NCBI GenBank assembly: GCA_047974325.1 | Contig: JBKECE010000237.1 | Span: forward strand, 2,323 to 66,322 | Direction of reading: 5' to 3' | DNA length: 64,000 bases | Source: Dysgonomonas sp. | Lineage (GTDB): Bacteria > Bacteroidota > Bacteroidia > Bacteroidales > Dysgonomonadaceae | In this document: positions 1 to 64,000 of the stretch, piece after piece | How the letters are laid out: every line of letters begins with the position of its first letter | How positions within the stretch are numbered: the first letter of the stretch is position 1 | The notes under the pieces: model-generated | The model's input: only the letters and a program-made list of their open reading frames with translations | Databases searched by the model: none | Told to the model about the DNA's origin: nothing | Position numbers and translations under genes: made by a program

Positions 1-996
1 CAATACCAGTTCTGCTCTTGTTTTTTCTTTTAGTTGATAGGACAAATGTGTGGCGATATTATTCAAAAACAGAGCTTCGCCAGACAATTTCTGAGAAACA
101 AGGTTCATGATGTTTTGTTGCAGCAACAGCAGATTGTTAGCTGTTTCGTCTATTCTACCGATCAAAAATTCAGCAACGGCAGTCGGGGTTTTTGCTCTTG
201 TGTGAGCAACAATATCCAGAACAGTATCGTCACGTTCGTGTCCTATGCCGGTGATGATCGGTAGTGGAAATTGTGCACAATTGGCTGCAAGCAGATAAGA
301 ATCAAAATAACTGAGCTCGGAAGTTGCTCCGCCTCCACGGATGATGACTACGGCATCGTATAAATCAACCGATTCATAAATTTTTTCCAGAGCCGAGATA
401 ATGGAACGTTCGGTTCTTTCTCCCTGCATCACTGCCGGAAAAAGTCTTGTGTAGAAAACATATCCTTGCGGATTGAACTCCAATTGATTGCAAAAATCTT
501 CATATCCGGCTGCGGTTGGTGATGATATGATGGCGATTCTATTGGTTAGAATGGGCAGGATAAGTTCTTTGTTGAGTGTCAAAACGCCTTCTTCTTCCAA
601 TTGTTTCAGAATCAAAGCTCTGTTCCGTGCCTGATCACCCAAAGTGTAGCTCGGATCTATATCTTGTACATTTAGGCTGAAGCCGTACAACTCGTGGAAC
701 TCTACGCTAACCTGTACGAGTACCTTCAACCCCGAAGCAAAGCGCTGACCAGTTTCTTTTTCAAAATAAACTTTTAGTAATTTGTATGTGTTTGCCCATA
801 TACTTGCCCTTGATTTGGCTATTATGGATCGATTGCCTGCATCTTTTTCTATAAATTCGAGATAACAGTGTCCATTCTGGTTCTCACGTACATCACTGGT
901 TTCGGCTTTAATCCAAAAACTGCGAGGGAGAGTTTCGGAAAGAAGTCCCCTTATCAAATGATTGAGTTCATATAATGAGATTGCCGAATTGTCCAT
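1..996 (-). CDS. xseA: Exodeoxyribonuclease VII large subunit, N-terminal ~330 codons (3' end runs off the window)
   Basis: Absent from the ORF track because there is no stop in the window. My minus-strand translation from the ATG at 996..994 reads MDNSAISLYELNHLIRGLLSETLP... and further on ...AQFPLPIITGIGHERDDTVLDIVAHTRAKTPTAVAEF. This matches the XseA OB-fold N-terminus and the GIGHExD / TPTAxAE core signature. Confidence 0.85.
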   Translation of the reverse strand, partial: MDNSAISLYELNHLIRGLLSETLPRSFWIKAETSDVRENQNGHCYLEFIEKDAGNRSIIAKSRASIWANTYKLLKVYFEKETGQRFASGLKVLVQVSVEFHELYGFSLNVQDIDPSYTLGDQARNRALILKQLEEEGVLTLNKELILPILTNRIAIISSPTAAGYEDFCNQLEFNPQGYVFYTRLFPAVMQGERTERSIISALEKIYESVDLYDAVVIIRGGGATSELSYFDSYLLAANCAQFPLPIITGIGHERDDTVLDIVAHTRAKTPTAVAEFLIGRIDETANNLLLLQQNIMNLVSQKLSGEALFLNNIATHLSYQLKEKTRAELVL

Positions 997-1005
997 TGCC
1001 TGTGT

Positions 1006-2631
1006 TTAAAAAAAAGCTTTTATTCTTTCTGTAATATGTTGCCCGTTGATAACTATCAGATACACGTTTTTGCGATTCATTCCCAAATCGAAAGTGATTT
1101 CTGAAGAACAAGTTTCCGAGACCAATTCCGTACCTGAGACCGAGTAGATATTGACCTTAAACGACTCTTGATGCTGATTGCGTGGTCTGATAGTAACACG
1201 TCCATAGCTATCGGAGAGGATGGTAAAGTTTTCAGAAGTGGATGTTGTTATTCTGATGCTCGAAAAATCTTGAGCCAATTGTATGGCTTTTTCCATATCG
1301 GGCAATCCATAACCGTAATCATCATTCGGACTTGTGTAATAATTGCTCGATTGCTTTACGATATCGCATATTTGTTTATTTGTAAGTAGAGGGAAAGCCT
1401 GCCACAAGCAAGCTACCATGCCGCACATAATAGGGGAAGAATAGGATGTTCCGTTTCCGCTGGCTACTTGTCCGGTTGTATACATAATGATGCTGACATC
1501 TGCTCCTTTTGCCATGACATCAGGTTTTGTACGGAGATCGGACGAAGGACCTTGAGAAGAAAAACTCGCAAACAAAGAATCTTGCTTTACTGCTCCGACC
1601 GTTAATACCGATTGAGCATCAGCCGGTGCACCAATCTTGACCCAAGGCTTATTTCTTTCATTTCCGGCACTAGCCACAACTAACAAACCTTTTTGGGAAG
1701 CATAATCCGCACCTTGCGATATGAATGCTGTTTTGCCGTTCATGTCATTATATGTATAACTCTTTGCCGGAAAGTCATATAGAGTGTATCCAAGAGAAGT
1801 GTTTATCAGATCCGCTCCAATGCTGTCTGCATATTCGGCTGCTGCAACCCAATAATCCTCCTCTATGGGATATTCGGTGACGGCATCTTCGGAACGCAGA
1901 AGCCAGTAACCTGCGTTCGGGGCTGTTCCTATCAAAGTGTCGGGAATATTCGAAGCCATAGTGGACAACACATGTGTACCATGTGGATTGCTTGTGTAGA
2001 TGTCTCCTCCTTCGTATACAAAATCTTTAACTCCCAATATATTGATGTTCTTCAATTGATCTATCATAGGCAAGTTGCTGTAGCCTGCATCTATAATGGC
2101 TATTTGCATTCCTTCGCCTTTATATCCGGCCTCATGGAGTTTCTGACCGTTGTTCAGAGCAATCTGATCGTATCCATATCCATAGGGCGATGAATTTTTT
2201 ACTGATTTCACCATTTTTACTTCAGTGTTTGGTGTCTTATATTTTCTCGTAGCCGTTTCGCCACGCCAGACAAATGTTGCGCTTTTCACAAAAGGCAACA
2301 GCAACAATTGGTCTATTAGCAAAGAATCGGAACAATGCACGCTCACCGATTTCAACCATTTGCTTTTAGCAACAACCGTGCAACCCAAATTTTCGATCTG
2401 TGTGATATATGTGTCTGATATTGGTAGGTCTGATTCATCAATCGGAATATTTTGGCGAATGCGTCTGTCTATCGCACGTTGCGATAAGAAAGCTTCTGGA
2501 TTGTCTGTCGAAAAAGCGGAATTGTCACCCTTATCCGTCAACATCAGGCGAAATTTGTAATCATAATTTTGGGCGCTGAGTGAAAAAGAAGATAAAATGA
2601 AAGCAATGAGGAATATTCTGATTCTATACAT
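1006..2631 (-). CDS. Secreted subtilisin-family (S8) serine peptidase with T9SS-type C-terminal sorting domain
   Basis: Asp/His/Ser triad contexts are AIIDAGY, HGTHVLSTMA and GTSYSSPIMCGMVACL. The signal peptide MYRIRIFLIAFILSSFSLSAQ starts at the internal ATG 2631; the track ORF extends to 2742 but that extension is not signal-like. The last ~70 aa (FKVNIYSVSGTELV...VYLIVINGQHITERIKAFF) look like a Por/T9SS CTD. Confidence 0.85.
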   Translation of the reverse strand: MYRIRIFLIAFILSSFSLSAQNYDYKFRLMLTDKGDNSAFSTDNPEAFLSQRAIDRRIRQNIPIDESDLPISDTYITQIENLGCTVVAKSKWLKSVSVHCSDSLLIDQLLLLPFVKSATFVWRGETATRKYKTPNTEVKMVKSVKNSSPYGYGYDQIALNNGQKLHEAGYKGEGMQIAIIDAGYSNLPMIDQLKNINILGVKDFVYEGGDIYTSNPHGTHVLSTMASNIPDTLIGTAPNAGYWLLRSEDAVTEYPIEEDYWVAAAEYADSIGADLINTSLGYTLYDFPAKSYTYNDMNGKTAFISQGADYASQKGLLVVASAGNERNKPWVKIGAPADAQSVLTVGAVKQDSLFASFSSQGPSSDLRTKPDVMAKGADVSIIMYTTGQVASGNGTSYSSPIMCGMVACLWQAFPLLTNKQICDIVKQSSNYYTSPNDDYGYGLPDMEKAIQLAQDFSSIRITTSTSENFTILSDSYGRVTIRPRNQHQESFKVNIYSVSGTELVSETCSSEITFDLGMNRKNVYLIVINGQHITERIKAFF

Positions 2632-2726
2632 ACGGGTGCACCTCTTTTGGTTTTGAAACAAAAATAAGTATGAATTGTTATAAGTCCAAACTTTATAAAA
2701 GTAATTATACTTTCGCAAACTATTAT

Positions 2727-2734
2727 TATATTTG
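2727..2734 (+). promoter_or_regulatory. Candidate Bacteroidetes -7 promoter box (TATATTTG = TAnnTTTG) upstream of rpoN
   Basis: Exact TAnnTTTG match 27 nt upstream of the rpoN ATG. No clean TTTG -33 element at the expected spacing. Confidence 0.3.
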
Positions 2735-2760
2735 TATATCAAAAGATTCGATTCGTATTT

Positions 2761-4218
2761 ATGGCTCTAAAACAGCAATTACAACTCAAACAACAGCAAA
2801 AACTTTCTCCTCTTCAGATGCAGGTGATCAAACTCACTGAATTGCCTAGCCTCGAATTGGAAGACCGTATAAAGCAGGAACTTGAAGAGAATCCGGCTTT
2901 GGAAGAAGGTCATGACAGTGATGATGCAGATTTGATGGAGAATGATCCTGTTGAAAATGAAGGAGACGAAATTTCTCAGGACGAAATAACTCTGGGAGAC
3001 TACCTGAACGAAGAAGAAATTCCCGACTACAGATTGGCAGACAATAATCGCTCTGCGGCGGATAAGAGTGTAGATATTCCTTTTTCTGCTGCTGAGTCGC
3101 TTAACGAATCGTTGCTGGATCAATTGCATTTATGTGATTTGGATTCTAAAAAGGAAAAAATAGCAGAATACATTATCGGTAGCATTGACGAGAACGGTTA
3201 TCTGGACAGAGATCTGAACGCAATCTCTGACGATCTTTTGTTTCAACAAAATTTGGATGTTTCAACATCTGAATTGAACGAGATATTGACCATTGTCCAA
3301 CAGTTTGAACCTGCCGGCATAGCTGCTCGTAACTTGCAGGAATGTTTGCTGATACAACTGAAAAGACAGCATCAGGATGATGATGTGAAATTGGCTATAA
3401 AGATACTCACTGACTATTTTGACGAATTCTCGAAAAGGCATTTTGATAAGATACAGAAATCTCTTTCTATCAGTGAAGATAAGATGAAAGAGGTTATTCA
3501 GATGGTTACATCTTTGAATCCTAAACCCGGAAATGCGTGGGGCGATTCTTTTGCGTTGACCTCCGGCGCTATTGTGCCGGATTTTATTGTGGAAAGCCAA
3601 AATGGAGAGGTTTTTTTGTCTCTCAACAACCGGAGCATACCAGAGTTGAGAGTGAGTCGCGAATATTCTAATATGCTCCAAGGCTATAGTGAAAACAAAA
3701 AAAGCGTGTCGTCCGACACCAAAAATGCAGTTTTGTTTGTGAAGCAAAAATTAGATTCTGCACGTTGGTTCATCGAAGCTATCAAACAGCGGCAAGAGAC
3801 TTTGCGCCGGACGATGGAAGTGATTGTGGAATTGCAATATTATTTTTTCCTGACTGGCGATGAAACACGTTTACGTCCGATGATACTCAAAGATGTGGCG
3901 GAACTTTCCGGCTACGACATATCCACTATTTCGCGTGTGAGCAATAGCAAATATGTGCAGACAAGTTTTGGTGTATATCCGCTCAAATATTTTTTCTCCG
4001 AATCAATGAAAAATGATGAAGGTGAAGATATTTCGTCACGTGAAATAAAAGCAATTCTGAAGGAATGCATAGAAAGTGAAGATAAGAGAAAACCTCTCAC
4101 TGACGACAAACTATCTGAACTTTTGAAAGAAAAAGGTTATCTGATAGCACGGCGAACGGTGGCAAAGTATCGTGAACAGTTGGACATTCCTGTTGCCCGA
4201 TTAAGAAAAGAAATTTGA
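2761..4218 (+). CDS. rpoN: RNA polymerase sigma-54 factor
   Basis: N-terminal Gln/Leu-rich region I (MALKQQLQLKQQQKLSPLQMQVIKL), an acidic region II, and the C-terminal RpoN box ARRTVAKYREQLDIPVARLRK. Confidence 0.95.
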   Translation: MALKQQLQLKQQQKLSPLQMQVIKLTELPSLELEDRIKQELEENPALEEGHDSDDADLMENDPVENEGDEISQDEITLGDYLNEEEIPDYRLADNNRSAADKSVDIPFSAAESLNESLLDQLHLCDLDSKKEKIAEYIIGSIDENGYLDRDLNAISDDLLFQQNLDVSTSELNEILTIVQQFEPAGIAARNLQECLLIQLKRQHQDDDVKLAIKILTDYFDEFSKRHFDKIQKSLSISEDKMKEVIQMVTSLNPKPGNAWGDSFALTSGAIVPDFIVESQNGEVFLSLNNRSIPELRVSREYSNMLQGYSENKKSVSSDTKNAVLFVKQKLDSARWFIEAIKQRQETLRRTMEVIVELQYYFFLTGDETRLRPMILKDVAELSGYDISTISRVSNSKYVQTSFGVYPLKYFFSESMKNDEGEDISSREIKAILKECIESEDKRKPLTDDKLSELLKEKGYLIARRTVAKYREQLDIPVARLRKEI

Positions 4219-5147
4219 AAAAAGAGGAAATGGATCGGTCTCCAATGGTTTCAGTCATATTGCCAAGTTACAATCATGCTCCGTATCTCAAAGAACGGAT
4301 CGATTCTGTTTTGAATCAGACATACCGTGATTTTGAGCTTATTATTCTCGATGATAAATCGCCCGATAACAGTCGTACGATTATAGAACAATATAGAGAC
4401 AACCCTTTGGTGTCACAGATTGTCTATAACGAAGAAAACTCAGGTTCAACTTTTTTTCAGTGGGATAAAGGCATACGATTGGCAAAGGGTAAATATATCT
4501 GGATTGCCGAGAGTGATGATGTTGCCGATCCGCATCTTTTGCAAACGCTCTATGACAATATTGTGGCAAATAACGCAGTTTTGTCATATTGCCAATCCTA
4601 CAAAATAGATAAGGATAGCAATGTATATGGTGATTGGAGTGATTATACTCAAAAATATGCGCCGGAACTTTTTTCTCACGATTTTGCGATGGATGGAATG
4701 GAGTTTCTGAAAAAATATTTTCTGATCAAAAATTTTGTACCAAACACAAGTGCAGTTCTTTTCAGTAAAGATTCTTTTCTGAAAACCGGAGGTGTGGAGG
4801 TGAATGTTGGTTATATAACAGATTGGCTGTGTTGGCAAAAAATACTGACTACCGGAAAAATTGTATTTTCACATCAAAAGCTTAATTATTATAGAAATCA
4901 CGAACAAAGCGTTGTGGCTTTGCTGTGGAGTGATTCAAAAAAACTGATACATAAAAGGCCGCATATCGATATGAGGGTGGCGTTCAAAAAATTTCTGAAA
5001 GAAAATGTTCACGACAAAGGATTATATCGGAAAAACAAAAAATTTCTTGTGCGTAACTGTCTCGAAGAAGCCTATTTTTTGTTTCGCCATAAAAAAATAA
5101 GTCAAGGTATAAAATATTGCCTTCTATCTGTGAAATATATGCTTTAA
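4215..5147 (+). CDS. Family 2 glycosyltransferase
   Basis: GT2 N-terminal signature VSVILPSYNHAPYLKERIDSVLNQTYRDFELIILDDKSPDNS, plus the acidic ESDD motif in IWIAESDDV. The track start 4215 is TTG and overlaps the rpoN stop; ATG 4230 (MDRSPMVSVI...) is an equally plausible start. Confidence 0.85.
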   Translation: MKKEEMDRSPMVSVILPSYNHAPYLKERIDSVLNQTYRDFELIILDDKSPDNSRTIIEQYRDNPLVSQIVYNEENSGSTFFQWDKGIRLAKGKYIWIAESDDVADPHLLQTLYDNIVANNAVLSYCQSYKIDKDSNVYGDWSDYTQKYAPELFSHDFAMDGMEFLKKYFLIKNFVPNTSAVLFSKDSFLKTGGVEVNVGYITDWLCWQKILTTGKIVFSHQKLNYYRNHEQSVVALLWSDSKKLIHKRPHIDMRVAFKKFLKENVHDKGLYRKNKKFLVRNCLEEAYFLFRHKKISQGIKYCLLSVKYML

Positions 5148-5165
5148 AAAGCTTAGTTTAGTAGA

Positions 5166-5789
5166 ATGAAAACAGGTCACATAATAGCTCAAATTTTTTC
5201 GGTTGTTTTTCAGCCACTTTTCATGTCTTTCTATGGCGTGTTGCTGTTGTTTTACTATACTAATTTTTTTTTCTTCTATGCGAACATGACTTGGTTTATA
5301 TTGGGAACGGTTTTGTTATTCACCTGCTTGATTCCCATGTTGTTTATCCTGTCGTTGCGCATGTCGGGAGTGGTTAAAGATTATACACTATCCGAAAAGA
5401 AAGAGCGACATCTGCCCTATATTATTTGTCTGCTTTCCAACATTGCTTTGGTTGTCTATCTGTATAATGTGAATTTGCAGATTTGGTTTTTAGGGCTGCT
5501 GGCAGCACCTGTTCTGGTATTGCTGATTGGGTTTATTGTCAATTTCTTTTGGAAAATAAGCGCCCATATGCTGGGAATCGGAGGGCTGATTGGTGGACTG
5601 ATGTCGGTTTGTGTAAATGTGAACAAGCAAAATCCTTTTCTTTTGTTTATGCTATTGTTTATATTAGCAGGATGTCTGGGTGTTTCACGTTTATACCTCA
5701 AAAGACACACTCCGGCGCAAGTTTATATCGGCTTTGGGGCAGGGTTTCTTGCCGCATATTTTGTTGTCTGGTTAAGTGCCAATTTATAG
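5166..5789 (+). CDS. Polytopic membrane protein, PAP2 (acid phosphatase/lipid phosphatase)-like
   Basis: About 6 hydrophobic helices. Degenerate PAP2 motifs: KISAHMLGIGG (SGH-like) and SRLYLKRHTPAQV (SRxxxxxHxxx). Function assigned from motif resemblance only. Confidence 0.45.
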   Translation: MKTGHIIAQIFSVVFQPLFMSFYGVLLLFYYTNFFFFYANMTWFILGTVLLFTCLIPMLFILSLRMSGVVKDYTLSEKKERHLPYIICLLSNIALVVYLYNVNLQIWFLGLLAAPVLVLLIGFIVNFFWKISAHMLGIGGLIGGLMSVCVNVNKQNPFLLFMLLFILAGCLGVSRLYLKRHTPAQVYIGFGAGFLAAYFVVWLSANL

Positions 5790-5831
5790 TGTACATATTC
5801 AATATTGTTAATATATAAAAAAATAAAGATC

Positions 5832-6212
5832 ATGAAATTTCCTGAAAATTTAAAGTATTCTAACGATCATGAGTGGATTCGTGTCGAGGGTGATGTAGCA
5901 TACGTAGGCATAACAGACTATGCGCAACGCGAGTTGGGTGAGATTGTATACGTGGACATCACCACAGAGGGAGATTCGGTGGACAAGGGCGATATTTTTG
6001 GAAGTATCGAAGCTGTAAAAACAGTTTCCGATTTGTTTTTGCCTGTTGGAGGAACCATTCTTGAAGTGAATCCTGAATTGGAAGATGCGCCCCAGTTGGT
6101 GAATCAGTATCCTTACGAAAAAGGATGGATTGTGAAGATTTCTGTGGCTGCTCCTGAAGAATTAGATGATCTGTTATCTGCTAGCGCTTATCAGGCTCTA
6201 ATAGGATTGTAA
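5832..6212 (+). CDS. gcvH: Glycine cleavage system H protein
   Basis: [32 protein letters not shown] and the lipoyl-lysine motif [11 protein letters not shown]. The ATG at 5832 gives the canonical ~126 aa length; the track start 5805 adds 9 non-conserved residues. Confidence 0.93.
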
Positions 6213-6260
6213 TCTCATGCTCGGATGCAGGCGAAATTTTTAATAACTAACTTTAGATAA

Positions 6261-6767
6261 ATGAATCCAGTTGTAAGTATAATAATGGGCAGCACTTCCG
6301 ACTTGTCGGTGATGGAGAAAGCAGCAAAGTTTTTTGACGAAATGGAAATCCCTTTCGAGATGAATGCTTTATCAGCTCATAGAACTCCTGCTGAAGTGGA
6401 AGTTTTTGCGAAAAACGCCCAATCCAGAGGCGTCAAGGTGATCATAGCTGCCGCAGGAATGGCAGCTCATTTGCCCGGTGTTATTGCCTCAATGACAACT
6501 TTGCCTGTGATAGGGGTTCCAATCAACTCTTCGCTCGATGGAATGGATGCTTTGCTTGCTATAGTACAAATGCCTCCGGGAATACCTGTGGCAACTGTTG
6601 GGATTAACGGGGCATTGAATGCCGCAATTTTGTCATTGCAGATGATGGCTGCAGGTGATGCTTCCCTACAAACGAAATTGACTGACTATAAGAATGGACT
6701 GAAGGATAAAATAGTGAAAGCTAACGAAGATTTGGCAAAGGTCAGCTATAAATTCAAAACTAACTAA
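6261..6767 (+). CDS. purE: N5-carboxyaminoimidazole ribonucleotide mutase
   Basis: VSIIMGSTSDLSVMEKA...LSAHRTP...IIAAAGMAAHLPGV...PVIGVP are classic PurE motifs. The ~168 aa length fits. Confidence 0.95.
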   Translation: MNPVVSIIMGSTSDLSVMEKAAKFFDEMEIPFEMNALSAHRTPAEVEVFAKNAQSRGVKVIIAAAGMAAHLPGVIASMTTLPVIGVPINSSLDGMDALLAIVQMPPGIPVATVGINGALNAAILSLQMMAAGDASLQTKLTDYKNGLKDKIVKANEDLAKVSYKFKTN

Positions 6768-6783
6768 CTCTTGTTTATACGAA

Positions 6784-7386
6784 ATGGAAAAACAAGAAAT
6801 GATAGATATTTTGAAAGTTGAAGCAAGTGCAATCATGAATATTCCCATAACGGAAGCATATAACATTGCAACTGATCTTATCGTGCAACAAATACATGAA
6901 AAGAAAGGAAAACTTGTTACCTGCGGTATGGGAAAAGCGGGGCAGATAGCTCAAAACATTGCTACAACTTTTAGTTCGACGGGAACACCGGCCATTTTTT
7001 TACATCCAAGTGAAGCTCAGCATGGAGATTTGGGTGTGTTGCAGGAAAATGACTTGATGATCGTGATCTCTAATTCGGGTAAGACAAGAGAAATCATAGA
7101 ATTGCTCAGTCTAGCTAGGCATTTGATTCCCGAGATAAAATTTATTGTTATCACTAGTGATGGGGAAAGTCTCTTAGCAGCCAAAGCTGATGTGTGCATT
7201 CTCACAGGCAATCCTGATGAAGTTTGTGCATTGGGGCTGACTCCGACAACATCCACCACCGTGATGACTGTGATTGGTGATCTTTTGGTAGTGAATACGA
7301 TGAAGAGAATCGGTTTTAAACTTTCCGACTATGCAGCTCGGCATCATGGAGGATATTTGGGTGATAAATCGAGGAGTTTGATATAG
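6784..7386 (+). CDS. SIS-domain sugar-phosphate isomerase, KpsF/GutQ-like but without CBS pair
   Basis: CGMGKAGQIAQNIATTFSSTGTPAIFLHPSEAQHGDLGVL...VISNSGKTREI matches the KpsF/KdsD SIS core. The protein ends after ~200 aa with no CBS domains. Confidence 0.8.
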   Translation: MEKQEMIDILKVEASAIMNIPITEAYNIATDLIVQQIHEKKGKLVTCGMGKAGQIAQNIATTFSSTGTPAIFLHPSEAQHGDLGVLQENDLMIVISNSGKTREIIELLSLARHLIPEIKFIVITSDGESLLAAKADVCILTGNPDEVCALGLTPTTSTTVMTVIGDLLVVNTMKRIGFKLSDYAARHHGGYLGDKSRSLI

Positions 7387-7407
7387 AAAACTTTTGGTTT
7401 GAATAAC

Positions 7408-7442
7408 AAAAAGGTCTTTAGCTTCTGCTAAAGACCTTTTTT
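7408..7442 (+). terminator. Rho-independent terminator after the gcvH-purE-SIS unit
   Basis: Perfect 13-bp stem aaaggtctttagc / gctaaagaccttt with loop ttct, followed by a T run. Confidence 0.7.
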
Positions 7443-7443
7443 G

Positions 7444-7451
7444 TATCTTTG
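7444..7451 (+). promoter_or_regulatory. Candidate -7 box (TATCTTTG) for the SUI1/helicase unit
   Basis: Exact TAnnTTTG match 24 nt upstream of the ATG at 7475, immediately after the terminator. Confidence 0.3.
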
Positions 7452-7474
7452 ATTCAGATTAATAAGATTTAAAT

Positions 7475-7828
7475 ATGGCAAAAAATAATAATAATGATTG
7501 GAAAGACCGATTGAATATGGTCTATTCAACCAACCCTGACTTTAAATTCGAGACTTCAGAGGAAGATAATGCAGAAACCATAGCTAAGGAAAAGCAGCAA
7601 CTTCGGATTTCGCTCGATAAGCGTAACCGTAAAGGTAAAGCTGTGACCCTTATCACCGGATTCATCGGTTCTGGTGATGATTTGGAAGCTCTTGGGAAAT
7701 TTCTCAAAGTGCGATGTGGTGTAGGCGGTAGCGCCAAGGATGGGGAAATAATTATTCAGGGCGATTTCAGGACAAAAATTCAGGAATTGCTCCAGAAAGA
7801 AGGTTATGCAAAAGCACGGATCATCTGA
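7475..7828 (+). CDS. yciH: Translation initiation factor SUI1/eIF-1 family protein (YciH-like)
   Basis: RISLDKRNRKGKAVTLITGF...LKVRCGVGGSAKDGEIIIQGDFRTKIQELL is the SUI1 fold signature. The ~117 aa size fits. Confidence 0.85.
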   Translation: MAKNNNNDWKDRLNMVYSTNPDFKFETSEEDNAETIAKEKQQLRISLDKRNRKGKAVTLITGFIGSGDDLEALGKFLKVRCGVGGSAKDGEIIIQGDFRTKIQELLQKEGYAKARII

Positions 7829-10800
7829 AAAAGCGAATCTGACGGTTTACAGAGCCTCGGCCGGTTCGGGTAAAACACACCAATTGACCGGTGAATTTCT
7901 CCGCCTGCTTTTTTCTGCACCGTATGCCTATCGTCATATTCTGGCCGTAACTTTTACGAATAAAGCTACGGACGAGATGAAAAGCCGTATTGTTGAAGAA
8001 CTTTCAAACCTGGCATCTGGCCGACCTTCCGATTATATTGAAAAACTCCGTTCATCCAGACATAATTCGGAAGAACTGATCCGTGAAACCGCCCGCACTA
8101 TTCTCATTCATATTCTTCACGATTATTCAGCTTTCTCGATTAGCACGATCGACCGTTTTTTTCAACAGGCAATGCGTGCTTTTGCCCGTGAATTGGGCTT
8201 AGGTGGTGGATACAATGTCGAATTGGATACGGATAAAGTCTTAAGTGAAGCCATTGATTCAATGTTGTATGATCTGGAAAAAAAAGGTAATAAGCAATTG
8301 CTTGACTGGCTCATCCGTTTTTCGGAGGAAAAGGTAGAAAGTGGCGAAACGTGGAACATTAAGGCCGACATCCGTTCTCTTTCGTCCGAAATATTCAAGG
8401 AAAGCTACAAAGCATTCAGTGACGATGTCCAAGAAGATATTGCCGACAAAGAACTCATGGACGACTATAAGAAGATGCTTCTTTCCTATATCCGTCTTTA
8501 TGAGAATCAATCGCGGCAAATTGGCGAAAAAGGATTGAATATAATGGATCGTTTCAATCTCAAAGTAGATGATTTTAAAGGTGGCGCACGGTCACCGTTT
8601 GGTAATTTTCTGAAATGGGCAAAAGGTGAAATAAAAGAACCGACCGACACTTTCCTCCGATTGATGGGTGATGTATCAGTCTGGTATACAAAAACAACTC
8701 CAGCCGACACAAAATATAAGATAGAAGAGGCGTTTTCATCGGGATTGAATGAATGTGTCTGCGACATCATATCACACTATGAAGATGCACTTAACTATCA
8801 AACTGCCTACGAAATCAATCGTTATTTTTTCACGCTTGGCATATTGGGTGATGTGGATAGGAAAATCCGCGAATATGCTGTCGAAAATAATATAATGCTG
8901 ATTTCAGACACAACCGAACTGTTGAATAAGATAACAAAAGAGACGGATACACCGTTTGTTTATGAAAAAATAGGCACATACATCGATCATTATATGATCG
9001 ACGAGTTTCAGGATACGTCCAACATGCAATGGACAAATTTTTCTCCACTCATCAAAGACAGCCTTGCTGCCGGAAAAGCCAATCTCATTGTTGGAGATGT
9101 GAAGCAGAGCATATATCGCTGGCGAAATTCAGACTGGAATCTGCTTGACGAACAGTTGGATATTGATTTCCGGAATGAAGGAATTAACCACCAAACACTT
9201 GATGTCAATTGGCGAAGTCTGCCCAATGTTGTCGATTTTAATAATGCCGTTTTTTCGCAAGGTTCGAGCCTCCTGCAAGCATTGTATAACAACGATTTGC
9301 CAGAAGATCTGGTTGATAACAAACTGATGTCTTTTCGGTCTAAGATATTGAAAGCTTATAAAGGCTCATACCAGCAGCTTCCACTAAAAAAAATGACTGA
9401 AACAGGACGTGTAGAAGTCAGTTTTATTGATCGGGACGAATTTCCGGATTGGCAGCAGAGGTCGCTCGAGCAGCTGCCCGTTGTCATCGAACAAATGCAG
9501 GACAAAGGCTATTCGCTCAAGGATATTGCAATATTGGTGAGAACTAAAAAAGAGGGTGCTGACGTTGCCACTACTTTGCTGGAATATAAAGACAAGCATC
9601 CCGGATCAAAATATAAATATGACATCATTTCCGATGAAGCATTGTTTCTGAATGCATCAAAGAGTATAAAACTGATCATATCTTTGCTTCGATACTTACA
9701 AAAACCGTCAGACATATCGTTCAAAACATTAGCTGTATATGAATATTATAAATTCACCAACCAACTGAATGCAGAAGATGCATTGAATCTTTATTTCTCC
9801 GTTTCACAGGACTTTCCGGTTGATATTTCCGTTCAATTGGCTCATATAAGAGAACTTCCGTTGTACGAAATGGTAGAAGAGATATTTAACCTTTTTCGTG
9901 ATGCGATGGAAGAGAATGAAAATGTATATATTCAGGCTTTTCTGGATACAATACTCGATTTTACCGTCCGTCACATTTCAGATCTTGATTCTTTTTTGCA
10001 ATGGTGGGACGAGTCAGGAGTGCGGAAAACTATATTTACACCTGATGGACAAGATGCTGTCCGTATAATGACCATTCATAAATCGAAAGGACTCGGATTC
10101 AACGTTGTTTTATTACCTTTCTGCAACTGGGATTTAGATCATAAATTGACAACAATTCTCTGGTGCCATCCAAAGCAGGAACCTTTCAACAAGCTACATC
10201 TTGTTCCTGTGAAATATTCTCAGAAACTGAAAAAAACGATCTTTGAATTTGAATATTTTGATGAACGCCTACATGCCTTTGTAGATAATCTGAATGTTTT
10301 GTATGTAGCATTCACTCGTGCAAAGAAAGAATTGATCGCATTTGCACCTAAACCGAAAGAAAGAGATGACTTGTTGAATACTTCCACTTTGTTGTGGCAC
10401 TGCATCAACAAGTCAATCGGGATAGAAGAAACGGAAGATAAAAAAACGATTGATCTTTCAGTATATTATGACGATGAGAACGGTGTTTTTGAATTGGGAA
10501 GAGATTATATTCCGAGAGAAAAACAGACTCAAAAAACATTGGTGGAGGAAATTCCTGCTGGCACATTGGTAAATATTCCTTTCGATGAAAGATTGAAATT
10601 ACGTCTCAAAAACAGGTACTATTTTTCCGATAATGGCCAACGTGATTATGGAACAATGATGCACGAGATACTTAGCAGAGTGGAGTCTGTTTCGGATATC
10701 GAAGCAGCCGTAGAGGTTTATTGCTTCGATGGTATGATCACATCTGCCGAAAAACAAAAAATATTGGATGAATTGGACTCTTTTCTCAACAATCCACAAG

Positions 10801-11063
10801 TTCTGAGTTGGTATTCGGGGAACTATCGCATCTTGAATGAAGTGCAGATATTGCAACCCGATGGTTCTTTTGTCCGTCCCGACCGGGTGATGATAAATGA
10901 CAATGAAGTACTAGTCGTAGATTATAAATTTGGTGAATTGAAGAATAAAAAATATAAGAAACAGTTGAGTCACTACATGGAGCAGATAACTAAAATGGGA
11001 TACACCCACGTAAAAGGATACATCTGGTATGTGCGGTTAGGCAATGTAGAGGAAGTGTGTTAG
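7806..11063 (+). CDS. UvrD/Rep-type superfamily 1 helicase fused to a C-terminal PD-(D/E)XK nuclease (AddA-like)
   Basis: Walker A in VYRASAGSGKTHQLT, helicase motif II in MIDEFQDTS, and motif VI-like LLYVAFTRAKKEL. The C-terminal nuclease motif is RPDRVMINDNEVLVVDYKFG. Confidence 0.85.
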   Translation: MQKHGSSEKANLTVYRASAGSGKTHQLTGEFLRLLFSAPYAYRHILAVTFTNKATDEMKSRIVEELSNLASGRPSDYIEKLRSSRHNSEELIRETARTILIHILHDYSAFSISTIDRFFQQAMRAFARELGLGGGYNVELDTDKVLSEAIDSMLYDLEKKGNKQLLDWLIRFSEEKVESGETWNIKADIRSLSSEIFKESYKAFSDDVQEDIADKELMDDYKKMLLSYIRLYENQSRQIGEKGLNIMDRFNLKVDDFKGGARSPFGNFLKWAKGEIKEPTDTFLRLMGDVSVWYTKTTPADTKYKIEEAFSSGLNECVCDIISHYEDALNYQTAYEINRYFFTLGILGDVDRKIREYAVENNIMLISDTTELLNKITKETDTPFVYEKIGTYIDHYMIDEFQDTSNMQWTNFSPLIKDSLAAGKANLIVGDVKQSIYRWRNSDWNLLDEQLDIDFRNEGINHQTLDVNWRSLPNVVDFNNAVFSQGSSLLQALYNNDLPEDLVDNKLMSFRSKILKAYKGSYQQLPLKKMTETGRVEVSFIDRDEFPDWQQRSLEQLPVVIEQMQDKGYSLKDIAILVRTKKEGADVATTLLEYKDKHPGSKYKYDIISDEALFLNASKSIKLIISLLRYLQKPSDISFKTLAVYEYYKFTNQLNAEDALNLYFSVSQDFPVDISVQLAHIRELPLYEMVEEIFNLFRDAMEENENVYIQAFLDTILDFTVRHISDLDSFLQWWDESGVRKTIFTPDGQDAVRIMTIHKSKGLGFNVVLLPFCNWDLDHKLTTILWCHPKQEPFNKLHLVPVKYSQKLKKTIFEFEYFDERLHAFVDNLNVLYVAFTRAKKELIAFAPKPKERDDLLNTSTLLWHCINKSIGIEETEDKKTIDLSVYYDDENGVFELGRDYIPREKQTQKTLVEEIPAGTLVNIPFDERLKLRLKNRYYFSDNGQRDYGTMMHEILSRVESVSDIEAAVEVYCFDGMITSAEKQKILDELDSFLNNPQVLSWYSGNYRILNEVQILQPDGSFVRPDRVMINDNEVLVVDYKFGELKNKKYKKQLSHYMEQITKMGYTHVKGYIWYVRLGNVEEVC

Positions 11064-11079
11064 GGAAGCTAAATATTGC

Positions 11080-12189
11080 TTAATACTTGAATCCTAGTCT
11101 ACTCAGAATATCTATTTCATTCTGCTGTGCATTTTTTATTGTGTATGCCGGATATTCTCTTCTCAACGGATATTTTCCACGCAATAGGCTAAAATCTTGT
11201 GGATTATTTATAAGATTATTATTATCATCCACCAGATTGTATGTTTGCAGAATAGTATTATATATTCTATTGTCGGCATGAAAATTATTCAGATCTATAA
11301 TTTCATTATCAGGATTCGGTATCTTTATCAGACCGATAGGTTCTTTGGGTAGGTCATAGAAGTTGGCAATTGTCTCCAACGACATTCTTGAGGCGTTGGC
11401 TTTACCATCGGCTGAATAGCCAGCTATGTGAGGTGTTGCGAAATCTGCAAGCGTCATATATTCGAGGTCAATGTTCGGTTCTTTTTCCCAACAATCGACA
11501 ATTATTCCTGATATTTTATCCGTTTTCACCGCATCTTTTATGGCTTGAGTGTCCACAATACCACCTCTGGCTGAATTGATGATGATTGGTTTTCGATCAA
11601 GGGATGAGAAAAATGCGTCATTTGCCAGATGAAAAGTGCTGTCCACACCCTCTTTTGTCAAAGGAGTATGGAATGTGATGATATCGGCTTCCCTTTTTAT
11701 TGTTTCCAGATCGACAAAGATATTGCTTTTTTCGGCTCTTTGTCTTGGAGGATCATTCAATAGAACATTCATCCCGAGAACCTCACAGGCTTTTGCGACT
11801 TTTGATCCTACATTACCAACCCCAACGATTCCTATTGTTTTATCTTTGAGATTAAATCCTTTTTTATGTGCAATCTGTATCAATGCCGATACGATATATT
11901 GCTGCACTGATCCGGAGTTGCAGCCCGGAGCATTCGTCCATTTGATCCCGTTACTGTCACAATAATCGGTGTCTATATGATCATATCCGATGGTAGCTGA
12001 ACAAATGAGCTTTACGGCTGATCCTCCGAGTATTTCCTGACCGAAATGGGTGACTGTGCGGACAATTAGAACATCTGCATTTTTTATTGTTTCTGTCGAA
12101 AAATCACTACCGGAAAGATAAGTAGTCTCTCCATATTTTTCGATGATGCCTTTCAGAAAGGGTATGTTTTTGTCTACGACTATCTTCAT
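11080..12189 (-). CDS. pdxB: 4-phosphoerythronate dehydrogenase
   Basis: D-2-hydroxyacid dehydrogenase fold with the NAD-binding motif GIVGVGNVGSKVA and catalytic residues in SARGGIVD...TPHIAGYS. The N-terminus MKIVVDKNIPF and the extra C-terminal dimerisation domain are typical of PdxB. Confidence 0.85.
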   Translation of the reverse strand: MKIVVDKNIPFLKGIIEKYGETTYLSGSDFSTETIKNADVLIVRTVTHFGQEILGGSAVKLICSATIGYDHIDTDYCDSNGIKWTNAPGCNSGSVQQYIVSALIQIAHKKGFNLKDKTIGIVGVGNVGSKVAKACEVLGMNVLLNDPPRQRAEKSNIFVDLETIKREADIITFHTPLTKEGVDSTFHLANDAFFSSLDRKPIIINSARGGIVDTQAIKDAVKTDKISGIIVDCWEKEPNIDLEYMTLADFATPHIAGYSADGKANASRMSLETIANFYDLPKEPIGLIKIPNPDNEIIDLNNFHADNRIYNTILQTYNLVDDNNNLINNPQDFSLLRGKYPLRREYPAYTIKNAQQNEIDILSRLGFKY

Positions 12190-12881
12190 TGCTTTTTTCT
12201 TGTTAAGAGATGGAATGTATCCTCGATAGATTCGGTGTTTTTAGCCTTTTCATCATAAATTATTTTACCATTGTCTATGATTATATACCTGTTGCAGATA
12301 CTTGTCACTTCCTGCAAGATGTGTGATGAAAAGAATATGATTTTCTCCGAACCCAGATTTGCCAGCATATCACGGATCTCAACTTGCTGATTGGGATCTA
12401 ATCCGGTTGTAGGTTCATCCAGAATCAAAAAATCGGGATCATGGATCAATGCTTGGGCAAGTCCTACGCGTTGACGGTTACCTTTCGACAAAGTGCTTAT
12501 TTTTTTTCGGTATTCATTCTGCAATCCTGTGTTTTCTATTATTTTGCTAATCGCATCTTTCTTGTTCGAAACAGAATAGATGTCTGAAATATATTCAAGA
12601 TATTCGCGAACATACATATTGCCATACAAAGGATTGTCTTCGGGCAGATAGCCTATTCTCCGTTTGGCATTCATTGAGTCATTGATGATATCGTGCCCGA
12701 AAACAGAAACATTGCCGTTATCAGGATTGAGTGTTCCGGCCAATATTTTCATAGTGGTTGATTTTCCCGCGCCGTTTGAACCGAGAAATCCAACGATATC
12801 GCCTTTCGAAAGTTGAAACGACAATCCATCAACAGCGACCTTTTTTGAATAACTCTTCGATATGTTGTTTACATCTATCAT
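12186..12881 (-). CDS. ABC transporter ATP-binding protein (stand-alone NBD)
   Basis: Walker A GSNGAGKST, signature LSKGNRQRV, and Walker B FLILDEPTTGLD. Confidence 0.9.
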   Translation of the reverse strand: MIDVNNISKSYSKKVAVDGLSFQLSKGDIVGFLGSNGAGKSTTMKILAGTLNPDNGNVSVFGHDIINDSMNAKRRIGYLPEDNPLYGNMYVREYLEYISDIYSVSNKKDAISKIIENTGLQNEYRKKISTLSKGNRQRVGLAQALIHDPDFLILDEPTTGLDPNQQVEIRDMLANLGSEKIIFFSSHILQEVTSICNRYIIIDNGKIIYDEKAKNTESIEDTFHLLTRKKQ

Positions 12882-12898
12882 ATATGTAGATTGTTGTT

Positions 12899-14758
12899 TC
12901 AGAAGTTTTGCATATCACAGAGTTTACGGTAATATCCGTTCTGTGCATACAACTTGTCATGGTGACCTCTTTCTACAATTCGTCCTTCGTGCATAACGTA
13001 GATTTCGTCCGAATTTTTAATTGTTGATAAACGATGGGCAATGACAATGGTGGTTCTGTTTTCCATCAGTTTTTCCAATGCTTCTTGCACCAGTTTTTCT
13101 GATTCGGTGTCGAGAGCTGAAGTCGCTTCATCCAGAATGAGTATTTGTGGATTCTTCAGGATAGCACGAGCTATGCTGATGCGTTGTCGCTGTCCCCCCG
13201 ACAGTTTACCGCCTCGGTCGCCTATATTTGTTTCATAGCCTTTTTCTGAGGTCATGATGAAATCGTGCGCATTAGCCGTTTTAGCAGCAGCTATCACTTC
13301 GTCCATTGTTGCATTCTCAACGCCAAAGGTGATGTTATTATAGAATGTGTCGTTGAAAAGGATGGCTTCTTGATTCACATTGCCCATCAATGATCTCAAT
13401 TGGTGTGTGGTTGCATTCCGAATATCGATGCCATCAATTTGGATAGAACCCTTTGTGGCATCATAGAAACGAGGAAGGAGATCTACCAGAGTCGATTTTC
13501 CCGATCCAGATTGCCCGACGAGAGCAACTTTTTTGCCTTTTGCAATTGTCAGTTCAATGTCTTTCAGTACCCAATTAGTCTTGTCACGATATTCAAACCA
13601 TACGTTTTTGTATTCTATTTTGTCGTTGAAAGCGATATCTACGGGCGTTTCAGGTTCCAATAAGTTATTTTCGGCTAAGAGAATTTTATCTATTCGTTCC
13701 ATTGAGGCCAATCCCTTCTGAATGGCGTAAAGCGATTTTGAGAAATCTTTTGCCGGATTGATGATGCTATAGAATATGATGAGATAGAACATAAAACTAG
13801 GTGCAGTGATGGTTGCATCGTTTAACAAGATGAGGCTGCCGCCATATCCTATGACAAATGCCATGGTGAGCGTGCCCAAGAATTCACTCATTGGGTGAGC
13901 CAATTGCTGACGCGCAGCAATGCGGCTGTTCATTTTGCGCAGGGTCGTGCCTCCGTTATGAAATTTGTCAGATACCTTTTTTTCTGCGTTAAAAGCTTTT
14001 ATGATGCGTAATCCGCCCAGTGTTTCCTCGATCTGAGACATCAGTTCACCCCATTTTGCCTGAGCTGCGAGAGAAGATTTTTTTAGTGTTTTACCCACTC
14101 TACCCATCACAAATCCCGAAATAGGCAGCAATATCAGAACAAAAAGAGTGAGTTTCCAGCTGATAAACAGCATGGTTATGAAATAGACCAATATAAGAAT
14201 AGGGTTTTTGAAAATCATATCCAAGGAACTCATAATGGAGTTTTCGACTTCACCGACATCGCCCGTCATGCGCCCAATGATGTCGCCTTTGCGCTCTTCT
14301 GAGAAGAAAGATAGCGGCAATGACAGAATTTTATCATTGATCTGATTGCGTATATCTTGCACAATTCCGTAACGGATAGGAACCAGAAAATATGAACTCA
14401 GGTACGTGATCCCGGTTTTTATGAGTGTCATTACCACAAGTGCAAGAGCTACGAAAAAAAGGGTTTGCATGGTTCCATGCGTTTGAGTCATTTCGGCAGT
14501 ATACCAATAAAAATTATTTTTCAGGACTGACACCATTTCGCCTATTTTGTCAAAAAATGAAAGTCCGTCTAACTTATCCATTGATTGGTATACGTACACT
14601 TCATTGTCTATTTTGAATAAGATATTCAGTATAGGTATGATCAAAGCATAAGAAAACACGTTCATCAGAGCCGATAGGATGTTGAATACAAAACTGAGGA
14701 TGAGCGATATTTTATAGGGAGGAATAAAACGTCTTAGAATCTTGACAAAGTCTTTCAT
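12899..14758 (-). CDS. ABC exporter, fused permease/ATPase (MsbA-like)
   Basis: Six N-terminal TM helices. Then Walker A GQSGSGKST, signature LSGGQRQRISIARA, and Walker B ILILDEATSALD. Confidence 0.9.
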   Translation of the reverse strand: MKDFVKILRRFIPPYKISLILSFVFNILSALMNVFSYALIIPILNILFKIDNEVYVYQSMDKLDGLSFFDKIGEMVSVLKNNFYWYTAEMTQTHGTMQTLFFVALALVVMTLIKTGITYLSSYFLVPIRYGIVQDIRNQINDKILSLPLSFFSEERKGDIIGRMTGDVGEVENSIMSSLDMIFKNPILILVYFITMLFISWKLTLFVLILLPISGFVMGRVGKTLKKSSLAAQAKWGELMSQIEETLGGLRIIKAFNAEKKVSDKFHNGGTTLRKMNSRIAARQQLAHPMSEFLGTLTMAFVIGYGGSLILLNDATITAPSFMFYLIIFYSIINPAKDFSKSLYAIQKGLASMERIDKILLAENNLLEPETPVDIAFNDKIEYKNVWFEYRDKTNWVLKDIELTIAKGKKVALVGQSGSGKSTLVDLLPRFYDATKGSIQIDGIDIRNATTHQLRSLMGNVNQEAILFNDTFYNNITFGVENATMDEVIAAAKTANAHDFIMTSEKGYETNIGDRGGKLSGGQRQRISIARAILKNPQILILDEATSALDTESEKLVQEALEKLMENRTTIVIAHRLSTIKNSDEIYVMHEGRIVERGHHDKLYAQNGYYRKLCDMQNF

Positions 14759-14998
14759 TACAAAAAACAGTATAATATTAAATTTGCGAACTGTAAATCG
14801 GGCGCAATTTACGAATAATTTCTAAGTTGAGCCAGATAAAAAATTAGGCTGGTAGGGTTTTCATTCTTTGTTTCAGGTTAAAATGTTTTTCGAACAATCA
14901 AACTATGTTAATTTTTAATATAATTGAATTCTATTTTAAACCTTTGTGACCTGAAAAAGTCATAAAAGCCAGAATAGACAAGTAAGATAATAATCAAG

Positions 14999-17809
14999 AT
15001 GAAAAAAGGTATCCTTATCTCTTTGTTCGTATTATTTGCAATAAATGTTTTTGCACAGAACAAAGTTACTATTTCCGGAACAGTTCTGAGTGAAACGGAC
15101 AATGAGCCTGTGCCTCGTGCCAGCATTCGTGTCTTGACTGCAAAAGACAGCACTTATGTGCAAGGTGAGATTTCTAACAATAACGGGCAATTTTCCGTAT
15201 CAGTCAACAAAGGACGATACATTATTCAGATTTCCTTTCTGGGCTATTCTGATGTCTATCTGAATGTAAACGCGGTGAATCCAACAAATCCGATTGGCAA
15301 GGTTTTGCTGAAAGAAAATACAGTTCTTCTCAACGAAGCTGTGGTTATAGGAAAAGCTGTGGAAATGATTGTGCGTGAAGATACCGTGGAATATAATGCA
15401 GATTCTTATAAAACACTTCCCAGTGCCATGGTCGAAGATCTGATCAAAAAAATGCCGGGAGCAGAAATTGACGAGACCGGAAAAATCACGGTGAATGGCA
15501 AAGAAGTGAAAAAGATTCTGTTGGATGGAAAAGAATTCTTCAGTGACGACCCTAAAGTTGCATCAAAAAATCTGCCGGCATCAATGGTCAATAAAGTGCA
15601 GGTGTATGACAAAAAATCGGATATGTCTCAGATGACGGGTTTTGACGATGGAGATGAGGAAACCGTTATCAATTTGACAGTTAAGCCTGGTATGAAACAA
15701 GGTGTTTTCGGCAATGGATTTGCAGGTTATGGCAGCAACGACAGGTATGAAGCCAATGGTATGGTAAATTATATGCGCAACAGTAGCCAATTTTCGGTTT
15801 TGCTGGGTGCAAACAATACGAACAATGCCGGCTTTTCAGATTTTGCGTCTACGATGTTTAGCGGGAATCGCCCTTCAAGAGGTCTTAATTTTGGTGGGAA
15901 CAATGGTGTAACCACTGCGGCCAATGGTGGTTTCAACTTTGCATTAGAAACTTCTCCGAAGTTAAAATTGGGAGGAAATGTAAGGTATGGCAGTTCGGAT
16001 AATGATGTTCAGAGAGACAATTCTACAAAATATTTTAACTCGAATACGGATAGTATCCAATATGAAAATAAAAAGGAACTGGGACAAAACAAGAGTGACA
16101 ATCTTGGAGCCAGCCTTCGCCTCGAATGGCGTCCCGATTCAGCCACCACAGTTATATTTAAACCAAACTTTCAATATAACAAGAACGAAAATTCGCAGAG
16201 CAGCGATTTTGCCACAACTTGGAACGACGTGACCGATACGGTAAGTTTCGGACGATCCAGCTATTATGCTAAAGGATCAGGCACGAGTGTAAGCGGAGAT
16301 TTGGAAATCAGCCGGCAATTGAACAAGAAAGGCAGAGTGCTGAGTGTAAGATTGACCGGAGGTGTGAGCAATCAAAATAGCGATGGCAACAATTGGAATA
16401 AGACGAATTTCTTAGAGGCTGATTCTATTGGCATCACCGACCAGATTTTTAATCAAAAGAATAAAGGAAATAATATGGGCGGTTACATATCATATGTGGA
16501 ACCGATAGGCAACAGTAACTTTTTGCAGCTTAATTATAGTTTGAAGAGAACTTATTCGGAATCGGACAAAAAAACATTTACCCGTTTGGGTGAGTCAGGT
16601 GCATATGACATACAAGACTCTTCGGCAACCCGTTTCCTCGAAAATAATTTTATCAATCAGGAAATTGGACTTAATTTCAGAGCAGTGCGCAAGAAATATA
16701 ATTATACTTTGGGTTTTTCAGTTCAACCATCCAATTCACGCACAGAAGAAACTCGATTGGATACGGCGATAATAACAAAGAACAATGTGGTTAATTTTGC
16801 TCCTGTGGCGCAGTTCAACTATATGTGGAGTAAACAACGCAATTTGAGGATTGATTATAATGGAACGGTGAACCAACCGTCTACAACGCAACTATCCAGT
16901 GCCCGCGATGAGTCTAACCCGATGAATATAGTATATGGTAATCCTGATCTGAAACCTTCTTTTGAAAACAGATTACGTATACGTTATCGGGATTTTAATT
17001 CGGCACAGGCCAGTACGTTGATGGTGATGGGTAATTTCAGTTACGTGAACAATGATATTGTCTCCATCACACAGCGCGATATAACTTCCGGAAAAAGAGA
17101 AACCACTTACACGAATGTGAATGGAAACTGGAATGGAAATGCACGTCTAATCTATAATACACCGCTCAATTTTAATAAAAAGTTTTCTATAAGCACAATG
17201 ACTTATGGCAGTTATTCAGAAACTAATGGCTATGTAAACGAAGATGAAAATAAGTTGAAGAGCTTGTCTCTTTCCGAGAGAGCCGGAGTGGACTATCGTT
17301 CCAGTTTATTCGATTTGGGTTTGAAAGGTAATCTGAGCTATTCATCTTCAAGCAATTCCCTGTCGGGGCAAGAAAATTACAGGTTTTATAATTACGGAGG
17401 ATCAGCAAATACAGCAATTTACCTTCCTGTTAATCTGACCATAGAATCTGATATTACTTATTCAACAAATTCCGGCTATTCGGAAGGATATAAGCAAGAT
17501 GAGCTGATGTGGAATGCTTCTATATCGAAACAATTGCTAAAAGCGAAGAATCTGACCGTAAGATTGAAATTCTATGATATTCTTAAGCAGAGAAGCAATA
17601 TATCACAGACTGTTACCAACTATTATCTGCAACAGAGTATAACAAGTGGTATCGAAAGCTATTTCATGTTTCATCTGGTTTACAAGTTCCAAGCATTTAA
17701 GGGTGGAGCAAAAGCCAGCGACATGGAAATGCCTCGTGGACCGAGAGGTGAAGGACCTCCTCCCGGAGGTGGTGGTCCCGGTGGACCTGGCGGCGGCCCG
17801 GGAATATAA
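14999..17809 (+). CDS. Outer-membrane beta-barrel / TonB-dependent-receptor-like protein with N-terminal carboxypeptidase-regulatory-like domain and Gly/Pro-rich C-terminal tail
   Basis: Signal peptide, then a CarboxypepD_reg-like segment (ISGTVLSETDNEPVPRASIRVL...ISFLGYSD), then a plug-like segment and a long region of alternating beta strands ending in the aromatic strand LVYKFQAF. A further 36-aa tail follows: ...PRGPRGEGPPPGGGGPGGPGGGPGI. Confidence 0.85.
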   Translation: MKKGILISLFVLFAINVFAQNKVTISGTVLSETDNEPVPRASIRVLTAKDSTYVQGEISNNNGQFSVSVNKGRYIIQISFLGYSDVYLNVNAVNPTNPIGKVLLKENTVLLNEAVVIGKAVEMIVREDTVEYNADSYKTLPSAMVEDLIKKMPGAEIDETGKITVNGKEVKKILLDGKEFFSDDPKVASKNLPASMVNKVQVYDKKSDMSQMTGFDDGDEETVINLTVKPGMKQGVFGNGFAGYGSNDRYEANGMVNYMRNSSQFSVLLGANNTNNAGFSDFASTMFSGNRPSRGLNFGGNNGVTTAANGGFNFALETSPKLKLGGNVRYGSSDNDVQRDNSTKYFNSNTDSIQYENKKELGQNKSDNLGASLRLEWRPDSATTVIFKPNFQYNKNENSQSSDFATTWNDVTDTVSFGRSSYYAKGSGTSVSGDLEISRQLNKKGRVLSVRLTGGVSNQNSDGNNWNKTNFLEADSIGITDQIFNQKNKGNNMGGYISYVEPIGNSNFLQLNYSLKRTYSESDKKTFTRLGESGAYDIQDSSATRFLENNFINQEIGLNFRAVRKKYNYTLGFSVQPSNSRTEETRLDTAIITKNNVVNFAPVAQFNYMWSKQRNLRIDYNGTVNQPSTTQLSSARDESNPMNIVYGNPDLKPSFENRLRIRYRDFNSAQASTLMVMGNFSYVNNDIVSITQRDITSGKRETTYTNVNGNWNGNARLIYNTPLNFNKKFSISTMTYGSYSETNGYVNEDENKLKSLSLSERAGVDYRSSLFDLGLKGNLSYSSSSNSLSGQENYRFYNYGGSANTAIYLPVNLTIESDITYSTNSGYSEGYKQDELMWNASISKQLLKAKNLTVRLKFYDILKQRSNISQTVTNYYLQQSITSGIESYFMFHLVYKFQAFKGGAKASDMEMPRGPRGEGPPPGGGGPGGPGGGPGI

Positions 17810-17819
17810 AAAGAATATA

Positions 17820-17855
17820 AACTCCAAGGTGATTGATTCATGTTGGAGTTTTTTA
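17820..17855 (+). terminator. Candidate rho-independent terminator
   Basis: 8-bp stem aactccaa / ttggagtt with a 15-nt loop, followed by TTTT. Confidence 0.5.
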
Positions 17856-17993
17856 TGTAGAAAAAATCTTTGTCAGGACATACGTTGCAGAGCGATTTTT
17901 TTGATTCACAATAATTTTGCAACAATTTTTTAAAGGTGCTCTGAAAAATCAATGGAATAATTGTCGTAACTTCGCAGCCTCAAATTTTTAGGT

Positions 17994-19793
17994 ATGCAAG
18001 ATATTAGGAATATTGCGATTATCGCACACGTCGATCACGGAAAAACCACTACTGTAGATAAACTGCTCTTAGCAGGACAACTTTTCAGAGACAATCAGGT
18101 TGCAGGTGAATTAATTCTGGACAATAATGATCTGGAACGCGAAAGAGGAATTACGATTCTCTCAAAGAACGTTTCGATAAATTATAAAGGAACAAAAATC
18201 AATATCATCGATACTCCCGGACATGCCGACTTTGGTGGCGAAGTGGAGCGTGTTTTAAACATGGCTGACGGCTGCTTGCTGTTGGTAGATGCTTTTGAAG
18301 GGCCTATGCCTCAAACTCGTTTTGTGTTGCAGAAGGCTATTGAGATAGGTTTGAAACCTATTGTAGTCATTAATAAGGTAGACAAGCCAAACTGTCGCCC
18401 CGATGAGGTGCACGAAATGGTGTTTGACCTCATGTTCAGTCTCGATGCAACAGAAGAACAACTCGATTTTCCAACCATTTACGGTTCGGCAAAGCAAGGC
18501 TGGATGTCAGACGACTGGCACACTCCGACTACTGATTTTACGGCTTTGTTAGATGCTATTGTCAAATACATTCCTGCACCAAAGATTTTGGAAGGGAGTC
18601 CTCAGATGTTGATTACATCGCTCGATTATTCTAAATATGTTGGTCGTATTGCCGTCGGTCGTGTACACAGAGGTAATTTGGTCGAAAATATGGATGTTTC
18701 GTTGTGCAAACGTGATGGGTCAATCGTGAAAGCGAAGATCAAGGAACTTAATGTATTTGAAGGTCTTGGCCGTGCCAAAGTGAGTACAGTCCAATGTGGC
18801 GATATTTGTGCATTGGTAGGCATCGAAGGTTTTGAAATTGGAGATTCCATAGCTGATATTAACAATCCGGAACCGTTGGATCCGATTGATATAGACGAAC
18901 CAACTATGTCTATGATGTTCACGATCAACAATTCTCCGTTCTTCGGAAAAGAAGGTAAATATGTGACATCGCGTCACATTCATGACCGTTTGCTTCGTGA
19001 ATTAGATAAAAATTTAGCCTTGCGTGTCGAAACTACAGATAATGCCGATTCGTGGATTGTCTTTGGTCGTGGTGTGCTCCACTTATCGGTGCTCATCGAA
19101 ACGATGCGTCGCGAAGGTTATGAACTTCAGGTAGGACAACCCAAAGTGATTATAAAAGAAATTGACGGTGTGAAGCACGAACCGGTGGAATTGCTCACTG
19201 TGAATCTTCCCGAAGAATATGCGAGTAAAATAATTGATCTCGTTACCCGTCGTAAAGGAGAGTTGACGATGATGGAAACGAAAAATGAACGTGTCTTCCT
19301 TGAATTTACTATACCTTCACGCGGAATAATTGGTATCAACAATATAGCGCTTACGCTGTCGGCAGGTGAAGCTGTGATCGCACATCGTTTTCTCGAATTT
19401 CAACCTTGGAAAGGCGATATAGACAAACGTCAGAACGGTTCTATCATTGCCAGTGAATCGGGAAATGCTTTTGCCTATGCACTGGATAAACTGCAAGACA
19501 GAGGCCGTTTCTTTATCGAGCCTCAGACCGATATCTATATGGGACAGATTGTCGGAGAACACTCAAAAGAGGGTGATCTGGTGGTGAATGTGACCAAATC
19601 AAAGAAACTGACCAATGTACGTGCATCCGGCACAGACGATAAGGCTAGTCTTCCTCCTGCAATTATTTTCAGCCTTGAAGAAGCGTTGGAATACATCAAA
19701 GAAGATGAATATGTAGAGGTGACTCCTGCCGCAATCAGATTGCGTAAAATATACCTTGACGAGAATGATAGAAAACGGATGGTCAAAAAGTAA
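17994..19793 (+). CDS. typA: Translational GTPase TypA/BipA
   Basis: [36 protein letters not shown] and NKVDK are the G motifs. The ~599 aa length and EF-G-like domains are typical of BipA. Confidence 0.97.
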
Positions 19794-19880
19794 AAAATGA
19801 TGTATATTTGTTCTTTGTAAATAATTTTATTTTACAATAAAGACCGTTCTTTTACAGTTCCGGACAAGTTATCATATATT

Positions 19881-19915
19881 CAGTGCTCGCCGTTGGCGGG
19901 CACTGTACGATTTTT
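19881..19915 (+). terminator. Candidate rho-independent terminator after typA
   Basis: GC-rich stem cagtgctcgcc / ggcgggcactg (one G-U pair) with loop gtt(g), followed by tacgaTTTTT. Confidence 0.5.
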
Positions 19916-20007
19916 GCTATTTGACTGTAAAAAAAAGAGATATAGAAAATGCACATCGTTGTGTCGATGGAAATATAAAATCACTAACTAATCATTCTAA
20001 TCTAATC

Positions 20008-21951
20008 ATGAACAAAAAAACACTTTTTTTATGTGTGTTGCTTTTTCTTTGCAATATGCATATTATGAAGGCAGAAGTAAAACTTCCACACATTTTTTCT
20101 GACAACATGGTCATCCAGCGCGACAAAGCAATAAAAATCTGGGGTTGGGCAGATAAAAAAGAAAACGTAGAACTATCTTTCAACGGACAGAAATTGAAAA
20201 CGAAAGCCGATGCTAACGGTAAATGGAACATCATGCTCAAATCAATGGCTTATGGTGGACCTTACGACCTCACTGTGAAGGGGAAAAAGAATACAATTGT
20301 GTTGGGCAATATCCTAATTGGTGATGTTTGGCTTGCCAGTGGGCAATCGAATATGGAATTTAAGGTGAAAAATGCGAATAATGCAACCTCTGAAATTGCT
20401 GAAAGTAATTATCCCCAAATCAGGTCGTTTAATGTGGTGAAAACAATTCAGATGACCCCGCAGTCGGATCTTGACGGTCAATGGACAGTTTGTTCACCTT
20501 CGACAGTTGGTGACTATTCAGCTGTAGCCTATTTCTTTGCACGCAAATTATATCAGGAAACCAAAATACCTATCGGCATCATACATTCATCGTGGGGAGG
20601 AACGGACATAGAGACATGGACAAGTCCCGAAGCCTTTGCTGCATTGCCAACATTATTCAATGAGCGATATGCAGATAACGTAAAGGTTGATAATCCCGAA
20701 GCCTTTATGAAGGAAAATGAAAAGAAGAAAAACGATTTTCTGCGAACTTTGAAGAATGATCCGGCATTGAAACAAGAATGGTTTAAACCTTCGACAAATA
20801 TTACTGATTGGAGTTCGTTCAAATCGCCCGGTCTCTGGTCCGGTAATTTAGCACAGATAGATGGAATTCTTTGGCAACGGATCGATGTTGTGTTGCCGGA
20901 TGATGTTGCCGGAAAATCGGGAAGAATAGAATTAGGAGCGATTGATGACAATGATATCACTTGGATCAATGGTATTAAAGTCGGAGAAACCGTTGGATAT
21001 AATGTTTCGAGAAGTTATGATGTACCCGCAAATGTGCTTAAAGCAGGAAAAAACACGATAGTTGTGCGTGTTGAAGATACCGGTGGCGGTGGTGGATTGA
21101 CCAGCACTGACGAAAATGTCTTTATCTCAGTAGATGGTAAAAAGTATTCGTTGTCAGGTAATTGGAGGTATAAGATCTCTGTTTCTAATGAGCTTTCAGG
21201 ATATGTGAATTTTTCACCAAATTACAGTCCGTCTTTGCTCTATAACGGCATGATCAATCCGATTATACCGTATATCATCAAAGGAGCGATTTGGTATCAG
21301 GGTGAAAACAATGCTCTTGCTGCATATAATTATAGAACGTTGTTTCCCAATCTGGTCAAAGACTGGCGGACGAAATGGGGATATGAATTTCCATTCTATT
21401 GGGTGCAGTTGGCTAATTTTATGAAAATGGATAAAGAACCTGTTGAAAGCAATTGGGCAGAACTTCGTGAAGCGCAGACCATGACACTCGTGCTACCAAA
21501 AACGGGTCAGGCTGTTACAATAGACATCGGTGACGCTGATGATATACATCCCCGCAACAAACAGGACGTGGGATTGCGTTTGGCTCTGAATGCACTTCAC
21601 AATGACTATGGAGCTGCAAATTTGGTTTATAGTAGTCCGACTTATAAGTCTGTGGAGTTCAGAGATGGCAGGGCTGTGGTTTCGTTCAATAATATAGGAT
21701 CAGGTTTGAAGGTGCATAACAATTATGGTTATGTACAAGGATTTAGTATTGCCGGAGCCGACAAAAAATTTGTTTGGGCAAAAGCATATATAGATGGTGA
21801 TAAAGTGGTTGTTTCGAGCGATAGAGTTCCCTCTCCGGTTGCTGTGCGCTACGATTGGGCAAATAATCCGGATGGAAATTTATTCAATGAAGAAGGTTTA
21901 CCTGTTTGTCCTTTCCGTTCCGATTCGTGGAAAGGCATCACAGAGCGGTGA
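20008..21951 (+). CDS. Sialate O-acetylesterase-like (SASA/SGNH-related) carbohydrate esterase with inserted galactose-binding-like domain
   Basis: Signal peptide MNKKTLFLCVLLFLCNMHIMKA, then LPHIFSDNMVIQRD...GDVWLASGQSNME...IGIIHSSWGGT...GAIWYQGENN, the typical 9-O-acetylesterase pattern. The ATG at 20008 is preferred over the TTG at 19921. Confidence 0.85.
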   Translation: MNKKTLFLCVLLFLCNMHIMKAEVKLPHIFSDNMVIQRDKAIKIWGWADKKENVELSFNGQKLKTKADANGKWNIMLKSMAYGGPYDLTVKGKKNTIVLGNILIGDVWLASGQSNMEFKVKNANNATSEIAESNYPQIRSFNVVKTIQMTPQSDLDGQWTVCSPSTVGDYSAVAYFFARKLYQETKIPIGIIHSSWGGTDIETWTSPEAFAALPTLFNERYADNVKVDNPEAFMKENEKKKNDFLRTLKNDPALKQEWFKPSTNITDWSSFKSPGLWSGNLAQIDGILWQRIDVVLPDDVAGKSGRIELGAIDDNDITWINGIKVGETVGYNVSRSYDVPANVLKAGKNTIVVRVEDTGGGGGLTSTDENVFISVDGKKYSLSGNWRYKISVSNELSGYVNFSPNYSPSLLYNGMINPIIPYIIKGAIWYQGENNALAAYNYRTLFPNLVKDWRTKWGYEFPFYWVQLANFMKMDKEPVESNWAELREAQTMTLVLPKTGQAVTIDIGDADDIHPRNKQDVGLRLALNALHNDYGAANLVYSSPTYKSVEFRDGRAVVSFNNIGSGLKVHNNYGYVQGFSIAGADKKFVWAKAYIDGDKVVVSSDRVPSPVAVRYDWANNPDGNLFNEEGLPVCPFRSDSWKGITER

Positions 21952-21974
21952 AATTACTTTTGATGGTAGAAAAA

Positions 21975-22014
21975 AAAAATACAGCAGTAAGATTTTTCTT
22001 ACTGCTGTATTTTT
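21975..22014. terminator. Bidirectional terminator between convergent esterase and ychF
   Basis: Stem atacagcagtaag / cttactgctgtat, flanked by an A run upstream and a T run downstream. Confidence 0.7.
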
Positions 22015-22028
22015 GAATATTATCGATA

Positions 22029-23135
22029 TTATACGTTGAATCGGAAGTGCATGATGTCTCCGTCTTGCACTATATATTCCTTACCTTCCACATTCATTTT
22101 TCCTGCTTCTTTGCAGGCCGATTCTGATCCTAATGAGATGAAGTCATCATATTTGATCACTTCTGCACGGATAAAACCTTTTTCAAAGTCGGTGTGAATG
22201 ACCCCTGCACACTGTGGAGCTTTTGCTCCTGCCGGAAATGTCCATGCACGCACTTCCTGCACGCCTGCCGTGAAATATGTGTGCAGGCCTAAAAGATGAT
22301 AGGCTGCTTTGATGAGACGGGCAACACCCGACTCTTCAAGTCCAATTTCTGACAGAAACATTTCGCGTTCGTCGTAAGACTCAAATTCGGCGATTTCGGA
22401 CTCTATTTTTGCAGCAACAATCAAAATCTCGGCATCTTCTCCCTCGATAGATTTGCGTACTTGTTCTACGTATCCATTGCCTTTCACGGCGCTTGCTTCA
22501 TCTACATTGCAAACATAAAGAACTGGCTTGTATGTGAGCAAATAAAGCTCTTTGGCTATCTTCTGATCTTCTTTGCTATCTTCAAATTTCACCGTACGAG
22601 CCGATTTTCCTTGTTCCAAGGCAGCTTTGAATTGCAACAGAACTTCATAGGCTCGTTTTGCATCCTTGTCTCCTCCTGTTTTGGCTTGTTTCTCTACTTT
22701 TTGGATGCGTGAAGTCACTGTTTCCAGATCTTTCAATTGCAATTCGATGTCAATAATTTCCTTGTCACGAATGGGATTCACACTTCCATCAACGTGGGTG
22801 ATATTGTCATCGTCAAAGCAACGCAGCACATGGATTATGGCATCAGTTTCACGGATATTGGCAAGAAACTTATTGCCTAATCCTTCGCCTTTGCTCGCGC
22901 CTTTTACCAATCCGGCAATATCTACTATCTCTACGGTGGTAGGTACAATGCGTTGAGGTTTCACCAACTCTGCCAGCTTGTTGAGCCGTTCGTCCGGAAC
23001 GGTTATTACTCCAACATTTGGTTCTATTGTGCAAAAAGGAAAGTTAGCCGATTGGGCTTTTGCATTTGATAAGCAATTGAAAAGAGTTGATTTTCCGACA
23101 TTCGGAAGCCCAACAATACCACACTGTAAAGCCAT
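22029..23135 (-). CDS. ychF: Ribosome-binding ATPase YchF
   Basis: [15 protein letters not shown], the TGS-like C-terminus ...[25 protein letters not shown], and a 368 aa length. Confidence 0.97.
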
Positions 23136-23544
23136 TATTTTATTTTAATTTGTTCGTTATCAATAAAATGATTAAAGCAAGAAACTCAACAGGTAACAAA
23201 CAGATGACAAAATCAGAATGCACAATCTGTTGATGCTGATTTTCAAGCATGCAAAGGTAATGAAAAATCGCATAAACTGAACTATATGACCATCAGGTAA
23301 ACAGAGACACTATCCAATCTTTTATCGTAATAACTTTTGTTATGCTTCAATATGGGTATTCTTGATATTGGCCTCTTTGTGATTATACTGCTCTTTATTT
23401 ATAAAACAAGGATAACCGATACTCTCAGTGAACTGTGGCGAAAAATGTATTTATTCACAAAATATCACCTCTAAATCTTATTCTGTAGTGTTTTAGAACT
23501 GGATTTTTGCTCTGTGATATATTATTATCGGTGTTAAAATGTCG

Positions 23545-23552
23545 TATATTTG
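23545..23552 (+). promoter_or_regulatory. Candidate -7 box (TATATTTG) for the LRR surface-protein gene
   Basis: Exact TAnnTTTG match ~97 nt upstream of the ATG at 23649, inside a 513-bp AT-rich intergenic region. No -33 TTTG at the proper spacing. Confidence 0.3.
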
Positions 23553-23648
23553 CCATTGTATTTGCTGTTTTAATGCATATTTCGTTTTTTAACCTACCAA
23601 TTAGATATTAATTTACATATTTGAGTTATTAACTAAATTTCAAATTTT

Positions 23649-26600
23649 ATGACTAGAAAATTTCTACTATTATTCATTAGTTTGGCTCTTTGCCTCCTAG
23701 GCAAGGCTGATCCGATTAATGTAAGTGTTTCTACTCCCGGAGGACTGAAAGAGGTCTTGGAGGCAGGGTACACCTTAGCAAATATCGAAGATCTGACTGT
23801 GACAGGTACGATTGATGCCCGAGACTTTGCTACCTTGAGAACCTTGGCTAAGTTGAAAAAGTTGGATATTAGTGGTGTCACTATCGCTGCTTTTACCGGA
23901 ACAGGGGGTACATCTCCACTTACAACTTCCGTGTCCTATGCAGCGAATGCGATTCCTTTGAATGGTCTTTACACAATGCAAGGTCTTAGTGCTGTGGGAT
24001 TGGATAGTTTGAAATCTGTTAAATTACCCACTACTATCGTTTCAATTGGATCCAATGCTTTTTCTTTGGCAAAATCATTGGAATCTGTAGATTTTGGAGT
24101 TTCTTCTCAACTCGACACTATCGGAACCAATGCGTTTATGAGTTGTGCTAGTCTTACAACATTATCTTTACCTGCCGGAGTTAGATCTCTGAGTACAGGT
24201 ACATTTACTAACTGTACGGGACTAACATCTATCACAATACCTGACGGAGTTACAGTTTTGCCAGGTTCTTTGTTCTATGGTTGTACAAATTTAAGTTCTG
24301 TGTCGTTTTCAGCTACTTCAAATTTAACAACTATATCCAATGGCGCTTTTTCAAGTCTGGATAAATTAAAAAAAGTGACCATACCGAAAACGGTAACGTC
24401 TGTTGGAGCAACTGCGTTTTCTAAGTTTTACGGAGATTCGATCTTGGTAGAAGCCGGAAACACTGTCTATGCAAGTATTGGTGGAGTTTTGGCAAAAGCT
24501 GCACTTGATACAATTGTTGTTGCTCCTGTTCATATCAAATCATTTACGATACCAGCTACTGTTACAGCTCTTGGAAGAGAGGCTTTCAGATATTGTGATT
24601 CGCTGAAAACCATATCCATTCCGTCTAGCGTGACATCATTGGGTCAGTATGCTCTTGCTAACTGTCCAAGTTTGACTAATATAACACTGGAAGGAACACC
24701 GTCTATTAGTAGTATCAGTGATTATGCTTTCTATCAATCGCCAATCACCAGTTTTACTATTCCTGCGGGCGTTACCAGCATTGGCAACTATGCTTTTTCT
24801 GGAACAGCTATTACTTCTATAACAATTCCTGCAACAGTTACCAGCTTGGGTACTTATCTCTTTGCATCTTGTAGCAATCTGGTTACGGCAAATCTTTCAG
24901 CTCTGAGCCTGACTGTTTTACCATCCAGAACATTTAATATATGTCCCAGCTTGACGTCAGTGAGTTTACCCGCGGGATTGACAACAATTTCGGATTATTC
25001 TCTTTATAGTTGTAAAGCCCTTAAGACAGTGACACTTCCTGCTACTGTTACAGCTATTGGCAATTATGCTTTTGCTTATTCCGGCTTTGAAACAATAAAC
25101 CTTCCGGAAGGATTACTCACTATCGGTAATTATACTTTTGATGATCTGCGATTAGGTTCAGTATCTATTCCTGCATCAGTTACTAGCATCGGAACCAGAG
25201 CATTTAATAGGGTGACAGGTCTGATTTCCGTGAGTACAAACAACCAAAATTATTCCAGTTTTGATGGAGCCTTGTATAATAAAGCTCAAACAACGTTGTT
25301 GGAGGCTCCAACAGCTCTTGTTGGCAGATATACAATACCAAAAACTGTAACATCTATAGATCAATATGCTTTTTATAACGATAGTTTATTGACTTCTGTA
25401 GAATTTCCGGCAGGACTAGCTGGCATTGGTAACAATGCATTCTGGAATTGTAATTTATTAAAGAAATTAGTTGTTAAAAACCCTACACCAATCGTGTTCA
25501 CAAGTGGAAATAGTCCATTTTATGGTCTGCCTACCACTCTTTCAGTTTTGGTTCCGGCCGCTTCAGTTGACGCCTACAAAGCTGCTTTGAAATGGAAAGA
25601 TTTTGCTTCTATCAAAGGAGAGGACTTGTTTTATGACTTGGGATGGGGATATCCAAACAGAGTTTCTCCTAATGGTCAATATGTCACAGGAAGTGGTGCT
25701 TTCTTATGGAAACTGGGCGATGAGGCTGTTACATATCCTGCAGGTGGTGCAGGTGGAGAGTCGGTGACAAACGATGGCTTTATTGTAGGAACCTTTGCTG
25801 ATTCAACTTATATGGTCAACGGTTCACCATTAGAAAATGGAGGAATATACAAAAACGGAAAATGGATTAGCTTAGGATTGGGCCGCTTTGGAACAACTAC
25901 AACTTCTTCAGAAGCCGGAAGCCGGCCAAGTGCCGTATCTGCCGATGGAAAAATGGTAGCAGGTATGTCTTACCAACTAGCTAGTTTCTCCAATGTTGTG
26001 CCATTTGTATGGAAAGAAGATGCTTCAGGTAAATTTTCAACAGATACACTGACTTACGTCTATCCCTACGGCGGACAAGGAGCTAGAATATGGGATGTGT
26101 CTGATGATGGTTCAATTGCTTGCGGATGGACCGTTTACCCTGAAACAAGTGGTGGTAGACGTGCTATTGTTTGGAAATCGCCAACAGAATATAAAATACT
26201 CGATTCTACATATTACTCAGAAGCTCGTGATGTGAGTCCTAACGGAAAATATGTTGCAACCAGTGCCGGAGGCAAGGCTGGTTTGTATGATGTTCAAAAA
26301 GACACATTAATTCTCTTTGGACCTTCTGGTGCGAGCCCTACAGGAGTTTCAAACGACGGATTGGTAGTTGGCTACAGACCTTCTACAACAGGACGTAAAG
26401 GTTTTGTATGGTCTGAAAAATTAGGTTATGTTGAACTTAAGGATTTTATAGATACTTATGCTGCTGATGTGGAACTTCCTGAATTTTTTCAATTCACTAA
26501 TGATGAGGATGAAGAATTCTTTGACGTACCTATGCACATTTCAGGTGATGGCAAAGTGATTGTCGGATGGAGAGGCCAATCGGCAGTCTATCGTAAGGCA

Positions 26601-28430
26601 TGGGTTTTGAGTTTGGCAAAACAGCTAGATTTGATGAACAGACCTTTAGGCCTGACTGCAGCAGTGCCGGCAGAAACCAGAAATACGGTTAATCTGGCTT
26701 GGTCAGCACCTGAAGTGCCAAGCGGACATACATTGGATTTCTATAAGGTATATCGTGATGGTGTTGCTATTGCTACAATTGATGCGGATCAACCGACATA
26801 CACCGACTCCAATGTTCCATCTGGTTATCCTATATATGCAATTGCTGCAATATATGATCTTACAAGTACTTCTTCAGTTGAATCTCCTAAATCAGATAAT
26901 GTAACAGTTACTGTTGTAGATTCTTATCAATTGCCATTTGCAGAAGGTTTTGATACAGGTACTTTCGATACTAACTATTGGGCGTCTTCTCTAGGTTCTA
27001 ACAATGGTTGGTTGTGCTACACAGGTGCAGGATATAACAATCCATTAGGATATGCAGCCACCTTTATTACTACAGGTAATCAGGAAAAATATTTGAGAGC
27101 ATTGACCTCTAAACCTCTGGATGCCCGTGGACAAAATAAAGTGACAGCCTCATTCTTATATCAAATTGAACCGTTGAGTACTTTGGTTGGAGTGAAAGAT
27201 ACTGTCTATTTTGAAGTCAGCAATGATGCTGAAGGAACTTCATGGACAACTGTGAAACCATACGTATTGAATGCTGCTATAGCTTGGACTCCTCAAACTA
27301 TTGACCTGACAGATTTGGTTAAGAACAAGATTTTCAGAACACGGTTTAGAGCAGCTTCCGGAGCTAACAGAACATACATTGTTTATTATTTGGATGAGTT
27401 CTCAATATCTATAGCTTCAGTGGAAACACCTAAGGAAGTGACTGCTGTTAAGAATGCAGATAATAGTCTTGTAAATGTAACATGGCAAGATCCATCCGGT
27501 TCTTATGGTTTAACATATGCCCGGTCAGAACAGGTTTATACTATTGGAAATGAGGGTGTACCTTTCATTGCAGCCAATAAATTCACTTCAACTGAACTTG
27601 CCAAGTATAAGGACAAGTATCTTACATCTATTTCTACTTATGTCTATGGAAAAAGTGCTAATGCTAATGTAGACACTAAGCTCAAACTGGCTGTCTTTGT
27701 TGGAGGAACCAGAGTAGTGACTCAAAATGTGGCTAGCTTCACAGAAAATGCATGGAACACATTTAAGCTGGATACTCCAGTGGCAATTCCTGCATCGGGA
27801 GATCTTACTTTTGGTATTGAAGTTGCTAACCATGATGTTATCTCTTATCCGATGATGACCGATAGCGGAACTGGCGTAGAAGGATTCGGCGACCTCTTCA
27901 CCGAAGACAATGGCGTAACATGGCAAACCCTTACATCATGGAACTATCCTTATAACTGGTCTATCATTGGTAACGTAAGAGCCTCGGCTACTACCTCCTC
28001 AGAAAGAACAAATGATATCATTGGTTATGAATTGTACAGAGATGGTGTAAAAATCAATTCAAGTTTGCAATACGGACAAGCATTTGTAGACAGTACATTA
28101 ACAGCCACTCAGACTGCTTGCTATTCCGTGAAGGCATTCTATCGTGTAGGTGGAATCTCTGATCTGTCTGCAGCAGGATGTGTAGTGCTTTCAGGCATAG
28201 ATAATTCTGATCTGTCAAATGTTTCGGTTTATCCAAATCCTGCAACAGAATATATCTATATCAATGGAGAATTCACAGATGCAGCATTGTTTGATATGAA
28301 TGGACGGAAAGTGATCGAAACTGCAATCAGTCCGATTACCGTATCTTCTCTTCCTGCCGGAGTGTATACAATTAAGATTGTGACCAAAGACGGCATCAAG
28401 ATAGGTAAGAAAGTTATCGTCAAAAAATGA
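23649..28430 (+). CDS. Giant T9SS-secreted surface protein: BspA-type leucine-rich repeats + HAF-type extracellular repeats + FN3/MAM-like beta-sandwich modules + C-terminal sorting domain
   Basis: Signal peptide MTRKFLLLFISLALCLLGKA. About 25 repeats follow of the type IP.sVTsIG.yAF..C.sLtsi.lp (BspA/LRR_5 type). Next come repeats with VSPNGQYVTGS, VSADGKMVAGM, VSDDGSIACGW, VSPNGKYVATS, VSNDGLVVGY and ISGDGKVIVGW (HAF-family pattern). FN3-like segments follow. The final ~70 aa, VSVYPNPATEYIYINGEF...LPAGVYTIKIVTKDGIKIGKKVIVKK, are a T9SS CTD. Confidence 0.85.
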   Translation: MTRKFLLLFISLALCLLGKADPINVSVSTPGGLKEVLEAGYTLANIEDLTVTGTIDARDFATLRTLAKLKKLDISGVTIAAFTGTGGTSPLTTSVSYAANAIPLNGLYTMQGLSAVGLDSLKSVKLPTTIVSIGSNAFSLAKSLESVDFGVSSQLDTIGTNAFMSCASLTTLSLPAGVRSLSTGTFTNCTGLTSITIPDGVTVLPGSLFYGCTNLSSVSFSATSNLTTISNGAFSSLDKLKKVTIPKTVTSVGATAFSKFYGDSILVEAGNTVYASIGGVLAKAALDTIVVAPVHIKSFTIPATVTALGREAFRYCDSLKTISIPSSVTSLGQYALANCPSLTNITLEGTPSISSISDYAFYQSPITSFTIPAGVTSIGNYAFSGTAITSITIPATVTSLGTYLFASCSNLVTANLSALSLTVLPSRTFNICPSLTSVSLPAGLTTISDYSLYSCKALKTVTLPATVTAIGNYAFAYSGFETINLPEGLLTIGNYTFDDLRLGSVSIPASVTSIGTRAFNRVTGLISVSTNNQNYSSFDGALYNKAQTTLLEAPTALVGRYTIPKTVTSIDQYAFYNDSLLTSVEFPAGLAGIGNNAFWNCNLLKKLVVKNPTPIVFTSGNSPFYGLPTTLSVLVPAASVDAYKAALKWKDFASIKGEDLFYDLGWGYPNRVSPNGQYVTGSGAFLWKLGDEAVTYPAGGAGGESVTNDGFIVGTFADSTYMVNGSPLENGGIYKNGKWISLGLGRFGTTTTSSEAGSRPSAVSADGKMVAGMSYQLASFSNVVPFVWKEDASGKFSTDTLTYVYPYGGQGARIWDVSDDGSIACGWTVYPETSGGRRAIVWKSPTEYKILDSTYYSEARDVSPNGKYVATSAGGKAGLYDVQKDTLILFGPSGASPTGVSNDGLVVGYRPSTTGRKGFVWSEKLGYVELKDFIDTYAADVELPEFFQFTNDEDEEFFDVPMHISGDGKVIVGWRGQSAVYRKAWVLSLAKQLDLMNRPLGLTAAVPAETRNTVNLAWSAPEVPSGHTLDFYKVYRDGVAIATIDADQPTYTDSNVPSGYPIYAIAAIYDLTSTSSVESPKSDNVTVTVVDSYQLPFAEGFDTGTFDTNYWASSLGSNNGWLCYTGAGYNNPLGYAATFITTGNQEKYLRALTSKPLDARGQNKVTASFLYQIEPLSTLVGVKDTVYFEVSNDAEGTSWTTVKPYVLNAAIAWTPQTIDLTDLVKNKIFRTRFRAASGANRTYIVYYLDEFSISIASVETPKEVTAVKNADNSLVNVTWQDPSGSYGLTYARSEQVYTIGNEGVPFIAANKFTSTELAKYKDKYLTSISTYVYGKSANANVDTKLKLAVFVGGTRVVTQNVASFTENAWNTFKLDTPVAIPASGDLTFGIEVANHDVISYPMMTDSGTGVEGFGDLFTEDNGVTWQTLTSWNYPYNWSIIGNVRASATTSSERTNDIIGYELYRDGVKINSSLQYGQAFVDSTLTATQTACYSVKAFYRVGGISDLSAAGCVVLSGIDNSDLSNVSVYPNPATEYIYINGEFTDAALFDMNGRKVIETAISPITVSSLPAGVYTIKIVTKDGIKIGKKVIVKK
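23766..25569 (+). repeat. Tandem in-gene BspA-type LRR coding repeats (~23-25 codons each)
   Basis: The consensus ...tsItIP.gVTsIG.yAF.gC.sLtsV.LP... recurs throughout residues ~40-640 of the 1593-aa protein. The repeats are diverged at the DNA level. Confidence 0.7.
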
Positions 28431-28494
28431 TAGATTGTTGTAGGCTTCAATATAATATGATTGAGGTTTTACAATAACATACATTAGTTTATTT

Positions 28495-28528
28495 CAGAGG
28501 GCAATAAGATTTTTCTTATTGCCCTCTG
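28495..28528. terminator. Bidirectional terminator hairpin between convergent LRR gene and esterase gene
   Basis: Perfect 14-bp stem cagagggcaataag / cttattgccctctg with loop attttt. Confidence 0.65.
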
Positions 28529-28669
28529 TCTATATAGAAAATAATTTTCTTTGAAGGTTATCGTAAAGCAAATTTCTTGCCGAAACGTCTCCTGTTCTAT
28601 TTGTGTATTATGGAACAGGCAGATGCATTTTAAGGTTTTCGATGTCAGAGAAATCATTTATTATCTCTT

Positions 28670-30307
28670 TTATTGATGACTGTGGTGCATCTCGTCTTGT
28701 GTTTCAATGGTCAACGTGTTAAGACTTTGTGCCAAATTAGCTAAAATTCCATCTTCAGTTGGGGCACTACCGTTTAATGGAGCATAGATTTCGAGACTCG
28801 ATTTCAACATTTTACCCTCATACAAAGCTTTGATTTCATCTGCATTCATTGCTGAGCGGTGGAAAAACAAATTGCTGAAGTCTATGGATTTTGGAGTATC
28901 TTCAAAACTGTTTAGGTGAAAACGGATTGGAATCAGACTTTCTCCGAAAGTTGTGTTTTTCACCAAAACTCCATCAACATACAGATAGGTTTGTCCTAAA
29001 GCATAGTGGTGCGACAGGCTCACCTGATGCCATTCGCCATCGTTGAAGGCGGTGCTTGATATCAATTTATTCAAAATCGAATGTGTTTCATATACCAATT
29101 TTCCTTCATCATTTATTCTCAATAGTGAAGTAGAATTGTTGCTATTCGTGAATGAGGCTATAATACCTGTAGATGTGCTTCTAAAAGCAAATGACAAAGT
29201 GAACGAATGCACCACATTTTCAGGTGTCCATGTAATTTGTTTGACTTTGTTATTTTTTTTCAAAGTAATTGATGTATTTTTCGATCGAACAGGCTGAGGT
29301 TTACCGAGTGTTAAGGCATCAAACAAAGATGGGACAAAGACATAGAACATTTCTGCATGTCCAATGGTGTTGGGATGTGCATTATCGGCTTCATACGTTT
29401 TCACCCATTTTCCGTTGCCATCATCAATAGATCCGAGAAGGTTGACACTTGGTATATCCCATTCGTGGATTAGCATATTGAGCTTTTTCACATATTCGTA
29501 GTCTGTGGCATTAAAATCGGCTCTTGGATAGTTATTGCCTATAACCGGAATTTTTCCCGCTTCTCTTGCTTTGTTGATGAGAATCTGCATATTGTCTCGA
29601 TAACTGTCAAAAGCAGCCTGTCCTTTTTCGTGGATTCCTTCATTGCCAAGTGACAATCCATAATATACATAACGGGTGCATTTTGTTAGCAGATCTGATT
29701 CCCAGCGGTTCAACACATCTGTCGTATTATTTCCGCCAATAGATATATTGACCGTATTCCATTCGTGTGCAGCACTTCGGGCAAGCCATTGAGCAAGTAG
29801 CTGAGCGTATCCTTTTCCCGTTTCGGCTCCTGTGCCACTAGGAACTGACGATCCCATTATGGCTAGTGAATATTCTCCTATGCCTTGGTTCGAGATTGTA
29901 ATTTCTTTTGATGCAGATACAGTGATTAAGTCGTTGAAAGTGATGGTTGCCGTAACTGTCACTGTTCCATTTTGTTTTGGACTGAGTTTTCCGGTATTGG
30001 AGATCTGAGCAATTTCTTCATTGTCTACACTCCATGTTGCAGCAGGATAGAATGAATTGACAGGTGTTGCAATGATGCTCATTTGAGAATTTTGACCGCA
30101 TGCGGTGATATTATTTCCAGTAACAGAAATTGAAGTGGTTCGCTCATGCAATTCAAGTTCTTCAACTTTCATTGCATTAGTGTTAGCTATATATGTTCCG
30201 TCGTCTTTGCCAAGGCCAAAGTACAATTTCTGGGTTAGAGTCTGCCCAAAAATTTGAAAACAAGAGCTGAAGAGCAAGAAAACAATGTATAAAGTTGTCT
30301 TTTTCAT
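28670..30307 (-). CDS. Secreted Big_2 - SGNH/GDSL hydrolase - LamG (concanavalin-like) multidomain esterase
   Basis: Signal peptide MKKTTLYIVFLLFSSCFQIFG. Ig-like group 2 motif ATWSVDNEEIAQISNTGKLSPKQNGTVTVTATI. SGNH blocks LAIMGSSVPSGTGA, SIGGNNTTD and DNAHPNTIGH. LamG-like C-terminus with DGEWHQVSLSHHYALGQTYLYVDGVLV. Confidence 0.8.
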   Translation of the reverse strand: MKKTTLYIVFLLFSSCFQIFGQTLTQKLYFGLGKDDGTYIANTNAMKVEELELHERTTSISVTGNNITACGQNSQMSIIATPVNSFYPAATWSVDNEEIAQISNTGKLSPKQNGTVTVTATITFNDLITVSASKEITISNQGIGEYSLAIMGSSVPSGTGAETGKGYAQLLAQWLARSAAHEWNTVNISIGGNNTTDVLNRWESDLLTKCTRYVYYGLSLGNEGIHEKGQAAFDSYRDNMQILINKAREAGKIPVIGNNYPRADFNATDYEYVKKLNMLIHEWDIPSVNLLGSIDDGNGKWVKTYEADNAHPNTIGHAEMFYVFVPSLFDALTLGKPQPVRSKNTSITLKKNNKVKQITWTPENVVHSFTLSFAFRSTSTGIIASFTNSNNSTSLLRINDEGKLVYETHSILNKLISSTAFNDGEWHQVSLSHHYALGQTYLYVDGVLVKNTTFGESLIPIRFHLNSFEDTPKSIDFSNLFFHRSAMNADEIKALYEGKMLKSSLEIYAPLNGSAPTEDGILANLAQSLNTLTIETQDEMHHSHQ

Positions 30308-30530
30308 GGTATTTAATATAAAAATTTATAGTAACTGAATACCAAAGAAAGCAGCAATAAATTTATTATAAAACATATGATTTTAGGGAATTCCTAGAAT
30401 GTCACGTAAATATACTAATTAGACTTAAAGTTGTACGATAAAGAGGTGATATATAAGTCTATATGTTTTCTTTAATATTCCATTACCATTTTTCTCGTCT
30501 GATTTTTAGATGTGCTTTCCTTCACGAAGA

Positions 30531-33065
30531 CTATATAATATCTTTCAGACTCTTGGGGTAATCTATGTCCAGTATAGACTTGTATTCGGCGCAGAAAGAA
30601 TTAAATATATTGTTCGCAATGCCAATCTTCCCGATCTTGTTAAGAGCCCTGCATTTAATTGATAATGCATATTCGTCCGTTTTATCATGGGCAAATATAA
30701 TATCGGCTATCACTATCATCAGATCATTATTGTCACGCAATGACTCTTGTTTTGACAGTGTTACCATTTCGTCGATGATTGTATTTGAATATTCAGCTTT
30801 AAAGCTATCTAACCAAGGAGCCTGTGTAAAGGGCAAAAGAGGTTCGGTCAGCAGCTCCATAGGAAATTCATTCAAATCGCTTACTGATAGATTTTCCTTT
30901 TGTTTAAGATTTTTCAATAAACTGTAAACCTCCATATAGTCGCAATACACTTTATCTGAAAAAGTGATATTCCAGTAAGCATTTTGGCTGTCAATCTGTA
31001 TACCGTCCAATGTTTCCATAAGACTTCTTAGTTTATGAATGTTTACCCTGCGGTTATTTTGTGCATTCTCTTCCGATTTATCAGGCCATAAAAATTCTCT
31101 CAGAGTCACGTTTGATATTCCTTTTTCGTTTTTTTGGTTGTAGAGAATGATCAGGGCAAGCAATTGTTTTAATATGGGAGTGAATTGTTTGGTTATGTTC
31201 TTACCCGTTTTGTCCCACACTTGGAATCCTCCTAAAAATAATATTGAAGATTGGTGGTGCTCTGTTTTTCGGGCAGAGTTGAATGCAAATACAGTTTTGC
31301 CGCCCGATTCTTCCGAGTTTTTTGTTTGAGTCGTTGCAGCTCCATTTTTAGCTTTTTTCCTTTTTTGAAAGAGAGTAATTGCACTGGCAATGACCATGCC
31401 GACGAATAGTATGATGAGCAAGTATACCCAATAACCATGTGTCCAGCTATCTTGTTCTCTTATATCTTCTTCTTTGAGTGGCGGATATGATAAGGAATAT
31501 ATTTTTATGATAGATTTATGATCTTGGATGAAAAGAACAACTGCATAAAGTTCAGATTCTGTTTTATTATAATATAATGTACAAAATGAACTTACATCAT
31601 TAAATGTGAACGGAATGGAATCTGCATATACGACATTTGAACCGTCTTTGAGATTAAATGACCTGAGCAAGAGTGAGGTGTTGCTTTTATTGTTTGGGAA
31701 ACAGAGAGCATAGAATAGCCCTGCATTTTTGTCTACGACAATATTATTGCTTACGACAAAATTAGAAACTGTATTGTTCAGAGTCCAAAGTTTCTTTGTG
31801 TGCAGAGTGTTGACATTTACCTCGTATAAGTCAGAATAATATTGAGTACCAAGTTCGTGCTTGCCTTTTATGTTACCATAACCTCCAAAAATGAGTTTTA
31901 AACTGTCGTTGATCCACCCTGATCCACTCAGATAGCGGGGAGGTATGCTTTCTTTGTAAGGAAGGCTCAGCCACGGGGCATTTTCTTTATTTTTGTATTG
32001 TAATAGATTTTTGTATTGTTAGTTGCCATATCCACACCAAATGTATAGAGCTGAATCTTTAGGTAAAATAAAGGAATTGTGTTGCGAAAAATTAGGATTC
32101 TTTAATTGCAGATCATTCATAGACCATTTATTAGTCAGAAAGTCGAAAATAGAGATCGTTGGAGAATCTAGATCGTAAGACCACAATTCTTTTGTATAAG
32201 GATTATAAATCAACTGATTATTCCTTTCCGTAAATGGTCTGCCGGCTTCGACAGGAATTGTATCAATCCGATTGCTTGTAAGATTTTATTTTAGTAACAA
32301 TGTTCCTTGTGCAAAATAAACACTGTTCTCGGATTCATTATATGCGATTTGAGAAAATTCCGGTAATGAGAACTCTTTTTTGAAAGACCATTTCAAATGT
32401 CTGTCGATGTTCCATATCGGATTTGAAACTGTAGCCTTGAGATGATGCAGGCTGTCATATACAGTGTTTTCAAGGTGTTCACGCAAAGGCCAATAGGCTA
32501 CAGGTTGATTGTCGGCATCAGAAATGCGGATGTTCCGGATCGACATCGGAGGCACATCCGAAGAGCTGAATTTTGTGTGTTTCGATCCTCCGAAATAGAA
32601 ATAAAACTTACTGAGATCTTTGTACTTGCAATCTATTACCAGCTTTTCGTTGTTGAATTCAACTATTATTTTCTGTGAAGAAAACTTCAATTGTACGTGT
32701 ACCCATTTATCCCAATGATAGTTATCTAAAGCTCTTTTTGGGAATGATTTGTAGATCGCATTTCCTTCCACAAAACTCAACATACGCTCATTCCCTGAAA
32801 AATTGGAGATGAGATCAAAGCTTGTGTTATCGTTTGCAATTATTCTGAATATATAGCCAAAGTTATACACTTCTTCTCTCAGCTTAATATCAAAGTCGAG
32901 AATGAATCCATTAGGTAAAAGAAATTCTTTGTTCAGATATAATGTAGTTCTGTCTTCTTGTTTCTCATTGTGGGACAAGAAAGTAATTCCTGTTGACCTA
33001 TTTTCACACCAAATAGAGTTCAGTATAAAGAATGAAAATATTAATAAGAAATTTCTTTTCTGCAT
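30531..33065 (-). pseudogene. Transmembrane one-component regulator (signal peptide - LamG-like - Kelch-like propeller - TM - cytoplasmic SARP-like winged helix + BTAD) interrupted by two in-frame TAA codons (32286..32288 and 32019..32021)
   Basis: Track ORFs 32286..33065, 32019..32213 and 30531..31670 are all in the same frame. The 24 and 116 codons between them are open. They continue the Kelch-like sequence: ...LYIWCGYGN*QYKNLLQYKNKENAPWLSLP...LIFGGYGNIKGKHELGTQYYSDLYEVN.... The TM helix YWVYLLIILFVGMVIASAITLF is followed by QKRKKAKN, which is positive-inside. The cytoplasmic part, ILFLGGFQVWDKTGKNITKQFTPILKQLLALIILY...ISNVTLREFLWPDKSEENAQNNRRVNIHKLRSLM, fits the SARP/OmpR-type wHTH pattern. 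A BTAD-like helical tail follows. Confidence 0.7.
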
Positions 33066-33258
33066 AACAATATTTGATATTTCAATATAAATATATGATA
33101 GCCATTCAACAAAGCTAAAAAAAAAATATCATATTATGTCAGAACCATAAATTACAAAAATGATTTGAAGATATATTCTGCTATTTAATGAAAAATTAAT
33201 TGTACCAAGAGACAAAAATTGAGGACATCCCACTGATTTAACATTTTTATTTCCCGCG

Positions 33259-33288
33259 TTAATACAATATTAATGGAATAATTAATAC
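33259..33288 (+). promoter_or_regulatory. Three phased direct heptamers TTAATAC / TTAATGG / TTAATAC (11 and 12 bp spacing), candidate activator site
   Basis: The heptamers start at 33259, 33270 and 33282. They lie in the divergent regulator/GH92 intergenic region, and the last one ends 8 nt before the -7 box at 33297. The region is AT-rich, so chance occurrence is possible. Confidence 0.25.
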
Positions 33289-33296
33289 TCAGGATA

Positions 33297-33304
33297 TAAA
33301 TTTG
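33297..33304 (+). promoter_or_regulatory. Candidate -7 box (TAAATTTG) for the GH92 operon
   Basis: Exact TAnnTTTG match ~104 nt upstream of the ATG at 33408. No TTTG -33 element upstream; the heptamer repeats occupy that position. Confidence 0.3.
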
Positions 33305-33407
33305 TGCAGAAAAGAGGAGTACCTCATATAGACAGTTCTCCCAACAATAAAGATTAAGATATAATAAAGAAATCTATTTTTTTACTTTGACCAAGATCTA
33401 ATACAAT

Positions 33408-35717
33408 ATGAAAAAGACTTTCTTGTTTTTTCTCTTCGCCGGACTATCATTGACTATTTGCAAAGCAGAACAAAAATTGACTTCGGAATCAAAGTCCGCA
33501 CCGGTTGATTATGTAAATATATTAATGGGCTCTGGGTCTACATACGAATTGTCTGCCGGAAATACGTATCCTGCAATAGCTTTACCATGGGGAATGAATT
33601 TTTGGACACCTCAAACAGGTTCTATGGGCAATGGCTGGAGTTACAAATATAGCGATACAAAGATAAGAGGTTTTAAACAAACACACCAACCCAGTCCTTG
33701 GATCAGAGACTACGGGCAATTCGCCATTATGCCGGTTGTTGGTGCGAAAAAAATAAATCAAGACGAGAGGGCAAGTTGGTTTTCCCATAAATCTGAGACC
33801 GCAACACCTTATTATTATAAAGTCTACTTGGCAGACTATGATGTTACGACCGAAATGACACCGACAGAACGTTCTGCATATTTCCGTTTCACATTTCCTG
33901 AGTCAGATAGTGCATACATTGTTATTGATGCTTTCGATAATGGTTCTTTTGTAAAGGTCAATAAAGAAAATAACACCATAGAAGGTTATACAACTAAAAA
34001 TAGTGGCGGAGTGCCGGATAATTTTAAAAACTATTTTGTGATAAAATTCAATAAACCATTGGCTTCGGCCGAAGTTTGGAATGATTATAAAATTGTTGCC
34101 GGAAAAAATGAAATAAATTCAAATCATGTAGGAGCAATAATCGGTTTCAAAACAAAGAGAGGAGAATTGGTTGAAGCCCAAATAAGTTCATCTTTTATCA
34201 GTACGGATCAGGCTTACAAGAATCTCCAGGAGATAGGCAAAAGAGGTTTCGATCAGATCAAAGACGAGGCCTACAATACATGGAATAGGATATTATCTAA
34301 AATAGAAGTAGATGGTGGCACAGACGATCAATACCGTACATTCTATTCATGTTTGTACAGATCTTTGCTCTTTCCACGCAAATTTTATGAATATGATGTT
34401 GATGGAGCTGTTGTACATTATAGTCCCTACAATGGAAAAGTGCTTCCGGGATATATGTATACCGATACTGGTTTTTGGGACACATTCCGGGCATTGTTTC
34501 CATTCCTTAATTTGATGTTTCCGTCTGTGAACACCGAAATTCAGGAAGGTTTGCTGAATACATATAAAGAGAGTGGATTTCTTCCGGAATGGGCAAGTCC
34601 CGGACACCGCGATTGCATGATTGGTAACAATTCGGCATCAGTGGTAACAGATGCTTATATTAAAGGTGCAAAGGTGAAAAAAGAAGATATCGAAACATTA
34701 TATCAGGCAATGGTACATGGGGCGAATAATGTTGATTCCAAGATTTCTTCGACCGGACGTTTGGGTTACCAATATTACAATGAACTGGGTTATGTGCCTT
34801 ATAATGTGGGCATAAATGAAAATGCTGCCCGCACACTCGAATATGCTTATGATGATTGGTGCATTATGCAACTGGGTCGAAAATTGGGAAAACCTCAAAA
34901 AGAAATAGATGTATATGCCAAACGCAGCCTCAATTATAGAAATCTGTTCGACAAAGAAAGTAAATTGATGCGGGGCAAGAACAAGGATGGTGCATTCCAG
35001 ACTCCCTTCAATCCTTATAAATGGGGTGATGCTTTTACTGAAGGCAATAGCTGGCACTATACATGGAGTGTGTTCCATGATACACAAGGTTTGATTGATT
35101 TGATGGGTGGAAAAGACAATTTTGTGCAGATGTTGGATTCGGTGTTTGTTGTTCCCCCAATATTCGATGACAGCTATTATGGTCAGGTGATACACGAAAT
35201 ACGTGAAATGCAGGTCATGAATATGGGTAATTATGCACATGGAAATCAACCCATTCAGCATATGATCTATCTATACAACTATGCCAGTGCTCCATGGAAA
35301 GCTCAATATTGGTTGCGTGAAGTGATGGACAAATTGTATGCTCCCACTCCGGATGGTTATTGCGGAGATGAAGATAATGGACAAACATCTGTCTGGTACG
35401 TGTTTTCGGCATTAGGGTTCTATCCGGTGTGTCCCGGATCGGAACAATATGTACTTGGCTCCCCGCTATTTAAGAAAGCAATATTGAGCCTCGAAAATGG
35501 GAAAAAAATAGAGATAACTGCCACAAGCAACGATAGAAAGAACCGTTATGTGAAAAAATTGACCATTAATGGAAAAGAATATAAACATAATTGGATCAAC
35601 CATCCGGATCTGCTGAATGGCATGACAATGAAATATGAGATGGATTCCGTTCCCAATAAACAAAGAGGAATAGCTAAAGAAGACTATCCTTATTCATTCA
35701 GTAATGAAAATAAATGA
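33408..35717 (+). CDS. GH92 family alpha-mannosidase (secreted/periplasmic)
   Basis: Signal peptide. GH92 hallmarks are present: NGWSYKYSDTKIRGFKQTHQPSPWIRDYG, YAHGNQPIQHMIYLYNY and GDEDNGQTSVWYVFSALGFYPVCPG. Confidence 0.93.
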   Translation: MKKTFLFFLFAGLSLTICKAEQKLTSESKSAPVDYVNILMGSGSTYELSAGNTYPAIALPWGMNFWTPQTGSMGNGWSYKYSDTKIRGFKQTHQPSPWIRDYGQFAIMPVVGAKKINQDERASWFSHKSETATPYYYKVYLADYDVTTEMTPTERSAYFRFTFPESDSAYIVIDAFDNGSFVKVNKENNTIEGYTTKNSGGVPDNFKNYFVIKFNKPLASAEVWNDYKIVAGKNEINSNHVGAIIGFKTKRGELVEAQISSSFISTDQAYKNLQEIGKRGFDQIKDEAYNTWNRILSKIEVDGGTDDQYRTFYSCLYRSLLFPRKFYEYDVDGAVVHYSPYNGKVLPGYMYTDTGFWDTFRALFPFLNLMFPSVNTEIQEGLLNTYKESGFLPEWASPGHRDCMIGNNSASVVTDAYIKGAKVKKEDIETLYQAMVHGANNVDSKISSTGRLGYQYYNELGYVPYNVGINENAARTLEYAYDDWCIMQLGRKLGKPQKEIDVYAKRSLNYRNLFDKESKLMRGKNKDGAFQTPFNPYKWGDAFTEGNSWHYTWSVFHDTQGLIDLMGGKDNFVQMLDSVFVVPPIFDDSYYGQVIHEIREMQVMNMGNYAHGNQPIQHMIYLYNYASAPWKAQYWLREVMDKLYAPTPDGYCGDEDNGQTSVWYVFSALGFYPVCPGSEQYVLGSPLFKKAILSLENGKKIEITATSNDRKNRYVKKLTINGKEYKHNWINHPDLLNGMTMKYEMDSVPNKQRGIAKEDYPYSFSNENK

Positions 35718-35739
35718 AAATAATAATCTGAAAGTGACC

Positions 35740-38013
35740 ATGAAAGTAAAAAATTGTATTCTTTTCATCCTGCTTATTCCGGTGATACTGTTTTGTCAAA
35801 CAGGTAAGCAAAATAGTGCTGTTTGGCATGACAATGTAAATAAATATGTTGACCCTTATATCGGAACAGGAGGGCATGGTCATACTTTTATGGGAGTAGC
35901 AGCTCCTTTCGGAGCAGTTCAGATAGGTCCCAATAATATAAACAAAGGTTGGGACTGGTGCTCGGGATACCATTATTCGGATTCTGTGCTGATCGGGTTT
36001 TCCCACCTTCACCTCAATGGAACAGGTTGTAGTGATACTGGAGATTTGCTCTTTATGCCTTATACCGGATCTACAAAAACAAATCAGGGAACTCAAGAAA
36101 ATCCTACATCAGGGTATGGGTCACATTATTCACACGAAGATGAGGTGGTCGGAGTTGGCTACTATTCTGTTTTGCTGAAAGACCATAATGTGAAAGTGGA
36201 ATTGACAGCATCGGATCGAGTGGCATTTCATAAATATACTTTTCTGAAAAATGACAAAGAAAAGCATGTGATGATAAATCTGAAAGATGCAAACGGAGAC
36301 GATCAGGTTTTGGGTGCATATATGGAACAAGTTGATGATGTAACCATCAGAGGTTATCGTTTCTCTTCTGGATGGACAAAAAATCAGCAGATTTATTTTG
36401 TTGCTAAATTTTCTTCACCTGTTTCTCTTGCATTGTATGATGGAGATAAAAAAGTTAGTGGAAATAAGTTGAAAGGTTTGAATGTTAAAGGAAATGTTTC
36501 TTTCCCGAAAACGGTTTCGCAATTAAAAGTGAAGGTTGGTATTTCTCCTGTCAGCATGGAAAATGCCCAAGTAAACATAGACAAGGAGATTCCTGCATGG
36601 AATTTTGAAAAAATAGTGAAGCAGACAGAAGAGAAGTGGAACAAGGAATTGAACACGGTGCAAATTCAAAGCAACGATTCTGTTGCTAAGAGGATATTCT
36701 ATTCCGGAATGTACCATGCTTTTATCCAGCCTATTATTTTCAATGATTTCAATAAAGACTACAGAGGAAGTGACAAGAAAGTATATAAGAATGTAAATTT
36801 CAACAATTATACAGTATTTTCTTTATGGGATACGTATCGTGCGGCACATCCGCTTTATACGATTGTTCAGCCGCAAAGAGTTGCCGATTTTGTAAACTCG
36901 ATGATTGCAATAAACGATCAGCAGGGAATGCTCCCTGTTTGGCATCTCTATGGTGGCGACACATACGAAATGATCGGGATACAGTCTGTACCGGTTGTCG
37001 CAGATGCAATCTTGAAAAACTTTTCCGGCTTTGATTATGAAAAAGCATATCAGGCTATGAAAACATCTATGCTCAGTGATTATAAAGGTTTGAACTATTT
37101 GAAAACAAACGGATTTATACCCTCCGATCTGGAAAAAGAATCTGTAGCCAAAGGTTTGGAATATTCTATTGCAGATTGGAGCATAGCTCAAGTTGCAAAA
37201 AAACTGGGAAAAGATGATGATTACAAATTGTTCTCAAAAAGAGCCAAAAATTATCAATATTACTGGGATGATGAGACTCATTTTTTTCGTGGAAAAAATC
37301 AGAACGGAACATGGAGAGAGCCTTTCAGCCCATTTAGCTCTACCCATCGGAATGATGATTATTGCGAAGGCAATGGATATCAATATACATGGCTTGTGCC
37401 CCATGATGTGGAAGGATTGATATCGTTGTTTAAAAGTGAACAATCTTTCGTCAACAAACTGGACAGTTTATTTCAGATTAAAGAATCGCTCGGAGAAGAG
37501 GCTTCTCCGGATATTTCGGGAATGATTGGACAGTATGCTCATGGCAATGAACCGGGACATCATACCATTTATTTGTATGCTTTTGCTGGACAGCAATGGA
37601 AAACAGCACAAAGAGTGAGAGAGGTTTTGGACAACCTATATCACGATCAGCCGGACGGATTGGCCGGAAATGAAGACTGCGGTCAAATGTCCAGTTGGTA
37701 TATATTCTCAACTCTGGGTTTTTATCCGGTGAATCCGGCAAATGGTTTATTCGTGTTCGGCAGTCCATATTTGTTTGATAAGGCAACGATTGCATTGCCC
37801 CAAAACAAAAAATTCGAGATCATAGCTCAGAATAACTCTAAGGATAATATGTACATACAGTCAGTAGAATTAAATGGGAAACCGTATACAAAGTCTTATA
37901 TAATGTATGATGATATTATGAAAGGCGGCACTTTGAAGTTTATAATGGGAAATCGACCAAACTATGAATTTGGAAAAAATCAGCAAGATAGACCAAAATC
38001 AATTGTCGATTGA
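35740..38013 (+). CDS. GH92 family alpha-mannosidase (second paralog)
   Basis: Signal peptide MKVKNCILFILLIPVILFCQ from the ATG at 35740; the track start 35704 overlaps the upstream gene. Motifs: IGFSHLHLNGTGCSD, YAHGNEPGHHTIYLYAF and GNEDCGQMSSWYIFSTLGFYPVNPA. Confidence 0.93.
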   Translation: MKVKNCILFILLIPVILFCQTGKQNSAVWHDNVNKYVDPYIGTGGHGHTFMGVAAPFGAVQIGPNNINKGWDWCSGYHYSDSVLIGFSHLHLNGTGCSDTGDLLFMPYTGSTKTNQGTQENPTSGYGSHYSHEDEVVGVGYYSVLLKDHNVKVELTASDRVAFHKYTFLKNDKEKHVMINLKDANGDDQVLGAYMEQVDDVTIRGYRFSSGWTKNQQIYFVAKFSSPVSLALYDGDKKVSGNKLKGLNVKGNVSFPKTVSQLKVKVGISPVSMENAQVNIDKEIPAWNFEKIVKQTEEKWNKELNTVQIQSNDSVAKRIFYSGMYHAFIQPIIFNDFNKDYRGSDKKVYKNVNFNNYTVFSLWDTYRAAHPLYTIVQPQRVADFVNSMIAINDQQGMLPVWHLYGGDTYEMIGIQSVPVVADAILKNFSGFDYEKAYQAMKTSMLSDYKGLNYLKTNGFIPSDLEKESVAKGLEYSIADWSIAQVAKKLGKDDDYKLFSKRAKNYQYYWDDETHFFRGKNQNGTWREPFSPFSSTHRNDDYCEGNGYQYTWLVPHDVEGLISLFKSEQSFVNKLDSLFQIKESLGEEASPDISGMIGQYAHGNEPGHHTIYLYAFAGQQWKTAQRVREVLDNLYHDQPDGLAGNEDCGQMSSWYIFSTLGFYPVNPANGLFVFGSPYLFDKATIALPQNKKFEIIAQNNSKDNMYIQSVELNGKPYTKSYIMYDDIMKGGTLKFIMGNRPNYEFGKNQQDRPKSIVD

Positions 38014-38056
38014 TTAAAAAAAAGAATCATTCAATTAACAACTAAATTTTAATCTT

Positions 38057-39376
38057 ATGAAAATGAAAAATTACAAAAAATCTTTGTTAACAAGTATGTT
38101 CGCTTGTTCTCTGTTCTTAAATGCTTTTGCTCAGACATCTCCGTTTGCCGGAGGTAGCGGAACAAAAAAAGATCCTTATTTGATCGAAACACCTCGTCAG
38201 TTCGATGCAATTCGTGACTATAGAGATAAAAATTTTAAACTGAATGCAGACCTTGACTTCACAGGATATTTGAGAGAAGACGGCGGAACTTGGTGGCCCG
38301 TTGGAGAATGGGGCAGCGGGGACAATGCTGCTGAACGTTTCAGTGGAACTTTTAATGGAAACGGACATAAAATAAAGAATCTTGTTGTAGAAAGAACAGC
38401 TTCCGACCTAAGTATTTTTGGTGTAACTGATGGTGCTCAGATTTCTAACCTTATTGTTGAAGGCTGTGAAATTACAGGTGAAGGCCGTTTAGGTGTATTG
38501 ACAGGAGCTACATTCCGTACCGAGATAGATCAGGTTGCAGTGATCAATAGCAAATGTCTGAACACATTGTCCGATCATGGATCCAATGCCGGGGGCATTA
38601 CCGGACCTCTGTTTGCCGGAAGCACAATTACAAATAGTTATTCGATAGGCGGAAAGGTTTTTGGAAAAGATGCAATAGGTGGAGTCTGCAGCCAGATTAA
38701 TGACGGCAGCACGATTTCTAATTGCTATACAACTTGTGACGTAGAGGGAAATACAAATGTTGGAGGTATTACAGGAAACACCAATGGTGGTTATATATTG
38801 AATTCCGTAGCAATAAATACGGCAATCACCTGTCATGATGTGAATGATGGCCGCATAGCAGGCACTGTGAACGGTAGCAATCTTTTGTCCAATAATTATG
38901 CTTATAGATACACAACCGTGAATGGTGGAGTGAATGGAGAAATGGTGACAGATGTATCTGTTAATGCAAAAAACGGAGCAAATGCGACTGAAGATGAATT
39001 GACATCCGTATCTTTCTATGCCACCAATCTGACATGGGATATTGCGGCAGACAATTCAACTGTTTGGAAGGTTGATGCAACAATTTTCAAATATCCGGTA
39101 CTATCTTGGCAAACTGAAGGACCTGGTTCCGGCATTGTCAATGTTGAAGAACAAAATGCAAATAAATATAAAGTTTTTGTAATTGGTAATTCTGTTGTCG
39201 TCAATAATCTACAGGCAAACGATGATGTATCTGTATATTCTCTTTCAGGCACACTTGTTGGCAGATCTAAAGCTATAAATTCTACAGAATCTATTCCGGT
39301 TACCAACAATGGATTATATGTTGTAAAAATAGCATCACAAGGACAATCTTATATTTTTAAAGCAATAAAGAGATAA
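38057..39376 (+). CDS. Secreted GLUG-motif repeat protein with T9SS C-terminal sorting domain
   Basis: Signal peptide. GSGTKKDPYLIETPRQFDAIRD...FSGTFNGNGHKIKNLVV is followed by repeated GG(I/V)xG...I.N(C/S)Y units: NAGGITGPLFAGSTITNSYS, IGGVCSQINDGSTISNCYT and VGGITGNTNGGYILNSVA. The C-terminal ~75 aa (VFVIGNSVVVNNL...NGLYVVKIASQGQSYIFKAIKR) are CTD-like. Confidence 0.75.
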   Translation: MKMKNYKKSLLTSMFACSLFLNAFAQTSPFAGGSGTKKDPYLIETPRQFDAIRDYRDKNFKLNADLDFTGYLREDGGTWWPVGEWGSGDNAAERFSGTFNGNGHKIKNLVVERTASDLSIFGVTDGAQISNLIVEGCEITGEGRLGVLTGATFRTEIDQVAVINSKCLNTLSDHGSNAGGITGPLFAGSTITNSYSIGGKVFGKDAIGGVCSQINDGSTISNCYTTCDVEGNTNVGGITGNTNGGYILNSVAINTAITCHDVNDGRIAGTVNGSNLLSNNYAYRYTTVNGGVNGEMVTDVSVNAKNGANATEDELTSVSFYATNLTWDIAADNSTVWKVDATIFKYPVLSWQTEGPGSGIVNVEEQNANKYKVFVIGNSVVVNNLQANDDVSVYSLSGTLVGRSKAINSTESIPVTNNGLYVVKIASQGQSYIFKAIKR

Positions 39377-39388
39377 TTTCTATAGACT

Positions 39389-39441
39389 AAACCATCACTT
39401 ATCTTATTCTATAATTAGATACGATAAATAGGTGATGGTTT
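39389..39441 (+). terminator. Possible terminator/attenuator hairpin between the GLUG gene and susC-like gene
   Basis: 10-bp stem aaaccatcac / gtgatggttt with a long (~33 nt) loop, followed by a T-rich tract (tttactttttttg). Confidence 0.4.
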
Positions 39442-39499
39442 TTACTTTTTTTGCTTCTTATGTAATCTAATTAACCTAACATTTAAATTCAAATAGAGG

Positions 39500-42400
39500 A
39501 TGATGAATAATGTTGTTCTAAAATCATCTGTCAGAAAACAAGTACCTGTCACGTTCGGGATTCGCAGCTTTCTGACAGTTCTGATTATTTTTAGTTTCCA
39601 GATCGCAGCTTTTGCTCAAAATGGCAAACAAATATCCGGTTTTGTCAAAGACAAGAATGGCGAAAGCCTTATCGGAGTTGCAGTTTTGGTCAAAGGTGAA
39701 ACAAGAGGAACTACAACGGATTTCGATGGAAAATACAATCTGACCGTGTCTGACAAAACAGTGTTGGTGTTTTCCTATCTGGGTTTTCAAACACAAGAAG
39801 TTACTGTCGGAGATAGAACGGTTTTGGACGTAATGATGCAAAGTGATAGCCAGTTGATAGATGAAGTTGTTGTTGTCGGTTATGGAACGCAACGCAAAGC
39901 AACCCTTACGGGAGCTGTGTCAACGGTGGGGACAAATGAAATTAACACAGCCACAGCATCGAACGTAAAAGACCTTTTGGCTGGCAAGCTTGCGGGTGTC
40001 AGAGTGCAGCAGCAAACCGGAGAACCCGGTTCTTATTCTTCCAAAATGGATATTCGCGGTTTAGGCTCTCCTCTCATTGTCATAGATGGTGTGATCAGGG
40101 ATGAAGCTGCCTTTCAACGTCTCGAGCCTAATGAAATAGAAAGCGTAAGTGTCTTGAAAGATGCCTCGGCTGCTGTTTATGGTATGCGTGCAGCAAATGG
40201 AGCTGTGGTAGTTACCACTAAAAGAGGACAAAATGGCAAGACTAAGATTGAATATTCCGGAACTATCGGGTTTCAGAATCCGTCGGGTTTGCCCGATGTG
40301 CTGAATGCTTCGCAATATGTAGAATTGGTGCGTGAAGCCGATAAAAATATGGGGCGCGGCATTAATGCTACTTACACGGAAGCGGATCTGGCTCGTTTGA
40401 GTCAATCTGGAGGAACGGATTGGTATAGTCTTATGATCCGCGATGCAGCACTACAAACACATCACAACATATCGGCAAGCGGAAGCACCGACCGAGTGAA
40501 CTATTTCTTGTCTTTCGGTTATTATGCCGAGGATGGAATATGGAAAAGCGGAGATTTAAATTATGAACGTTACAATCTGAGGTCTAATCTCGGATTCACT
40601 ATAACAAAAGGTCTGAAAGCAGATGTGATCATCAATGCAACAACAGATGCCAAGAATCAACCTTATAAGGATACTTGGGAACAATTCAAATCTTTATGGC
40701 TACTCAAACCTGTGGACACTCCGTATGCTAACGATAATTCGGATTATCTAAACGATGTGCTCTATGGCTTGAACCCTTTGGCTACGACGAACGCAGACTT
40801 GTCAGGATATAAAAAGAGTGAAAATAAATTGTTCAATACATCATTTTCCCTAACCTATGATACACCTTTCCTAAAAGGACTGACAGCTAAGTTATTATAT
40901 AGTTATGACTATCAAATGACTGAGAACAAGAATTTCCAGAAATCATATTCTTTATATAAATATGATGGTGCTTCGGATCTATACACAGCTTATCTATACA
41001 ATAATCCGTCATCACTCTATCGACGGACGTGGAATCAGTCGCAAAATATGTTTCAGGCATCGCTCAACTATGAAACGTCTATAGACAAAAAACATAATAT
41101 CAAGGGGCTTCTGTTGTTCGAGAAAAGCAGCCTGAAAAAAGATAATTTCTATGGATCGGCCAATTTTGATATGGATGCAGTGGACGAGTTATATGCCACA
41201 TCGAAAGAAGATCAGGTGGTGTCGTCTGATATAAACAATATCTGGGAACAAAAAAATGCAGGACTCATTGGTCGTGTCAATTATGACTATCTGTCAAAAT
41301 ATCTTTTGGAACTTAGTTTCAGATATGATGGATCTTCCAAATTCGCAAAAGGATATCGTTGGGGATTTTTTCCTGCCATTTCGGGAGGATACAGAATCTC
41401 TGAAGAAAATTTCATGAAAGAAAACAATAGCCTCAGATTTATAACCAACCTGAAATTGAGAGCATCGTACGGTAGCATGGGAGACGACAGCTCCTCGACT
41501 TATCAATATCTGACCGGATATGAATATCCGGGAGCAAGTTATGTGTTTGGAGATAATGCTTATAGTGGACTGGCTTTCAAATCACTGGCTAACGAAAATT
41601 TATCGTGGTTCAAATCCAAAACATTGAATCTGGGAACAGACATTGAATTGTGGAATGGTTTGCTATCTTCTGAGATTGACTTTTTCTGGCGATATCGTTC
41701 AGGATTGTTTGCAACGAGGGATGCCCAGATTCCGGGAACATTCGGAGCATCTTTTCCTCAAGAAAATCTCGAAAAAGATTTGTATAAAGGCTTTGAGGTA
41801 ACATTGACACACAGAAATAAAATTAATAATGTCAACTATTCGTTAAGTGGCAATTTTGCAATCACAAGGAGTATGTGGCGTTCGCGGATTGAGGGTGATT
41901 ACAAGAATTCATACGATAGATGGAGAAATAGTTATCAGGGAAGATATAAGGATATGGGCTGGGCATATGGATCAGAAGGTCAGTTTGTTTCCATGCAGGA
42001 TATTTGGAACTCTCCAATTCAGGATGGGCAAGGAGGTGCAACACAATTGCCCGGCGACTGGAAATATGAGGACTGGAATGGAGACGGCGTGATAGATGAT
42101 AAAGATTACTATCCGAACACATACGAATATGCCGATGGAAGCAGCAATCCCAAAATGACCTTCGGGTCAACTATTACGGCCGAATGGAAAGGCTTTGACA
42201 TAAATATCTTATTCCAAGGTGCAGCAGGATTCAATGTACGCTATCTTGAACAAATGCAATATCCATTGTGCTTCAGTGGAGGAGGTTTGGCCTATTTCTA
42301 CGACCGTTGGCATCAGGATAACGATGGAAATTGGATTTCGGGAAGATGGCCTACCACTCGCGATGCAGGTTCATACGCAACAAATTATAAAAATGCATTG

Positions 42401-42637
42401 CAAACAACTTACAATGCCTCTTATCTGAGAATAAAGAGTGCGGAATTAGGTTATACCCTGCCTCAAAAACTGATCCAAAGATCGGGTCTGGAGAGCGTAC
42501 GCTTTTCAGTGAGCGGATACAATCTGATCACATTCTCTAACCTTGACTTTGTGGATCCGGAGCATCCTGACGGGTCTTATGGATACCTCTATCCAATCAT
42601 GAGAAACTTCAACTTTGGAGTCAATGTTGTATTCTAA
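39500..42637 (+). CDS. susC: SusC-family TonB-dependent outer-membrane transporter (no STN/anti-sigma signalling extension)
   Basis: The signal peptide is followed directly by a CarboxypepD_reg domain (ISGFVKDKNGESLIGVAVLVKGETRGTTTDFDGKYNL...FSYLGFQTQEV). The SusC TonB-box/plug follows: DEVVVVGYGTQRKATLTGAVS...SVLKDASAAVYGMRAANGAVVVTTKRG. The C-terminus is ...NFNFGVNVVF. Confidence 0.93.
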   Translation: MMNNVVLKSSVRKQVPVTFGIRSFLTVLIIFSFQIAAFAQNGKQISGFVKDKNGESLIGVAVLVKGETRGTTTDFDGKYNLTVSDKTVLVFSYLGFQTQEVTVGDRTVLDVMMQSDSQLIDEVVVVGYGTQRKATLTGAVSTVGTNEINTATASNVKDLLAGKLAGVRVQQQTGEPGSYSSKMDIRGLGSPLIVIDGVIRDEAAFQRLEPNEIESVSVLKDASAAVYGMRAANGAVVVTTKRGQNGKTKIEYSGTIGFQNPSGLPDVLNASQYVELVREADKNMGRGINATYTEADLARLSQSGGTDWYSLMIRDAALQTHHNISASGSTDRVNYFLSFGYYAEDGIWKSGDLNYERYNLRSNLGFTITKGLKADVIINATTDAKNQPYKDTWEQFKSLWLLKPVDTPYANDNSDYLNDVLYGLNPLATTNADLSGYKKSENKLFNTSFSLTYDTPFLKGLTAKLLYSYDYQMTENKNFQKSYSLYKYDGASDLYTAYLYNNPSSLYRRTWNQSQNMFQASLNYETSIDKKHNIKGLLLFEKSSLKKDNFYGSANFDMDAVDELYATSKEDQVVSSDINNIWEQKNAGLIGRVNYDYLSKYLLELSFRYDGSSKFAKGYRWGFFPAISGGYRISEENFMKENNSLRFITNLKLRASYGSMGDDSSSTYQYLTGYEYPGASYVFGDNAYSGLAFKSLANENLSWFKSKTLNLGTDIELWNGLLSSEIDFFWRYRSGLFATRDAQIPGTFGASFPQENLEKDLYKGFEVTLTHRNKINNVNYSLSGNFAITRSMWRSRIEGDYKNSYDRWRNSYQGRYKDMGWAYGSEGQFVSMQDIWNSPIQDGQGGATQLPGDWKYEDWNGDGVIDDKDYYPNTYEYADGSSNPKMTFGSTITAEWKGFDINILFQGAAGFNVRYLEQMQYPLCFSGGGLAYFYDRWHQDNDGNWISGRWPTTRDAGSYATNYKNALQTTYNASYLRIKSAELGYTLPQKLIQRSGLESVRFSVSGYNLITFSNLDFVDPEHPDGSYGYLYPIMRNFNFGVNVVF

Positions 42638-42650
42638 ATATCAAATAATT

Positions 42651-44441
42651 ATGAAGATAAAATATATAATATTATTATTGCTGACAGTTGGCTTTTTCGG
42701 GTCTTGCGAACTGGATGTCAATCCTAAAAATATTGTTCAGGATGAGTTGGTTTTTTCTTCCGAATCGGGAATCAGGGCTTATTTTGTCACTCTCTATTCA
42801 GACTTGCCTGTCGAAGATTTTAAATTTGGAAAAAATGGATTCAATGCCAGCGGAAATCAGACCTATCTGGCTTTTGTTTCCGGCGAAGCCATCGCTAAAG
42901 ATGATATCAGTAATATCGGAGATGGAACTTGGTGGGGAGCTTGGGATTATGGACGTATCCGCAGAGTGAATTATTTTATTCAGACTTTACCGAAATATAA
43001 AGATAAATATTCCGAAGATAAATATAATGCATGGATGGGCGAAGCCTATTTTATTCGAGCCTATTGCTATTTCTCGATGGTGAAACGATATGGAGGTGTG
43101 CCCATCTTGAAGGAACCACAGGTGTGGACGGGAGATGTGAATGCCCTGAAAGTTCCTCGTAATACCGAGAAAGACTGCTACGATTTCATTGCCGAAGATT
43201 TAGATTTGGCTGCCGATTTGATGGAAAAGGGCAAAACAATACTTTCTGATGCATCATATTCAGGACGGGCAAATGAATTTATCGCTTATGCCTTGAAATC
43301 GAGAGCTATGCTGTATGCAGGAAGCATTGCTCGCTATGGCTCGGTGAATTTGAATGGCTTGGTGGGAATTGAATCACAATATGCCGACCATTATTTTACG
43401 TTGGCTTTTGAAGCTGCTGAAAAAGTTGTGAGTTCGGGCAAATACAGCCTTTACAGGGGCAATACCAACAAAGAGAAGAATTTTACTGAACTGTTTTTGG
43501 CAGATAACAGCAGTGAAAATATTTTTGTGAAAAGCTACAAGCTCAATGTCAATGCTCATAGTTGGGATATATATTGTGTGCCTTATCAATATAGGGGAAC
43601 AGGCTACTCTTCGAGCATAAATCCGACTTTGGATCTGGCTGAGTTGTTTGAATATCAGGATGGATCGGGTGTGAATATTACACAGAAAGCACAAACCATG
43701 CGGTTTGATAAACCAACTGATATTTTTTCAGGATTGGATGCTCGGTTTGGAGGCAGCATCATTTATCCGAATTCAACATTTAAGGGAACGACCTGCACTC
43801 TGCAAAAAGGTCTGATCGTAGAAGACGGTTCTAAGAAAGAAAGTGCAAACAGCGATACCGTGACCTATAGGGCACAGAATGGTAAAACCTATCGGGTTGT
43901 AGGTGAAAGTGGTGTGGGCAAATATTCAGGAAATATGACGGGTTTTGTGATCCGCAAATATTTGAATGAAAGCCAAACTGAAATGAGAGAGAACTATTCT
44001 ACACAACATTGGATAGATTTCCGGTTGGCTGAGATTTACTTGAATGGAGCAGAAGCTGCTGCGGAGCTCAACAATGCAACGGATCAAAGTGAAGCTTTGG
44101 TCTGGATGAACGACCTGAGAGACAGAGCAGGACTCAAAAACTGGAGCAGTTCGGAGTTGACTATAGACAATGTCCGCAAAGAAAGAAGAGTTGAACTTGC
44201 TTTTGAAAATCACGCATATTGGGATTTGAGAAGGTGGCATATAGCCGATAAAATATTTGAAACTACCCGTTTGAGGTCTTTATTTCTGTATCAGGATGTG
44301 AGAGACGACAAATATGTTTTTGAAGTGGGATATCCCAACAGTTATTATTATACATTTGATGTGAAGATGTACTATGAAAAAATACCTGATTCCGAAATAT
44401 CAAAGAATGGATTGTTGGTACAAAACCCTTATTATAACTAA
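42651..44441 (+). CDS. susD: SusD/RagB-family outer-membrane glycan-binding lipoprotein
   Basis: Lipoprotein signal MKIKYIILLLLTVGFFGSC from the ATG at 42651. It lies immediately downstream of susC. SusD-type TPR-like motifs include GEAYFIRAYCYFSMVKRYGGVPI, RLAEIYLNGAEA and ERRVELAFENHAYWDLRRW. Confidence 0.9.
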   Translation: MKIKYIILLLLTVGFFGSCELDVNPKNIVQDELVFSSESGIRAYFVTLYSDLPVEDFKFGKNGFNASGNQTYLAFVSGEAIAKDDISNIGDGTWWGAWDYGRIRRVNYFIQTLPKYKDKYSEDKYNAWMGEAYFIRAYCYFSMVKRYGGVPILKEPQVWTGDVNALKVPRNTEKDCYDFIAEDLDLAADLMEKGKTILSDASYSGRANEFIAYALKSRAMLYAGSIARYGSVNLNGLVGIESQYADHYFTLAFEAAEKVVSSGKYSLYRGNTNKEKNFTELFLADNSSENIFVKSYKLNVNAHSWDIYCVPYQYRGTGYSSSINPTLDLAELFEYQDGSGVNITQKAQTMRFDKPTDIFSGLDARFGGSIIYPNSTFKGTTCTLQKGLIVEDGSKKESANSDTVTYRAQNGKTYRVVGESGVGKYSGNMTGFVIRKYLNESQTEMRENYSTQHWIDFRLAEIYLNGAEAAAELNNATDQSEALVWMNDLRDRAGLKNWSSSELTIDNVRKERRVELAFENHAYWDLRRWHIADKIFETTRLRSLFLYQDVRDDKYVFEVGYPNSYYYTFDVKMYYEKIPDSEISKNGLLVQNPYYN

Positions 44442-44456
44442 AAAAACAAGAAGAAA

Positions 44457-45218
44457 ATGAAGAAAATATTTTATATATTCGGGTTAAGCGCACTAATATT
44501 CACTTCTTGTGACTATTTTGAGCATGACAATTATGATGCACCTGATGCCACATTGAAAGGTGTTGTGAAAGATGCGAAAACTAATGATAATTTATCGACA
44601 GAGATCGCAGCGAGCTTTAAGATAGAATATTATGAGCTGAGCTGGGAAGAAGCAGGACACAGCAACACCGAAGCCCAGATTTTTTGGAACAAAGAAGATG
44701 GTATGTTCAACAATACTAAAATATTTAGTGGAAAGTATCGCATAACTTTGAAGGAGGGAGCTTTCTATGCACCTGAATCGCAGATAGTACAGTTGCAGAG
44801 CAATAAGACAACCGAACTCAATTTTTCAGTAGTACCTTATGCAAGGGTGCAGATTGACGATATCCAGTTGAACGGAACTGCAGATAATAACAATCTGGTG
44901 ATTAAGTATACAGTGCAAGATACAGAATCGGAAATCAATACGGAAACAACCGACGAAGATTTGTATACATTGAGCGAGGCTCGCGTTTTCATATCGAGCA
45001 AATCTCCCAATGTGGGAGTGAACAATAATGAGACGAAATATACGCTGAATGCAAAAAAGAATGTCTCCAACTATACGCCGGGCACCGCTAAATCATATAC
45101 TGAAACCAATGTAAAGAACTTGCCTGCCGGAACATGGTGGATACGCATCGGTGTCAGAACCGACAATCCTCAGAAGAGATACAATTTTACGCCGGTTAAG
45201 GAAATCACTGTTTCTTGA
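44457..45218 (+). CDS. PUL-associated surface lipoprotein in the SusE/F position (DUF3823-like)
   Basis: Lipobox LIFTSC, followed by NYDAPDATLKGVVKDAKTNDNL, a carboxypeptidase-regulatory-like beta-sandwich start as seen in DUF3823-type proteins. The family call rests on recollection of the pattern only. Confidence 0.5.
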   Translation: MKKIFYIFGLSALIFTSCDYFEHDNYDAPDATLKGVVKDAKTNDNLSTEIAASFKIEYYELSWEEAGHSNTEAQIFWNKEDGMFNNTKIFSGKYRITLKEGAFYAPESQIVQLQSNKTTELNFSVVPYARVQIDDIQLNGTADNNNLVIKYTVQDTESEINTETTDEDLYTLSEARVFISSKSPNVGVNNNETKYTLNAKKNVSNYTPGTAKSYTETNVKNLPAGTWWIRIGVRTDNPQKRYNFTPVKEITVS

Positions 45219-45248
45219 TTGCCATTTTATAATTGATTAAAGAAAAGG

Positions 45249-47186
45249 ATGAAAATAAAATTCGCAATAGCACTATTTTTTATCACATTGGTTCCGTCTG
45301 CAACAGTCTGTGCCAATGTGGTAAAGATGGTTCAGGAGAAGTCCGATGAACCGTCTAATCAAGCACTAGTGATTCCTATGGAATCTTCCTCAGTTTCAGT
45401 TTTGTATGATCCGTCAGACAAAGCTTATTTTTCAGGCGATGGAATTAAGGGTACATCAGATGGACTGATTATGGACCTCGGAAATATAGATTTTGGCGAT
45501 AAGCTTTATAATAAAATCTGGATTGAAATGTCCAATATGGCAAACGAAAGCGATTCTGCTAAATTTCAGTTTTATATTGATGGAGAACTAATCTTGCCCG
45601 ATCTTTCGTTGGATATTCCTGTCAATGAACCTGTTATTTCCTACGAAAGTTCAAAGTCTCCCCAAAGTGGAATGTTTTTTAAAAATGCACAGTCCGGCAT
45701 CGTTACAGTCTTTGATGTACGCAAAGATGAAAGTCTGGCAAAACTTTCTTCGATGGTGATGCAAGGTATAATCAATCAGCAAACTGCACAGGTGTATCTT
45801 TACGTTGAAGGACATCATATCACGCAGCTGGCAGAAACCGGCTTGCAAATAAATCTGGAAGAGAGATTGAGCAATGATAAATATGGAGCTTTAGGGGCAA
45901 TGGTCAATAAGTATGGAGATTTGTTTAATAAACTTGTCGTTTGGGACGAAAACAAAGAGTGGACTTGGTGTCTGGCTCAGATGATTTCTGCACAACAGGG
46001 TGGAATTCCTGTGACGGAAGACATAAAAAACTATATAGTGAACGACCTTGGATGGACAAAAGATGTGTATGATATCCGAAATTTGTGGACAAATAAACTT
46101 GATGCTTATCAGTGGGCGATAGATAATCTGGCAGCAAACTGTCATCCGAATATTGGTTTTTCTGCAGGTTTGCGTAACGATTATGTTTCTGCTCCATGGA
46201 AAATATATGATTATGCGGCAGCGACAAAAGGCTTTGTCTTTTATCTGAGCGAAAAAAATTCGGACGAAGCCCAGATGATTGAAAAAATCTGTCAGAAGAT
46301 GAATTATCAACCGGGAGCTTCTATCATGGGATATGGAGCAAGTGATGATGGAGATGGCCTGAATTCTATTATAAATAAATATAATGCGGGATTTATCGTG
46401 AGCGACTATTATGCCAACGGTAGTTTCTGGTGTTCATTCCCATCCAAGTCATTTAATCAGCGCAAAGGCAAACCCATTGATGCAAAAGCAGGAAAAGTCT
46501 ATGTGAGTTTCATTTGGAGTGATGGTGATAACATACAGTTCGATGCAAACAAACTGTACCTGATGTTTAAGAATGCAACAGGCAGAGGTGAAATACCTGT
46601 CGGGGTTACTCTTGCACCGGGATTGCAGGAAATCAATCCATTCTTGCTGGAATATTTTTATAAGAACCTGACTCCGAATGACGAACTGATGGCAGGACCT
46701 TCCGGTTTTCAGTTCATTTATGGTGATTCATACAATTCCTCAACATACAATACATGGCTCGGAATGAATAAGGAATGGATAGAAACAGCCGGATTCAATA
46801 CGGCCTGCCTGTGGAACACGACCGGAAATGCTTTTGACGAATATATGAGAACCTGCAACTTGCAAGGAATATTTGACGGATGGAGCACCGCAAACAATAA
46901 ATATATTAATAATGTGGTTGCCGTCAATCAGGGAACTCATTGCTTCAATGAAGGCGATGTATACAATGATCTGGTCAAGGCAAAACCGGATGCCAATAAA
47001 CCTATTTTCAGAAATTTATATCTCATTGCGGCCAACTATGGTGGTGATGATGGTTATCAGAAACTGAAAAGAGAATTGCTGAAGCTGGAAAATGATTATC
47101 CCGACAGATATGTATACCTTTTGCCGATGGATTTGTGTGCCACGCTAAAAAAATACATAGATGAAAATGGAGGCAGCTATAATTAA
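45249..47186 (+). CDS. Secreted 645-aa protein: N-terminal CBM-like module + large uncharacterised putative glycoside-hydrolase domain (possibly GxGYxYP-family-like)
   Basis: Signal peptide. The N-terminal segment NIDFGDKLYNKIWIEMSNMANESDSAKFQFYIDGE resembles the CBM-like module of the next gene. The body contains LSSMVMQGIINQQTAQVYLY, IWSDGDNIQF and AGPSGFQFIYGD, which recall the GxGYxYP putative hydrolase family. This was not verified by a search. Confidence 0.55.
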   Translation: MKIKFAIALFFITLVPSATVCANVVKMVQEKSDEPSNQALVIPMESSSVSVLYDPSDKAYFSGDGIKGTSDGLIMDLGNIDFGDKLYNKIWIEMSNMANESDSAKFQFYIDGELILPDLSLDIPVNEPVISYESSKSPQSGMFFKNAQSGIVTVFDVRKDESLAKLSSMVMQGIINQQTAQVYLYVEGHHITQLAETGLQINLEERLSNDKYGALGAMVNKYGDLFNKLVVWDENKEWTWCLAQMISAQQGGIPVTEDIKNYIVNDLGWTKDVYDIRNLWTNKLDAYQWAIDNLAANCHPNIGFSAGLRNDYVSAPWKIYDYAAATKGFVFYLSEKNSDEAQMIEKICQKMNYQPGASIMGYGASDDGDGLNSIINKYNAGFIVSDYYANGSFWCSFPSKSFNQRKGKPIDAKAGKVYVSFIWSDGDNIQFDANKLYLMFKNATGRGEIPVGVTLAPGLQEINPFLLEYFYKNLTPNDELMAGPSGFQFIYGDSYNSSTYNTWLGMNKEWIETAGFNTACLWNTTGNAFDEYMRTCNLQGIFDGWSTANNKYINNVVAVNQGTHCFNEGDVYNDLVKAKPDANKPIFRNLYLIAANYGGDDGYQKLKRELLKLENDYPDRYVYLLPMDLCATLKKYIDENGGSYN

Positions 47187-47198
47187 GAACAAATCTTT

Positions 47199-48092
47199 AT
47201 GAGAATGAATAAGGTATTATTATCATTAGTTACATTATTTTCTATTGTAGTCACTTTGCAAGCAGAAGATTTAGACATACCGATGAGCAATCTGTCAGGT
47301 ATCGCTCTCAATATCAATGTTAAGATAGAAAATGTCGGTACTGATGGTGCAAAATATGATAGAACGACACAGTCTATTATCAATACTAGCAATGGCACAA
47401 TTATCAGTATCTCAAAAGTTGATTTTGGAAGTGGACGATACGGTAGTTATAGCTATTTGTATGTGGAATACACAAACCCTGAGGAGGTGACAGACGATGC
47501 TTTCTTTGATGTCTATCTGGACAATGGTACGACCTTGGTTGCATCCATTCCTGTAGAGAAAACGCTGGAAGGAGAGTATGTGAAAAGTTCGTCTACAATG
47601 CAGGTCTGTATGAACAACCAGCGCAATATTTATGTAAAATGGCGCAATCATGCGGCCGATTTGAAGACTTTCGGAGCATACGAAAGAAAGCCCTTGGTGG
47701 AAGTCAGTGCCGTGAAAACCGGATCGCCGCTCGTATATAAATTTTCATCAGCTACGTTTGATGCAATAGAAGGTGTCCATAATCTGAAAATGATGTGGGT
47801 GAAACAGTCAGCTAACGTTTCGGCCATCTATTTTGATAATACGGCTTACAATTCGATAGAACCCGAAACAGAGAATCCATCATATTCGATCAGAACAATG
47901 AATCGCGTTTTGTTCATCACTTCAACTGAGCCTTTAAAACAGGTTGAGGTATATTCAATTGATGGTAAATTGCTATTTAACAGTTCGCAAAAGGGTAATT
48001 CGTTCGAGATACCGCTTCAAAATTTGATTTCAATTTTAAAAATAACAGATTCATCAGGAAATAAAAGTATCAGGAGAATCATATGTAATTGA
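47199..48092 (+). CDS. Secreted tandem CBM-like (CBM6/35-type pattern) protein with T9SS C-terminal sorting domain
   Basis: Signal peptide. Contains VDFGSGRYGSYSYLYVEYTNPEEVTDDAFFDVYLDNGTTLVASIPV and a second module with FDAIEGVHNLKMMWVKQSANVSAIYF. The CTD-like tail is VEVYSIDGKLLFNSSQKGNSFEIPLQNLISILKITDSSGNKSIRRIICN. Confidence 0.6.
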   Translation: MRMNKVLLSLVTLFSIVVTLQAEDLDIPMSNLSGIALNINVKIENVGTDGAKYDRTTQSIINTSNGTIISISKVDFGSGRYGSYSYLYVEYTNPEEVTDDAFFDVYLDNGTTLVASIPVEKTLEGEYVKSSSTMQVCMNNQRNIYVKWRNHAADLKTFGAYERKPLVEVSAVKTGSPLVYKFSSATFDAIEGVHNLKMMWVKQSANVSAIYFDNTAYNSIEPETENPSYSIRTMNRVLFITSTEPLKQVEVYSIDGKLLFNSSQKGNSFEIPLQNLISILKITDSSGNKSIRRIICN

Positions 48093-48110
48093 TAAATGTT
48101 AATTTGATAG

Positions 48111-48159
48111 TTCCGAATTTGGTGATATTAAAAGTCTGCCAAATTCGGAATTTTTTTTT
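48111..48159 (+). terminator. Strong rho-independent terminator closing the PUL operon
   Basis: 12-bp perfect stem ttccgaatttgg / ccaaattcggaa, followed by a run of 9 T. Confidence 0.8.
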
Positions 48160-48429
48160 ATATTGTTGCGTAGCTTACTTTGGACAGTGAATCCATGAAG
48201 TATTTTTCCCCGTCTTTACAATTCTTCATCTGGATACCCTTTTTCAAGGGCAATAATGGAAATATCTGGTGAAGATTCAAAATGCTGTTTTACACCAACT
48301 AAATCTAAAATTACACTATATAAGTCTAAAATTCCCCCGTTCGATTTTTTTCATATAACTAATTTTACCTTCACAAAAAGTTAACCTGTATCAGATTTTC
48401 TAAAAAACACTTATTTATTAAAAAATACC

Positions 48430-50997
48430 ATGAAAAAAATTTTCTTATTAATTGGATTTACTATGCTGGTCGTTGCTCAGATGTGGGCACAATCGGTCAA
48501 TATCACCGAATCTGCCGGCTGGCTTGAATCTGCATTCGTTAAATGGTCACCAGTTGAAGGTGCAGAAAGTTATAATGTATATTATAGTGGAGAGGGTGTG
48601 ACCAATCAAAAAATAAATGATCAACTTATCCGCAGTTACGGTACATATTTTCGTGCCGATATTTTGGGCTTAAAAGCAGGCACATATACAATAAAAGTAG
48701 CTCCAGTGTTGGCCGGAACAGAAGGTGCAGCTACAACAACAGCTTCCTTGACTGTTTTGCCCTACGATCGCACGGGTTTTGCTTTTGCTAACGGACGAGT
48801 TCCGGGAGCATACAAAGCAGATGGAACGCCAAAGGCAAATGCTGTGATCATATATGTAACAGAAAAGACAAAGAACACTGTTTCGCTGGATGTGGTAACT
48901 TCTTCAAAACTTGCAACAACTAATTTTACAGGACTCCAAAGCATCCTCTTGGGCTACAAGAAAGGATATGACACTCGTCCGCTCATAGTTCGTCTGGTAG
49001 GGCAAATCACAGATTTGTCCAATATGGACAAGGGTGATATTGTTGTTGAAAATAACAACAACGCATCTGTTTACATCACACTGGAAGGTGTTGGGCAAGA
49101 CGCTGTGGCTGATGGTTGGGGAATCCGCCTGAAGAATGCTTCAAATATTGAAGTCCGCAATATAGCAGTGATGAATTGTAACAGTGACGAAGGAGATAAT
49201 ATAGGCTTGCAGCAAAGCAATGATTATGTTTGGGTGCACAACTGTGATTTCTTTTATGGAGATGCCGGAAGCGATGCTGATCAGGTTAAAGGTGACGGAG
49301 CTTTGGATTGTAAAAAATCAAATTATGTGACATTTTCCTATAATCACTTCTGGGATACCGGAAAATCAAATTTATTGGGTTTAAGTGGTGAAACGGACAA
49401 ATTCTATATTACCTATCACCACAATTGGTATGACCATTCAGACAGCCGCCATCCACGTGTCCGTTTCTATTCGGCTCATGTTTACAATAATTATTATGAT
49501 GGTGTGTCTAAATATGGTGTAGGATCAACAGAGGCGTCTTCTGTTTTTGTCGAAGGTAATTATTTTCGCAATTGTAAATACCCTATACTGACTTCTATGC
49601 AAGGTTCTGATGTGTGGAATGAAGCTAAACAAGCAAATGATTATAAAGATATGCCTATTTTCTCAAAAGAAGACGGTGGCAGCATCAAAGCTTACAACAA
49701 TTATATGGAAGGTCAGAAGCGTTTCATTGCTTATGGCGCAACAGGTGGCACTGGTTTTGATTCTACAAAAGATTTTGACGCGTATGTAGTTACAAGCCGA
49801 GACGAAACAGTACCCGCTACGGTAAAATCTGTTTATGGTTCGAATGTGTACAACAATTTCGACACCAATTCTTCCATCATGTATGCTTATACACCGGATA
49901 GTCCAACGGATGCAAAAGGAAATGTGATGACCTATGCCGGACGAGTTTCGGGCGGTGATTTCAAATGGACATTCAATAATGCGGTGGATGATGCTTCGTC
50001 TGAAGTAAATGCGGCATTGAAGTCTGCTCTTACAAATTACAAAACAAGCTTAGTCTCTATTCAGGGAGAAGGTGGCGGCAGTTCCAATCCGTTGGTGACC
50101 ATAACTACCACAGCAGGCAACAAAGATCAGACCGTGACATTAGGATCGGCTATCAGCCCAGTTGAGTTCACCGCAGGAGGAAATGCAATCAGTATTTCTG
50201 TTGAAGACTTGCCCGCAGGGGTTACAAGTTCCATCGGCTCAAATGGCCTTGTGCTTACTATCACCGGAACCCCGACAGCAGTTGGCAACTACACTTACAC
50301 CGTATCATCGACAGATGGTACAAGCAGTACCGTTCTTGAAGGTGTTATCACAGTAGAAGATGCCGGAGGCAACACAAGCTCATGCACAAAAGAATATATT
50401 CAGGCAAAAGGTATCAACACAGACAATGCTTTCACTGTGGCAGGTAGTGCTTCGTCCAACGGTGGAACACAAAGCTATGAGGGCGTGTCTTTAAGTACCG
50501 GTCTGAAGATGGATAGTAAGGGTAGCATTGCATTCACAACAACCTCTAACGGAGCCACATTGATTGTCGGTGCAAACTCAAAATCGGCAGGTGGAACTTT
50601 AAAGCTGAATGGGGTGGAATCTATCACCAACCTTGGAACAACTTTCTCAGAAACAACACTCACATTAGGAGCAGCAGGTACGTATACCATTGCAAAAGGG
50701 ACTAATGAAAGTTATGTTTATTATGTGGTTGTCAAAGAAGTTTGTTCAGGAACGAGCATTGAAAAATCAGAAAAGCCCGAATTGGTGTTGTATCCTAATC
50801 CAGTGTCGGATAATCTTTATATTGTTTCGGAAACAGAAGTTGAATCTGTAGAGGTTTATGATCTTTCTGGTGCGATTATAAAACGTATAAAAGGCAATGT
50901 TGAATCCGTAAATGTGAGTGATCTAACAGTAGGTAGTTATCTTGTTAATGTACACACAAAACAAGGTTCTCACAAGCAAATTATATTTAAAAAATAA
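48430..50997 (+). CDS. Multidomain PL1-family pectate lyase with FN3-like N-terminus, Ig-like and beta-sandwich modules and T9SS C-terminal sorting domain
   Basis: PL1 core: VWVHNCDFFYGDAGSDADQVKGDGALDCKKSNYVTFSYNHFWDTGKSNLLG...ITYHHNWYDHSDSRHPRVRFYSAHVYNNYYDG. Ig-like segment: VEFTAGGNAISISVEDLPAGVTSS...GTPTAVGNYTYTV. CTD: LVLYPNPVSDNLYIVSETEVESVEVYDLSGAIIK...GSYLVNVHTKQGSHKQIIFKK. Confidence 0.85.
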   Translation: MKKIFLLIGFTMLVVAQMWAQSVNITESAGWLESAFVKWSPVEGAESYNVYYSGEGVTNQKINDQLIRSYGTYFRADILGLKAGTYTIKVAPVLAGTEGAATTTASLTVLPYDRTGFAFANGRVPGAYKADGTPKANAVIIYVTEKTKNTVSLDVVTSSKLATTNFTGLQSILLGYKKGYDTRPLIVRLVGQITDLSNMDKGDIVVENNNNASVYITLEGVGQDAVADGWGIRLKNASNIEVRNIAVMNCNSDEGDNIGLQQSNDYVWVHNCDFFYGDAGSDADQVKGDGALDCKKSNYVTFSYNHFWDTGKSNLLGLSGETDKFYITYHHNWYDHSDSRHPRVRFYSAHVYNNYYDGVSKYGVGSTEASSVFVEGNYFRNCKYPILTSMQGSDVWNEAKQANDYKDMPIFSKEDGGSIKAYNNYMEGQKRFIAYGATGGTGFDSTKDFDAYVVTSRDETVPATVKSVYGSNVYNNFDTNSSIMYAYTPDSPTDAKGNVMTYAGRVSGGDFKWTFNNAVDDASSEVNAALKSALTNYKTSLVSIQGEGGGSSNPLVTITTTAGNKDQTVTLGSAISPVEFTAGGNAISISVEDLPAGVTSSIGSNGLVLTITGTPTAVGNYTYTVSSTDGTSSTVLEGVITVEDAGGNTSSCTKEYIQAKGINTDNAFTVAGSASSNGGTQSYEGVSLSTGLKMDSKGSIAFTTTSNGATLIVGANSKSAGGTLKLNGVESITNLGTTFSETTLTLGAAGTYTIAKGTNESYVYYVVVKEVCSGTSIEKSEKPELVLYPNPVSDNLYIVSETEVESVEVYDLSGAIIKRIKGNVESVNVSDLTVGSYLVNVHTKQGSHKQIIFKK

Positions 50998-51036
50998 GTG
51001 GCAATGTTGCTTTTGTAGCAATAGCACTAAAAAAAG

Positions 51037-51076
51037 AAACAGGAGCTATCACTTTCAAAAAGGGTAGCTCCTGTTT
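51037..51076. terminator. Bidirectional terminator between convergent PL1 gene and tsaE
   Basis: 12-bp perfect stem aaacaggagcta / tagctcctgttt, flanked by an A run and a T run. Confidence 0.7.
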
Positions 51077-51077
51077 T

Positions 51078-51494
51078 TTATTTGATTGTCACCTTACGGC
51101 TTCCATCGTCCATCTCTTCAATGGCTACATTCACCACATCGTGAGGCAGGAGTGATTCTACCTTTTCGGGCCATTCTATGAAACAGATGCTGCCGCTGTA
51201 GAAATAATCTTCATAACCAAAATCGAATGCTTCTTCTACTTTGTTAATGCGGTAGAAATCGAAATGATAAATCAATTCGCCGGAGTTTGATCTGTATTCA
51301 TTGATGATGGCAAAAGTTGGACTGTTTATGACATCTTCTACGCCGAGTTTTTCGCAGATGGCTTTTATGAATGTTGTTTTACCGGCTCCCATTTTGCCGT
51401 GAAAAGCAAAAACCGTGTTATCTCCCATTGCATTCACAAACTCAAGAGCAGCGTCCCCGATCGTTTCCAATGATTTTATTATAATATCTTTCAT
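51078..51494 (-). CDS. tsaE: tRNA t6A37 threonylcarbamoyl-transfer ATPase TsaE
   Basis: [17 protein letters not shown] (P-loop), [10 protein letters not shown] and HFDFYR motifs. The ~138 aa size fits. Confidence 0.9.
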
Positions 51495-51500
51495 TACAAC

Positions 51501-53045
51501 TTATTTAGGGTTTAGTGTTATTAATGGAACAACCATTTCTTCGAGCGAAATGCCTCCATGCTGAAACGTATCGTTGTAGTATGAGGCATAATAATTATAG
51601 TTGTTGGGATAGGCAAAGAAATCTTCGTTGTAAGCAAAGATGTATTTAGTGCTTATATTCGGGCTGGGCAGTCCAAACTTTTGGGGATCACGAACTTCAT
51701 ATACCTTTTTGAAGTCGTAGTTGAGATTTTTGCCCAATTTGTAGCGCAGATTGGTGTTTGTGGCCTTGTCTCCGATCACCTTTATAGGGTTCTTGACGCG
51801 GATAGTGCCATGGTCGGTGGTGAGGATTATCTTGTAGCCTTTTTCTGCTATTTTTTTGAATAGATCAATGGTGCTGGAGTGCCTGAACCATGAGCGAGTC
51901 AATGATCTGTATGCGGCCTCATCTGAAGCTAGTTCGCGGATCATTTTCGAATCTGTGCGGGCATGTGATAGCATATCCACAAAGTTGATGACAATTACAT
52001 TCAACTGATTGACTATTAATGAATTTATATTCTGAATAAGTTTCTCTCCTTGTGTCGAAGTCAACACCTTATGATATGAGAAGCTGTATTTCTTTCTGAA
52101 ACGCTCTATCTGAGTCTGTATGAGTGGTTCTTCATTGAGATTTTTGCTCTCCTCTTCGTCTTCGTCTATCCACAAATCAGGGAACATTTCTGCTATTTGC
52201 AGAGGCATTAACCCCGAAAAAATAGAGTTTCGGGCATATTGTGTTGCTGTGGGCAAAATGCTATAATAGAGATCTTCCTGAAAAATGAAATCGGGAGCGA
52301 GCAGGTCTTTGACCTCCATCCATTGGTCGAGCCGGAAGTTATCTATCAAAATAAAGAATATCTTTTCGTCATTGTCCAGATGTGGAAATACTTTCTTTTT
52401 GAATAAATCGGGACTCAGTAGAGGGCGATTTTCTGAACCTGTCACCCAAGATTCATAATTCTTTTTTACGAATTTGCAGAAAGAATTGTTAGCTTCCTGC
52501 TTTTGCATTTTCAGCATCTCGATCAGCGGATTTTGAGATGAGGTCAGTTCCATTTCCCAATAGACAATTTTTTTGTACACATCCATCCAATCTTCGGGTG
52601 TTTGTGCACCGCTTATCTGCATACTTATTTTATTGAACTCTTCCCTATAACCTTCTTGTGTGGCTTCGGTGACGATGTCGTCTTTGTGAAGGTTCTTTTT
52701 AATGGAAAGGAGTATCTGGTTGGGATTGACGGGCTTTATGAGGTAATCTGCAATTTTTTTGCCGATAGCATCGGTCATGATACCTTCGTCTTCGCTTTTG
52801 GTTATCATGATCACCGGGATGTTCGGGTTTATTTCTTTCAGGAGAGAGAGTGTCTCCAGACCGGTCAGACCAGGCATGTTTTCGTCCAGAAACACGAGGT
52901 CGAAAGGTTCATCATTGAAGCTGTCAACTGCATCACGACCACTGTTTACTGTGATTATTTCGTATCCTTTTTCATTCAGGAACAAAACATGCGGGCGAAG
53001 CAGATCTATTTCATCGTCGGCCCATAGTATGCGTTTCTTCTTCAT
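51501..53045 (-). CDS. porX: PorX-like response regulator: receiver domain fused to PglZ/alkaline-phosphatase-superfamily domain
   Basis: REC motifs are ILWADDEIDLL, DLVFLDENMPGLTG and VIMITKSED. The PglZ-like part carries SILPTATQYARNSIFSG, FVDMLSHA and TTDHGT. The ~514 aa length and adjacency to tsaE match PorX of T9SS-bearing Bacteroidota. Confidence 0.85.
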   Translation of the reverse strand: MKKKRILWADDEIDLLRPHVLFLNEKGYEIITVNSGRDAVDSFNDEPFDLVFLDENMPGLTGLETLSLLKEINPNIPVIMITKSEDEGIMTDAIGKKIADYLIKPVNPNQILLSIKKNLHKDDIVTEATQEGYREEFNKISMQISGAQTPEDWMDVYKKIVYWEMELTSSQNPLIEMLKMQKQEANNSFCKFVKKNYESWVTGSENRPLLSPDLFKKKVFPHLDNDEKIFFILIDNFRLDQWMEVKDLLAPDFIFQEDLYYSILPTATQYARNSIFSGLMPLQIAEMFPDLWIDEDEEESKNLNEEPLIQTQIERFRKKYSFSYHKVLTSTQGEKLIQNINSLIVNQLNVIVINFVDMLSHARTDSKMIRELASDEAAYRSLTRSWFRHSSTIDLFKKIAEKGYKIILTTDHGTIRVKNPIKVIGDKATNTNLRYKLGKNLNYDFKKVYEVRDPQKFGLPSPNISTKYIFAYNEDFFAYPNNYNYYASYYNDTFQHGGISLEEMVVPLITLNPK

Positions 53046-53167
53046 ATTGTTAAATGAGGGTTTTATTTTTTATCAAAAGTAGCGATTTATGCCATAACTA
53101 AACTTCTCTGAAATCATAAATTATTGTAATCATGTATCAGACATTACTTACTAACGTTCAAAAACAG

Positions 53168-53175
53168 TATTTTTG
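53168..53175 (+). promoter_or_regulatory. Candidate -7 box (TATTTTTG) for tcdA
   Basis: Exact TAnnTTTG match 26 nt upstream of the ATG at 53201. It lies inside the longer track ORF that starts at 53132, which argues for the shorter start. Confidence 0.3.
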
Positions 53176-53200
53176 TATCCGCATTTTTGAAAAAAATTTA

Positions 53201-53998
53201 ATGGGTTTAGAAAAAGGTCTTTTTAAAAGAACAGAGTTGCTGCTGGGCAATGACCGGATGCAGAAAATAGCGGCAGTGCGTGTCATCATATTTGGTGTAG
53301 GTGGTGTGGGCAGTTGGTGCGCCGAGAGTTTGGTGCGTTCAGGCATCAGAGACATCACGATTGTGGATTCGGATCGTGTGTGTGTGACCAATATTAATCG
53401 TCAATTGATGGCCACGACCAAAACAGTGGGAAAAGTGAAAGTTGAAGTACTCAAAGAACGTCTGCTAGACATAAATCCGAAGGCCGAAATCAATGCTTTG
53501 CAGATGATATACAGTAAGGAAACCTCTGCGTCATTCAATCTGGACAGCTATGATTATATTATAGATGCAATAGACAGCCTTGAGAATAAGATGCATCTGA
53601 TTCAGACAGCTACAAAGACGAATGCTGTTTTCTTTTCTTCTATGGGAGCTGCCCTGAAAATGGATCCGTTGAAGATTCAGGTTGCCGAGTTTTGGAAAGT
53701 GAAAGGGTGTCCTCTTGGAGCTGCATTACGTCGCAAACTGAAAAAAGCAGAGAGACCTTCAAAAAAGTTTTTGTGTGTTTTCAGTGAGGAGGTTTTGGAA
53801 AATAAAGGCCAAAACTCATCGTGTGGAACAGAAAAATGCCTGTGTCCAAGAGCTGAAACCGGACCCGGTGATCCAAATCTCGTGAACCATGAATGGTGCA
53901 GCATGAAAGCTCAGATAAATGGAACATTGGCTCATACAACAGCGATATTCGGATTTACACTTGCCGGTTTGGTTATGCAAGATATTTGTAAAGCATAA
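53201..53998 (+). CDS. tcdA: tRNA threonylcarbamoyladenosine dehydratase (ThiF/MoeB/HesA E1-like family)
   Basis: VIIFGVGGVGSWCAESLVRSGIRDITIVDSDRVCVTNINRQL is the E1-like Rossmann signature. The ~265 aa size fits. Confidence 0.85.
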   Translation: MGLEKGLFKRTELLLGNDRMQKIAAVRVIIFGVGGVGSWCAESLVRSGIRDITIVDSDRVCVTNINRQLMATTKTVGKVKVEVLKERLLDINPKAEINALQMIYSKETSASFNLDSYDYIIDAIDSLENKMHLIQTATKTNAVFFSSMGAALKMDPLKIQVAEFWKVKGCPLGAALRRKLKKAERPSKKFLCVFSEEVLENKGQNSSCGTEKCLCPRAETGPGDPNLVNHEWCSMKAQINGTLAHTTAIFGFTLAGLVMQDICKA

Positions 53999-54016
53999 GA
54001 CTATTCGTTATATGAA

Positions 54017-54059
54017 AACAAGAGCGTCTGACCTCGATTAAGGAACAGACGCTCTTGTT
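54017..54059. terminator. Bidirectional terminator between convergent tcdA and SGNH esterase gene
   Basis: 14-bp perfect stem aacaagagcgtctg / cagacgctcttgtt with a 15-nt loop. Confidence 0.7.
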
Positions 54060-54080
54060 TGGTATTAATGGCATATACTT

Positions 54081-54770
54081 TTATTTTACCACTTTGTCTA
54101 TTACAGCTTTTGCCACTGATTCCATGATTGTGTATGCTTCTTTGTTGGGATGCACACCGTCTTTACTATATCCGGCTTTCATGGCTCCTTTATCGTCACG
54201 GAGTGACGAGTTATAATCAATATAAGCAAGTTTTTGTTCTTTGGCATAAACCTGTATTTCTTTGTTGAGAGCTTCTATTTTAGCTGTTGCATCGGTGATA
54301 CTTTTGTTCCAACTGAATCCATCGGCAGGCAAAACCGAAGACAGAATTACTTTTATGTTGTTTGCTTTGGCTATTTCCACCATTGATTTGATGTTTCCGA
54401 GTGTGAATCCGGGGCTGTAATTACCTGTGTTTTCTGCAATATCGTTGGTTCCCACATTGATAACTACTGCTACAGGTTTCAATGCAACAACATCCTGACG
54501 GAAACGAAGCAAGAGTTGAGGGCTAGTTTGTCCGCTGATTCCTCTTCCTATATAGTTGTTGGAGGTGAAGAAATCGGGATGACTGTTTACCCAGCCTTCT
54601 GTGATGGAATTGCCGATGAATACAACTCGTTTTACACCTTTTTGGGGAGCAGCCAATTCAGAATTTGCTTTTTCGTACTTACCCATATTGACCATGTCAT
54701 TTAGTTTCTGGGCTGAAATATAAGGCGAAAAAATGGCAAGAAGAAGAGAGAGTAATAGATTTTTTTTCAT
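54081..54770 (-). CDS. Secreted SGNH/GDSL-family hydrolase (acetylesterase/lipase-like)
   Basis: Signal peptide. SGNH blocks I VVFIGNSITEGW, II GISGQTS, III NVGTNDI and V DGVHPN. Confidence 0.85.
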   Translation of the reverse strand: MKKNLLLSLLLAIFSPYISAQKLNDMVNMGKYEKANSELAAPQKGVKRVVFIGNSITEGWVNSHPDFFTSNNYIGRGISGQTSPQLLLRFRQDVVALKPVAVVINVGTNDIAENTGNYSPGFTLGNIKSMVEIAKANNIKVILSSVLPADGFSWNKSITDATAKIEALNKEIQVYAKEQKLAYIDYNSSLRDDKGAMKAGYSKDGVHPNKEAYTIMESVAKAVIDKVVK

Positions 54771-54816
54771 GGTACGATAGATTTAGTTATTGGTAGTATA
54801 ATTATGTAATATTTTC

Positions 54817-55929
54817 TTACTGTTTATTCCGGAGGCTTTCTATGGCTTCTTTAGCATTGTTATAGAACACTTGCATTTTCTGAAAAACGTCTGCTCCAAG
54901 TTTTTCTTTGCCTTTGTCATTGTTCCATTTCTCAACAGGGATCAACTGGTAAACAGCTCTGCCATTTTCTATCGGCTTATGGACGAATACAAGAGAGTAT
55001 GAACAATTGTCTATTGTTACTGCCGAGTCTTTGTCTTTTTTGCTCAATTCGATTTTCACCAACATGCCACCGTCGGTGTTCACAACTTTCATTCCGGAAA
55101 CAAAATTGCCCATTGAATATACAACTACATTCTCTATCGAATCCTTGTTCCTGCGTATATCTAATGGCTGCACTACGTGTGGATGGCTACCGATAACGAG
55201 TCTCACACCGTGTTCGATAAGAAAATCGGCAAGAGATTCCTGTGCTTTGCTTTGTTTTAGTTTGTATTCTATGCCCCAATGCATATTGGCGACAATGATA
55301 TCAGCTTTCATTATTTTACATAATTCTATATCTTTCAGAATTTGTTTTCGACTTGTCACATTCACCACGTTAGGCGATGGTATTTCCAAGCCATTGGTGT
55401 CGTAAGTGTAATTGAGCATAGCAATGCGAATGCCATTTTTCACCACCATGAGTGGATATGACAACTCTTTTTTGGCTCGGGTGGTATATGTTCCCAAATG
55501 TTTGACCTGCATCGAATCTAACATAGCGATGGTTCTTTCTATACCTTTTTTACCCTTATCCACACAATGGTTATTTGCCGTAAGAAATATATCGAATCCG
55601 GCATCTTTGAGGCTAAAAGCAAAAGCATCCGGTGAACCGAAAAGCGGAAATCCCGAATAGTTCTTTCCGGGAAGAGTTGTTTCGAGATTCACCACCGAAA
55701 TATCTGCAGCCTGAATTTCATCTTTCACGTGTTGAAAATAGGACGAATAGTCATAACCGTCAACTGTTTTTGCAGCATCCAACTGACGTGTGTGTTGCAT
55801 GGCATCGCCTGCAAATAACAAGCTCACTTTTTTCTCTTGTGCAAAAAGAGAAGCACATACAATCAATGACAAAAATAATAGGCATATATGACGGTATTTC
55901 TTTATTTCCAATGCTGCAAGATGTATCAT
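54817..55929 (-). CDS. CapA-family (PGA_cap) metallophosphoesterase-like protein
   Basis: LLFAGDAMQH, VNLETTL, TANNHCVDKG, NMHWGIEY and GSHPHVVQP are the CapA / poly-gamma-glutamate capsule-synthesis-family motifs. Confidence 0.85.
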   Translation of the reverse strand: MIHLAALEIKKYRHICLLFLSLIVCASLFAQEKKVSLLFAGDAMQHTRQLDAAKTVDGYDYSSYFQHVKDEIQAADISVVNLETTLPGKNYSGFPLFGSPDAFAFSLKDAGFDIFLTANNHCVDKGKKGIERTIAMLDSMQVKHLGTYTTRAKKELSYPLMVVKNGIRIAMLNYTYDTNGLEIPSPNVVNVTSRKQILKDIELCKIMKADIIVANMHWGIEYKLKQSKAQESLADFLIEHGVRLVIGSHPHVVQPLDIRRNKDSIENVVVYSMGNFVSGMKVVNTDGGMLVKIELSKKDKDSAVTIDNCSYSLVFVHKPIENGRAVYQLIPVEKWNNDKGKEKLGADVFQKMQVFYNNAKEAIESLRNKQ

Positions 55930-55969
55930 ATTTTCAGTTTTTTCACTCCTTAAACTTTATCTATATATC

Positions 55970-57430
55970 TTATTTTTTCCAGAATGCGGGCATAAAAAGG
56001 GAAAGCACGGTGAATAGTTCTAAACGTCCGGTGAGCATCAAAAAGCAAAGATACCATTTCGAAAAGTCCGGTACATTGGCAAAATGTCCACTAGGACCAA
56101 CACTTCCTAATCCGGGACCGACGTTTCCCATACAGGAAATGGCAGCACCCACGGATTCTTCAAATCCCATTCCGGTGAATGCCAGCACCAAAAAACTGAT
56201 GATGAGAATGGCAAGGTACAGAAAGATAAATGCGAGTATTTTAGTCACCACTTCTATCGGAATCACCTGATCGTTGAGTCTGACAGGCAATATGGCATTG
56301 GGGTGTACTTGTCTTTTAAATTCATTCACTGCATTTTTGCAAAGAATGATAATGCGGACTATCTTTATTCCACCGGATGTGGATCCGGCGCATGCACAAA
56401 AAAGCATCAACAGGCAGATCGACAGCGTGTAGAATGCACCCCAGTTCATATAGTCCACGGTTGCAAATCCGGTTGTGGTGATCACTGATGTAACCTGAAA
56501 CAAAGATGTGCGGAAAGCATATTCTATATTTTTGATCTGACCCGAAAAAATGAGACATGATGCTATGATAACAACGAATATGATGCAAATGATAGCATAC
56601 CATTTAAATTCTTCGTCCCGGATCAGTTTTTTTGGTCTTCCTTTAAAGACATAGTATAGAAGAGCAAAGTTTGTTCCTCCGATGAACATGAAAAAACTCA
56701 GCACATATTCTGTGTAAGGCGAATTCCAATAAGCGATGCTTGCCTGCTTCGTAGAGAAGCCACCGGTGGCCATCGTGGACATAGCATGACAGACCGAATC
56801 AAAAAAATTCATAGGCCCCAGATAGAGCAAAAAACACAAGATGGCGGTGATGGTAATATATGTTCCCCAAATTCTTTTCGCAATCTGAGTGACACGCGGT
56901 TGAAAGCGTTCGTGCGTGATTCCTGTTGTTTCTGCATCGTACAAGACTGAAGCGTTGCCGCCAATCATGGGTAAGAGAGCTAATGCAAATACGATAATTC
57001 CCATACCTCCAAGCCATTGTGTGAGGCTTCTCCAGAATAATAATCCCAAAGGCATCGAGTCTATGTCTAAGAGGATGCTTGAGCCTGTGGTCGAAAAACC
57101 CGACATAGTTTCAAAATAAGCATTGGTAATATCGGGAATAGCACCGCTGAGATAGAACGGAAGCATTCCAAATGCAGACATCACAACCCAACTGAGTGCA
57201 ACGACTAAGAAACTTTCGCGTTTTCCGATCGGATTTTCATAGTTTTCGGTTCCCAGAATACGGAAAAAGATACCCCCAGCAATGGTGATTACGGACGAGA
57301 GCAACATCCCGTCACTGCACGCTTCCTGATAATAGAAAGAAATGACAGTAGCTATCATCATAAAAATGGATTCGATGATGAGAAGGAATCCACTTGTTTT
57401 GAAGATGAAGTGAAAATTAAAGCTATTCAT
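55970..57430 (-). CDS. trkH: Trk-type potassium uptake protein, membrane subunit
   Basis: Polytopic protein, 486 aa. Repeated selectivity-filter-like motifs are TTGFAT, STGGFST and SNVGPG-type (GNVGPGLG). It sits adjacent to trkA. Confidence 0.93.
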   Translation of the reverse strand: MNSFNFHFIFKTSGFLLIIESIFMMIATVISFYYQEACSDGMLLSSVITIAGGIFFRILGTENYENPIGKRESFLVVALSWVVMSAFGMLPFYLSGAIPDITNAYFETMSGFSTTGSSILLDIDSMPLGLLFWRSLTQWLGGMGIIVFALALLPMIGGNASVLYDAETTGITHERFQPRVTQIAKRIWGTYITITAILCFLLYLGPMNFFDSVCHAMSTMATGGFSTKQASIAYWNSPYTEYVLSFFMFIGGTNFALLYYVFKGRPKKLIRDEEFKWYAIICIIFVVIIASCLIFSGQIKNIEYAFRTSLFQVTSVITTTGFATVDYMNWGAFYTLSICLLMLFCACAGSTSGGIKIVRIIILCKNAVNEFKRQVHPNAILPVRLNDQVIPIEVVTKILAFIFLYLAILIISFLVLAFTGMGFEESVGAAISCMGNVGPGLGSVGPSGHFANVPDFSKWYLCFLMLTGRLELFTVLSLFMPAFWKK

Positions 57431-57432
57431 TT

Positions 57433-58770
57433 CTAATCGAAAAATTTTTCAATCTCACGCAATGTGTCATCCAGACAAAAGACCACAACGTGATCATAAG
57501 GCTCAACTTGAGTTTCTCCGTCTATCATCATGGGCTCTCCGTTCCTTATGAGTCCTCCGAGTGTGACATTTTTAGGAAGATTCAGTTTCTTTATTTCTTT
57601 CTTGGTGATGCGCGAATTGGGACGTGCAACAATCTCTGCAACATTAGCGTTGGCAAAAGCAAGTGATTTTACGGTAGAAATGTCGGCACTGAGCAAGAAG
57701 CGGTAAATATTACTGACTGTGATTAATTTTTTATTTATTATGGTGCCGATGTCTAAATTTTCAGCCATAGAAATATAATCCATATTTTCTACTTCGGCCA
57801 CAGTTTTACCCACACCAAACCGTTTTGCAGCAAGGCAAGCCAGAATGTTGGCTTCCGAATTGCCGGTTACGGCAATGAAAGCATCCACATCCTTAATGCC
57901 TTCTTGTAACAGGAAGTCGGCGTTTCGCCCATCGTCGTTGAAAACAGTTACATTTTTGGGCAACTTTTCCAATAACTTGTGGCACTTTTCCACATCTATT
58001 TCGAGTAGTTTAATGTTTGTTTTATCGGATAAATATTGACATGTGCGGATTGCGATGCGGCTGCCACCCATTATCATAACATTTTTGACGTCAAAATCCA
58101 CTTTACCGGTCAACACCGGAAGTTCTTTTACAAACTCATTTGTTGTGGAGAAAAAAACAATGTCTCCGTCCAACACCTGATGATTACCATTTGGGATGAT
58201 CGTTGTGCTGTTGCGCTTGATGGCAACAATATGGTATCTTTTTTCTTCACTGCCTAGTTCGTAGAGATATTTGTTGGCTAATGCTGAATTGGAACGAATT
58301 TTTACGCCAACCAATATGATTGCTCCTCCGCAAAGTTCTACCCAGAAACGAGCCCACGGTCTTTTTACGGAAGAAACAATTTCTTTCGCGGCCAACATTT
58401 CGGGATAGACCATGGAGTTGACACCTAACGATTCAAAAAAATCTCTGTTTTTTGGCAACAGATATTCATAGTTGTCGATGCGGGCAAATGTTTTTTTTGC
58501 GCCCATTCTTGAAGCCAGCATGCACGATGTTACATTGATGGCTTCTTCTGGTGTGACACCGATGAAAAGATCTGCATTCTTTATGCCGACTTCATTGAGG
58601 TCTTTCAATGATGTGGAAGAACCAACCATTGTTATCATCTCAAGATTGTTGCGCGAAAAATTTAGCTTTTCTTTGTCTGAATCCATCAAGATCACATCCT
58701 GATTTTCTTTCGATAATAATTTTGCCAAATGTGTTCCTACTGCACCAGCTCCTGCAATAACTATTTTCAT
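57433..58770 (-). CDS. trkA: Trk system NAD-binding regulatory subunit
   Basis: Two RCK_N/RCK_C repeats; N-terminal MKIVIAGAGAVGTHLAKLL and a second IMGGSRIA Rossmann motif. The 445 aa length fits. Confidence 0.95.
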   Translation of the reverse strand: MKIVIAGAGAVGTHLAKLLSKENQDVILMDSDKEKLNFSRNNLEMITMVGSSTSLKDLNEVGIKNADLFIGVTPEEAINVTSCMLASRMGAKKTFARIDNYEYLLPKNRDFFESLGVNSMVYPEMLAAKEIVSSVKRPWARFWVELCGGAIILVGVKIRSNSALANKYLYELGSEEKRYHIVAIKRNSTTIIPNGNHQVLDGDIVFFSTTNEFVKELPVLTGKVDFDVKNVMIMGGSRIAIRTCQYLSDKTNIKLLEIDVEKCHKLLEKLPKNVTVFNDDGRNADFLLQEGIKDVDAFIAVTGNSEANILACLAAKRFGVGKTVAEVENMDYISMAENLDIGTIINKKLITVSNIYRFLLSADISTVKSLAFANANVAEIVARPNSRITKKEIKKLNLPKNVTLGGLIRNGEPMMIDGETQVEPYDHVVVFCLDDTLREIEKFFD

Positions 58771-58771
58771 T

Positions 58772-60682
58772 TTATTCCGATTTTAGAGCGAGTTGAATTT
58801 GTTCTGTGATGCCATTGACATCTAATTTCCAAAGTTTGTTCAACTCGTTGATAGATCCGTGAGTGACAAACTCGTCAGGAAGCCCGATGCGGAACACTTT
58901 GATTTCATGATATCCGTTGTCCGAAAAATATTCGATGACAGCAGATCCCAATCCCCCTTTGACAACTCCGTTTTCTACAGTGATAACTGTTTTGTAGTTT
59001 TCAGCAACTTCTTTCAGGAGTTCTGTGTCTATGGGTTTCAAGAATATAATGTCGTAATGGGCAATATCAAAACCTTGCTTTTCTATTTCGACAATAGATT
59101 CTCTCACTGTGTTTCCGATAGGGCCGATAGAGATCACAGCAACATCTTTACCGGTTTTCAGTTTTCGACCTTTACCGATTTTTAGTAATTTCATATCGCA
59201 TTCCCAGTCCGACAATTCTCCCTGACCTCTGGGATAACGGATCACGAATGGGCCTGCAGTAGCATAAGTGGCCGTATACATCAGATGTCTGAGATAGTGC
59301 TCATTGTATGGTGAGGCAATGATAAGGTTGGGAATACAACGCATATATGCCAGATCGAATGCTCCGTGATGTGTGGGTCCGTCTTCTCCGACGAGTCCGG
59401 CTCTGTCGAGACACATTATCACATGAAGCTTTTGTAGTGCCACATCATGTATCACCTGATCGTATGCTCGTTGCATGAAAGAAGAATAAATGTTGCAGAA
59501 TGGGATCAAACCTTCTTTTGCCAATCCTGCCGAAAAGGTCACAGCATGAGCTTCCGCTATGCCTACATCAAAAGATCGGCTAGGAAATTCTTTCATCATG
59601 AAGCACATGGAAGATCCTGTTGGCATGGCAGGTGTTATTCCGACAATGCGGTCATCTTTTTTTGCCAATTCTACAAGTGTATGTCCGAAAACATCCTGAT
59701 ATAATTGTGGTTGATTTTTCGATTTGTGAGTGATCCGTTCTCCGGTTTCTTTATTGAATTTGCCCGGTGCATGCCACACGGTTGCAAATTGCTCAGCGGG
59801 TTTATATCCTTTTCCTTTTATGGTCTTAACATGTAGTATTTTGGGGCCTTCCAGATCTTTGATGTTTTCCAGAATGCGGACAAGTTCCTTAATGTCGTGT
59901 CCGTATATAGGACCGAAATAACGAATGTTGAAACCTTCAAACATATTTTGCTGCTTTGTGAGCAACGACTTCAGACTATTGTTGAAACGGAGTATAAAAT
60001 TCTTACCTTTCTCAGAGATCAGATTGTTTCGTTTAAATTTCTGATAAAGATCGTTACGCACTCTGTTGTAGACTTGGGATGTTGTTAGTTTCACCATATA
60101 ATCGCGGAATCCGCCGACATTGTCGTCGATTGCCATATCATTATCGTTCAGGATAATGAGTATATTGTTTGGCTGAGAGCTAGCATTGTTCAATGCCTCA
60201 TAGGCCAATCCTCCGGTCATGGAACCGTCACCTATCACAGCAACCACGTGCCTGTTTTCATGCTTGATTTTGGAGGCTACAGCCATTCCTAATGCTGCGG
60301 AAATAGAGTTTGAGGCATGTCCTGCAATGAATGCGTCGTAGTCGCTTTCTTCTGGATTGGGAAAGCCCGAAAGACCTCCGAATTTGCGATTTGTATAAAA
60401 ACGGTCACGTCTGCCTGTCAAAATCTTATGGCTATAGGCTTGGTGACCTACATCCCACACGATACGATCATAAGGTGTGTTATAGACATAGTGCAAAGCA
60501 ACAGTTAGTTCAACAGTGCCGAGACTCGAACCAAAGTGTCCGGGGTTTTCACTCAGTTGGTCGATAATAAAAGATCTGAGGTCATCACAAACGGTTTCTA
60601 GTTGATTTATCGTTAAGCCTTTCAGGTCTGAGGGAAAATTTATATTGTTTAGTAAAGAATCTTCGTTTTCTTGTTTGGTCAT
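58772..60682 (-). CDS. dxs: 1-deoxy-D-xylulose-5-phosphate synthase
   Basis: [44 protein letters not shown], the TPP motif [17 protein letters not shown], and a transketolase-like C-terminus. Confidence 0.97.
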
Positions 60683-60809
60683 ACTTTTTCAAATATTGTT
60701 GTATCCATTAAGGATAAATTATATTAAAAGAAACAAAAATATAAAACAAACAGAATTATTCCTATGATAACAACCAGTTTTTGAATACTATTTTAATAGG
60801 ATAAACTTT

Positions 60810-61946
60810 TTAGGCGTTTTTGACGGCATTTTTAATTTTTTCGGCCATTATTATTGTATTTTTAAGATACTCAAATTCAAGCTGAAAGCATTCGCTGAAT
60901 ATGTTGTCTTTGGTTAGGTTGATTTCTATTTGTTTGCTTGTCCAGAATTTACCTTTCAGTTGCGGAAAATTTCTTATCTGGTCTTCCGATTCGATGCGTA
61001 ATGTATAGAGAAAGATGAGACGGTTGGTTTCATCGTTTTTAAACACGTATTTTATCAAAAACTTGAAATTAGAGTTTTGGCTGGCTTCCATGATGTCGGC
61101 TATGCTGTCTCGTGCCGCTATATTGATTTCGTTGTTGAAGAGTAAATGTTTTTCAAAAGGATGATCGAGCAGACCTGTATCTAAGGTATCGTCTTTGGGA
61201 CGGTATTGGAGATATATCTGGTCTTTATGTATGAGGGCTATTCTGATGACGGGATGCATGAACCTGTTTTTCAACTTATCGGACTCCGATTTTGCTATTT
61301 TGCCTGATACTTCCCCTTTTTCGTTCACAATGGGTAACCATTGCTCCTTTTGAAGTTTTTTTGATATACGCCTGATCCGATAGTTTTCGTAGAATATAAT
61401 AAACAGTGAACCGACTATCGGAATCCACAGGTAGCTGATGCTGTCTATTATCGTGTATGGTAGTGAACTGCCACGAAAATAGATATAAATCACCATGTAG
61501 AACAAATGAAGAGTGAAGATATATTGACTGAAAAAAGCTGTCTGGAAAAAATCACTCAGGAATGGCTTTTGAGTATAATTCTTATTCCAGAAATAGCTGT
61601 TCATAATCTTTGGTTCTAAAATTCTCACCACCATAATTATGCAGACCAGATATATTTCAGAAATAATGATATATATTCCGGCCATTTCGGTTGTATTTTC
61701 TTTAGCGAAGAGCCTTGTTGCCAATGTGAGAGCAAGTGCCAACGTGGATATACCGATCGTGAGACCCGAGATTTTTGATTTTGCGTAATATTTCAGTATG
61801 ATTTCGAGTATGACCGCAATAGATAAACCGATCAACAAGGAGTGCGTGATGTTGAAACAAATCTGATACCCGACAATAAATGCTATGTAGGGAACCAGAC
61901 CTAAAGTAGGGTTCTTCAAATATTTTTTATGGCCTTTGCTAAGCAT
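60810..61946 (-). CDS. Polytopic membrane protein with C-terminal degenerate NUDIX/Idi-like domain
   Basis: About 6 TM helices. Next comes WLPIVNEKGEVSGKIAKSESDKLKNRFMHPVIRIALIHKDQIYLQYRP...LDHPFEKHLLFNNEINIAARDSIADIM. This follows the Idi/NUDIX fold pattern, but the Nudix-box glutamates are not conserved. The ATG at 61946 is preferred; the track start 62021 is TTG. Confidence 0.5.
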   Translation of the reverse strand: MLSKGHKKYLKNPTLGLVPYIAFIVGYQICFNITHSLLIGLSIAVILEIILKYYAKSKISGLTIGISTLALALTLATRLFAKENTTEMAGIYIIISEIYLVCIIMVVRILEPKIMNSYFWNKNYTQKPFLSDFFQTAFFSQYIFTLHLFYMVIYIYFRGSSLPYTIIDSISYLWIPIVGSLFIIFYENYRIRRISKKLQKEQWLPIVNEKGEVSGKIAKSESDKLKNRFMHPVIRIALIHKDQIYLQYRPKDDTLDTGLLDHPFEKHLLFNNEINIAARDSIADIMEASQNSNFKFLIKYVFKNDETNRLIFLYTLRIESEDQIRNFPQLKGKFWTSKQIEINLTKDNIFSECFQLEFEYLKNTIIMAEKIKNAVKNA

Positions 61947-62038
61947 TTGAAAAAATAAAGCAATATTATAAAAAAACACAGATAAGCCGGATGTATTGGG
62001 CTTACCTCTTCTTATAAACAAAAAATGCTATTTTTTGT

Positions 62039-62887
62039 TTATTTTTTAACTGCTTTATCGGCGTGATATGACGACCTGACCAATGGTCCGCTCTCAATAT
62101 GGTCAAAGCCTTTTGCCAGGCCTTCTTCTTTCAGTTGGGCAAATATGGCGGGTGTGATGTATTCGACTACTGCAAGGTGTTTACGTGTAGGCTGGAGATA
62201 CTGCCCGATGGTCAACCTTTTGCAGTTGACGGTCAGCAAATCGTCCATCAATTGGTTTACCTCCTCAAAGGTTTCACCCAGACCAAGCATTATTCCGGAT
62301 TTAGAGGTGTGTCCATTTTTTGCGATCCTATCCAGAACGTGCAGGCTCACATCATATTTTGCTGCACTCCTGACCTTTGGGGTGAGACTCCTGACGGTCT
62401 CCATGTTGTGTGAAATGATATCGGGGTGGGCTGCACAAATCATATCAATGAATGTGTCTTTGCCCTGAAAGTCAGGTATTAGGATTTCGATAGTCGTTTC
62501 GGGATTCAGCATCCTGATTTCTTCGATTGTTTTCACCCAATGTCCTGCTCCGAGATCGGGTAGGTCGTCTCTGTCGACAGAGGTGATGACAGCATGCTTT
62601 AGTTTCATCAACTGAACAGATTTTGCGACATTCAGAGGTTCTCGGCTATCCAGAGCGAGGGGTCTTCCTGTGAGCGTGTTGCAGAATTTGCATGATCGGG
62701 TGCATATTTCTCCGCCTATCATAAACGTGGCAGTGCCACGCTCCCAGCATTCGCCCATATTTGGGCAACGACCGCTTGAGCATATTGTGTGCAAGCAATG
62801 CTGGTCGACGATTTTCTTTGTTTGGGAGAAATTTTCATTTCCTCCAAGACGTATTTTGAGCCAATCGGGTTTTTTTACGTGTGTCAT
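62039..62887 (-). CDS. lipA: Lipoyl synthase
   Basis: KPDWLKIRL, the auxiliary cluster CSSGRCPNMGEC, the radical-SAM CTRSCKFC motif, and the C-terminal SGPLVRSSYHA. Confidence 0.97.
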   Translation of the reverse strand: MTHVKKPDWLKIRLGGNENFSQTKKIVDQHCLHTICSSGRCPNMGECWERGTATFMIGGEICTRSCKFCNTLTGRPLALDSREPLNVAKSVQLMKLKHAVITSVDRDDLPDLGAGHWVKTIEEIRMLNPETTIEILIPDFQGKDTFIDMICAAHPDIISHNMETVRSLTPKVRSAAKYDVSLHVLDRIAKNGHTSKSGIMLGLGETFEEVNQLMDDLLTVNCKRLTIGQYLQPTRKHLAVVEYITPAIFAQLKEEGLAKGFDHIESGPLVRSSYHADKAVKK

Positions 62888-62911
62888 TTTTCGAGATTAA
62901 TCTGTCTGAAT

Positions 62912-64000
62912 TTAATGTTGCAATTTGCTTTTGAAAAAATCAGTCACTTTCTGATACAAATAGGCACGGTTAGATGCTCCACGGATGGAGTGATCCTTGT
63001 CCGGAAAAACAAATAGGTCGAACTGTTTGTCTGCCCTTATCAAAGCTTTGGCATATTCCATCGTGTTCTGGAAATGTACGTTGTCGTCGGCAGAGCCATG
63101 TATAAGTAGCAGATTTCCATTCAACTGATCGGCAAGATGGATCGGTGAACCGTTGTTATAACCACTTTCATTTTGCTGAGGGGTACGCATAAAACGTTCG
63201 CCATAGACCGTGTCGTAGAATCGCCAGTCTGTGACCGGAGCAATAGCAACACCTGCTTTGAACACACTTCCACGACTCATACTCATCAATACGTTATACC
63301 CACCGTAACTCCATCCCCAGATGGCAATATTATTTTTGTCAATGTATGGTAGTGTGCCAAAATATTGGGCGGCGGCAATCTGATCGTCCGATTCTTTTAT
63401 TCCTAAATTCTGGTAAGTACATTTTCTGAAATCAACACCGCGTGCTCCGGTTCCGCGTCCATCCACACATGCCACAACAAAACCCTGTGTGGTCAGGTAA
63501 TCCACCCAATCCACTTTGAATTTATCGAGAACCTCCTGTGAATCGGGTCCACTGTATTGAACCATCACCAAGGGATATTTTTTTGATGAATCAAAGTTCT
63601 TCGGCCTCAAAATCCACGCATTGAGGTTGGTTGCGTCTTTGGCGGGCACACTGATAAACTCCTTTTTTTGTAATTGGATGGATGTCAGAGTCGATTTCAG
63701 AGCCTGATTGTCTTCCAATATTCTCACTTCTTTTCCTGTGGCATCGTTTATTGTGATGAATGCCGGAGTTTCGGCATTCGACCAATTGTTGATGTAGTAT
63801 TTACCATTATTACTGAAAACGGCACTGTTATATCCGACTTTGCCCGACAGTTTTGTTTTGACTCCTTTCATCAAGTCTGCTTTGTAGATGGCTCTGCGCA
63901 AAGGGCTCTCTTCTGCCGATTGGTAGAAGATGGTTTTGGTAACAGGATCTATGGCAAGGATATCTGTCACATCATAATTACCACTTGTGACAGCTTTCTT
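62912..64000 (-). CDS. S9B dipeptidyl-peptidase IV-like serine peptidase, C-terminal part (5' end beyond window)
   Basis: The frame stays open to the window edge (...KKAVTSGNYDVTDILAIDP...). The alpha/beta-hydrolase triad contexts are WGWSYGGY (Ser), HGSADDNVHFQN (Asp) and PDKDHSI (His). Confidence 0.9.
   Translation of the reverse strand, partial: KKAVTSGNYDVTDILAIDPVTKTIFYQSAEESPLRRAIYKADLMKGVKTKLSGKVGYNSAVFSNNGKYYINNWSNAETPAFITINDATGKEVRILEDNQALKSTLTSIQLQKKEFISVPAKDATNLNAWILRPKNFDSSKKYPLVMVQYSGPDSQEVLDKFKVDWVDYLTTQGFVVACVDGRGTGARGVDFRKCTYQNLGIKESDDQIAAAQYFGTLPYIDKNNIAIWGWSYGGYNVLMSMSRGSVFKAGVAIAPVTDWRFYDTVYGERFMRTPQQNESGYNNGSPIHLADQLNGNLLLIHGSADDNVHFQNTMEYAKALIRADKQFDLFVFPDKDHSIRGASNRAYLYQKVTDFFKSKLQH

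Follow-up and report, generated by a model that had tools for sequence, protein, structure and literature searches.

A probable BT3853-type membrane-tethered PUL regulator gene with two in-frame stops in a doubtful 490-bp patch

We analysed positions 30531..33065 of a 64-kb stretch of DNA (64,000 nucleotides in full; hereafter the window). The region is probably one gene for an inner-membrane-tethered one-component activator of the BT3853 class ('SARP-OmpR'), and the two TAA codons that interrupt it are most likely consensus errors or a minority variant taken up by the assembler of the MAG, not the marks of a fixed natural pseudogene. Because both stops sit in a short and poorly supported stretch, faulty assembly may account for the 'dead gene', and the apparent pseudogene should probably not be read as a loss of mannan-PUL regulation before the reads are checked. 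BT3853-type sensors govern alpha-mannan and related PULs in gut and environmental Bacteroidota, and databases still call them 'hypothetical'.

The reading frame and its homologs

Translation of the minus strand gave one frame of 845 codons with exactly two internal stops, both TAA, as the initial annotation had described.

30531..33065, minus strand: gene for a conceptual 844-aa regulator (845 codons with the final stop counted), classed as a membrane-tethered, SARP-like PUL sensor of the BT3853 type
32286-32288, minus strand: stop 1, in-frame TAA at codon 260, where the intact sister allele has TAT (Tyr); between propeller blades 1 and 2
32019-32021, minus strand: stop 2, in-frame TAA at codon 349; TAC (Tyr) in the intact sister allele

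The frame is shared by the ORFs 32286..33065 (259 aa), 32019..32213 (64 aa), and 30531..31670 (379 aa), each listed from the first start codon following a stop, and the 24 and 116 codons between them contain neither a stop nor ATG, GTG, or TTG. The NCBI annotation places separate hypothetical proteins in the region, among them MFV0469502.1 (259 aa) and MFV0469500.1 (379 aa). Exact-product look-ups of the 259-, 379-, and 64-aa fragments in public assemblies returned none beyond the MAG itself.

Over its whole length the conceptual protein could be aligned with more than 100 intact proteins of 820–900 aa (E down to 1e-264, query coverage 97–100%), which puts the shared frame well outside coincidence. 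No split homolog was found among the 120 matches listed, in which the shorter ones resemble contig-end fragments. The residue aligned with stop 1 is mostly Tyr across 21 full-length homologs. In blade 3, stop 2 takes the position of the Tyr in the GGYGNY signature, a residue kept in 98% of 62 homologs, and a Pfam Kelch match (aa 304–432) spans this stop uninterrupted. The frame is unbroken in a sister allele (P0127; 844 aa, 97.8% nucleotide identity) that carries Tyr at both sites, and compared with this allele each TAA of the window copy is a single-base change from a Tyr codon. These results agree with the earlier proposals that the propeller continues across both stops and that the three ORFs belong to a single gene; the orthologs are intact single proteins of about 840 aa, syntenic with GH92/SusCD loci.

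A GTDB genome scan gave 201 confirmed family loci across Bacteroidota. No genome among the GTDB representatives was closer than 49% identity for the regulator, and thus the species is not among these representatives; the closest intact relatives outside the species, from B. nordii and B. salyersiae, are about 50% identical. The cytoplasmic domain is common to 1240 clusters at 50% identity, and the best 150 of these are mostly single proteins of 830–890 aa with the domain at the C-terminus.

The regulator is collinear over its full length with members of the BT3853-type family; it is a PUL sensor of this type and not a new regulator class. The suggestion that the sensor combination represents an undescribed class does not hold, because 'SARP-OmpR' is a regulator class in PULDB and already a listed category of PUL regulators (PMC7641319) and the B. 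thetaiotaomicron member heads the gene order of MAN-PUL3/PUL69. This member (L066) is 34% identical to the window protein, with which it is collinear over residues 26–844 in the same domain order, and its gene is followed by SusC-SusD-DUF3823-GxGYxYP-GH92, genes that the window PUL has as well. The order agrees with the published content of PUL BT3853–BT3862 (PMC4071793), and the L066 gene is presumably BT3853; this identification rests on gene order and not on an accession, because the cluster look-up gave 'hypothetical protein' with no locus tag. BT3853 is genetically required for the induction of PUL69 (MAN-PUL3) by alpha-mannan (bioRxiv 10.1101/2025.07.13.664583) and is not mentioned in the manuscript text of Cuskin 2015. 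Regulators of this kind are thus far known as switches for a locus of yeast-mannan digestion in gut Bacteroides. The window gene differs from BT3853 in that it is divergent to its PUL and not upstream of it, in that this PUL begins with two GH92 genes, and in its two in-frame stops; it is a paralog rather than an ortholog.

The patch that contains both stops

31820..32309, no strand assigned: patch of doubtful sequence, 490 bp, coinciding exactly with the gap left between two Logan contigs from run SRR30067260

Both Logan contigs of SRR30067260 were 100% identical to the window and ended at 31819 and 32310, and the first transversion lies at 31820, one base past the contig end. Judging only from the 100% identity, SRR30067260 is presumably the source run of the MAG. 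In a comparison of 14.7 kb with the sister allele, the patch accounted for 9 transversions and 4 transitions and the remainder for 53 and 153, respectively (Fisher p = 0.0019). The patch contains both stops as well as I390K, Q403H, Y411S, and L416V. At positions conserved to at least 85%, the deviations specific to the window are X349, H403, and S411, all three inside the patch; 12 other deviations at conserved positions are shared with the intact allele. The cytoplasmic domain differs from that of the sister allele by 1 nonsynonymous and 10 synonymous changes, and the gene outside the patch looks constrained. With 13 differences over its 490 bp, the patch is in total no more divergent than neighbouring bins; if errors are among these differences, the natural divergence must be low at this spot. 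No further alleles turned up when JGI metagenome contigs were scanned for the exact patterns around the two stops. The initial annotation had left the choice between very recent inactivation and an artefact; the Logan gap, the transversions, and the confinement of the damage to the patch lean toward an artefact or weakly supported sequence.

If the pseudogene were genuine and recently fixed, the cell would have no full-length sensor, a silent PUL promoter, and no inducible use of this mannose-rich glycan, and the rest of the locus would be undecayed. Both stops are in the deposited MAG, for which NCBI annotated the fragment proteins separately, and I390K, Q403H, and Y411S are derived missense changes at conserved propeller residues. 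The kept frame and the intact PUL are what a very recent event would produce; two stops together with several missense changes also resemble early decay of a sensor domain, and the stops may be real. However, the damage is limited to 490 bp, whereas relaxed selection predicts damage throughout the gene, and the patch is dominated by transversions, unlike the rest of the 14.7-kb comparison. The Logan assembly also breaks exactly at the patch borders, which should not occur in a fixed and normally covered sequence. We regard a fixed natural pseudogene as rather unlikely, because the patch is unbridged by an independent assembly, is rich in transversions, and holds all the window-specific damage at conserved residues. 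If the stops were real, the strain would have lost induction of the PUL 33408..48092 very recently.

It is improbable that the population is polymorphic or locally hypermutated, with intact and damaged propeller segments co-existing (for example, under selection to silence the sensor) and the assembler taking the damaged path. The contig break one base ahead of the first variant at 31820 is of the kind found at a branch of an assembly graph, but the other border, at 32310, has its nearest known variant 24 nt away, and the 6–8 kb of flanking sequence, with its 100% match to the window, gives no sign of a second strain. Transversions make up about two thirds of the patch differences, a share that untargeted base replacement would also give. 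Hypermutation, including a diversity-generating retroelement that targets the patch, was set aside on three observations: the 64-kb window contains neither a template repeat nor another copy of the patch, no reverse transcriptase domain occurs among the ORFs scanned (150 aa or longer), and the substituted bases are not adenine-specific. A real, localized inactivation of the sensor domain within the population is retained as a residual reading of the patch.

The least credible reading, to which we give almost no weight, is that the ORFs yield functional split products, namely a secreted 259-aa protein with the LamG part and a shortened TM-wHTH protein, or that TAA is read as Tyr. Both stops do replace Tyr codons, but a change of TAY to TAA is one of the easiest ways to gain a stop by altering a single base, and recoding was rejected, as the window's other large ORFs are all unbroken. 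The 379-aa ORF retains the TM helix and the whole DNA-binding part; against its use as a separate protein stand the lack of such a split among the 120 homologs listed, the 116 codons without a start codon after stop 2, and the position of the sole candidate start, a TTG within propeller blades 5–6.

Predicted fold of the sensor and output domains

33006..33065, minus strand: signal peptide, about residues 1–20, MQKRNFLLIFSFFILNSIWC; AF2 helix at residues 2–17, low pLDDT at 15–20
32421..32990, minus strand: periplasmic LamG/concanavalin-like beta-sandwich, about residues 26–215 (AF2 pLDDT about 90; Foldseek)
31488..32387, minus strand: periplasmic six-bladed Kelch-type beta-propeller, about residues 227–526 (Pfam, PDB profile, Foldseek, AF2)
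31368..31433, minus strand: single transmembrane helix, hydrophobic core at residues 545–566; AF2 helix 541–571, then positive-inside QKRKKAK
31269..31355, minus strand: disordered cytoplasmic linker, residues about 571–599 (pLDDT <50; variable alignment columns)
30951..31268, minus strand: cytoplasmic OmpR-type winged helix-turn-helix (wHTH), residues about 600–705 (AF2 pLDDT 91.6; Foldseek)
30534..30950, minus strand: all-helical BTAD-like domain, residues about 706–844 (AF2, Foldseek)

AF2 (pLDDT 88.3 for the full length and 91.6 for the C-terminal part) and Foldseek reproduced the domain order that had been read from the sequence, namely signal peptide, LamG-like, Kelch, TM, and SARP-like, and the AF2 helix at residues 541–571 confirmed the predicted TM segment ahead of QKRKKAK. 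Hydrophobic N-termini are present in all aligned homologs, and the signal peptide is presumably cleaved.

The LamG region matched laminin LG5 in Foldseek (1qu0_C, E 4.7e-6, target-normalised TM 0.60, 211 columns), and laminin LG4-5 pairs were also matched. This beta-sandwich is that of the LamG / concanavalin A-like lectin fold; the assignment is one of fold only, because Pfam Laminin_G_3 matched just 2 of the 22 homologs. In regards to the propeller, Pfam PF24681 was matched with an E value of 5.8e-9 at 36 bits, which is under its 50-bit gathering cut-off, and Kelch families were matched in all 22 homologs. LZTR1 was found in the PDB sequence-profile search (E 5.5e-9) and by Foldseek (9mez_J, E 2.4e-10), and the model has 23 strands in 6 groups. 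The blade repeats and the match to solved Kelch domains indicate a Kelch beta-propeller.

The cytoplasmic part consists of a wHTH, modelled with beta-strands, three helices, and a beta-hairpin wing, followed by a BTAD-like domain, which is the order of the SARP fold. Its best Foldseek matches were AfsR (8hvr_I, E 3.9e-6) and EmbR (2fez, E 2.5e-4), and these two proteins account for the top six, with about 255 columns, a probability of 1.00, and TM values of 0.57–0.60. Pfam Trans_reg_C (PF00486) and BTAD (PF03704) did not match the window protein at E values up to 1; across the 22 homologs, BTAD was matched once (E 0.004) and Trans_reg_C never. The NCBIfam search of the window protein gave no match, and the PDB sequence-profile search returned Kelch proteins and neither wHTH nor BTAD. 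Because the Pfam profiles miss the window protein, the SARP assignment rests on predicted structure (TM about 0.59, 13–16% identity); the SARP/BTAD pattern noticed at the outset is thus supported by the fold of AfsR and EmbR and not by the profiles. The output domain of BT3853-type sensors is covered by no Pfam or NCBIfam model.

The predicted likeness in fold to AfsR (SARP domain, PDB 8hvr/8k60) and EmbR (PDB 2fez/2ff4) extends over the whole 245-aa cytoplasmic part. In contrast to SARPs, which are soluble and occur in Actinobacteria, this part is membrane-tethered, C-terminal to a periplasmic sensor, and found in Bacteroidota, and it is only 13–16% identical to them and falls under the Pfam thresholds for Trans_reg_C and BTAD. 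Periplasmic sensing, one membrane span, and a DNA-binding domain are likewise combined in a single polypeptide in ToxR/CadC and HTCS. ToxR and CadC have an N-terminal wHTH and a C-terminal sensor, whereas the window protein has the reverse order and needs a signal peptide. HTCS, like the window gene, are dedicated to one adjacent PUL; however, histidine kinase, receiver, and AraC-type HTH domains are absent from the window protein and the 22 homologs, and the protein is not an HTCS.

The adjacent PUL and a candidate operator

33408..48092, plus strand: predicted target PUL encoding GH92, GH92, an unknown protein of 439 aa, SusC, SusD, DUF3823, GxGYxYP, and an unknown protein of 297 aa; all ORFs intact
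33259-33285, plus strand: candidate operator, three ATTAA(T/C) units spaced 11+12 bp, TTAATACAATATTAATGGAATAATTAA; sole match in the 64-kb window
33297..33304, plus strand: match to the -7 motif TAnnTTTG, TAAATTTG, with the operator 11 nt upstream and the GH92 start codon 104 nt downstream

The regulator gene is adjacent to and divergent from this SusC/SusD-containing PUL, and the scanned ORFs of the 64-kb window include no other PUL-type regulator. SusC was present within 10 kb in 40 of the 80 homologous loci, GH92b in 22, and GH92a in 17, and the closest orthologs are divergent to GH92-GH92-(unk439)-SusC at 60–72% identity. The proposed role in PUL regulation is strengthened by the GH92/SusCD synteny, the lack of another such regulator in the window, and a family-specific candidate operator on the PUL promoter. 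Homology and this candidate operator suggest that the window gene is needed for glycan-dependent induction of the adjacent PUL.

The candidate operator was recognised by comparing orthologous upstream regions; a generic repeat search of the intergenic region had yielded AT-rich noise only. We searched the 64-kb window for the triple ATTAA and obtained 1 match against 0.06 expected, and over the 80 loci the counts were 26 and 21 matches against 0.38 and 0.35 in shuffles. The triple ATTAA adjoins the regulator in 40 of these loci. TAnnTTTG, which we take to be the Bacteroidetes -7 promoter consensus, follows the operator at an offset of 11–12 nt, toward the PUL genes, in L001, L003, L004, L023, L005, L008, L066, and L078; in the B. 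thetaiotaomicron locus (L066) the triple ATTAA lies 12 nt before the -7 box upstream of SusC. We propose three ATTAA repeats one helical turn apart as a new, family-wide candidate operator. ATTAAT is palindromic, and the term 'direct repeat' therefore rests on the spacing and the flanks.

According to the SARP rule, repeats are 11 or 22 bp apart and the 3' repeat lies about 8 bp from the -10 element (PMC10936776). The triple ATTAA, with its 11–12 bp spacing and its 11–12 nt to TAnnTTTG, would be in line with this rule if the regulator binds it. As in the description of SARP sites (PMC10936776), the short repeats of the candidate operator recur at every helical turn, next to the -10-equivalent box and overlapping the -35-equivalent position, but the candidate consists of three repeats of an AT-rich palindromic hexamer, and the partner sigma factor and the promoter type (-7/-33) differ. 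A literature search on SARP with Bacteroides or PUL gave a single passing mention, and the literature searched contained no description of a triple-ATTAA operator or of a SARP fold assignment for the BT3853-type family.

In the proposed mechanism, a manno-oligosaccharide from alpha-mannan or a similar glycan would bind the periplasmic LamG-Kelch module, and binding would alter the oligomeric state or the orientation of the cytoplasmic domains. These domains would then occupy the three ATTAA repeats at about -50 to -22, substituting for the -33 element, and RNA polymerase would be recruited as shown for AfsR, which would turn on the operon 33408..48092. For the window regulator, we infer the ligand, the direction of activation, and the operator binding. 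We extend this model only tentatively, with somewhat more doubt than belief, to the more than 1000 Bacteroidota clusters (50% identity) of the BT3853-type family as membrane-tethered SARPs: a periplasmic LamG-Kelch sensor would place its SARP-fold domain directly on the triple ATTAA, whose repeats would take the role of the -33 element in PUL promoters. If true, this would be SARP-style 'sigma adaptation' outside Actinobacteria, acting from the membrane. The SARP fold and the operator would permit regulon prediction for the family from sequence alone, and the fold assignment and the fixed distance from the operator to the -7 motif make the mechanism directly testable in B. thetaiotaomicron.

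Reading frame and architecture of the regulator

The regulator gene (30531..33065, minus strand) forms a single frame of 845 codons that is interrupted just twice, each time by TAA:

32286-32288, minus strand: stop 1, codon 260, TAA
32019-32021, minus strand: stop 2, codon 349, TAA

Translation of the minus strand recovered every element reported in the initial annotation, namely the one frame, its two TAA codons, and three in-frame ORFs separated by spacers of 24 and 116 codons that lack a start codon. The conceptual 844-aa protein matched more than 100 intact proteins of approximately 820–900 aa among the matches listed, with 97–100% of the length aligned and E values down to 1e-264. The homologs are thus intact proteins matched end to end, in agreement with the proposed single gene. 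A total of 201 family loci were confirmed in GTDB representative genomes of Bacteroidales, Cytophagales, Flavobacteriales, and Chitinophagales; none of these loci exceeded 49% identity. In the homolog alignments, the column of stop 1 is mostly Tyr, and that of stop 2 is the Tyr of a GGYGNY signature, present in 98% of 62 homologs. In the NCBI MAG (Dysgonomonas sp.), the fragments of 259 aa (MFV0469502.1) and 379 aa (MFV0469500.1) each have an entry of their own as a hypothetical protein.

The full-length AF2 model, calculated from an alignment of 63 sequences (mean pLDDT 88.3), contained the following elements:

residues 2-17: N-terminal signal helix
residues ~26-215: beta-sandwich
residues ~227-526: propeller of 23 strands in six blade-like groups
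residues 541-571: long helix
residues 571-599: disordered linker
residues 600-844: compact C-terminal domain

In Foldseek searches against the PDB, the propeller resembled Kelch domains (LZTR1 9mez_J, E 2.4e-10; also FBXO42 and KLHDC2/3), and the sandwich resembled laminin G-like modules (1qu0_C, E 4.7e-6, TM 0.60). The last 255 residues modelled alone (pLDDT 91.6) gave strands, three helices, and a wing hairpin in the OmpR-type order, followed by further helices. The sole significant PDB matches of this model were the SARP domains of AfsR (8hvr_I, E 3.9e-6; 8k60) and EmbR (2fez and 2ff4), which span it entirely. Pfam returned a sub-threshold Kelch match and nothing else for the window protein, and an NCBIfam search returned no match. 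Among 22 homologs, Pfam detected BTAD in one (E 0.004) and Trans_reg_C in none. The LamG-Kelch-TM-SARP scheme proposed earlier therefore holds at the level of the fold but does not extend to formal Pfam membership of SARP, and the sequence profiles are far weaker than the fold evidence.

Intact sister allele and the doubtful patch

An intact 844-aa allele (P0127, from sequencing run SRR10595374) falls in the same 90% cluster as the window fragments. Its gene and the window gene align without indels and differ at 55 of 2535 bases, and the sister gene carries TAT at stop 1 and TAC at stop 2. Two Logan contigs, assembled independently from the reads of run SRR30067260, were 100% identical to the window across 8424 and 6470 bases. 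These contigs terminated at 32310 and 31819, leaving 490 bp (31820-32309) unbridged, and both TAA stops lie inside this patch. Compared with P0127, the patch showed 9 transversions and 4 transitions, versus 53 and 153 in the remainder of the 14.7-kb comparison (Fisher p = 0.0019), where every other 490-bp bin held at most 5 transversions. The first patch transversion is the base immediately past a contig end (31819 to 31820).

The window protein departed from its homologs at 15 of the 179 positions kept in at least 85% of 62 homologs, and 12 of these departures were common to the intact allele. The three specific to the window (X349, Q403H, and Y411S) all lie within the patch, as do I390K and L416V. 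In the cytoplasmic domain, the two alleles differed by 1 nonsynonymous and 10 synonymous changes, and the gene outside the patch looks to be under constraint. No second copy of the patch that might be a DGR template was found in the window, and two metagenome scans yielded no further alleles around the stops.

The initial annotation had attributed the nonsense codons to either recent inactivation or an artefact. The patch, the contig ends, and the transversions favour an artefact or a minority variant. The patch is probably weakly or inconsistently covered by reads, and the MAG consensus may be unreliable there. The stops are less likely to reflect a fixed pseudogene than consensus errors or a minority variant, and we consider the pseudogene status doubtful. 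If the stops were real, the strain would be unable to induce the PUL, and the inactivation would have happened very recently, given that operator, promoter, and PUL ORFs have all stayed intact.

Neighbouring PUL and candidate operator

The divergent PUL (33408..48092, plus strand) is intact and encodes GH92, GH92, an unknown 439-aa protein, SusC, SusD, DUF3823, GxGYxYP, and an unknown 297-aa protein. The closest orthologs, in B. nordii and B. salyersiae and in MAGs of Dysgonomonadaceae, Barnesiella, and Porphyromonadaceae, adjoin the same PUL genes at 56–72% protein identity. A domain scan of the window found no HTCS, ECF/anti-sigma, AraC, LacI, GntR, or SusR-type gene, and the only other regulatory genes were a sigma-54 gene and that of a receiver-PglZ protein.

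Other features near the regulator were as follows:

51501-53045, minus strand: receiver-PglZ protein just past the PUL, in which no DNA-binding domain was detected; apart from the regulator, no further signalling protein lies nearby
38057-39376 and 47199-48092, plus strand: PUL genes without a significant Pfam family, with weak matches to Por_Secre_tail in one and to CBM_6 in the other; kept in the syntenic PULs of relatives at 28–58% identity
48430-50997, plus strand: next gene after the mannan-type PUL, for a pectate lyase that combines CBM77 with a C-terminal T9SS sorting domain
28670-30307, minus strand: directly downstream of the regulator; secreted GDSL esterase carrying fused Big_2 and Laminin_G_3 domains
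23649-28430, plus strand: also directly downstream; BspA-type LRR protein of 1593 aa bearing a T9SS sorting tail

The GDSL esterase and LRR genes also adjoin the intact allele (locus L083), and an SRR30067260 contig breaks at 25350 as well, inside the LRR gene.

Comparison of ortholog upstream regions revealed three ATTAA(T/C) units 11–12 bp apart. Across the 64 kb of the window, TTAA-N8-TTAA-N7-TTAA has a single match (33259-33285, in the gap separating the regulator from GH92), versus 0.06 expected. A wider search of 80 loci, allowing spacers of 7–8 nt, was compared with composition-preserving shuffles. Upstream of the regulator, 23 loci had the element inside 500 nt (26 hits versus 0.38 in shuffles), and 19 had it in the 500 nt past the stop of the regulator (21 hits versus 0.35); 40 of the 80 loci carried at least one flanking copy. 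Representative copies were located at the following positions of homologous loci:

L001: 8005-8031 and 9823-9849
L005: 9810-9836
L008: 9770-9796
L066 (B. thetaiotaomicron): 12738-12763
L078: 12641-12666

The Bacteroidetes −7 promoter consensus is TAnnTTTG. Such a box (TAAATTTG, 33297-33304) begins exactly 11 nt past the window element, read toward the PUL genes. The 11-nt offset is repeated at two promoters each in four Bacteroides loci, in one Dysgonomonadaceae locus, and in one Barnesiella locus, and a 12-nt offset is found ahead of SusC in B. thetaiotaomicron and another Dysgonomonas. With this offset of 11–12 nt, the repeats therefore span approximately −50 to −22, in place of a −33 element. 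In the SARP AfsR, region 4 of sigma finds a site to dock on the activator (PMC10936776). We regard the triple ATTAA as a candidate family-wide operator with a SARP-like promoter geometry, to which the protein would bind. Because ATTAAT is palindromic, the orientation of the repeats rests on their spacing and flanks.

The proposed mechanism builds on the established fold, membrane topology elements, synteny, and operator geometry. The periplasmic LamG-Kelch module would bind a manno-oligosaccharide, the signal would pass across the single TM helix, and the SARP-like domains would then sit on the three repeats and bring RNA polymerase to the GH92/SusCD operon.

Four loci of the Bacteroides nordii/salyersiae type (L001, L003, L004, and L023) contain two operator copies (~8005-8060 and 9745-9850), one ahead of GH92 and one ahead of an additional divergent gene next to the regulator, which implies two putative regulated promoters versus one in the window. 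In the promoter that separates the regulator from SusC, more distant members (Prolixibacteraceae and other Bacteroidales MAGs) have five ATTAA units, grouped 3 + 2, ahead of the −7 box:

L018: 3312-3400
L026: 5941-6030
L041: 12583-12670
L044: 4836-4920

Judged from these repeats, the five units suggest binding of a higher-order oligomer.

Relation to BT3853

The B. thetaiotaomicron locus encodes an 859-aa family member followed by SusC, SusD, DUF3823, GxGYxYP, and one GH92. The published PUL BT3853-BT3862 contains two GxGYxYP proteins, one GH92, and one GH99 (PMC4071793). The gene order fits this PUL, from which we infer that the 859-aa member is BT3853, reported to be the sensor needed for alpha-mannan induction of PUL69 (bioRxiv 10.1101/2025.07.13.664583). 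A published list of regulator types for PULs also includes 'SARP-OmpR' (PMC7641319). Because of the PUL match, the alpha-mannan sensor report, and this listing, the class is already known though scantly characterised, contrary to the initial annotation, which had taken it as undescribed; the gene belongs to a known but under-described kind of regulator. For the BT3853 family, the chief additions are an assignment to SARP at the level of the fold and a conserved candidate operator. Family members are named hypothetical in databases, and a search with the cytoplasmic domain gave 1240 clusters at 50% identity, the best 150 of which were mostly 830–890 aa.

What the first reader, a model, noticed from the sequence alone, without database searches (positions are those of the whole stretch)
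33408..48092. Sus-type PUL that mixes two GH92 mannosidases with T9SS cargo and unknown enzymes, without a canonical PUL regulator
Gene order is GH92, GH92, GLUG-repeat T9SS protein, a weak hairpin, then SusC, SusD, a small lipoprotein, a 645-aa unknown and a CBM-like T9SS protein. A strong terminator at 48111..48159 closes the unit. GH92 enzymes are exo-alpha-mannosidases. The endo-acting partners usual in yeast-mannan or N-glycan PULs (GH76, GH99, GH125, GH38, GH18, GH130) are not recognisable here. The depolymerising step may therefore reside in the unknown 645-aa protein and/or the GLUG protein. The SusC has no STN signalling extension, which argues against ECF/anti-sigma control. Two members carry T9SS sorting domains. 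Glycan capture therefore seems to combine the Sus lipoprotein route with T9SS-secreted factors, as established for the Flavobacterium johnsoniae chitin locus.
Basis: partly seen in the sequence, partly recalled or inferred. Interest (0 to 1): 0.65.

Follow-up and report, generated by a model that had tools for sequence, protein, structure and literature searches.

The report
Mannoside-uptake gene cluster with broken regulator
This is a real and widely conserved Bacteroidales gene cluster for importing and trimming a mannose-containing glycan; its "unknown" enzyme belongs to the uncharacterised GxGYxYP family, and a candidate regulator lies next door but carries two stop codons in this strain.

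Summary
The gene order and coordinates are confirmed: GH92, GH92, GLUG-like T9SS protein, hairpin, SusC, SusD, DUF3823 lipoprotein, a 645-aa protein, a CBM6-like T9SS protein, then a terminator.

1. The 645-aa "unknown" is a GxGYxYP-family protein. This family is a putative glycoside hydrolase already linked to GH92 and alpha-mannan PULs (Rigden 2014). Its proposed catalytic Asp-x-Asp is invariant here.
2. The architecture is not unique. The core GH92b–GLUG–SusC–SusD–DUF3823–GxGYxYP–CBM6-like recurs in Bacteroides, Dysgonomonadaceae and other metagenomic loci, and natural GxGYxYP+GLUG fusions exist.
3. HTCS, ECF/anti-sigma and SusR regulators are indeed absent. However, the divergent upstream region 30531–33065(−) is one 845-codon gene interrupted by two TAA codons, and it is intact in four sibling-strain metagenome assemblies. 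It encodes a signal peptide, a LamG-like domain, a Kelch propeller, one TM helix and a cytoplasmic domain with weak but recurrent SARP (Trans_reg_C/BTAD) similarity.

A composite site lies at 33259–33304: three TTAATR repeats about 11 nt apart, then 9 nt, then a TAnnTTTG −7 box. It occurs once in the window and at the head of orthologous clusters.

The substrate and the enzyme activities remain unknown. No RNA data were available.

The parts
30531..33065 (-). Candidate PUL regulator ('REG'), a pseudogene in this strain. It is one 845-codon frame with in-frame TAA at 32286-32288 (codon 260) and 32019-32021 (codon 349). Predicted layout: signal peptide, LamG/ConA-like domain, Kelch beta-propeller, one TM helix (residues ~546-566), and a 278-aa cytoplasmic SARP-like domain.
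   Evidence: tblastn gives a single 830-aa HSP at 45% identity to the 818-aa and 887-aa Kelch proteins that flank homologous PULs. The translation shows two stops. Four metagenome assemblies of ~98%-identical strains read TAC and TAT (Tyr) at those positions. Hydropathy shows one TM helix. BTAD hits occur in 6/25 family members, Trans_reg_C in 2/25 and AfsR/SARP NF041231 in 4/25, all sub-threshold.
33259..33304 (+). Putative operator-promoter. Three direct repeats TTAATA / TTAATG / TTAATA start at 33259, 33270 and 33282 (spacing 11 and 12 nt). Nine nt follow, then a Bacteroidetes-type -7 box TAAATTTG (33297-33304). The element ends 104 nt upstream of the GH92a ATG.
   Evidence: It is the only match in the 64 kb, with 0 matches in 200 shuffles. 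The same composite, with the last repeat starting exactly 15 nt before the box, heads the orthologous clusters L003/9, L005/6, L007/8, L088 and L089, and occurs once or twice per locus (twice in most) in many human-gut loci. There are 42 hits in 2.6 Mb of fetched loci, all in these PULs. Two-repeat variants occur in L120 and L131.
33408..35717 (+). GH92a, of the BT3990-like alpha-1,2-mannosidase type
   Evidence: PF07971 at 7e-172 and TIGR01180 at 841 bits. PDB 2wvx/2wzs (BT3990) score 1240 bits.
35704..38013 (+). GH92b, in the clade of alpha-1,3/alpha-1,4 GH92 enzymes. The true start may be the ATG at 35740.
   Evidence: PF07971 at 1.8e-176. The nearest PDB entries are 7zgm (B. massiliensis alpha-1,3-mannosidase, PMC9522356), 6f8z (BT3130) and 6f91 (BT3965). 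An orthologue lies directly upstream of the GLUG gene in most homologous loci that carry SusC/D.
38057..39376 (+). GLUG-like right-handed beta-helix protein with a T9SS type-A C-terminal domain
   Evidence: TIGR04183 at 27.1 bits against a cut-off of 23. Remote homologues carry PF07581. The AF2 model has pLDDT 90.4. Foldseek gives 3n6z at E 1.5e-9 (TMt 0.70), the IgA1-protease beta-helix 6xjb, and the CTDs 8glk_D, 8qb1 and 5hfs.
39389..39453 (+). Stem-loop plus T-run between the GLUG gene and susC
   Evidence: -19.6 kcal/mol, z -5.7. A stem-loop of unrelated sequence lies at the same place in six homologous loci.
39500..42637 (+). SusC-like TonB-dependent transporter without an STN domain
   Evidence: TIGR04056 at 872 bits. 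The only other hits are CarboxypepD_reg and Plug.
42651..44441 (+). SusD-like lipoprotein. The ORF runs from TTG 42615, but the likely start is ATG 42651, giving MKIKY...FFGSC.
   Evidence: PF07980 at 3.5e-50 and PF14322 at 1.1e-20.
44457..45218 (+). DUF3823 lipoprotein (lipobox LIFTSC), a probable surface glycan-binding protein
   Evidence: PF12866 at 1.3e-8. It is conserved in this position in the homologous loci that carry SusC/D.
45249..47186 (+). GxGYxYP-family putative glycoside hydrolase with an N-terminal CBM6-like module
   Evidence: PF14323, PF20958 and PF20957 hits. 3sgg (BT2193) at 2e-14. S424-D425-G426-D427-N428 is invariant in 26 homologues and corresponds to BT2193 D331/D333. 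The N-terminal module resembles the 297-aa protein (E 3e-6).
47199..48092 (+). CBM6-like beta-sandwich protein with a CTD-like tail
   Evidence: CBM6 at E 0.0045 and TIGR04183 at 16.9 bits, below the cut-off of 23. Homologues carry PF03422 and PF18962. The AF2 model has pLDDT 69. Foldseek gives CBM6 structures at TMt 0.65 and the RgpB CTD at TMt 0.63.
48109..48159 (+). Intrinsic terminator closing the cluster
   Evidence: -21.9 kcal/mol, z -5.0, followed by U9.

Best explanation
The locus is one member of a widespread but biochemically uncharacterised subtype of Sus-like polysaccharide-utilisation locus that targets an alpha-mannoside-containing glycan.

Proposed mechanism:
1. At the surface, SusD and the DUF3823 lipoprotein bind the glycan. 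Two T9SS-exported proteins probably assist: a GLUG-type beta-helix and a CBM6-like protein. This step is inferred.
2. SusC imports the fragments. This follows from family membership.
3. In the periplasm, the GxGYxYP enzyme acts on the imported oligosaccharide. It has a type-I signal peptide, an N-terminal CBM6-like module and an invariant Asp-x-Asp. Its activity is inferred and has not been shown for any family member.
4. Two divergent GH92 exo-alpha-mannosidases remove the mannose residues. One is of the BT3990-like alpha-1,2 type and the other of the alpha-1,3/1,4 type.

Proposed regulation. Control is not by an HTCS, ECF/anti-sigma or SusR system. The candidate is the divergently transcribed upstream gene. 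It encodes a single-pass membrane protein with a periplasmic LamG-like and Kelch-propeller sensor and a cytoplasmic winged-helix/BTAD (SARP-like) output domain. That domain would bind three TTAATR direct repeats spaced one helical turn apart, ending 9 nt before the -7 promoter box of GH92a.

In this strain two Tyr-to-TAA nonsense mutations interrupt the regulator gene. If the regulator is an activator, the locus is predicted to be poorly inducible or uninducible here.
For: - Domain assignments.
- Structure models and fold matches.
- Invariant SDGDN motif.
- Synteny of GH92b-GLUG-SusC-SusD-DUF3823-GxGYxYP-CBM6-like at 33-72% protein identity in six or more independent loci.
- The trio GLUG + GxGYxYP + CBM6-like stays together even where SusC/D lie elsewhere.
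- Natural GxGYxYP+GLUG fusions.
- GH92 specificities of the nearest characterised relatives; PMC9522356, PMC5930347, PMC4978465.
- The published GxGYxYP-GH92/alpha-mannan PUL association: PMC4071793.
- Regulator gene: one frame, two TAA codons, Tyr in homologues and in four sibling-strain assemblies. The family has 1237 representative clusters, typically 830-890 aa.
- Regulator context: homologues at 41-48% identity lie divergent to GH92/GxGYxYP/SusC in human-gut contigs, and many homologues at 29-33% identity still sit beside a GH92.
- Output domain: SARP-type models (BTAD, Trans_reg_C, AfsR/SARP NF041231) are the only recurrent hits, all sub-threshold, in two independent libraries.
- Composite repeat + -7 box: unique in the window, 0 of 200 shuffles, and conserved with identical spacing at the head of orthologous clusters.
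- 'SARP-OmpR' is listed as a class of predicted PUL regulators (PMC7641319).
Against: - No transcript data exist for this organism, so co-regulation, the transcription start and read-through of the internal hairpin are untested.
- The SARP assignment rests on sub-threshold hits. The window's own domain hits neither model. A family profile found nothing in the PDB.
- No GxGYxYP or GLUG-domain protein has a demonstrated glycosidase activity in the literature I could search.
- The GLUG domain of IgA1 proteases lies outside the M26 metalloprotease domain and is not known to be catalytic (own knowledge).
- Homologues from Bacteroidaceae-type contigs, a group generally held to lack a T9SS (own knowledge), keep the CTD-like domain. 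The tail therefore does not prove surface export.
- The nonsense codons could not be checked in raw reads of the window's own source.
- Related loci add GH51, GH43, GH127, GH78, GH115 and GtaA-like genes. The natural substrate may therefore be a heteroglycan rather than a simple mannan.
Confidence: 0.6

Rival explanations
1. The PUL has no dedicated regulator and is constitutive or controlled in trans. The surface depolymerase is the 645-aa protein and/or the GLUG protein, working with T9SS cargo as in the F. johnsoniae chitin locus.
For: No canonical regulator domain is present in the 64 kb. SusC has no STN domain. In this strain the adjacent candidate regulator is broken, so any expression here would have to be regulator-independent. 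Two proteins carry CTD-like tails.
Against: A conserved neighbour gene with a membrane-sensor/DNA-binding-like layout and a conserved repeat-promoter element argue for dedicated control. GxGYxYP homologues have type-I signal peptides, no conserved lipobox Cys and no CTD, so a surface location is unlikely. Neither T9SS cargo has a recognised catalytic domain.
Confidence: 0.2
2. The Kelch/LamG membrane protein is not a transcription factor. It might be a membrane-anchored glycan-binding or scaffold protein. In that case another factor binds the TTAATR repeats, or they are merely an extended promoter (UP-like) element of this PUL family.
For: No model for a DNA-binding domain passes threshold. 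The PDB profile search found nothing. NCBI names the likely B. thetaiotaomicron counterpart only 'LamG domain-containing protein' (PMC10434189; the equivalence is my inference).
Against: SARP-type models are the only recurrent hits in two libraries. The protein has an N-out/C-in topology with a 278-aa conserved cytoplasmic domain. The gene is tightly and divergently linked to promoters that carry 11-nt-spaced direct repeats. By own knowledge, that repeat geometry is characteristic of SARP binding sites.
Confidence: 0.15
3. The locus is two transcription units, GH92a-GH92b-GLUG and susC-susD-DUF3823-GxGYxYP-CBM6-like. The hairpin at 39389-39453 is a true terminator and an unrecognised promoter lies in the 123-nt gap.
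For: The hairpin is as stable as the terminal terminator and is followed by a T-run. It is positionally conserved.
Against: The gap has no TAnnTTTG box and no TTAATR repeats. In Bacteroides-type loci the operator-promoter also lies upstream of GH92b, not of susC. In L003 the gap is only 68 nt and is almost filled by the hairpin.
Confidence: 0.3
4. The target is high-mannose or plant-type N-glycan, not a polymeric mannan. GxGYxYP would replace the GH18/PNGase step of known N-glycan PULs.
For: GH92a is very close to BT3990 of the B. thetaiotaomicron high-mannose N-glycan PUL (1240 bits). The best structural relative of GH92b is a plant-N-glycan alpha-1,3-mannosidase (PMC9522356). The layout of surface binders, SusCD and periplasmic GH92s parallels PUL-HMNG (PMC4978465).
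Against: No GH18, PNGase, GH20, GH2 or GH29 is present here. Related loci add arabinofuranosidases, rhamnosidases and GH115, which do not fit N-glycans. GxGYxYP is probably periplasmic.
Confidence: 0.2

Closest known systems
B. thetaiotaomicron PUL around BT2199-BT2203, and MAN-PUL3/PUL69 (BT3857, BT3859)
   Same: GxGYxYP genes lie next to GH92 and SusC/D (PMC4071793). BT2199 is a GH92, BT2201 a SusD and BT2203 a 'LamG domain-containing protein' (PMC10434189). BT2199 acts on yeast mannan at the cell surface (PMC4978465).
   Different: Gene order differs. GLUG-like and CBM6-like T9SS proteins are not reported there. None of the GxGYxYP proteins has a known activity. The equivalence of BT2203 to REG is my inference and was not tested.
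B. thetaiotaomicron high-mannose N-glycan PUL (BT3983-BT3994)
   Same: It has a SusC/D pair, surface glycan-binding proteins and several periplasmic GH92s. GH92a is a close homologue of BT3990.
   Different: That PUL has a GH18 endo-enzyme and ECF-sigma/anti-sigma control (PMC4978465). Here there is no GH18, no STN domain on SusC and no ECF pair.
Flavobacterium johnsoniae chitin utilisation locus (T9SS-secreted ChiA plus SusC/D-like proteins; own knowledge)
   Same: A Sus-like uptake system is encoded together with T9SS cargo.
   Different: ChiA is a demonstrated GH18 chitinase. The two T9SS cargos here are a GLUG beta-helix and a CBM6-like module with no recognised catalytic domain.
SARP family regulators (AfsR, ActII-ORF4, DnrI, EmbR: OmpR-type winged helix plus BTAD; own knowledge) and the 'SARP-OmpR' class of predicted PUL regulators (PMC7641319)
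   Same: Recurrent weak BTAD, Trans_reg_C and AfsR/SARP hits. Direct repeats with ~11-nt periodicity end a fixed short distance upstream of the promoter's downstream element.
   Different: Classical SARPs are soluble actinobacterial activators. Here the domain is tethered to the membrane behind a periplasmic LamG and Kelch sensor. No model passes threshold, and DNA binding is untested.
GLUG-domain proteins: BACOVA_03286 (PDB 3n6z) and the N-terminal beta-helix of streptococcal IgA1 proteases (6xjb)
   Same: Beta-helix fold (Foldseek E 1.5e-9, TMt 0.70). Homologues carry PF07581.
   Different: There is no M26 protease domain. The protein itself is below the PF07581 threshold. It has an added T9SS CTD.

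Membership tests
Sus-like PUL | Adjacent susC-like TonB-dependent transporter and susD-like lipoprotein genes | tested here: met
   TIGR04056 at 872 bits. PF07980 at 3.5e-50 and PF14322. The gap is 13 nt measured from the likely SusD start.
Sus-like PUL | Co-localised, co-oriented carbohydrate-active enzymes | tested here: met
   Two GH92 genes and one GxGYxYP gene lie on the same strand with gaps of -14 to 123 nt.
Sus-like PUL | Substrate-induced co-transcription | not testable with these tools
   No RNA run holds the sequence.
GH92 | GH92 N-terminal and catalytic domains above curated thresholds | tested here: met
   PF07971 at 573 and 588 bits, PF17678 at 235 and 265 bits, TIGR01180 at 841 and 688 bits.
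GH92 | Ca2+-dependent exo-alpha-mannosidase activity and linkage specificity | not testable with these tools
   Only inferred from the nearest structures: BT3990 for GH92a; 7zgm, BT3130 and BT3965 for GH92b.
GxGYxYP family (PF14323/PF20957/PF20958/PF16216) | Family domains above gathering score | tested here: met
   PF14323 at 98.2 bits (cut-off 27), PF20958 at 67.9 bits, PF20957 at 64.5 bits. PF16216 is below its cut-off.
GxGYxYP family (PF14323/PF20957/PF20958/PF16216) | Putative catalytic triad of BT2193 (E272, D331, D333) | tested here: met
   D425 and D427 align to D331 and D333 and are invariant in 26 homologues. E272 aligns to D367, a conservative change that is not invariant.
GxGYxYP family (PF14323/PF20957/PF20958/PF16216) | Demonstrated glycoside hydrolase activity | not testable with these tools
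   No characterised member was found in the searchable literature.
GLUG motif proteins (PF07581) | Match to the PF07581 model | tested here: not met
   No hit even at E<=10. Membership is only transitive, through homologues at E 1e-28 to 1e-8 that carry PF07581.
GLUG motif proteins (PF07581) | Beta-helix fold of solved GLUG-domain proteins | tested here: met
   3n6z at E 1.5e-9, TMt 0.70, with a model of pLDDT 90.
T9SS type-A cargo | C-terminal sorting domain (TIGR04183/PF18962) | tested here: met
   This applies to the 439-aa protein: TIGR04183 at 27.1 bits against a cut-off of 23, and fold matches to 8glk_D, 8qb1 and 5hfs.
T9SS type-A cargo | C-terminal sorting domain in the 297-aa protein | tested here: inconclusive
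   TIGR04183 scores 16.9 bits, below the cut-off of 23. Homologues have PF18962. The model's C-terminal domain (pLDDT ~84) matches the RgpB CTD at TMt 0.63.
T9SS type-A cargo | A T9SS is present in the organism and the proteins are actually exported | tested here: inconclusive
   A PorX-type RR+PglZ gene and further CTD proteins are in the window. Core T9SS genes were not in view, and export was not tested.
CBM6 | Match to PF03422 and a CBM6 beta-sandwich with a ligand site | tested here: inconclusive
   PF03422 scores E 0.0045, 17.7 bits against a cut-off of 28.9. The fold matches at TMt 0.65 from a model with pLDDT ~80 over that domain. Binding residues were not examined.
Canonical PUL regulators (HTCS, ECF-sigma/anti-sigma, SusR) | A regulator gene of these types in or next to the locus; an STN domain on SusC for the ECF type | tested here: not met
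   No such domains occur in ORFs of 150 aa or more across the 64 kb. SusC has no STN hit.
SARP / 'SARP-OmpR' regulators | OmpR-type winged helix (Trans_reg_C) followed by BTAD | tested here: inconclusive
   The window's domain has no hit. Across 25 family members BTAD hits 6 (best E 0.0027), Trans_reg_C hits 2 and NF041231 AfsR/SARP hits 4, all below cut-offs. The PDB profile search was empty.
SARP / 'SARP-OmpR' regulators | Target promoters with direct repeats at ~11-nt periodicity just upstream of the downstream promoter element | tested here: met
   Three TTAATR repeats spaced 11 and 12 nt, then N9, then TAnnTTTG. The element is unique in the window and conserved in orthologous loci. Binding itself was not tested.

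The most novel reading that the evidence does not exclude
Two linked readings are not excluded by the evidence.

First, REG may represent an uncharacterised and widespread class of single-pass membrane one-component PUL regulators. It would combine a periplasmic LamG and Kelch-propeller glycan sensor with a cytoplasmic SARP-like output domain. It would activate alpha-mannoside PULs through three TTAATR repeats placed one helical turn apart in the -33 region. The family has more than 1200 clusters at 50% identity, with hits in human-gut, freshwater and marine metagenome contigs.

Second, the conserved trio of GLUG beta-helix, GxGYxYP enzyme and CBM6-like protein, which is sometimes fused, may form a new glycan-cleaving system with no CAZy-classified catalytic domain.

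The window's strain would then be a natural regulator knock-out.
Probability: 0.45. Interest if true: 0.72.

Novelty: new variant of a known kind. Interest (0 to 1): 0.55.

Why it matters
GH92/GxGYxYP loci are common in gut Bacteroides and in environmental Bacteroidales, yet neither the GxGYxYP family nor the GLUG-like partner has a known activity. The way these loci sense their substrate is also undescribed.

This analysis supplies several concrete starting points:
- a conserved gene set;
- natural domain fusions that tie GxGYxYP to the GLUG beta-helix;
- a candidate membrane sensor-regulator;
- a precisely positioned candidate operator.

Together these make the regulation, and through induction screens the substrate, directly testable. 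The two nonsense codons in this strain, set against intact sibling strains, offer a natural comparison.

For the scan itself, most of the finding is ordinary: it is a predicted PUL of a recurrent type. One point of method is worth keeping. A claim that a regulator is absent should be checked against interrupted reading frames.

Tried and rejected
- RNA evidence: no RNA run holds the locus. Only DNA metagenome assemblies do.
- The window's own 645-aa product is not on record in the assemblies index.
It returned only two close loci and otherwise distant GLUG proteins from other phyla.
It was repeated with the closer set A6.
- phmmer and profile searches of the REG cytoplasmic domain against the PDB found nothing meaningful.
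- Rfam found no family in 30000-49000 at E<=0.1.
- The sigma-70-type promoter/terminator scan is uninformative for Bacteroidetes. It also missed the real terminator because of its long loop.
- A shared TAATCTAAY motif upstream of susC genes looked promising by eye but is not enriched: 2 found against 1.7 expected.
- The neighbouring GDSL/LamG gene (28670-30307) is not orthologous to the GDSL genes seen near other such PULs, so it was not counted as part of the system.
- The pectate lyase after the terminator is not conserved next to homologous loci and was excluded.
- Checking the nonsense alleles in further runs (X5, X9, X10) was inconclusive, because only short, low-depth contigs end near the sites.
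- Literature searches for GxGYxYP locus tags, Kelch/BTAD PUL regulators and 'SARP-OmpR' found no characterisation.
- dbCAN and PULDB were not available. Pfam and NCBIfam were used instead.

Full report
OBSERVATION

- Both 769-aa proteins are full-length GH92 enzymes: PF07971 at 7e-172 and 1.8e-176, TIGR01180 at 841 and 688 bits. They are only 32% identical to each other.
- GH92a is very close to BT3990, the alpha-1,2-mannosidase of the B. thetaiotaomicron high-mannose N-glycan PUL (PDB 2wvx, 1240 bits).
- GH92b is closest to 7zgm, 6f8z (BT3130) and 6f91 (BT3965). These are alpha-1,3 or alpha-1,4 enzymes. 7zgm is the B. massiliensis alpha-1,3-mannosidase that acts on plant N-glycans (PMC9522356, PMC5930347).
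- SusC (TIGR04056, 872 bits) has CarboxypepD_reg and Plug domains but no STN domain.
- SusD and a DUF3823 lipoprotein follow.
- Intergenic gaps run from -14 to 30 nt, except for 43 nt before the GLUG gene and 123 nt before susC.
- The closing terminator is real: -21.9 kcal/mol, z -5.0, followed by U9. The consensus scan missed it because its loop is long.

THE THREE 'UNKNOWNS'

1. The 645-aa protein is a GxGYxYP-family member.
- It hits PF14323 at 9e-28, plus PF20958 and PF20957, and PDB 3sgg (BT2193) at 2e-14.
- Rigden et al. 2014 (PMC4071793) proposed this family as a new glycoside hydrolase class. They noted its presence in B. thetaiotaomicron alpha-mannan-responsive PUL69 (BT3857, BT3859), next to the GH92 BT2199 (BT2200), and beside GH92 and GH38 in Caldithrix.
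- Their putative catalytic D331 and D333 align to D425 and D427 here. These lie in an SDGDN motif that is invariant in 26 homologues. E272 aligns to D367.
- I found no paper reporting an activity for any family member.
- The first ~150 residues form a module similar to the 297-aa protein (E 3e-6).
- Homologues carry ordinary type-I signal peptides, with no conserved lipobox Cys and no CTD. The enzyme is therefore more likely periplasmic than surface-exposed. This is an inference.

2. The 439-aa protein is a GLUG-like beta-helix with a T9SS tail.
- It gets no direct PF07581 hit. Its more distant homologues carry PF07581.
- Its AF2 model (pLDDT 90.4) matches the GLUG beta-helix of BACOVA_03286 (3n6z, E 1.5e-9, TMt 0.70) and the beta-helix of IgA1 protease.
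- Its last ~75 residues match T9SS C-terminal domains (8glk_D, 8qb1, 5hfs) and pass TIGR04183.

3. The 297-aa protein evolves fast, with only eight homologues found.
- The homologues carry PF03422 (CBM6) and PF18962.
- A moderate-confidence model (pLDDT 69) matches CBM6 structures at TMt 0.65 and the RgpB CTD at TMt 0.63.

CONSERVATION

- The order GH92b, GLUG-like, SusC, SusD, DUF3823, GxGYxYP, CBM6-like recurs at 33-72% protein identity. It appears in a B. nordii-type contig (L001), in L005 and L090, and, cut off by the fetched range, in L007.
- The Dysgonomonadaceae MAG (L003/L009) keeps GLUG through CBM6-like without an upstream GH92. In L010 a GxGYxYP+GLUG fusion gene takes the place of GH92b.
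- The trio GLUG + GxGYxYP + CBM6-like stays adjacent even where SusC/D are elsewhere (L088, L089).
- Natural fusions of a GxGYxYP domain to the GLUG-like helix exist: 1023 aa in L005 and 841 aa in L010. A copy in L007 is truncated by an insertion sequence. These fusions argue that the two proteins act together.
- Larger relatives add further genes: GtaA-like (DUF4964/DUF5127), GH51, GH43, GH127, GH78, GH115 and extra GxGYxYP paralogues. The window holds a minimal version.
- The pectate lyase after the terminator is not conserved with the locus.

REGULATION

No HTCS, SusR, ECF/anti-sigma, AraC, LacI or GntR domain occurs in any ORF of 150 aa or more in the window.

The candidate regulator gene:
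- The three minus-strand ORFs upstream of GH92a (32286-33065, 32019-32213, 30531-31670) lie in one frame. Together they give a single 830-aa alignment at 45% identity to the 818-aa and 887-aa Kelch-repeat proteins that sit divergently next to the homologous clusters in L003 and L088.
- The 845-codon frame is interrupted only by two TAA codons, at 32286-32288 and 32019-32021. Both align to Tyr in homologues.
- In four metagenome assemblies of ~98%-identical strains, from food-production and wastewater samples, these positions read TAT and TAC. The gene is therefore intact in sibling strains and broken here.
- I could not find reads from the window's own source to confirm this.

The predicted protein:
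- It has a signal peptide, a weakly LamG/ConA-like domain and a Kelch propeller.
- It has one strongly hydrophobic helix followed by a Lys/Arg cluster and a 278-aa cytoplasmic domain.
- That domain defines a large family: 1237 clusters at 50% identity, mostly proteins of 830-890 aa.
- No model passes threshold for the domain. The only recurrent hits among 25 members are BTAD (6), Trans_reg_C (2) and the AfsR/SARP model NF041231 (4).
- 'SARP-OmpR' proteins are listed as a class of predicted PUL regulators (PMC7641319). I found no characterised example.

Genomic context of the family:
- A metagenome scan with this domain returned 80 loci.
- Homologues at 41-48% identity lie divergent to GH92a, GxGYxYP (or the GxGYxYP-GLUG fusion), GH92b and SusC in human-gut contigs.
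- Many of the homologues at 29-33% identity still sit beside a GH92.

A CANDIDATE OPERATOR

- Upstream of GH92a lie three direct repeats, TTAATA, TTAATG and TTAATA, starting at 33259, 33270 and 33282. Nine nt follow, then TAAATTTG (33297-33304).
- TAAATTTG fits the Bacteroidetes -7 consensus TAnnTTTG (own knowledge).
- The composite pattern occurs once in the 64 kb and never in 200 shuffles.
- It appears in the same orientation at the head of the orthologous clusters in L003/9, L005/6, L007/8, L088 and L089. In all of them the last repeat starts exactly 15 nt before the box.
- In many human-gut loci it appears before the GH92a unit, before the GH92b unit, or (in most) before both.
- All 42 hits in 2.6 Mb of fetched DNA lie in these PULs.
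- Two-repeat variants with the same register occur next to more distant REG homologues.
- Direct repeats with one-turn periodicity that abut the downstream promoter element are the known geometry of SARP binding sites (own knowledge). Binding here is inferred, not shown.

OPEN POINT ON TRANSCRIPTION UNITS

- The stem-loop after the GLUG gene is conserved in position but not in sequence in six loci.
- No promoter-like box or repeat lies in the GLUG-susC gap, either here or in the Bacteroides-type loci.
- Read-through or processing from the upstream promoter therefore seems more likely than an independent susC promoter. This is unresolved without RNA data.

VERDICT

It is a Sus-type, GH92-centred PUL that lacks the usual endo-mannanases and canonical regulators and carries two CTD-bearing proteins.
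- The 'unknown' enzyme belongs to a described family with a published link to GH92 PULs.
- The architecture is recurrent.
- A non-canonical candidate regulator and its operator are present, although the regulator is a pseudogene in this strain.
- The substrate and the activities of GxGYxYP and the GLUG protein remain unknown.
- I rate the locus a new variant of a known kind, of moderate interest. The testable regulator-operator pair and the GxGYxYP-GLUG link are its most valuable parts.

Noticed in passing
window 51501-53045 (-), with 51078-51494 (-): A response-regulator receiver plus PglZ domain protein, which is the PorX-type T9SS regulator architecture, lies next to TsaE about 3.4 kb downstream of the PUL.
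   Followed up: no
window 48430-50997 (+): A PL1 pectate lyase with CBM77 and a T9SS CTD. It is separated from the PUL by the terminator and 337 nt, and it is not conserved next to homologous PULs.
   Followed up: partly
window 23649-28430 (+): A 1593-aa BspA-type leucine-rich-repeat protein with a T9SS CTD. The neighbourhood is unusually rich in T9SS cargo.
   Followed up: no
L005 16138-19209; L010 5141-7666; L007 10001-11377: Natural fusions of a GxGYxYP domain with the GLUG-like beta-helix: 1023 aa in L005 and 841 aa in L010. The 458-aa copy in L007 lies next to a DDE transposase.
   Followed up: partly
window 39389-39453; L001 ~4126-4165; L003 ~4220-4257; L005 ~4172-4211; L007 ~15127-15156; L010 ~9139-9173; L090 ~4134-4174: A stable stem-loop always follows the GLUG-like gene and precedes susC. 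Its sequence is unrelated between loci. Its role (terminator, attenuator or RNA-stability element) is unexplained.
   Followed up: partly
alignment A2 (e.g. P0135, P0141, P0142); L001 11973-12848: Homologues of the two CTD-bearing proteins from Bacteroidaceae-type and Barnesiella contigs keep the CTD-like C-terminal domain. The Bacteroides fragilis/thetaiotaomicron group is generally held to lack a T9SS (own knowledge).
   Followed up: no
window 19921-21951 (+); L143 2919-4910: A SASA-type esterase/GH2_N protein in the window has a 43%-identical homologue next to a distant REG/GH92 locus. This may be coincidental.
   Followed up: no
window 35704-35740 and 42615-42651: Start-codon ambiguities. 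GH92b may start at the ATG at 35740 (MKVKNC...), which would remove the 14-nt overlap with GH92a. SusD most likely starts at the ATG at 42651 rather than the TTG at 42615.
   Followed up: no
window 30400-33500: The REG region differs from the sibling-strain assemblies at 68 of 3101 positions (~2.2%). Over 38000-46000 about 71% of the 31-mers are shared, which suggests roughly 1% divergence there. This may reflect relaxed constraint on the broken gene, but it was not quantified.
   Followed up: no
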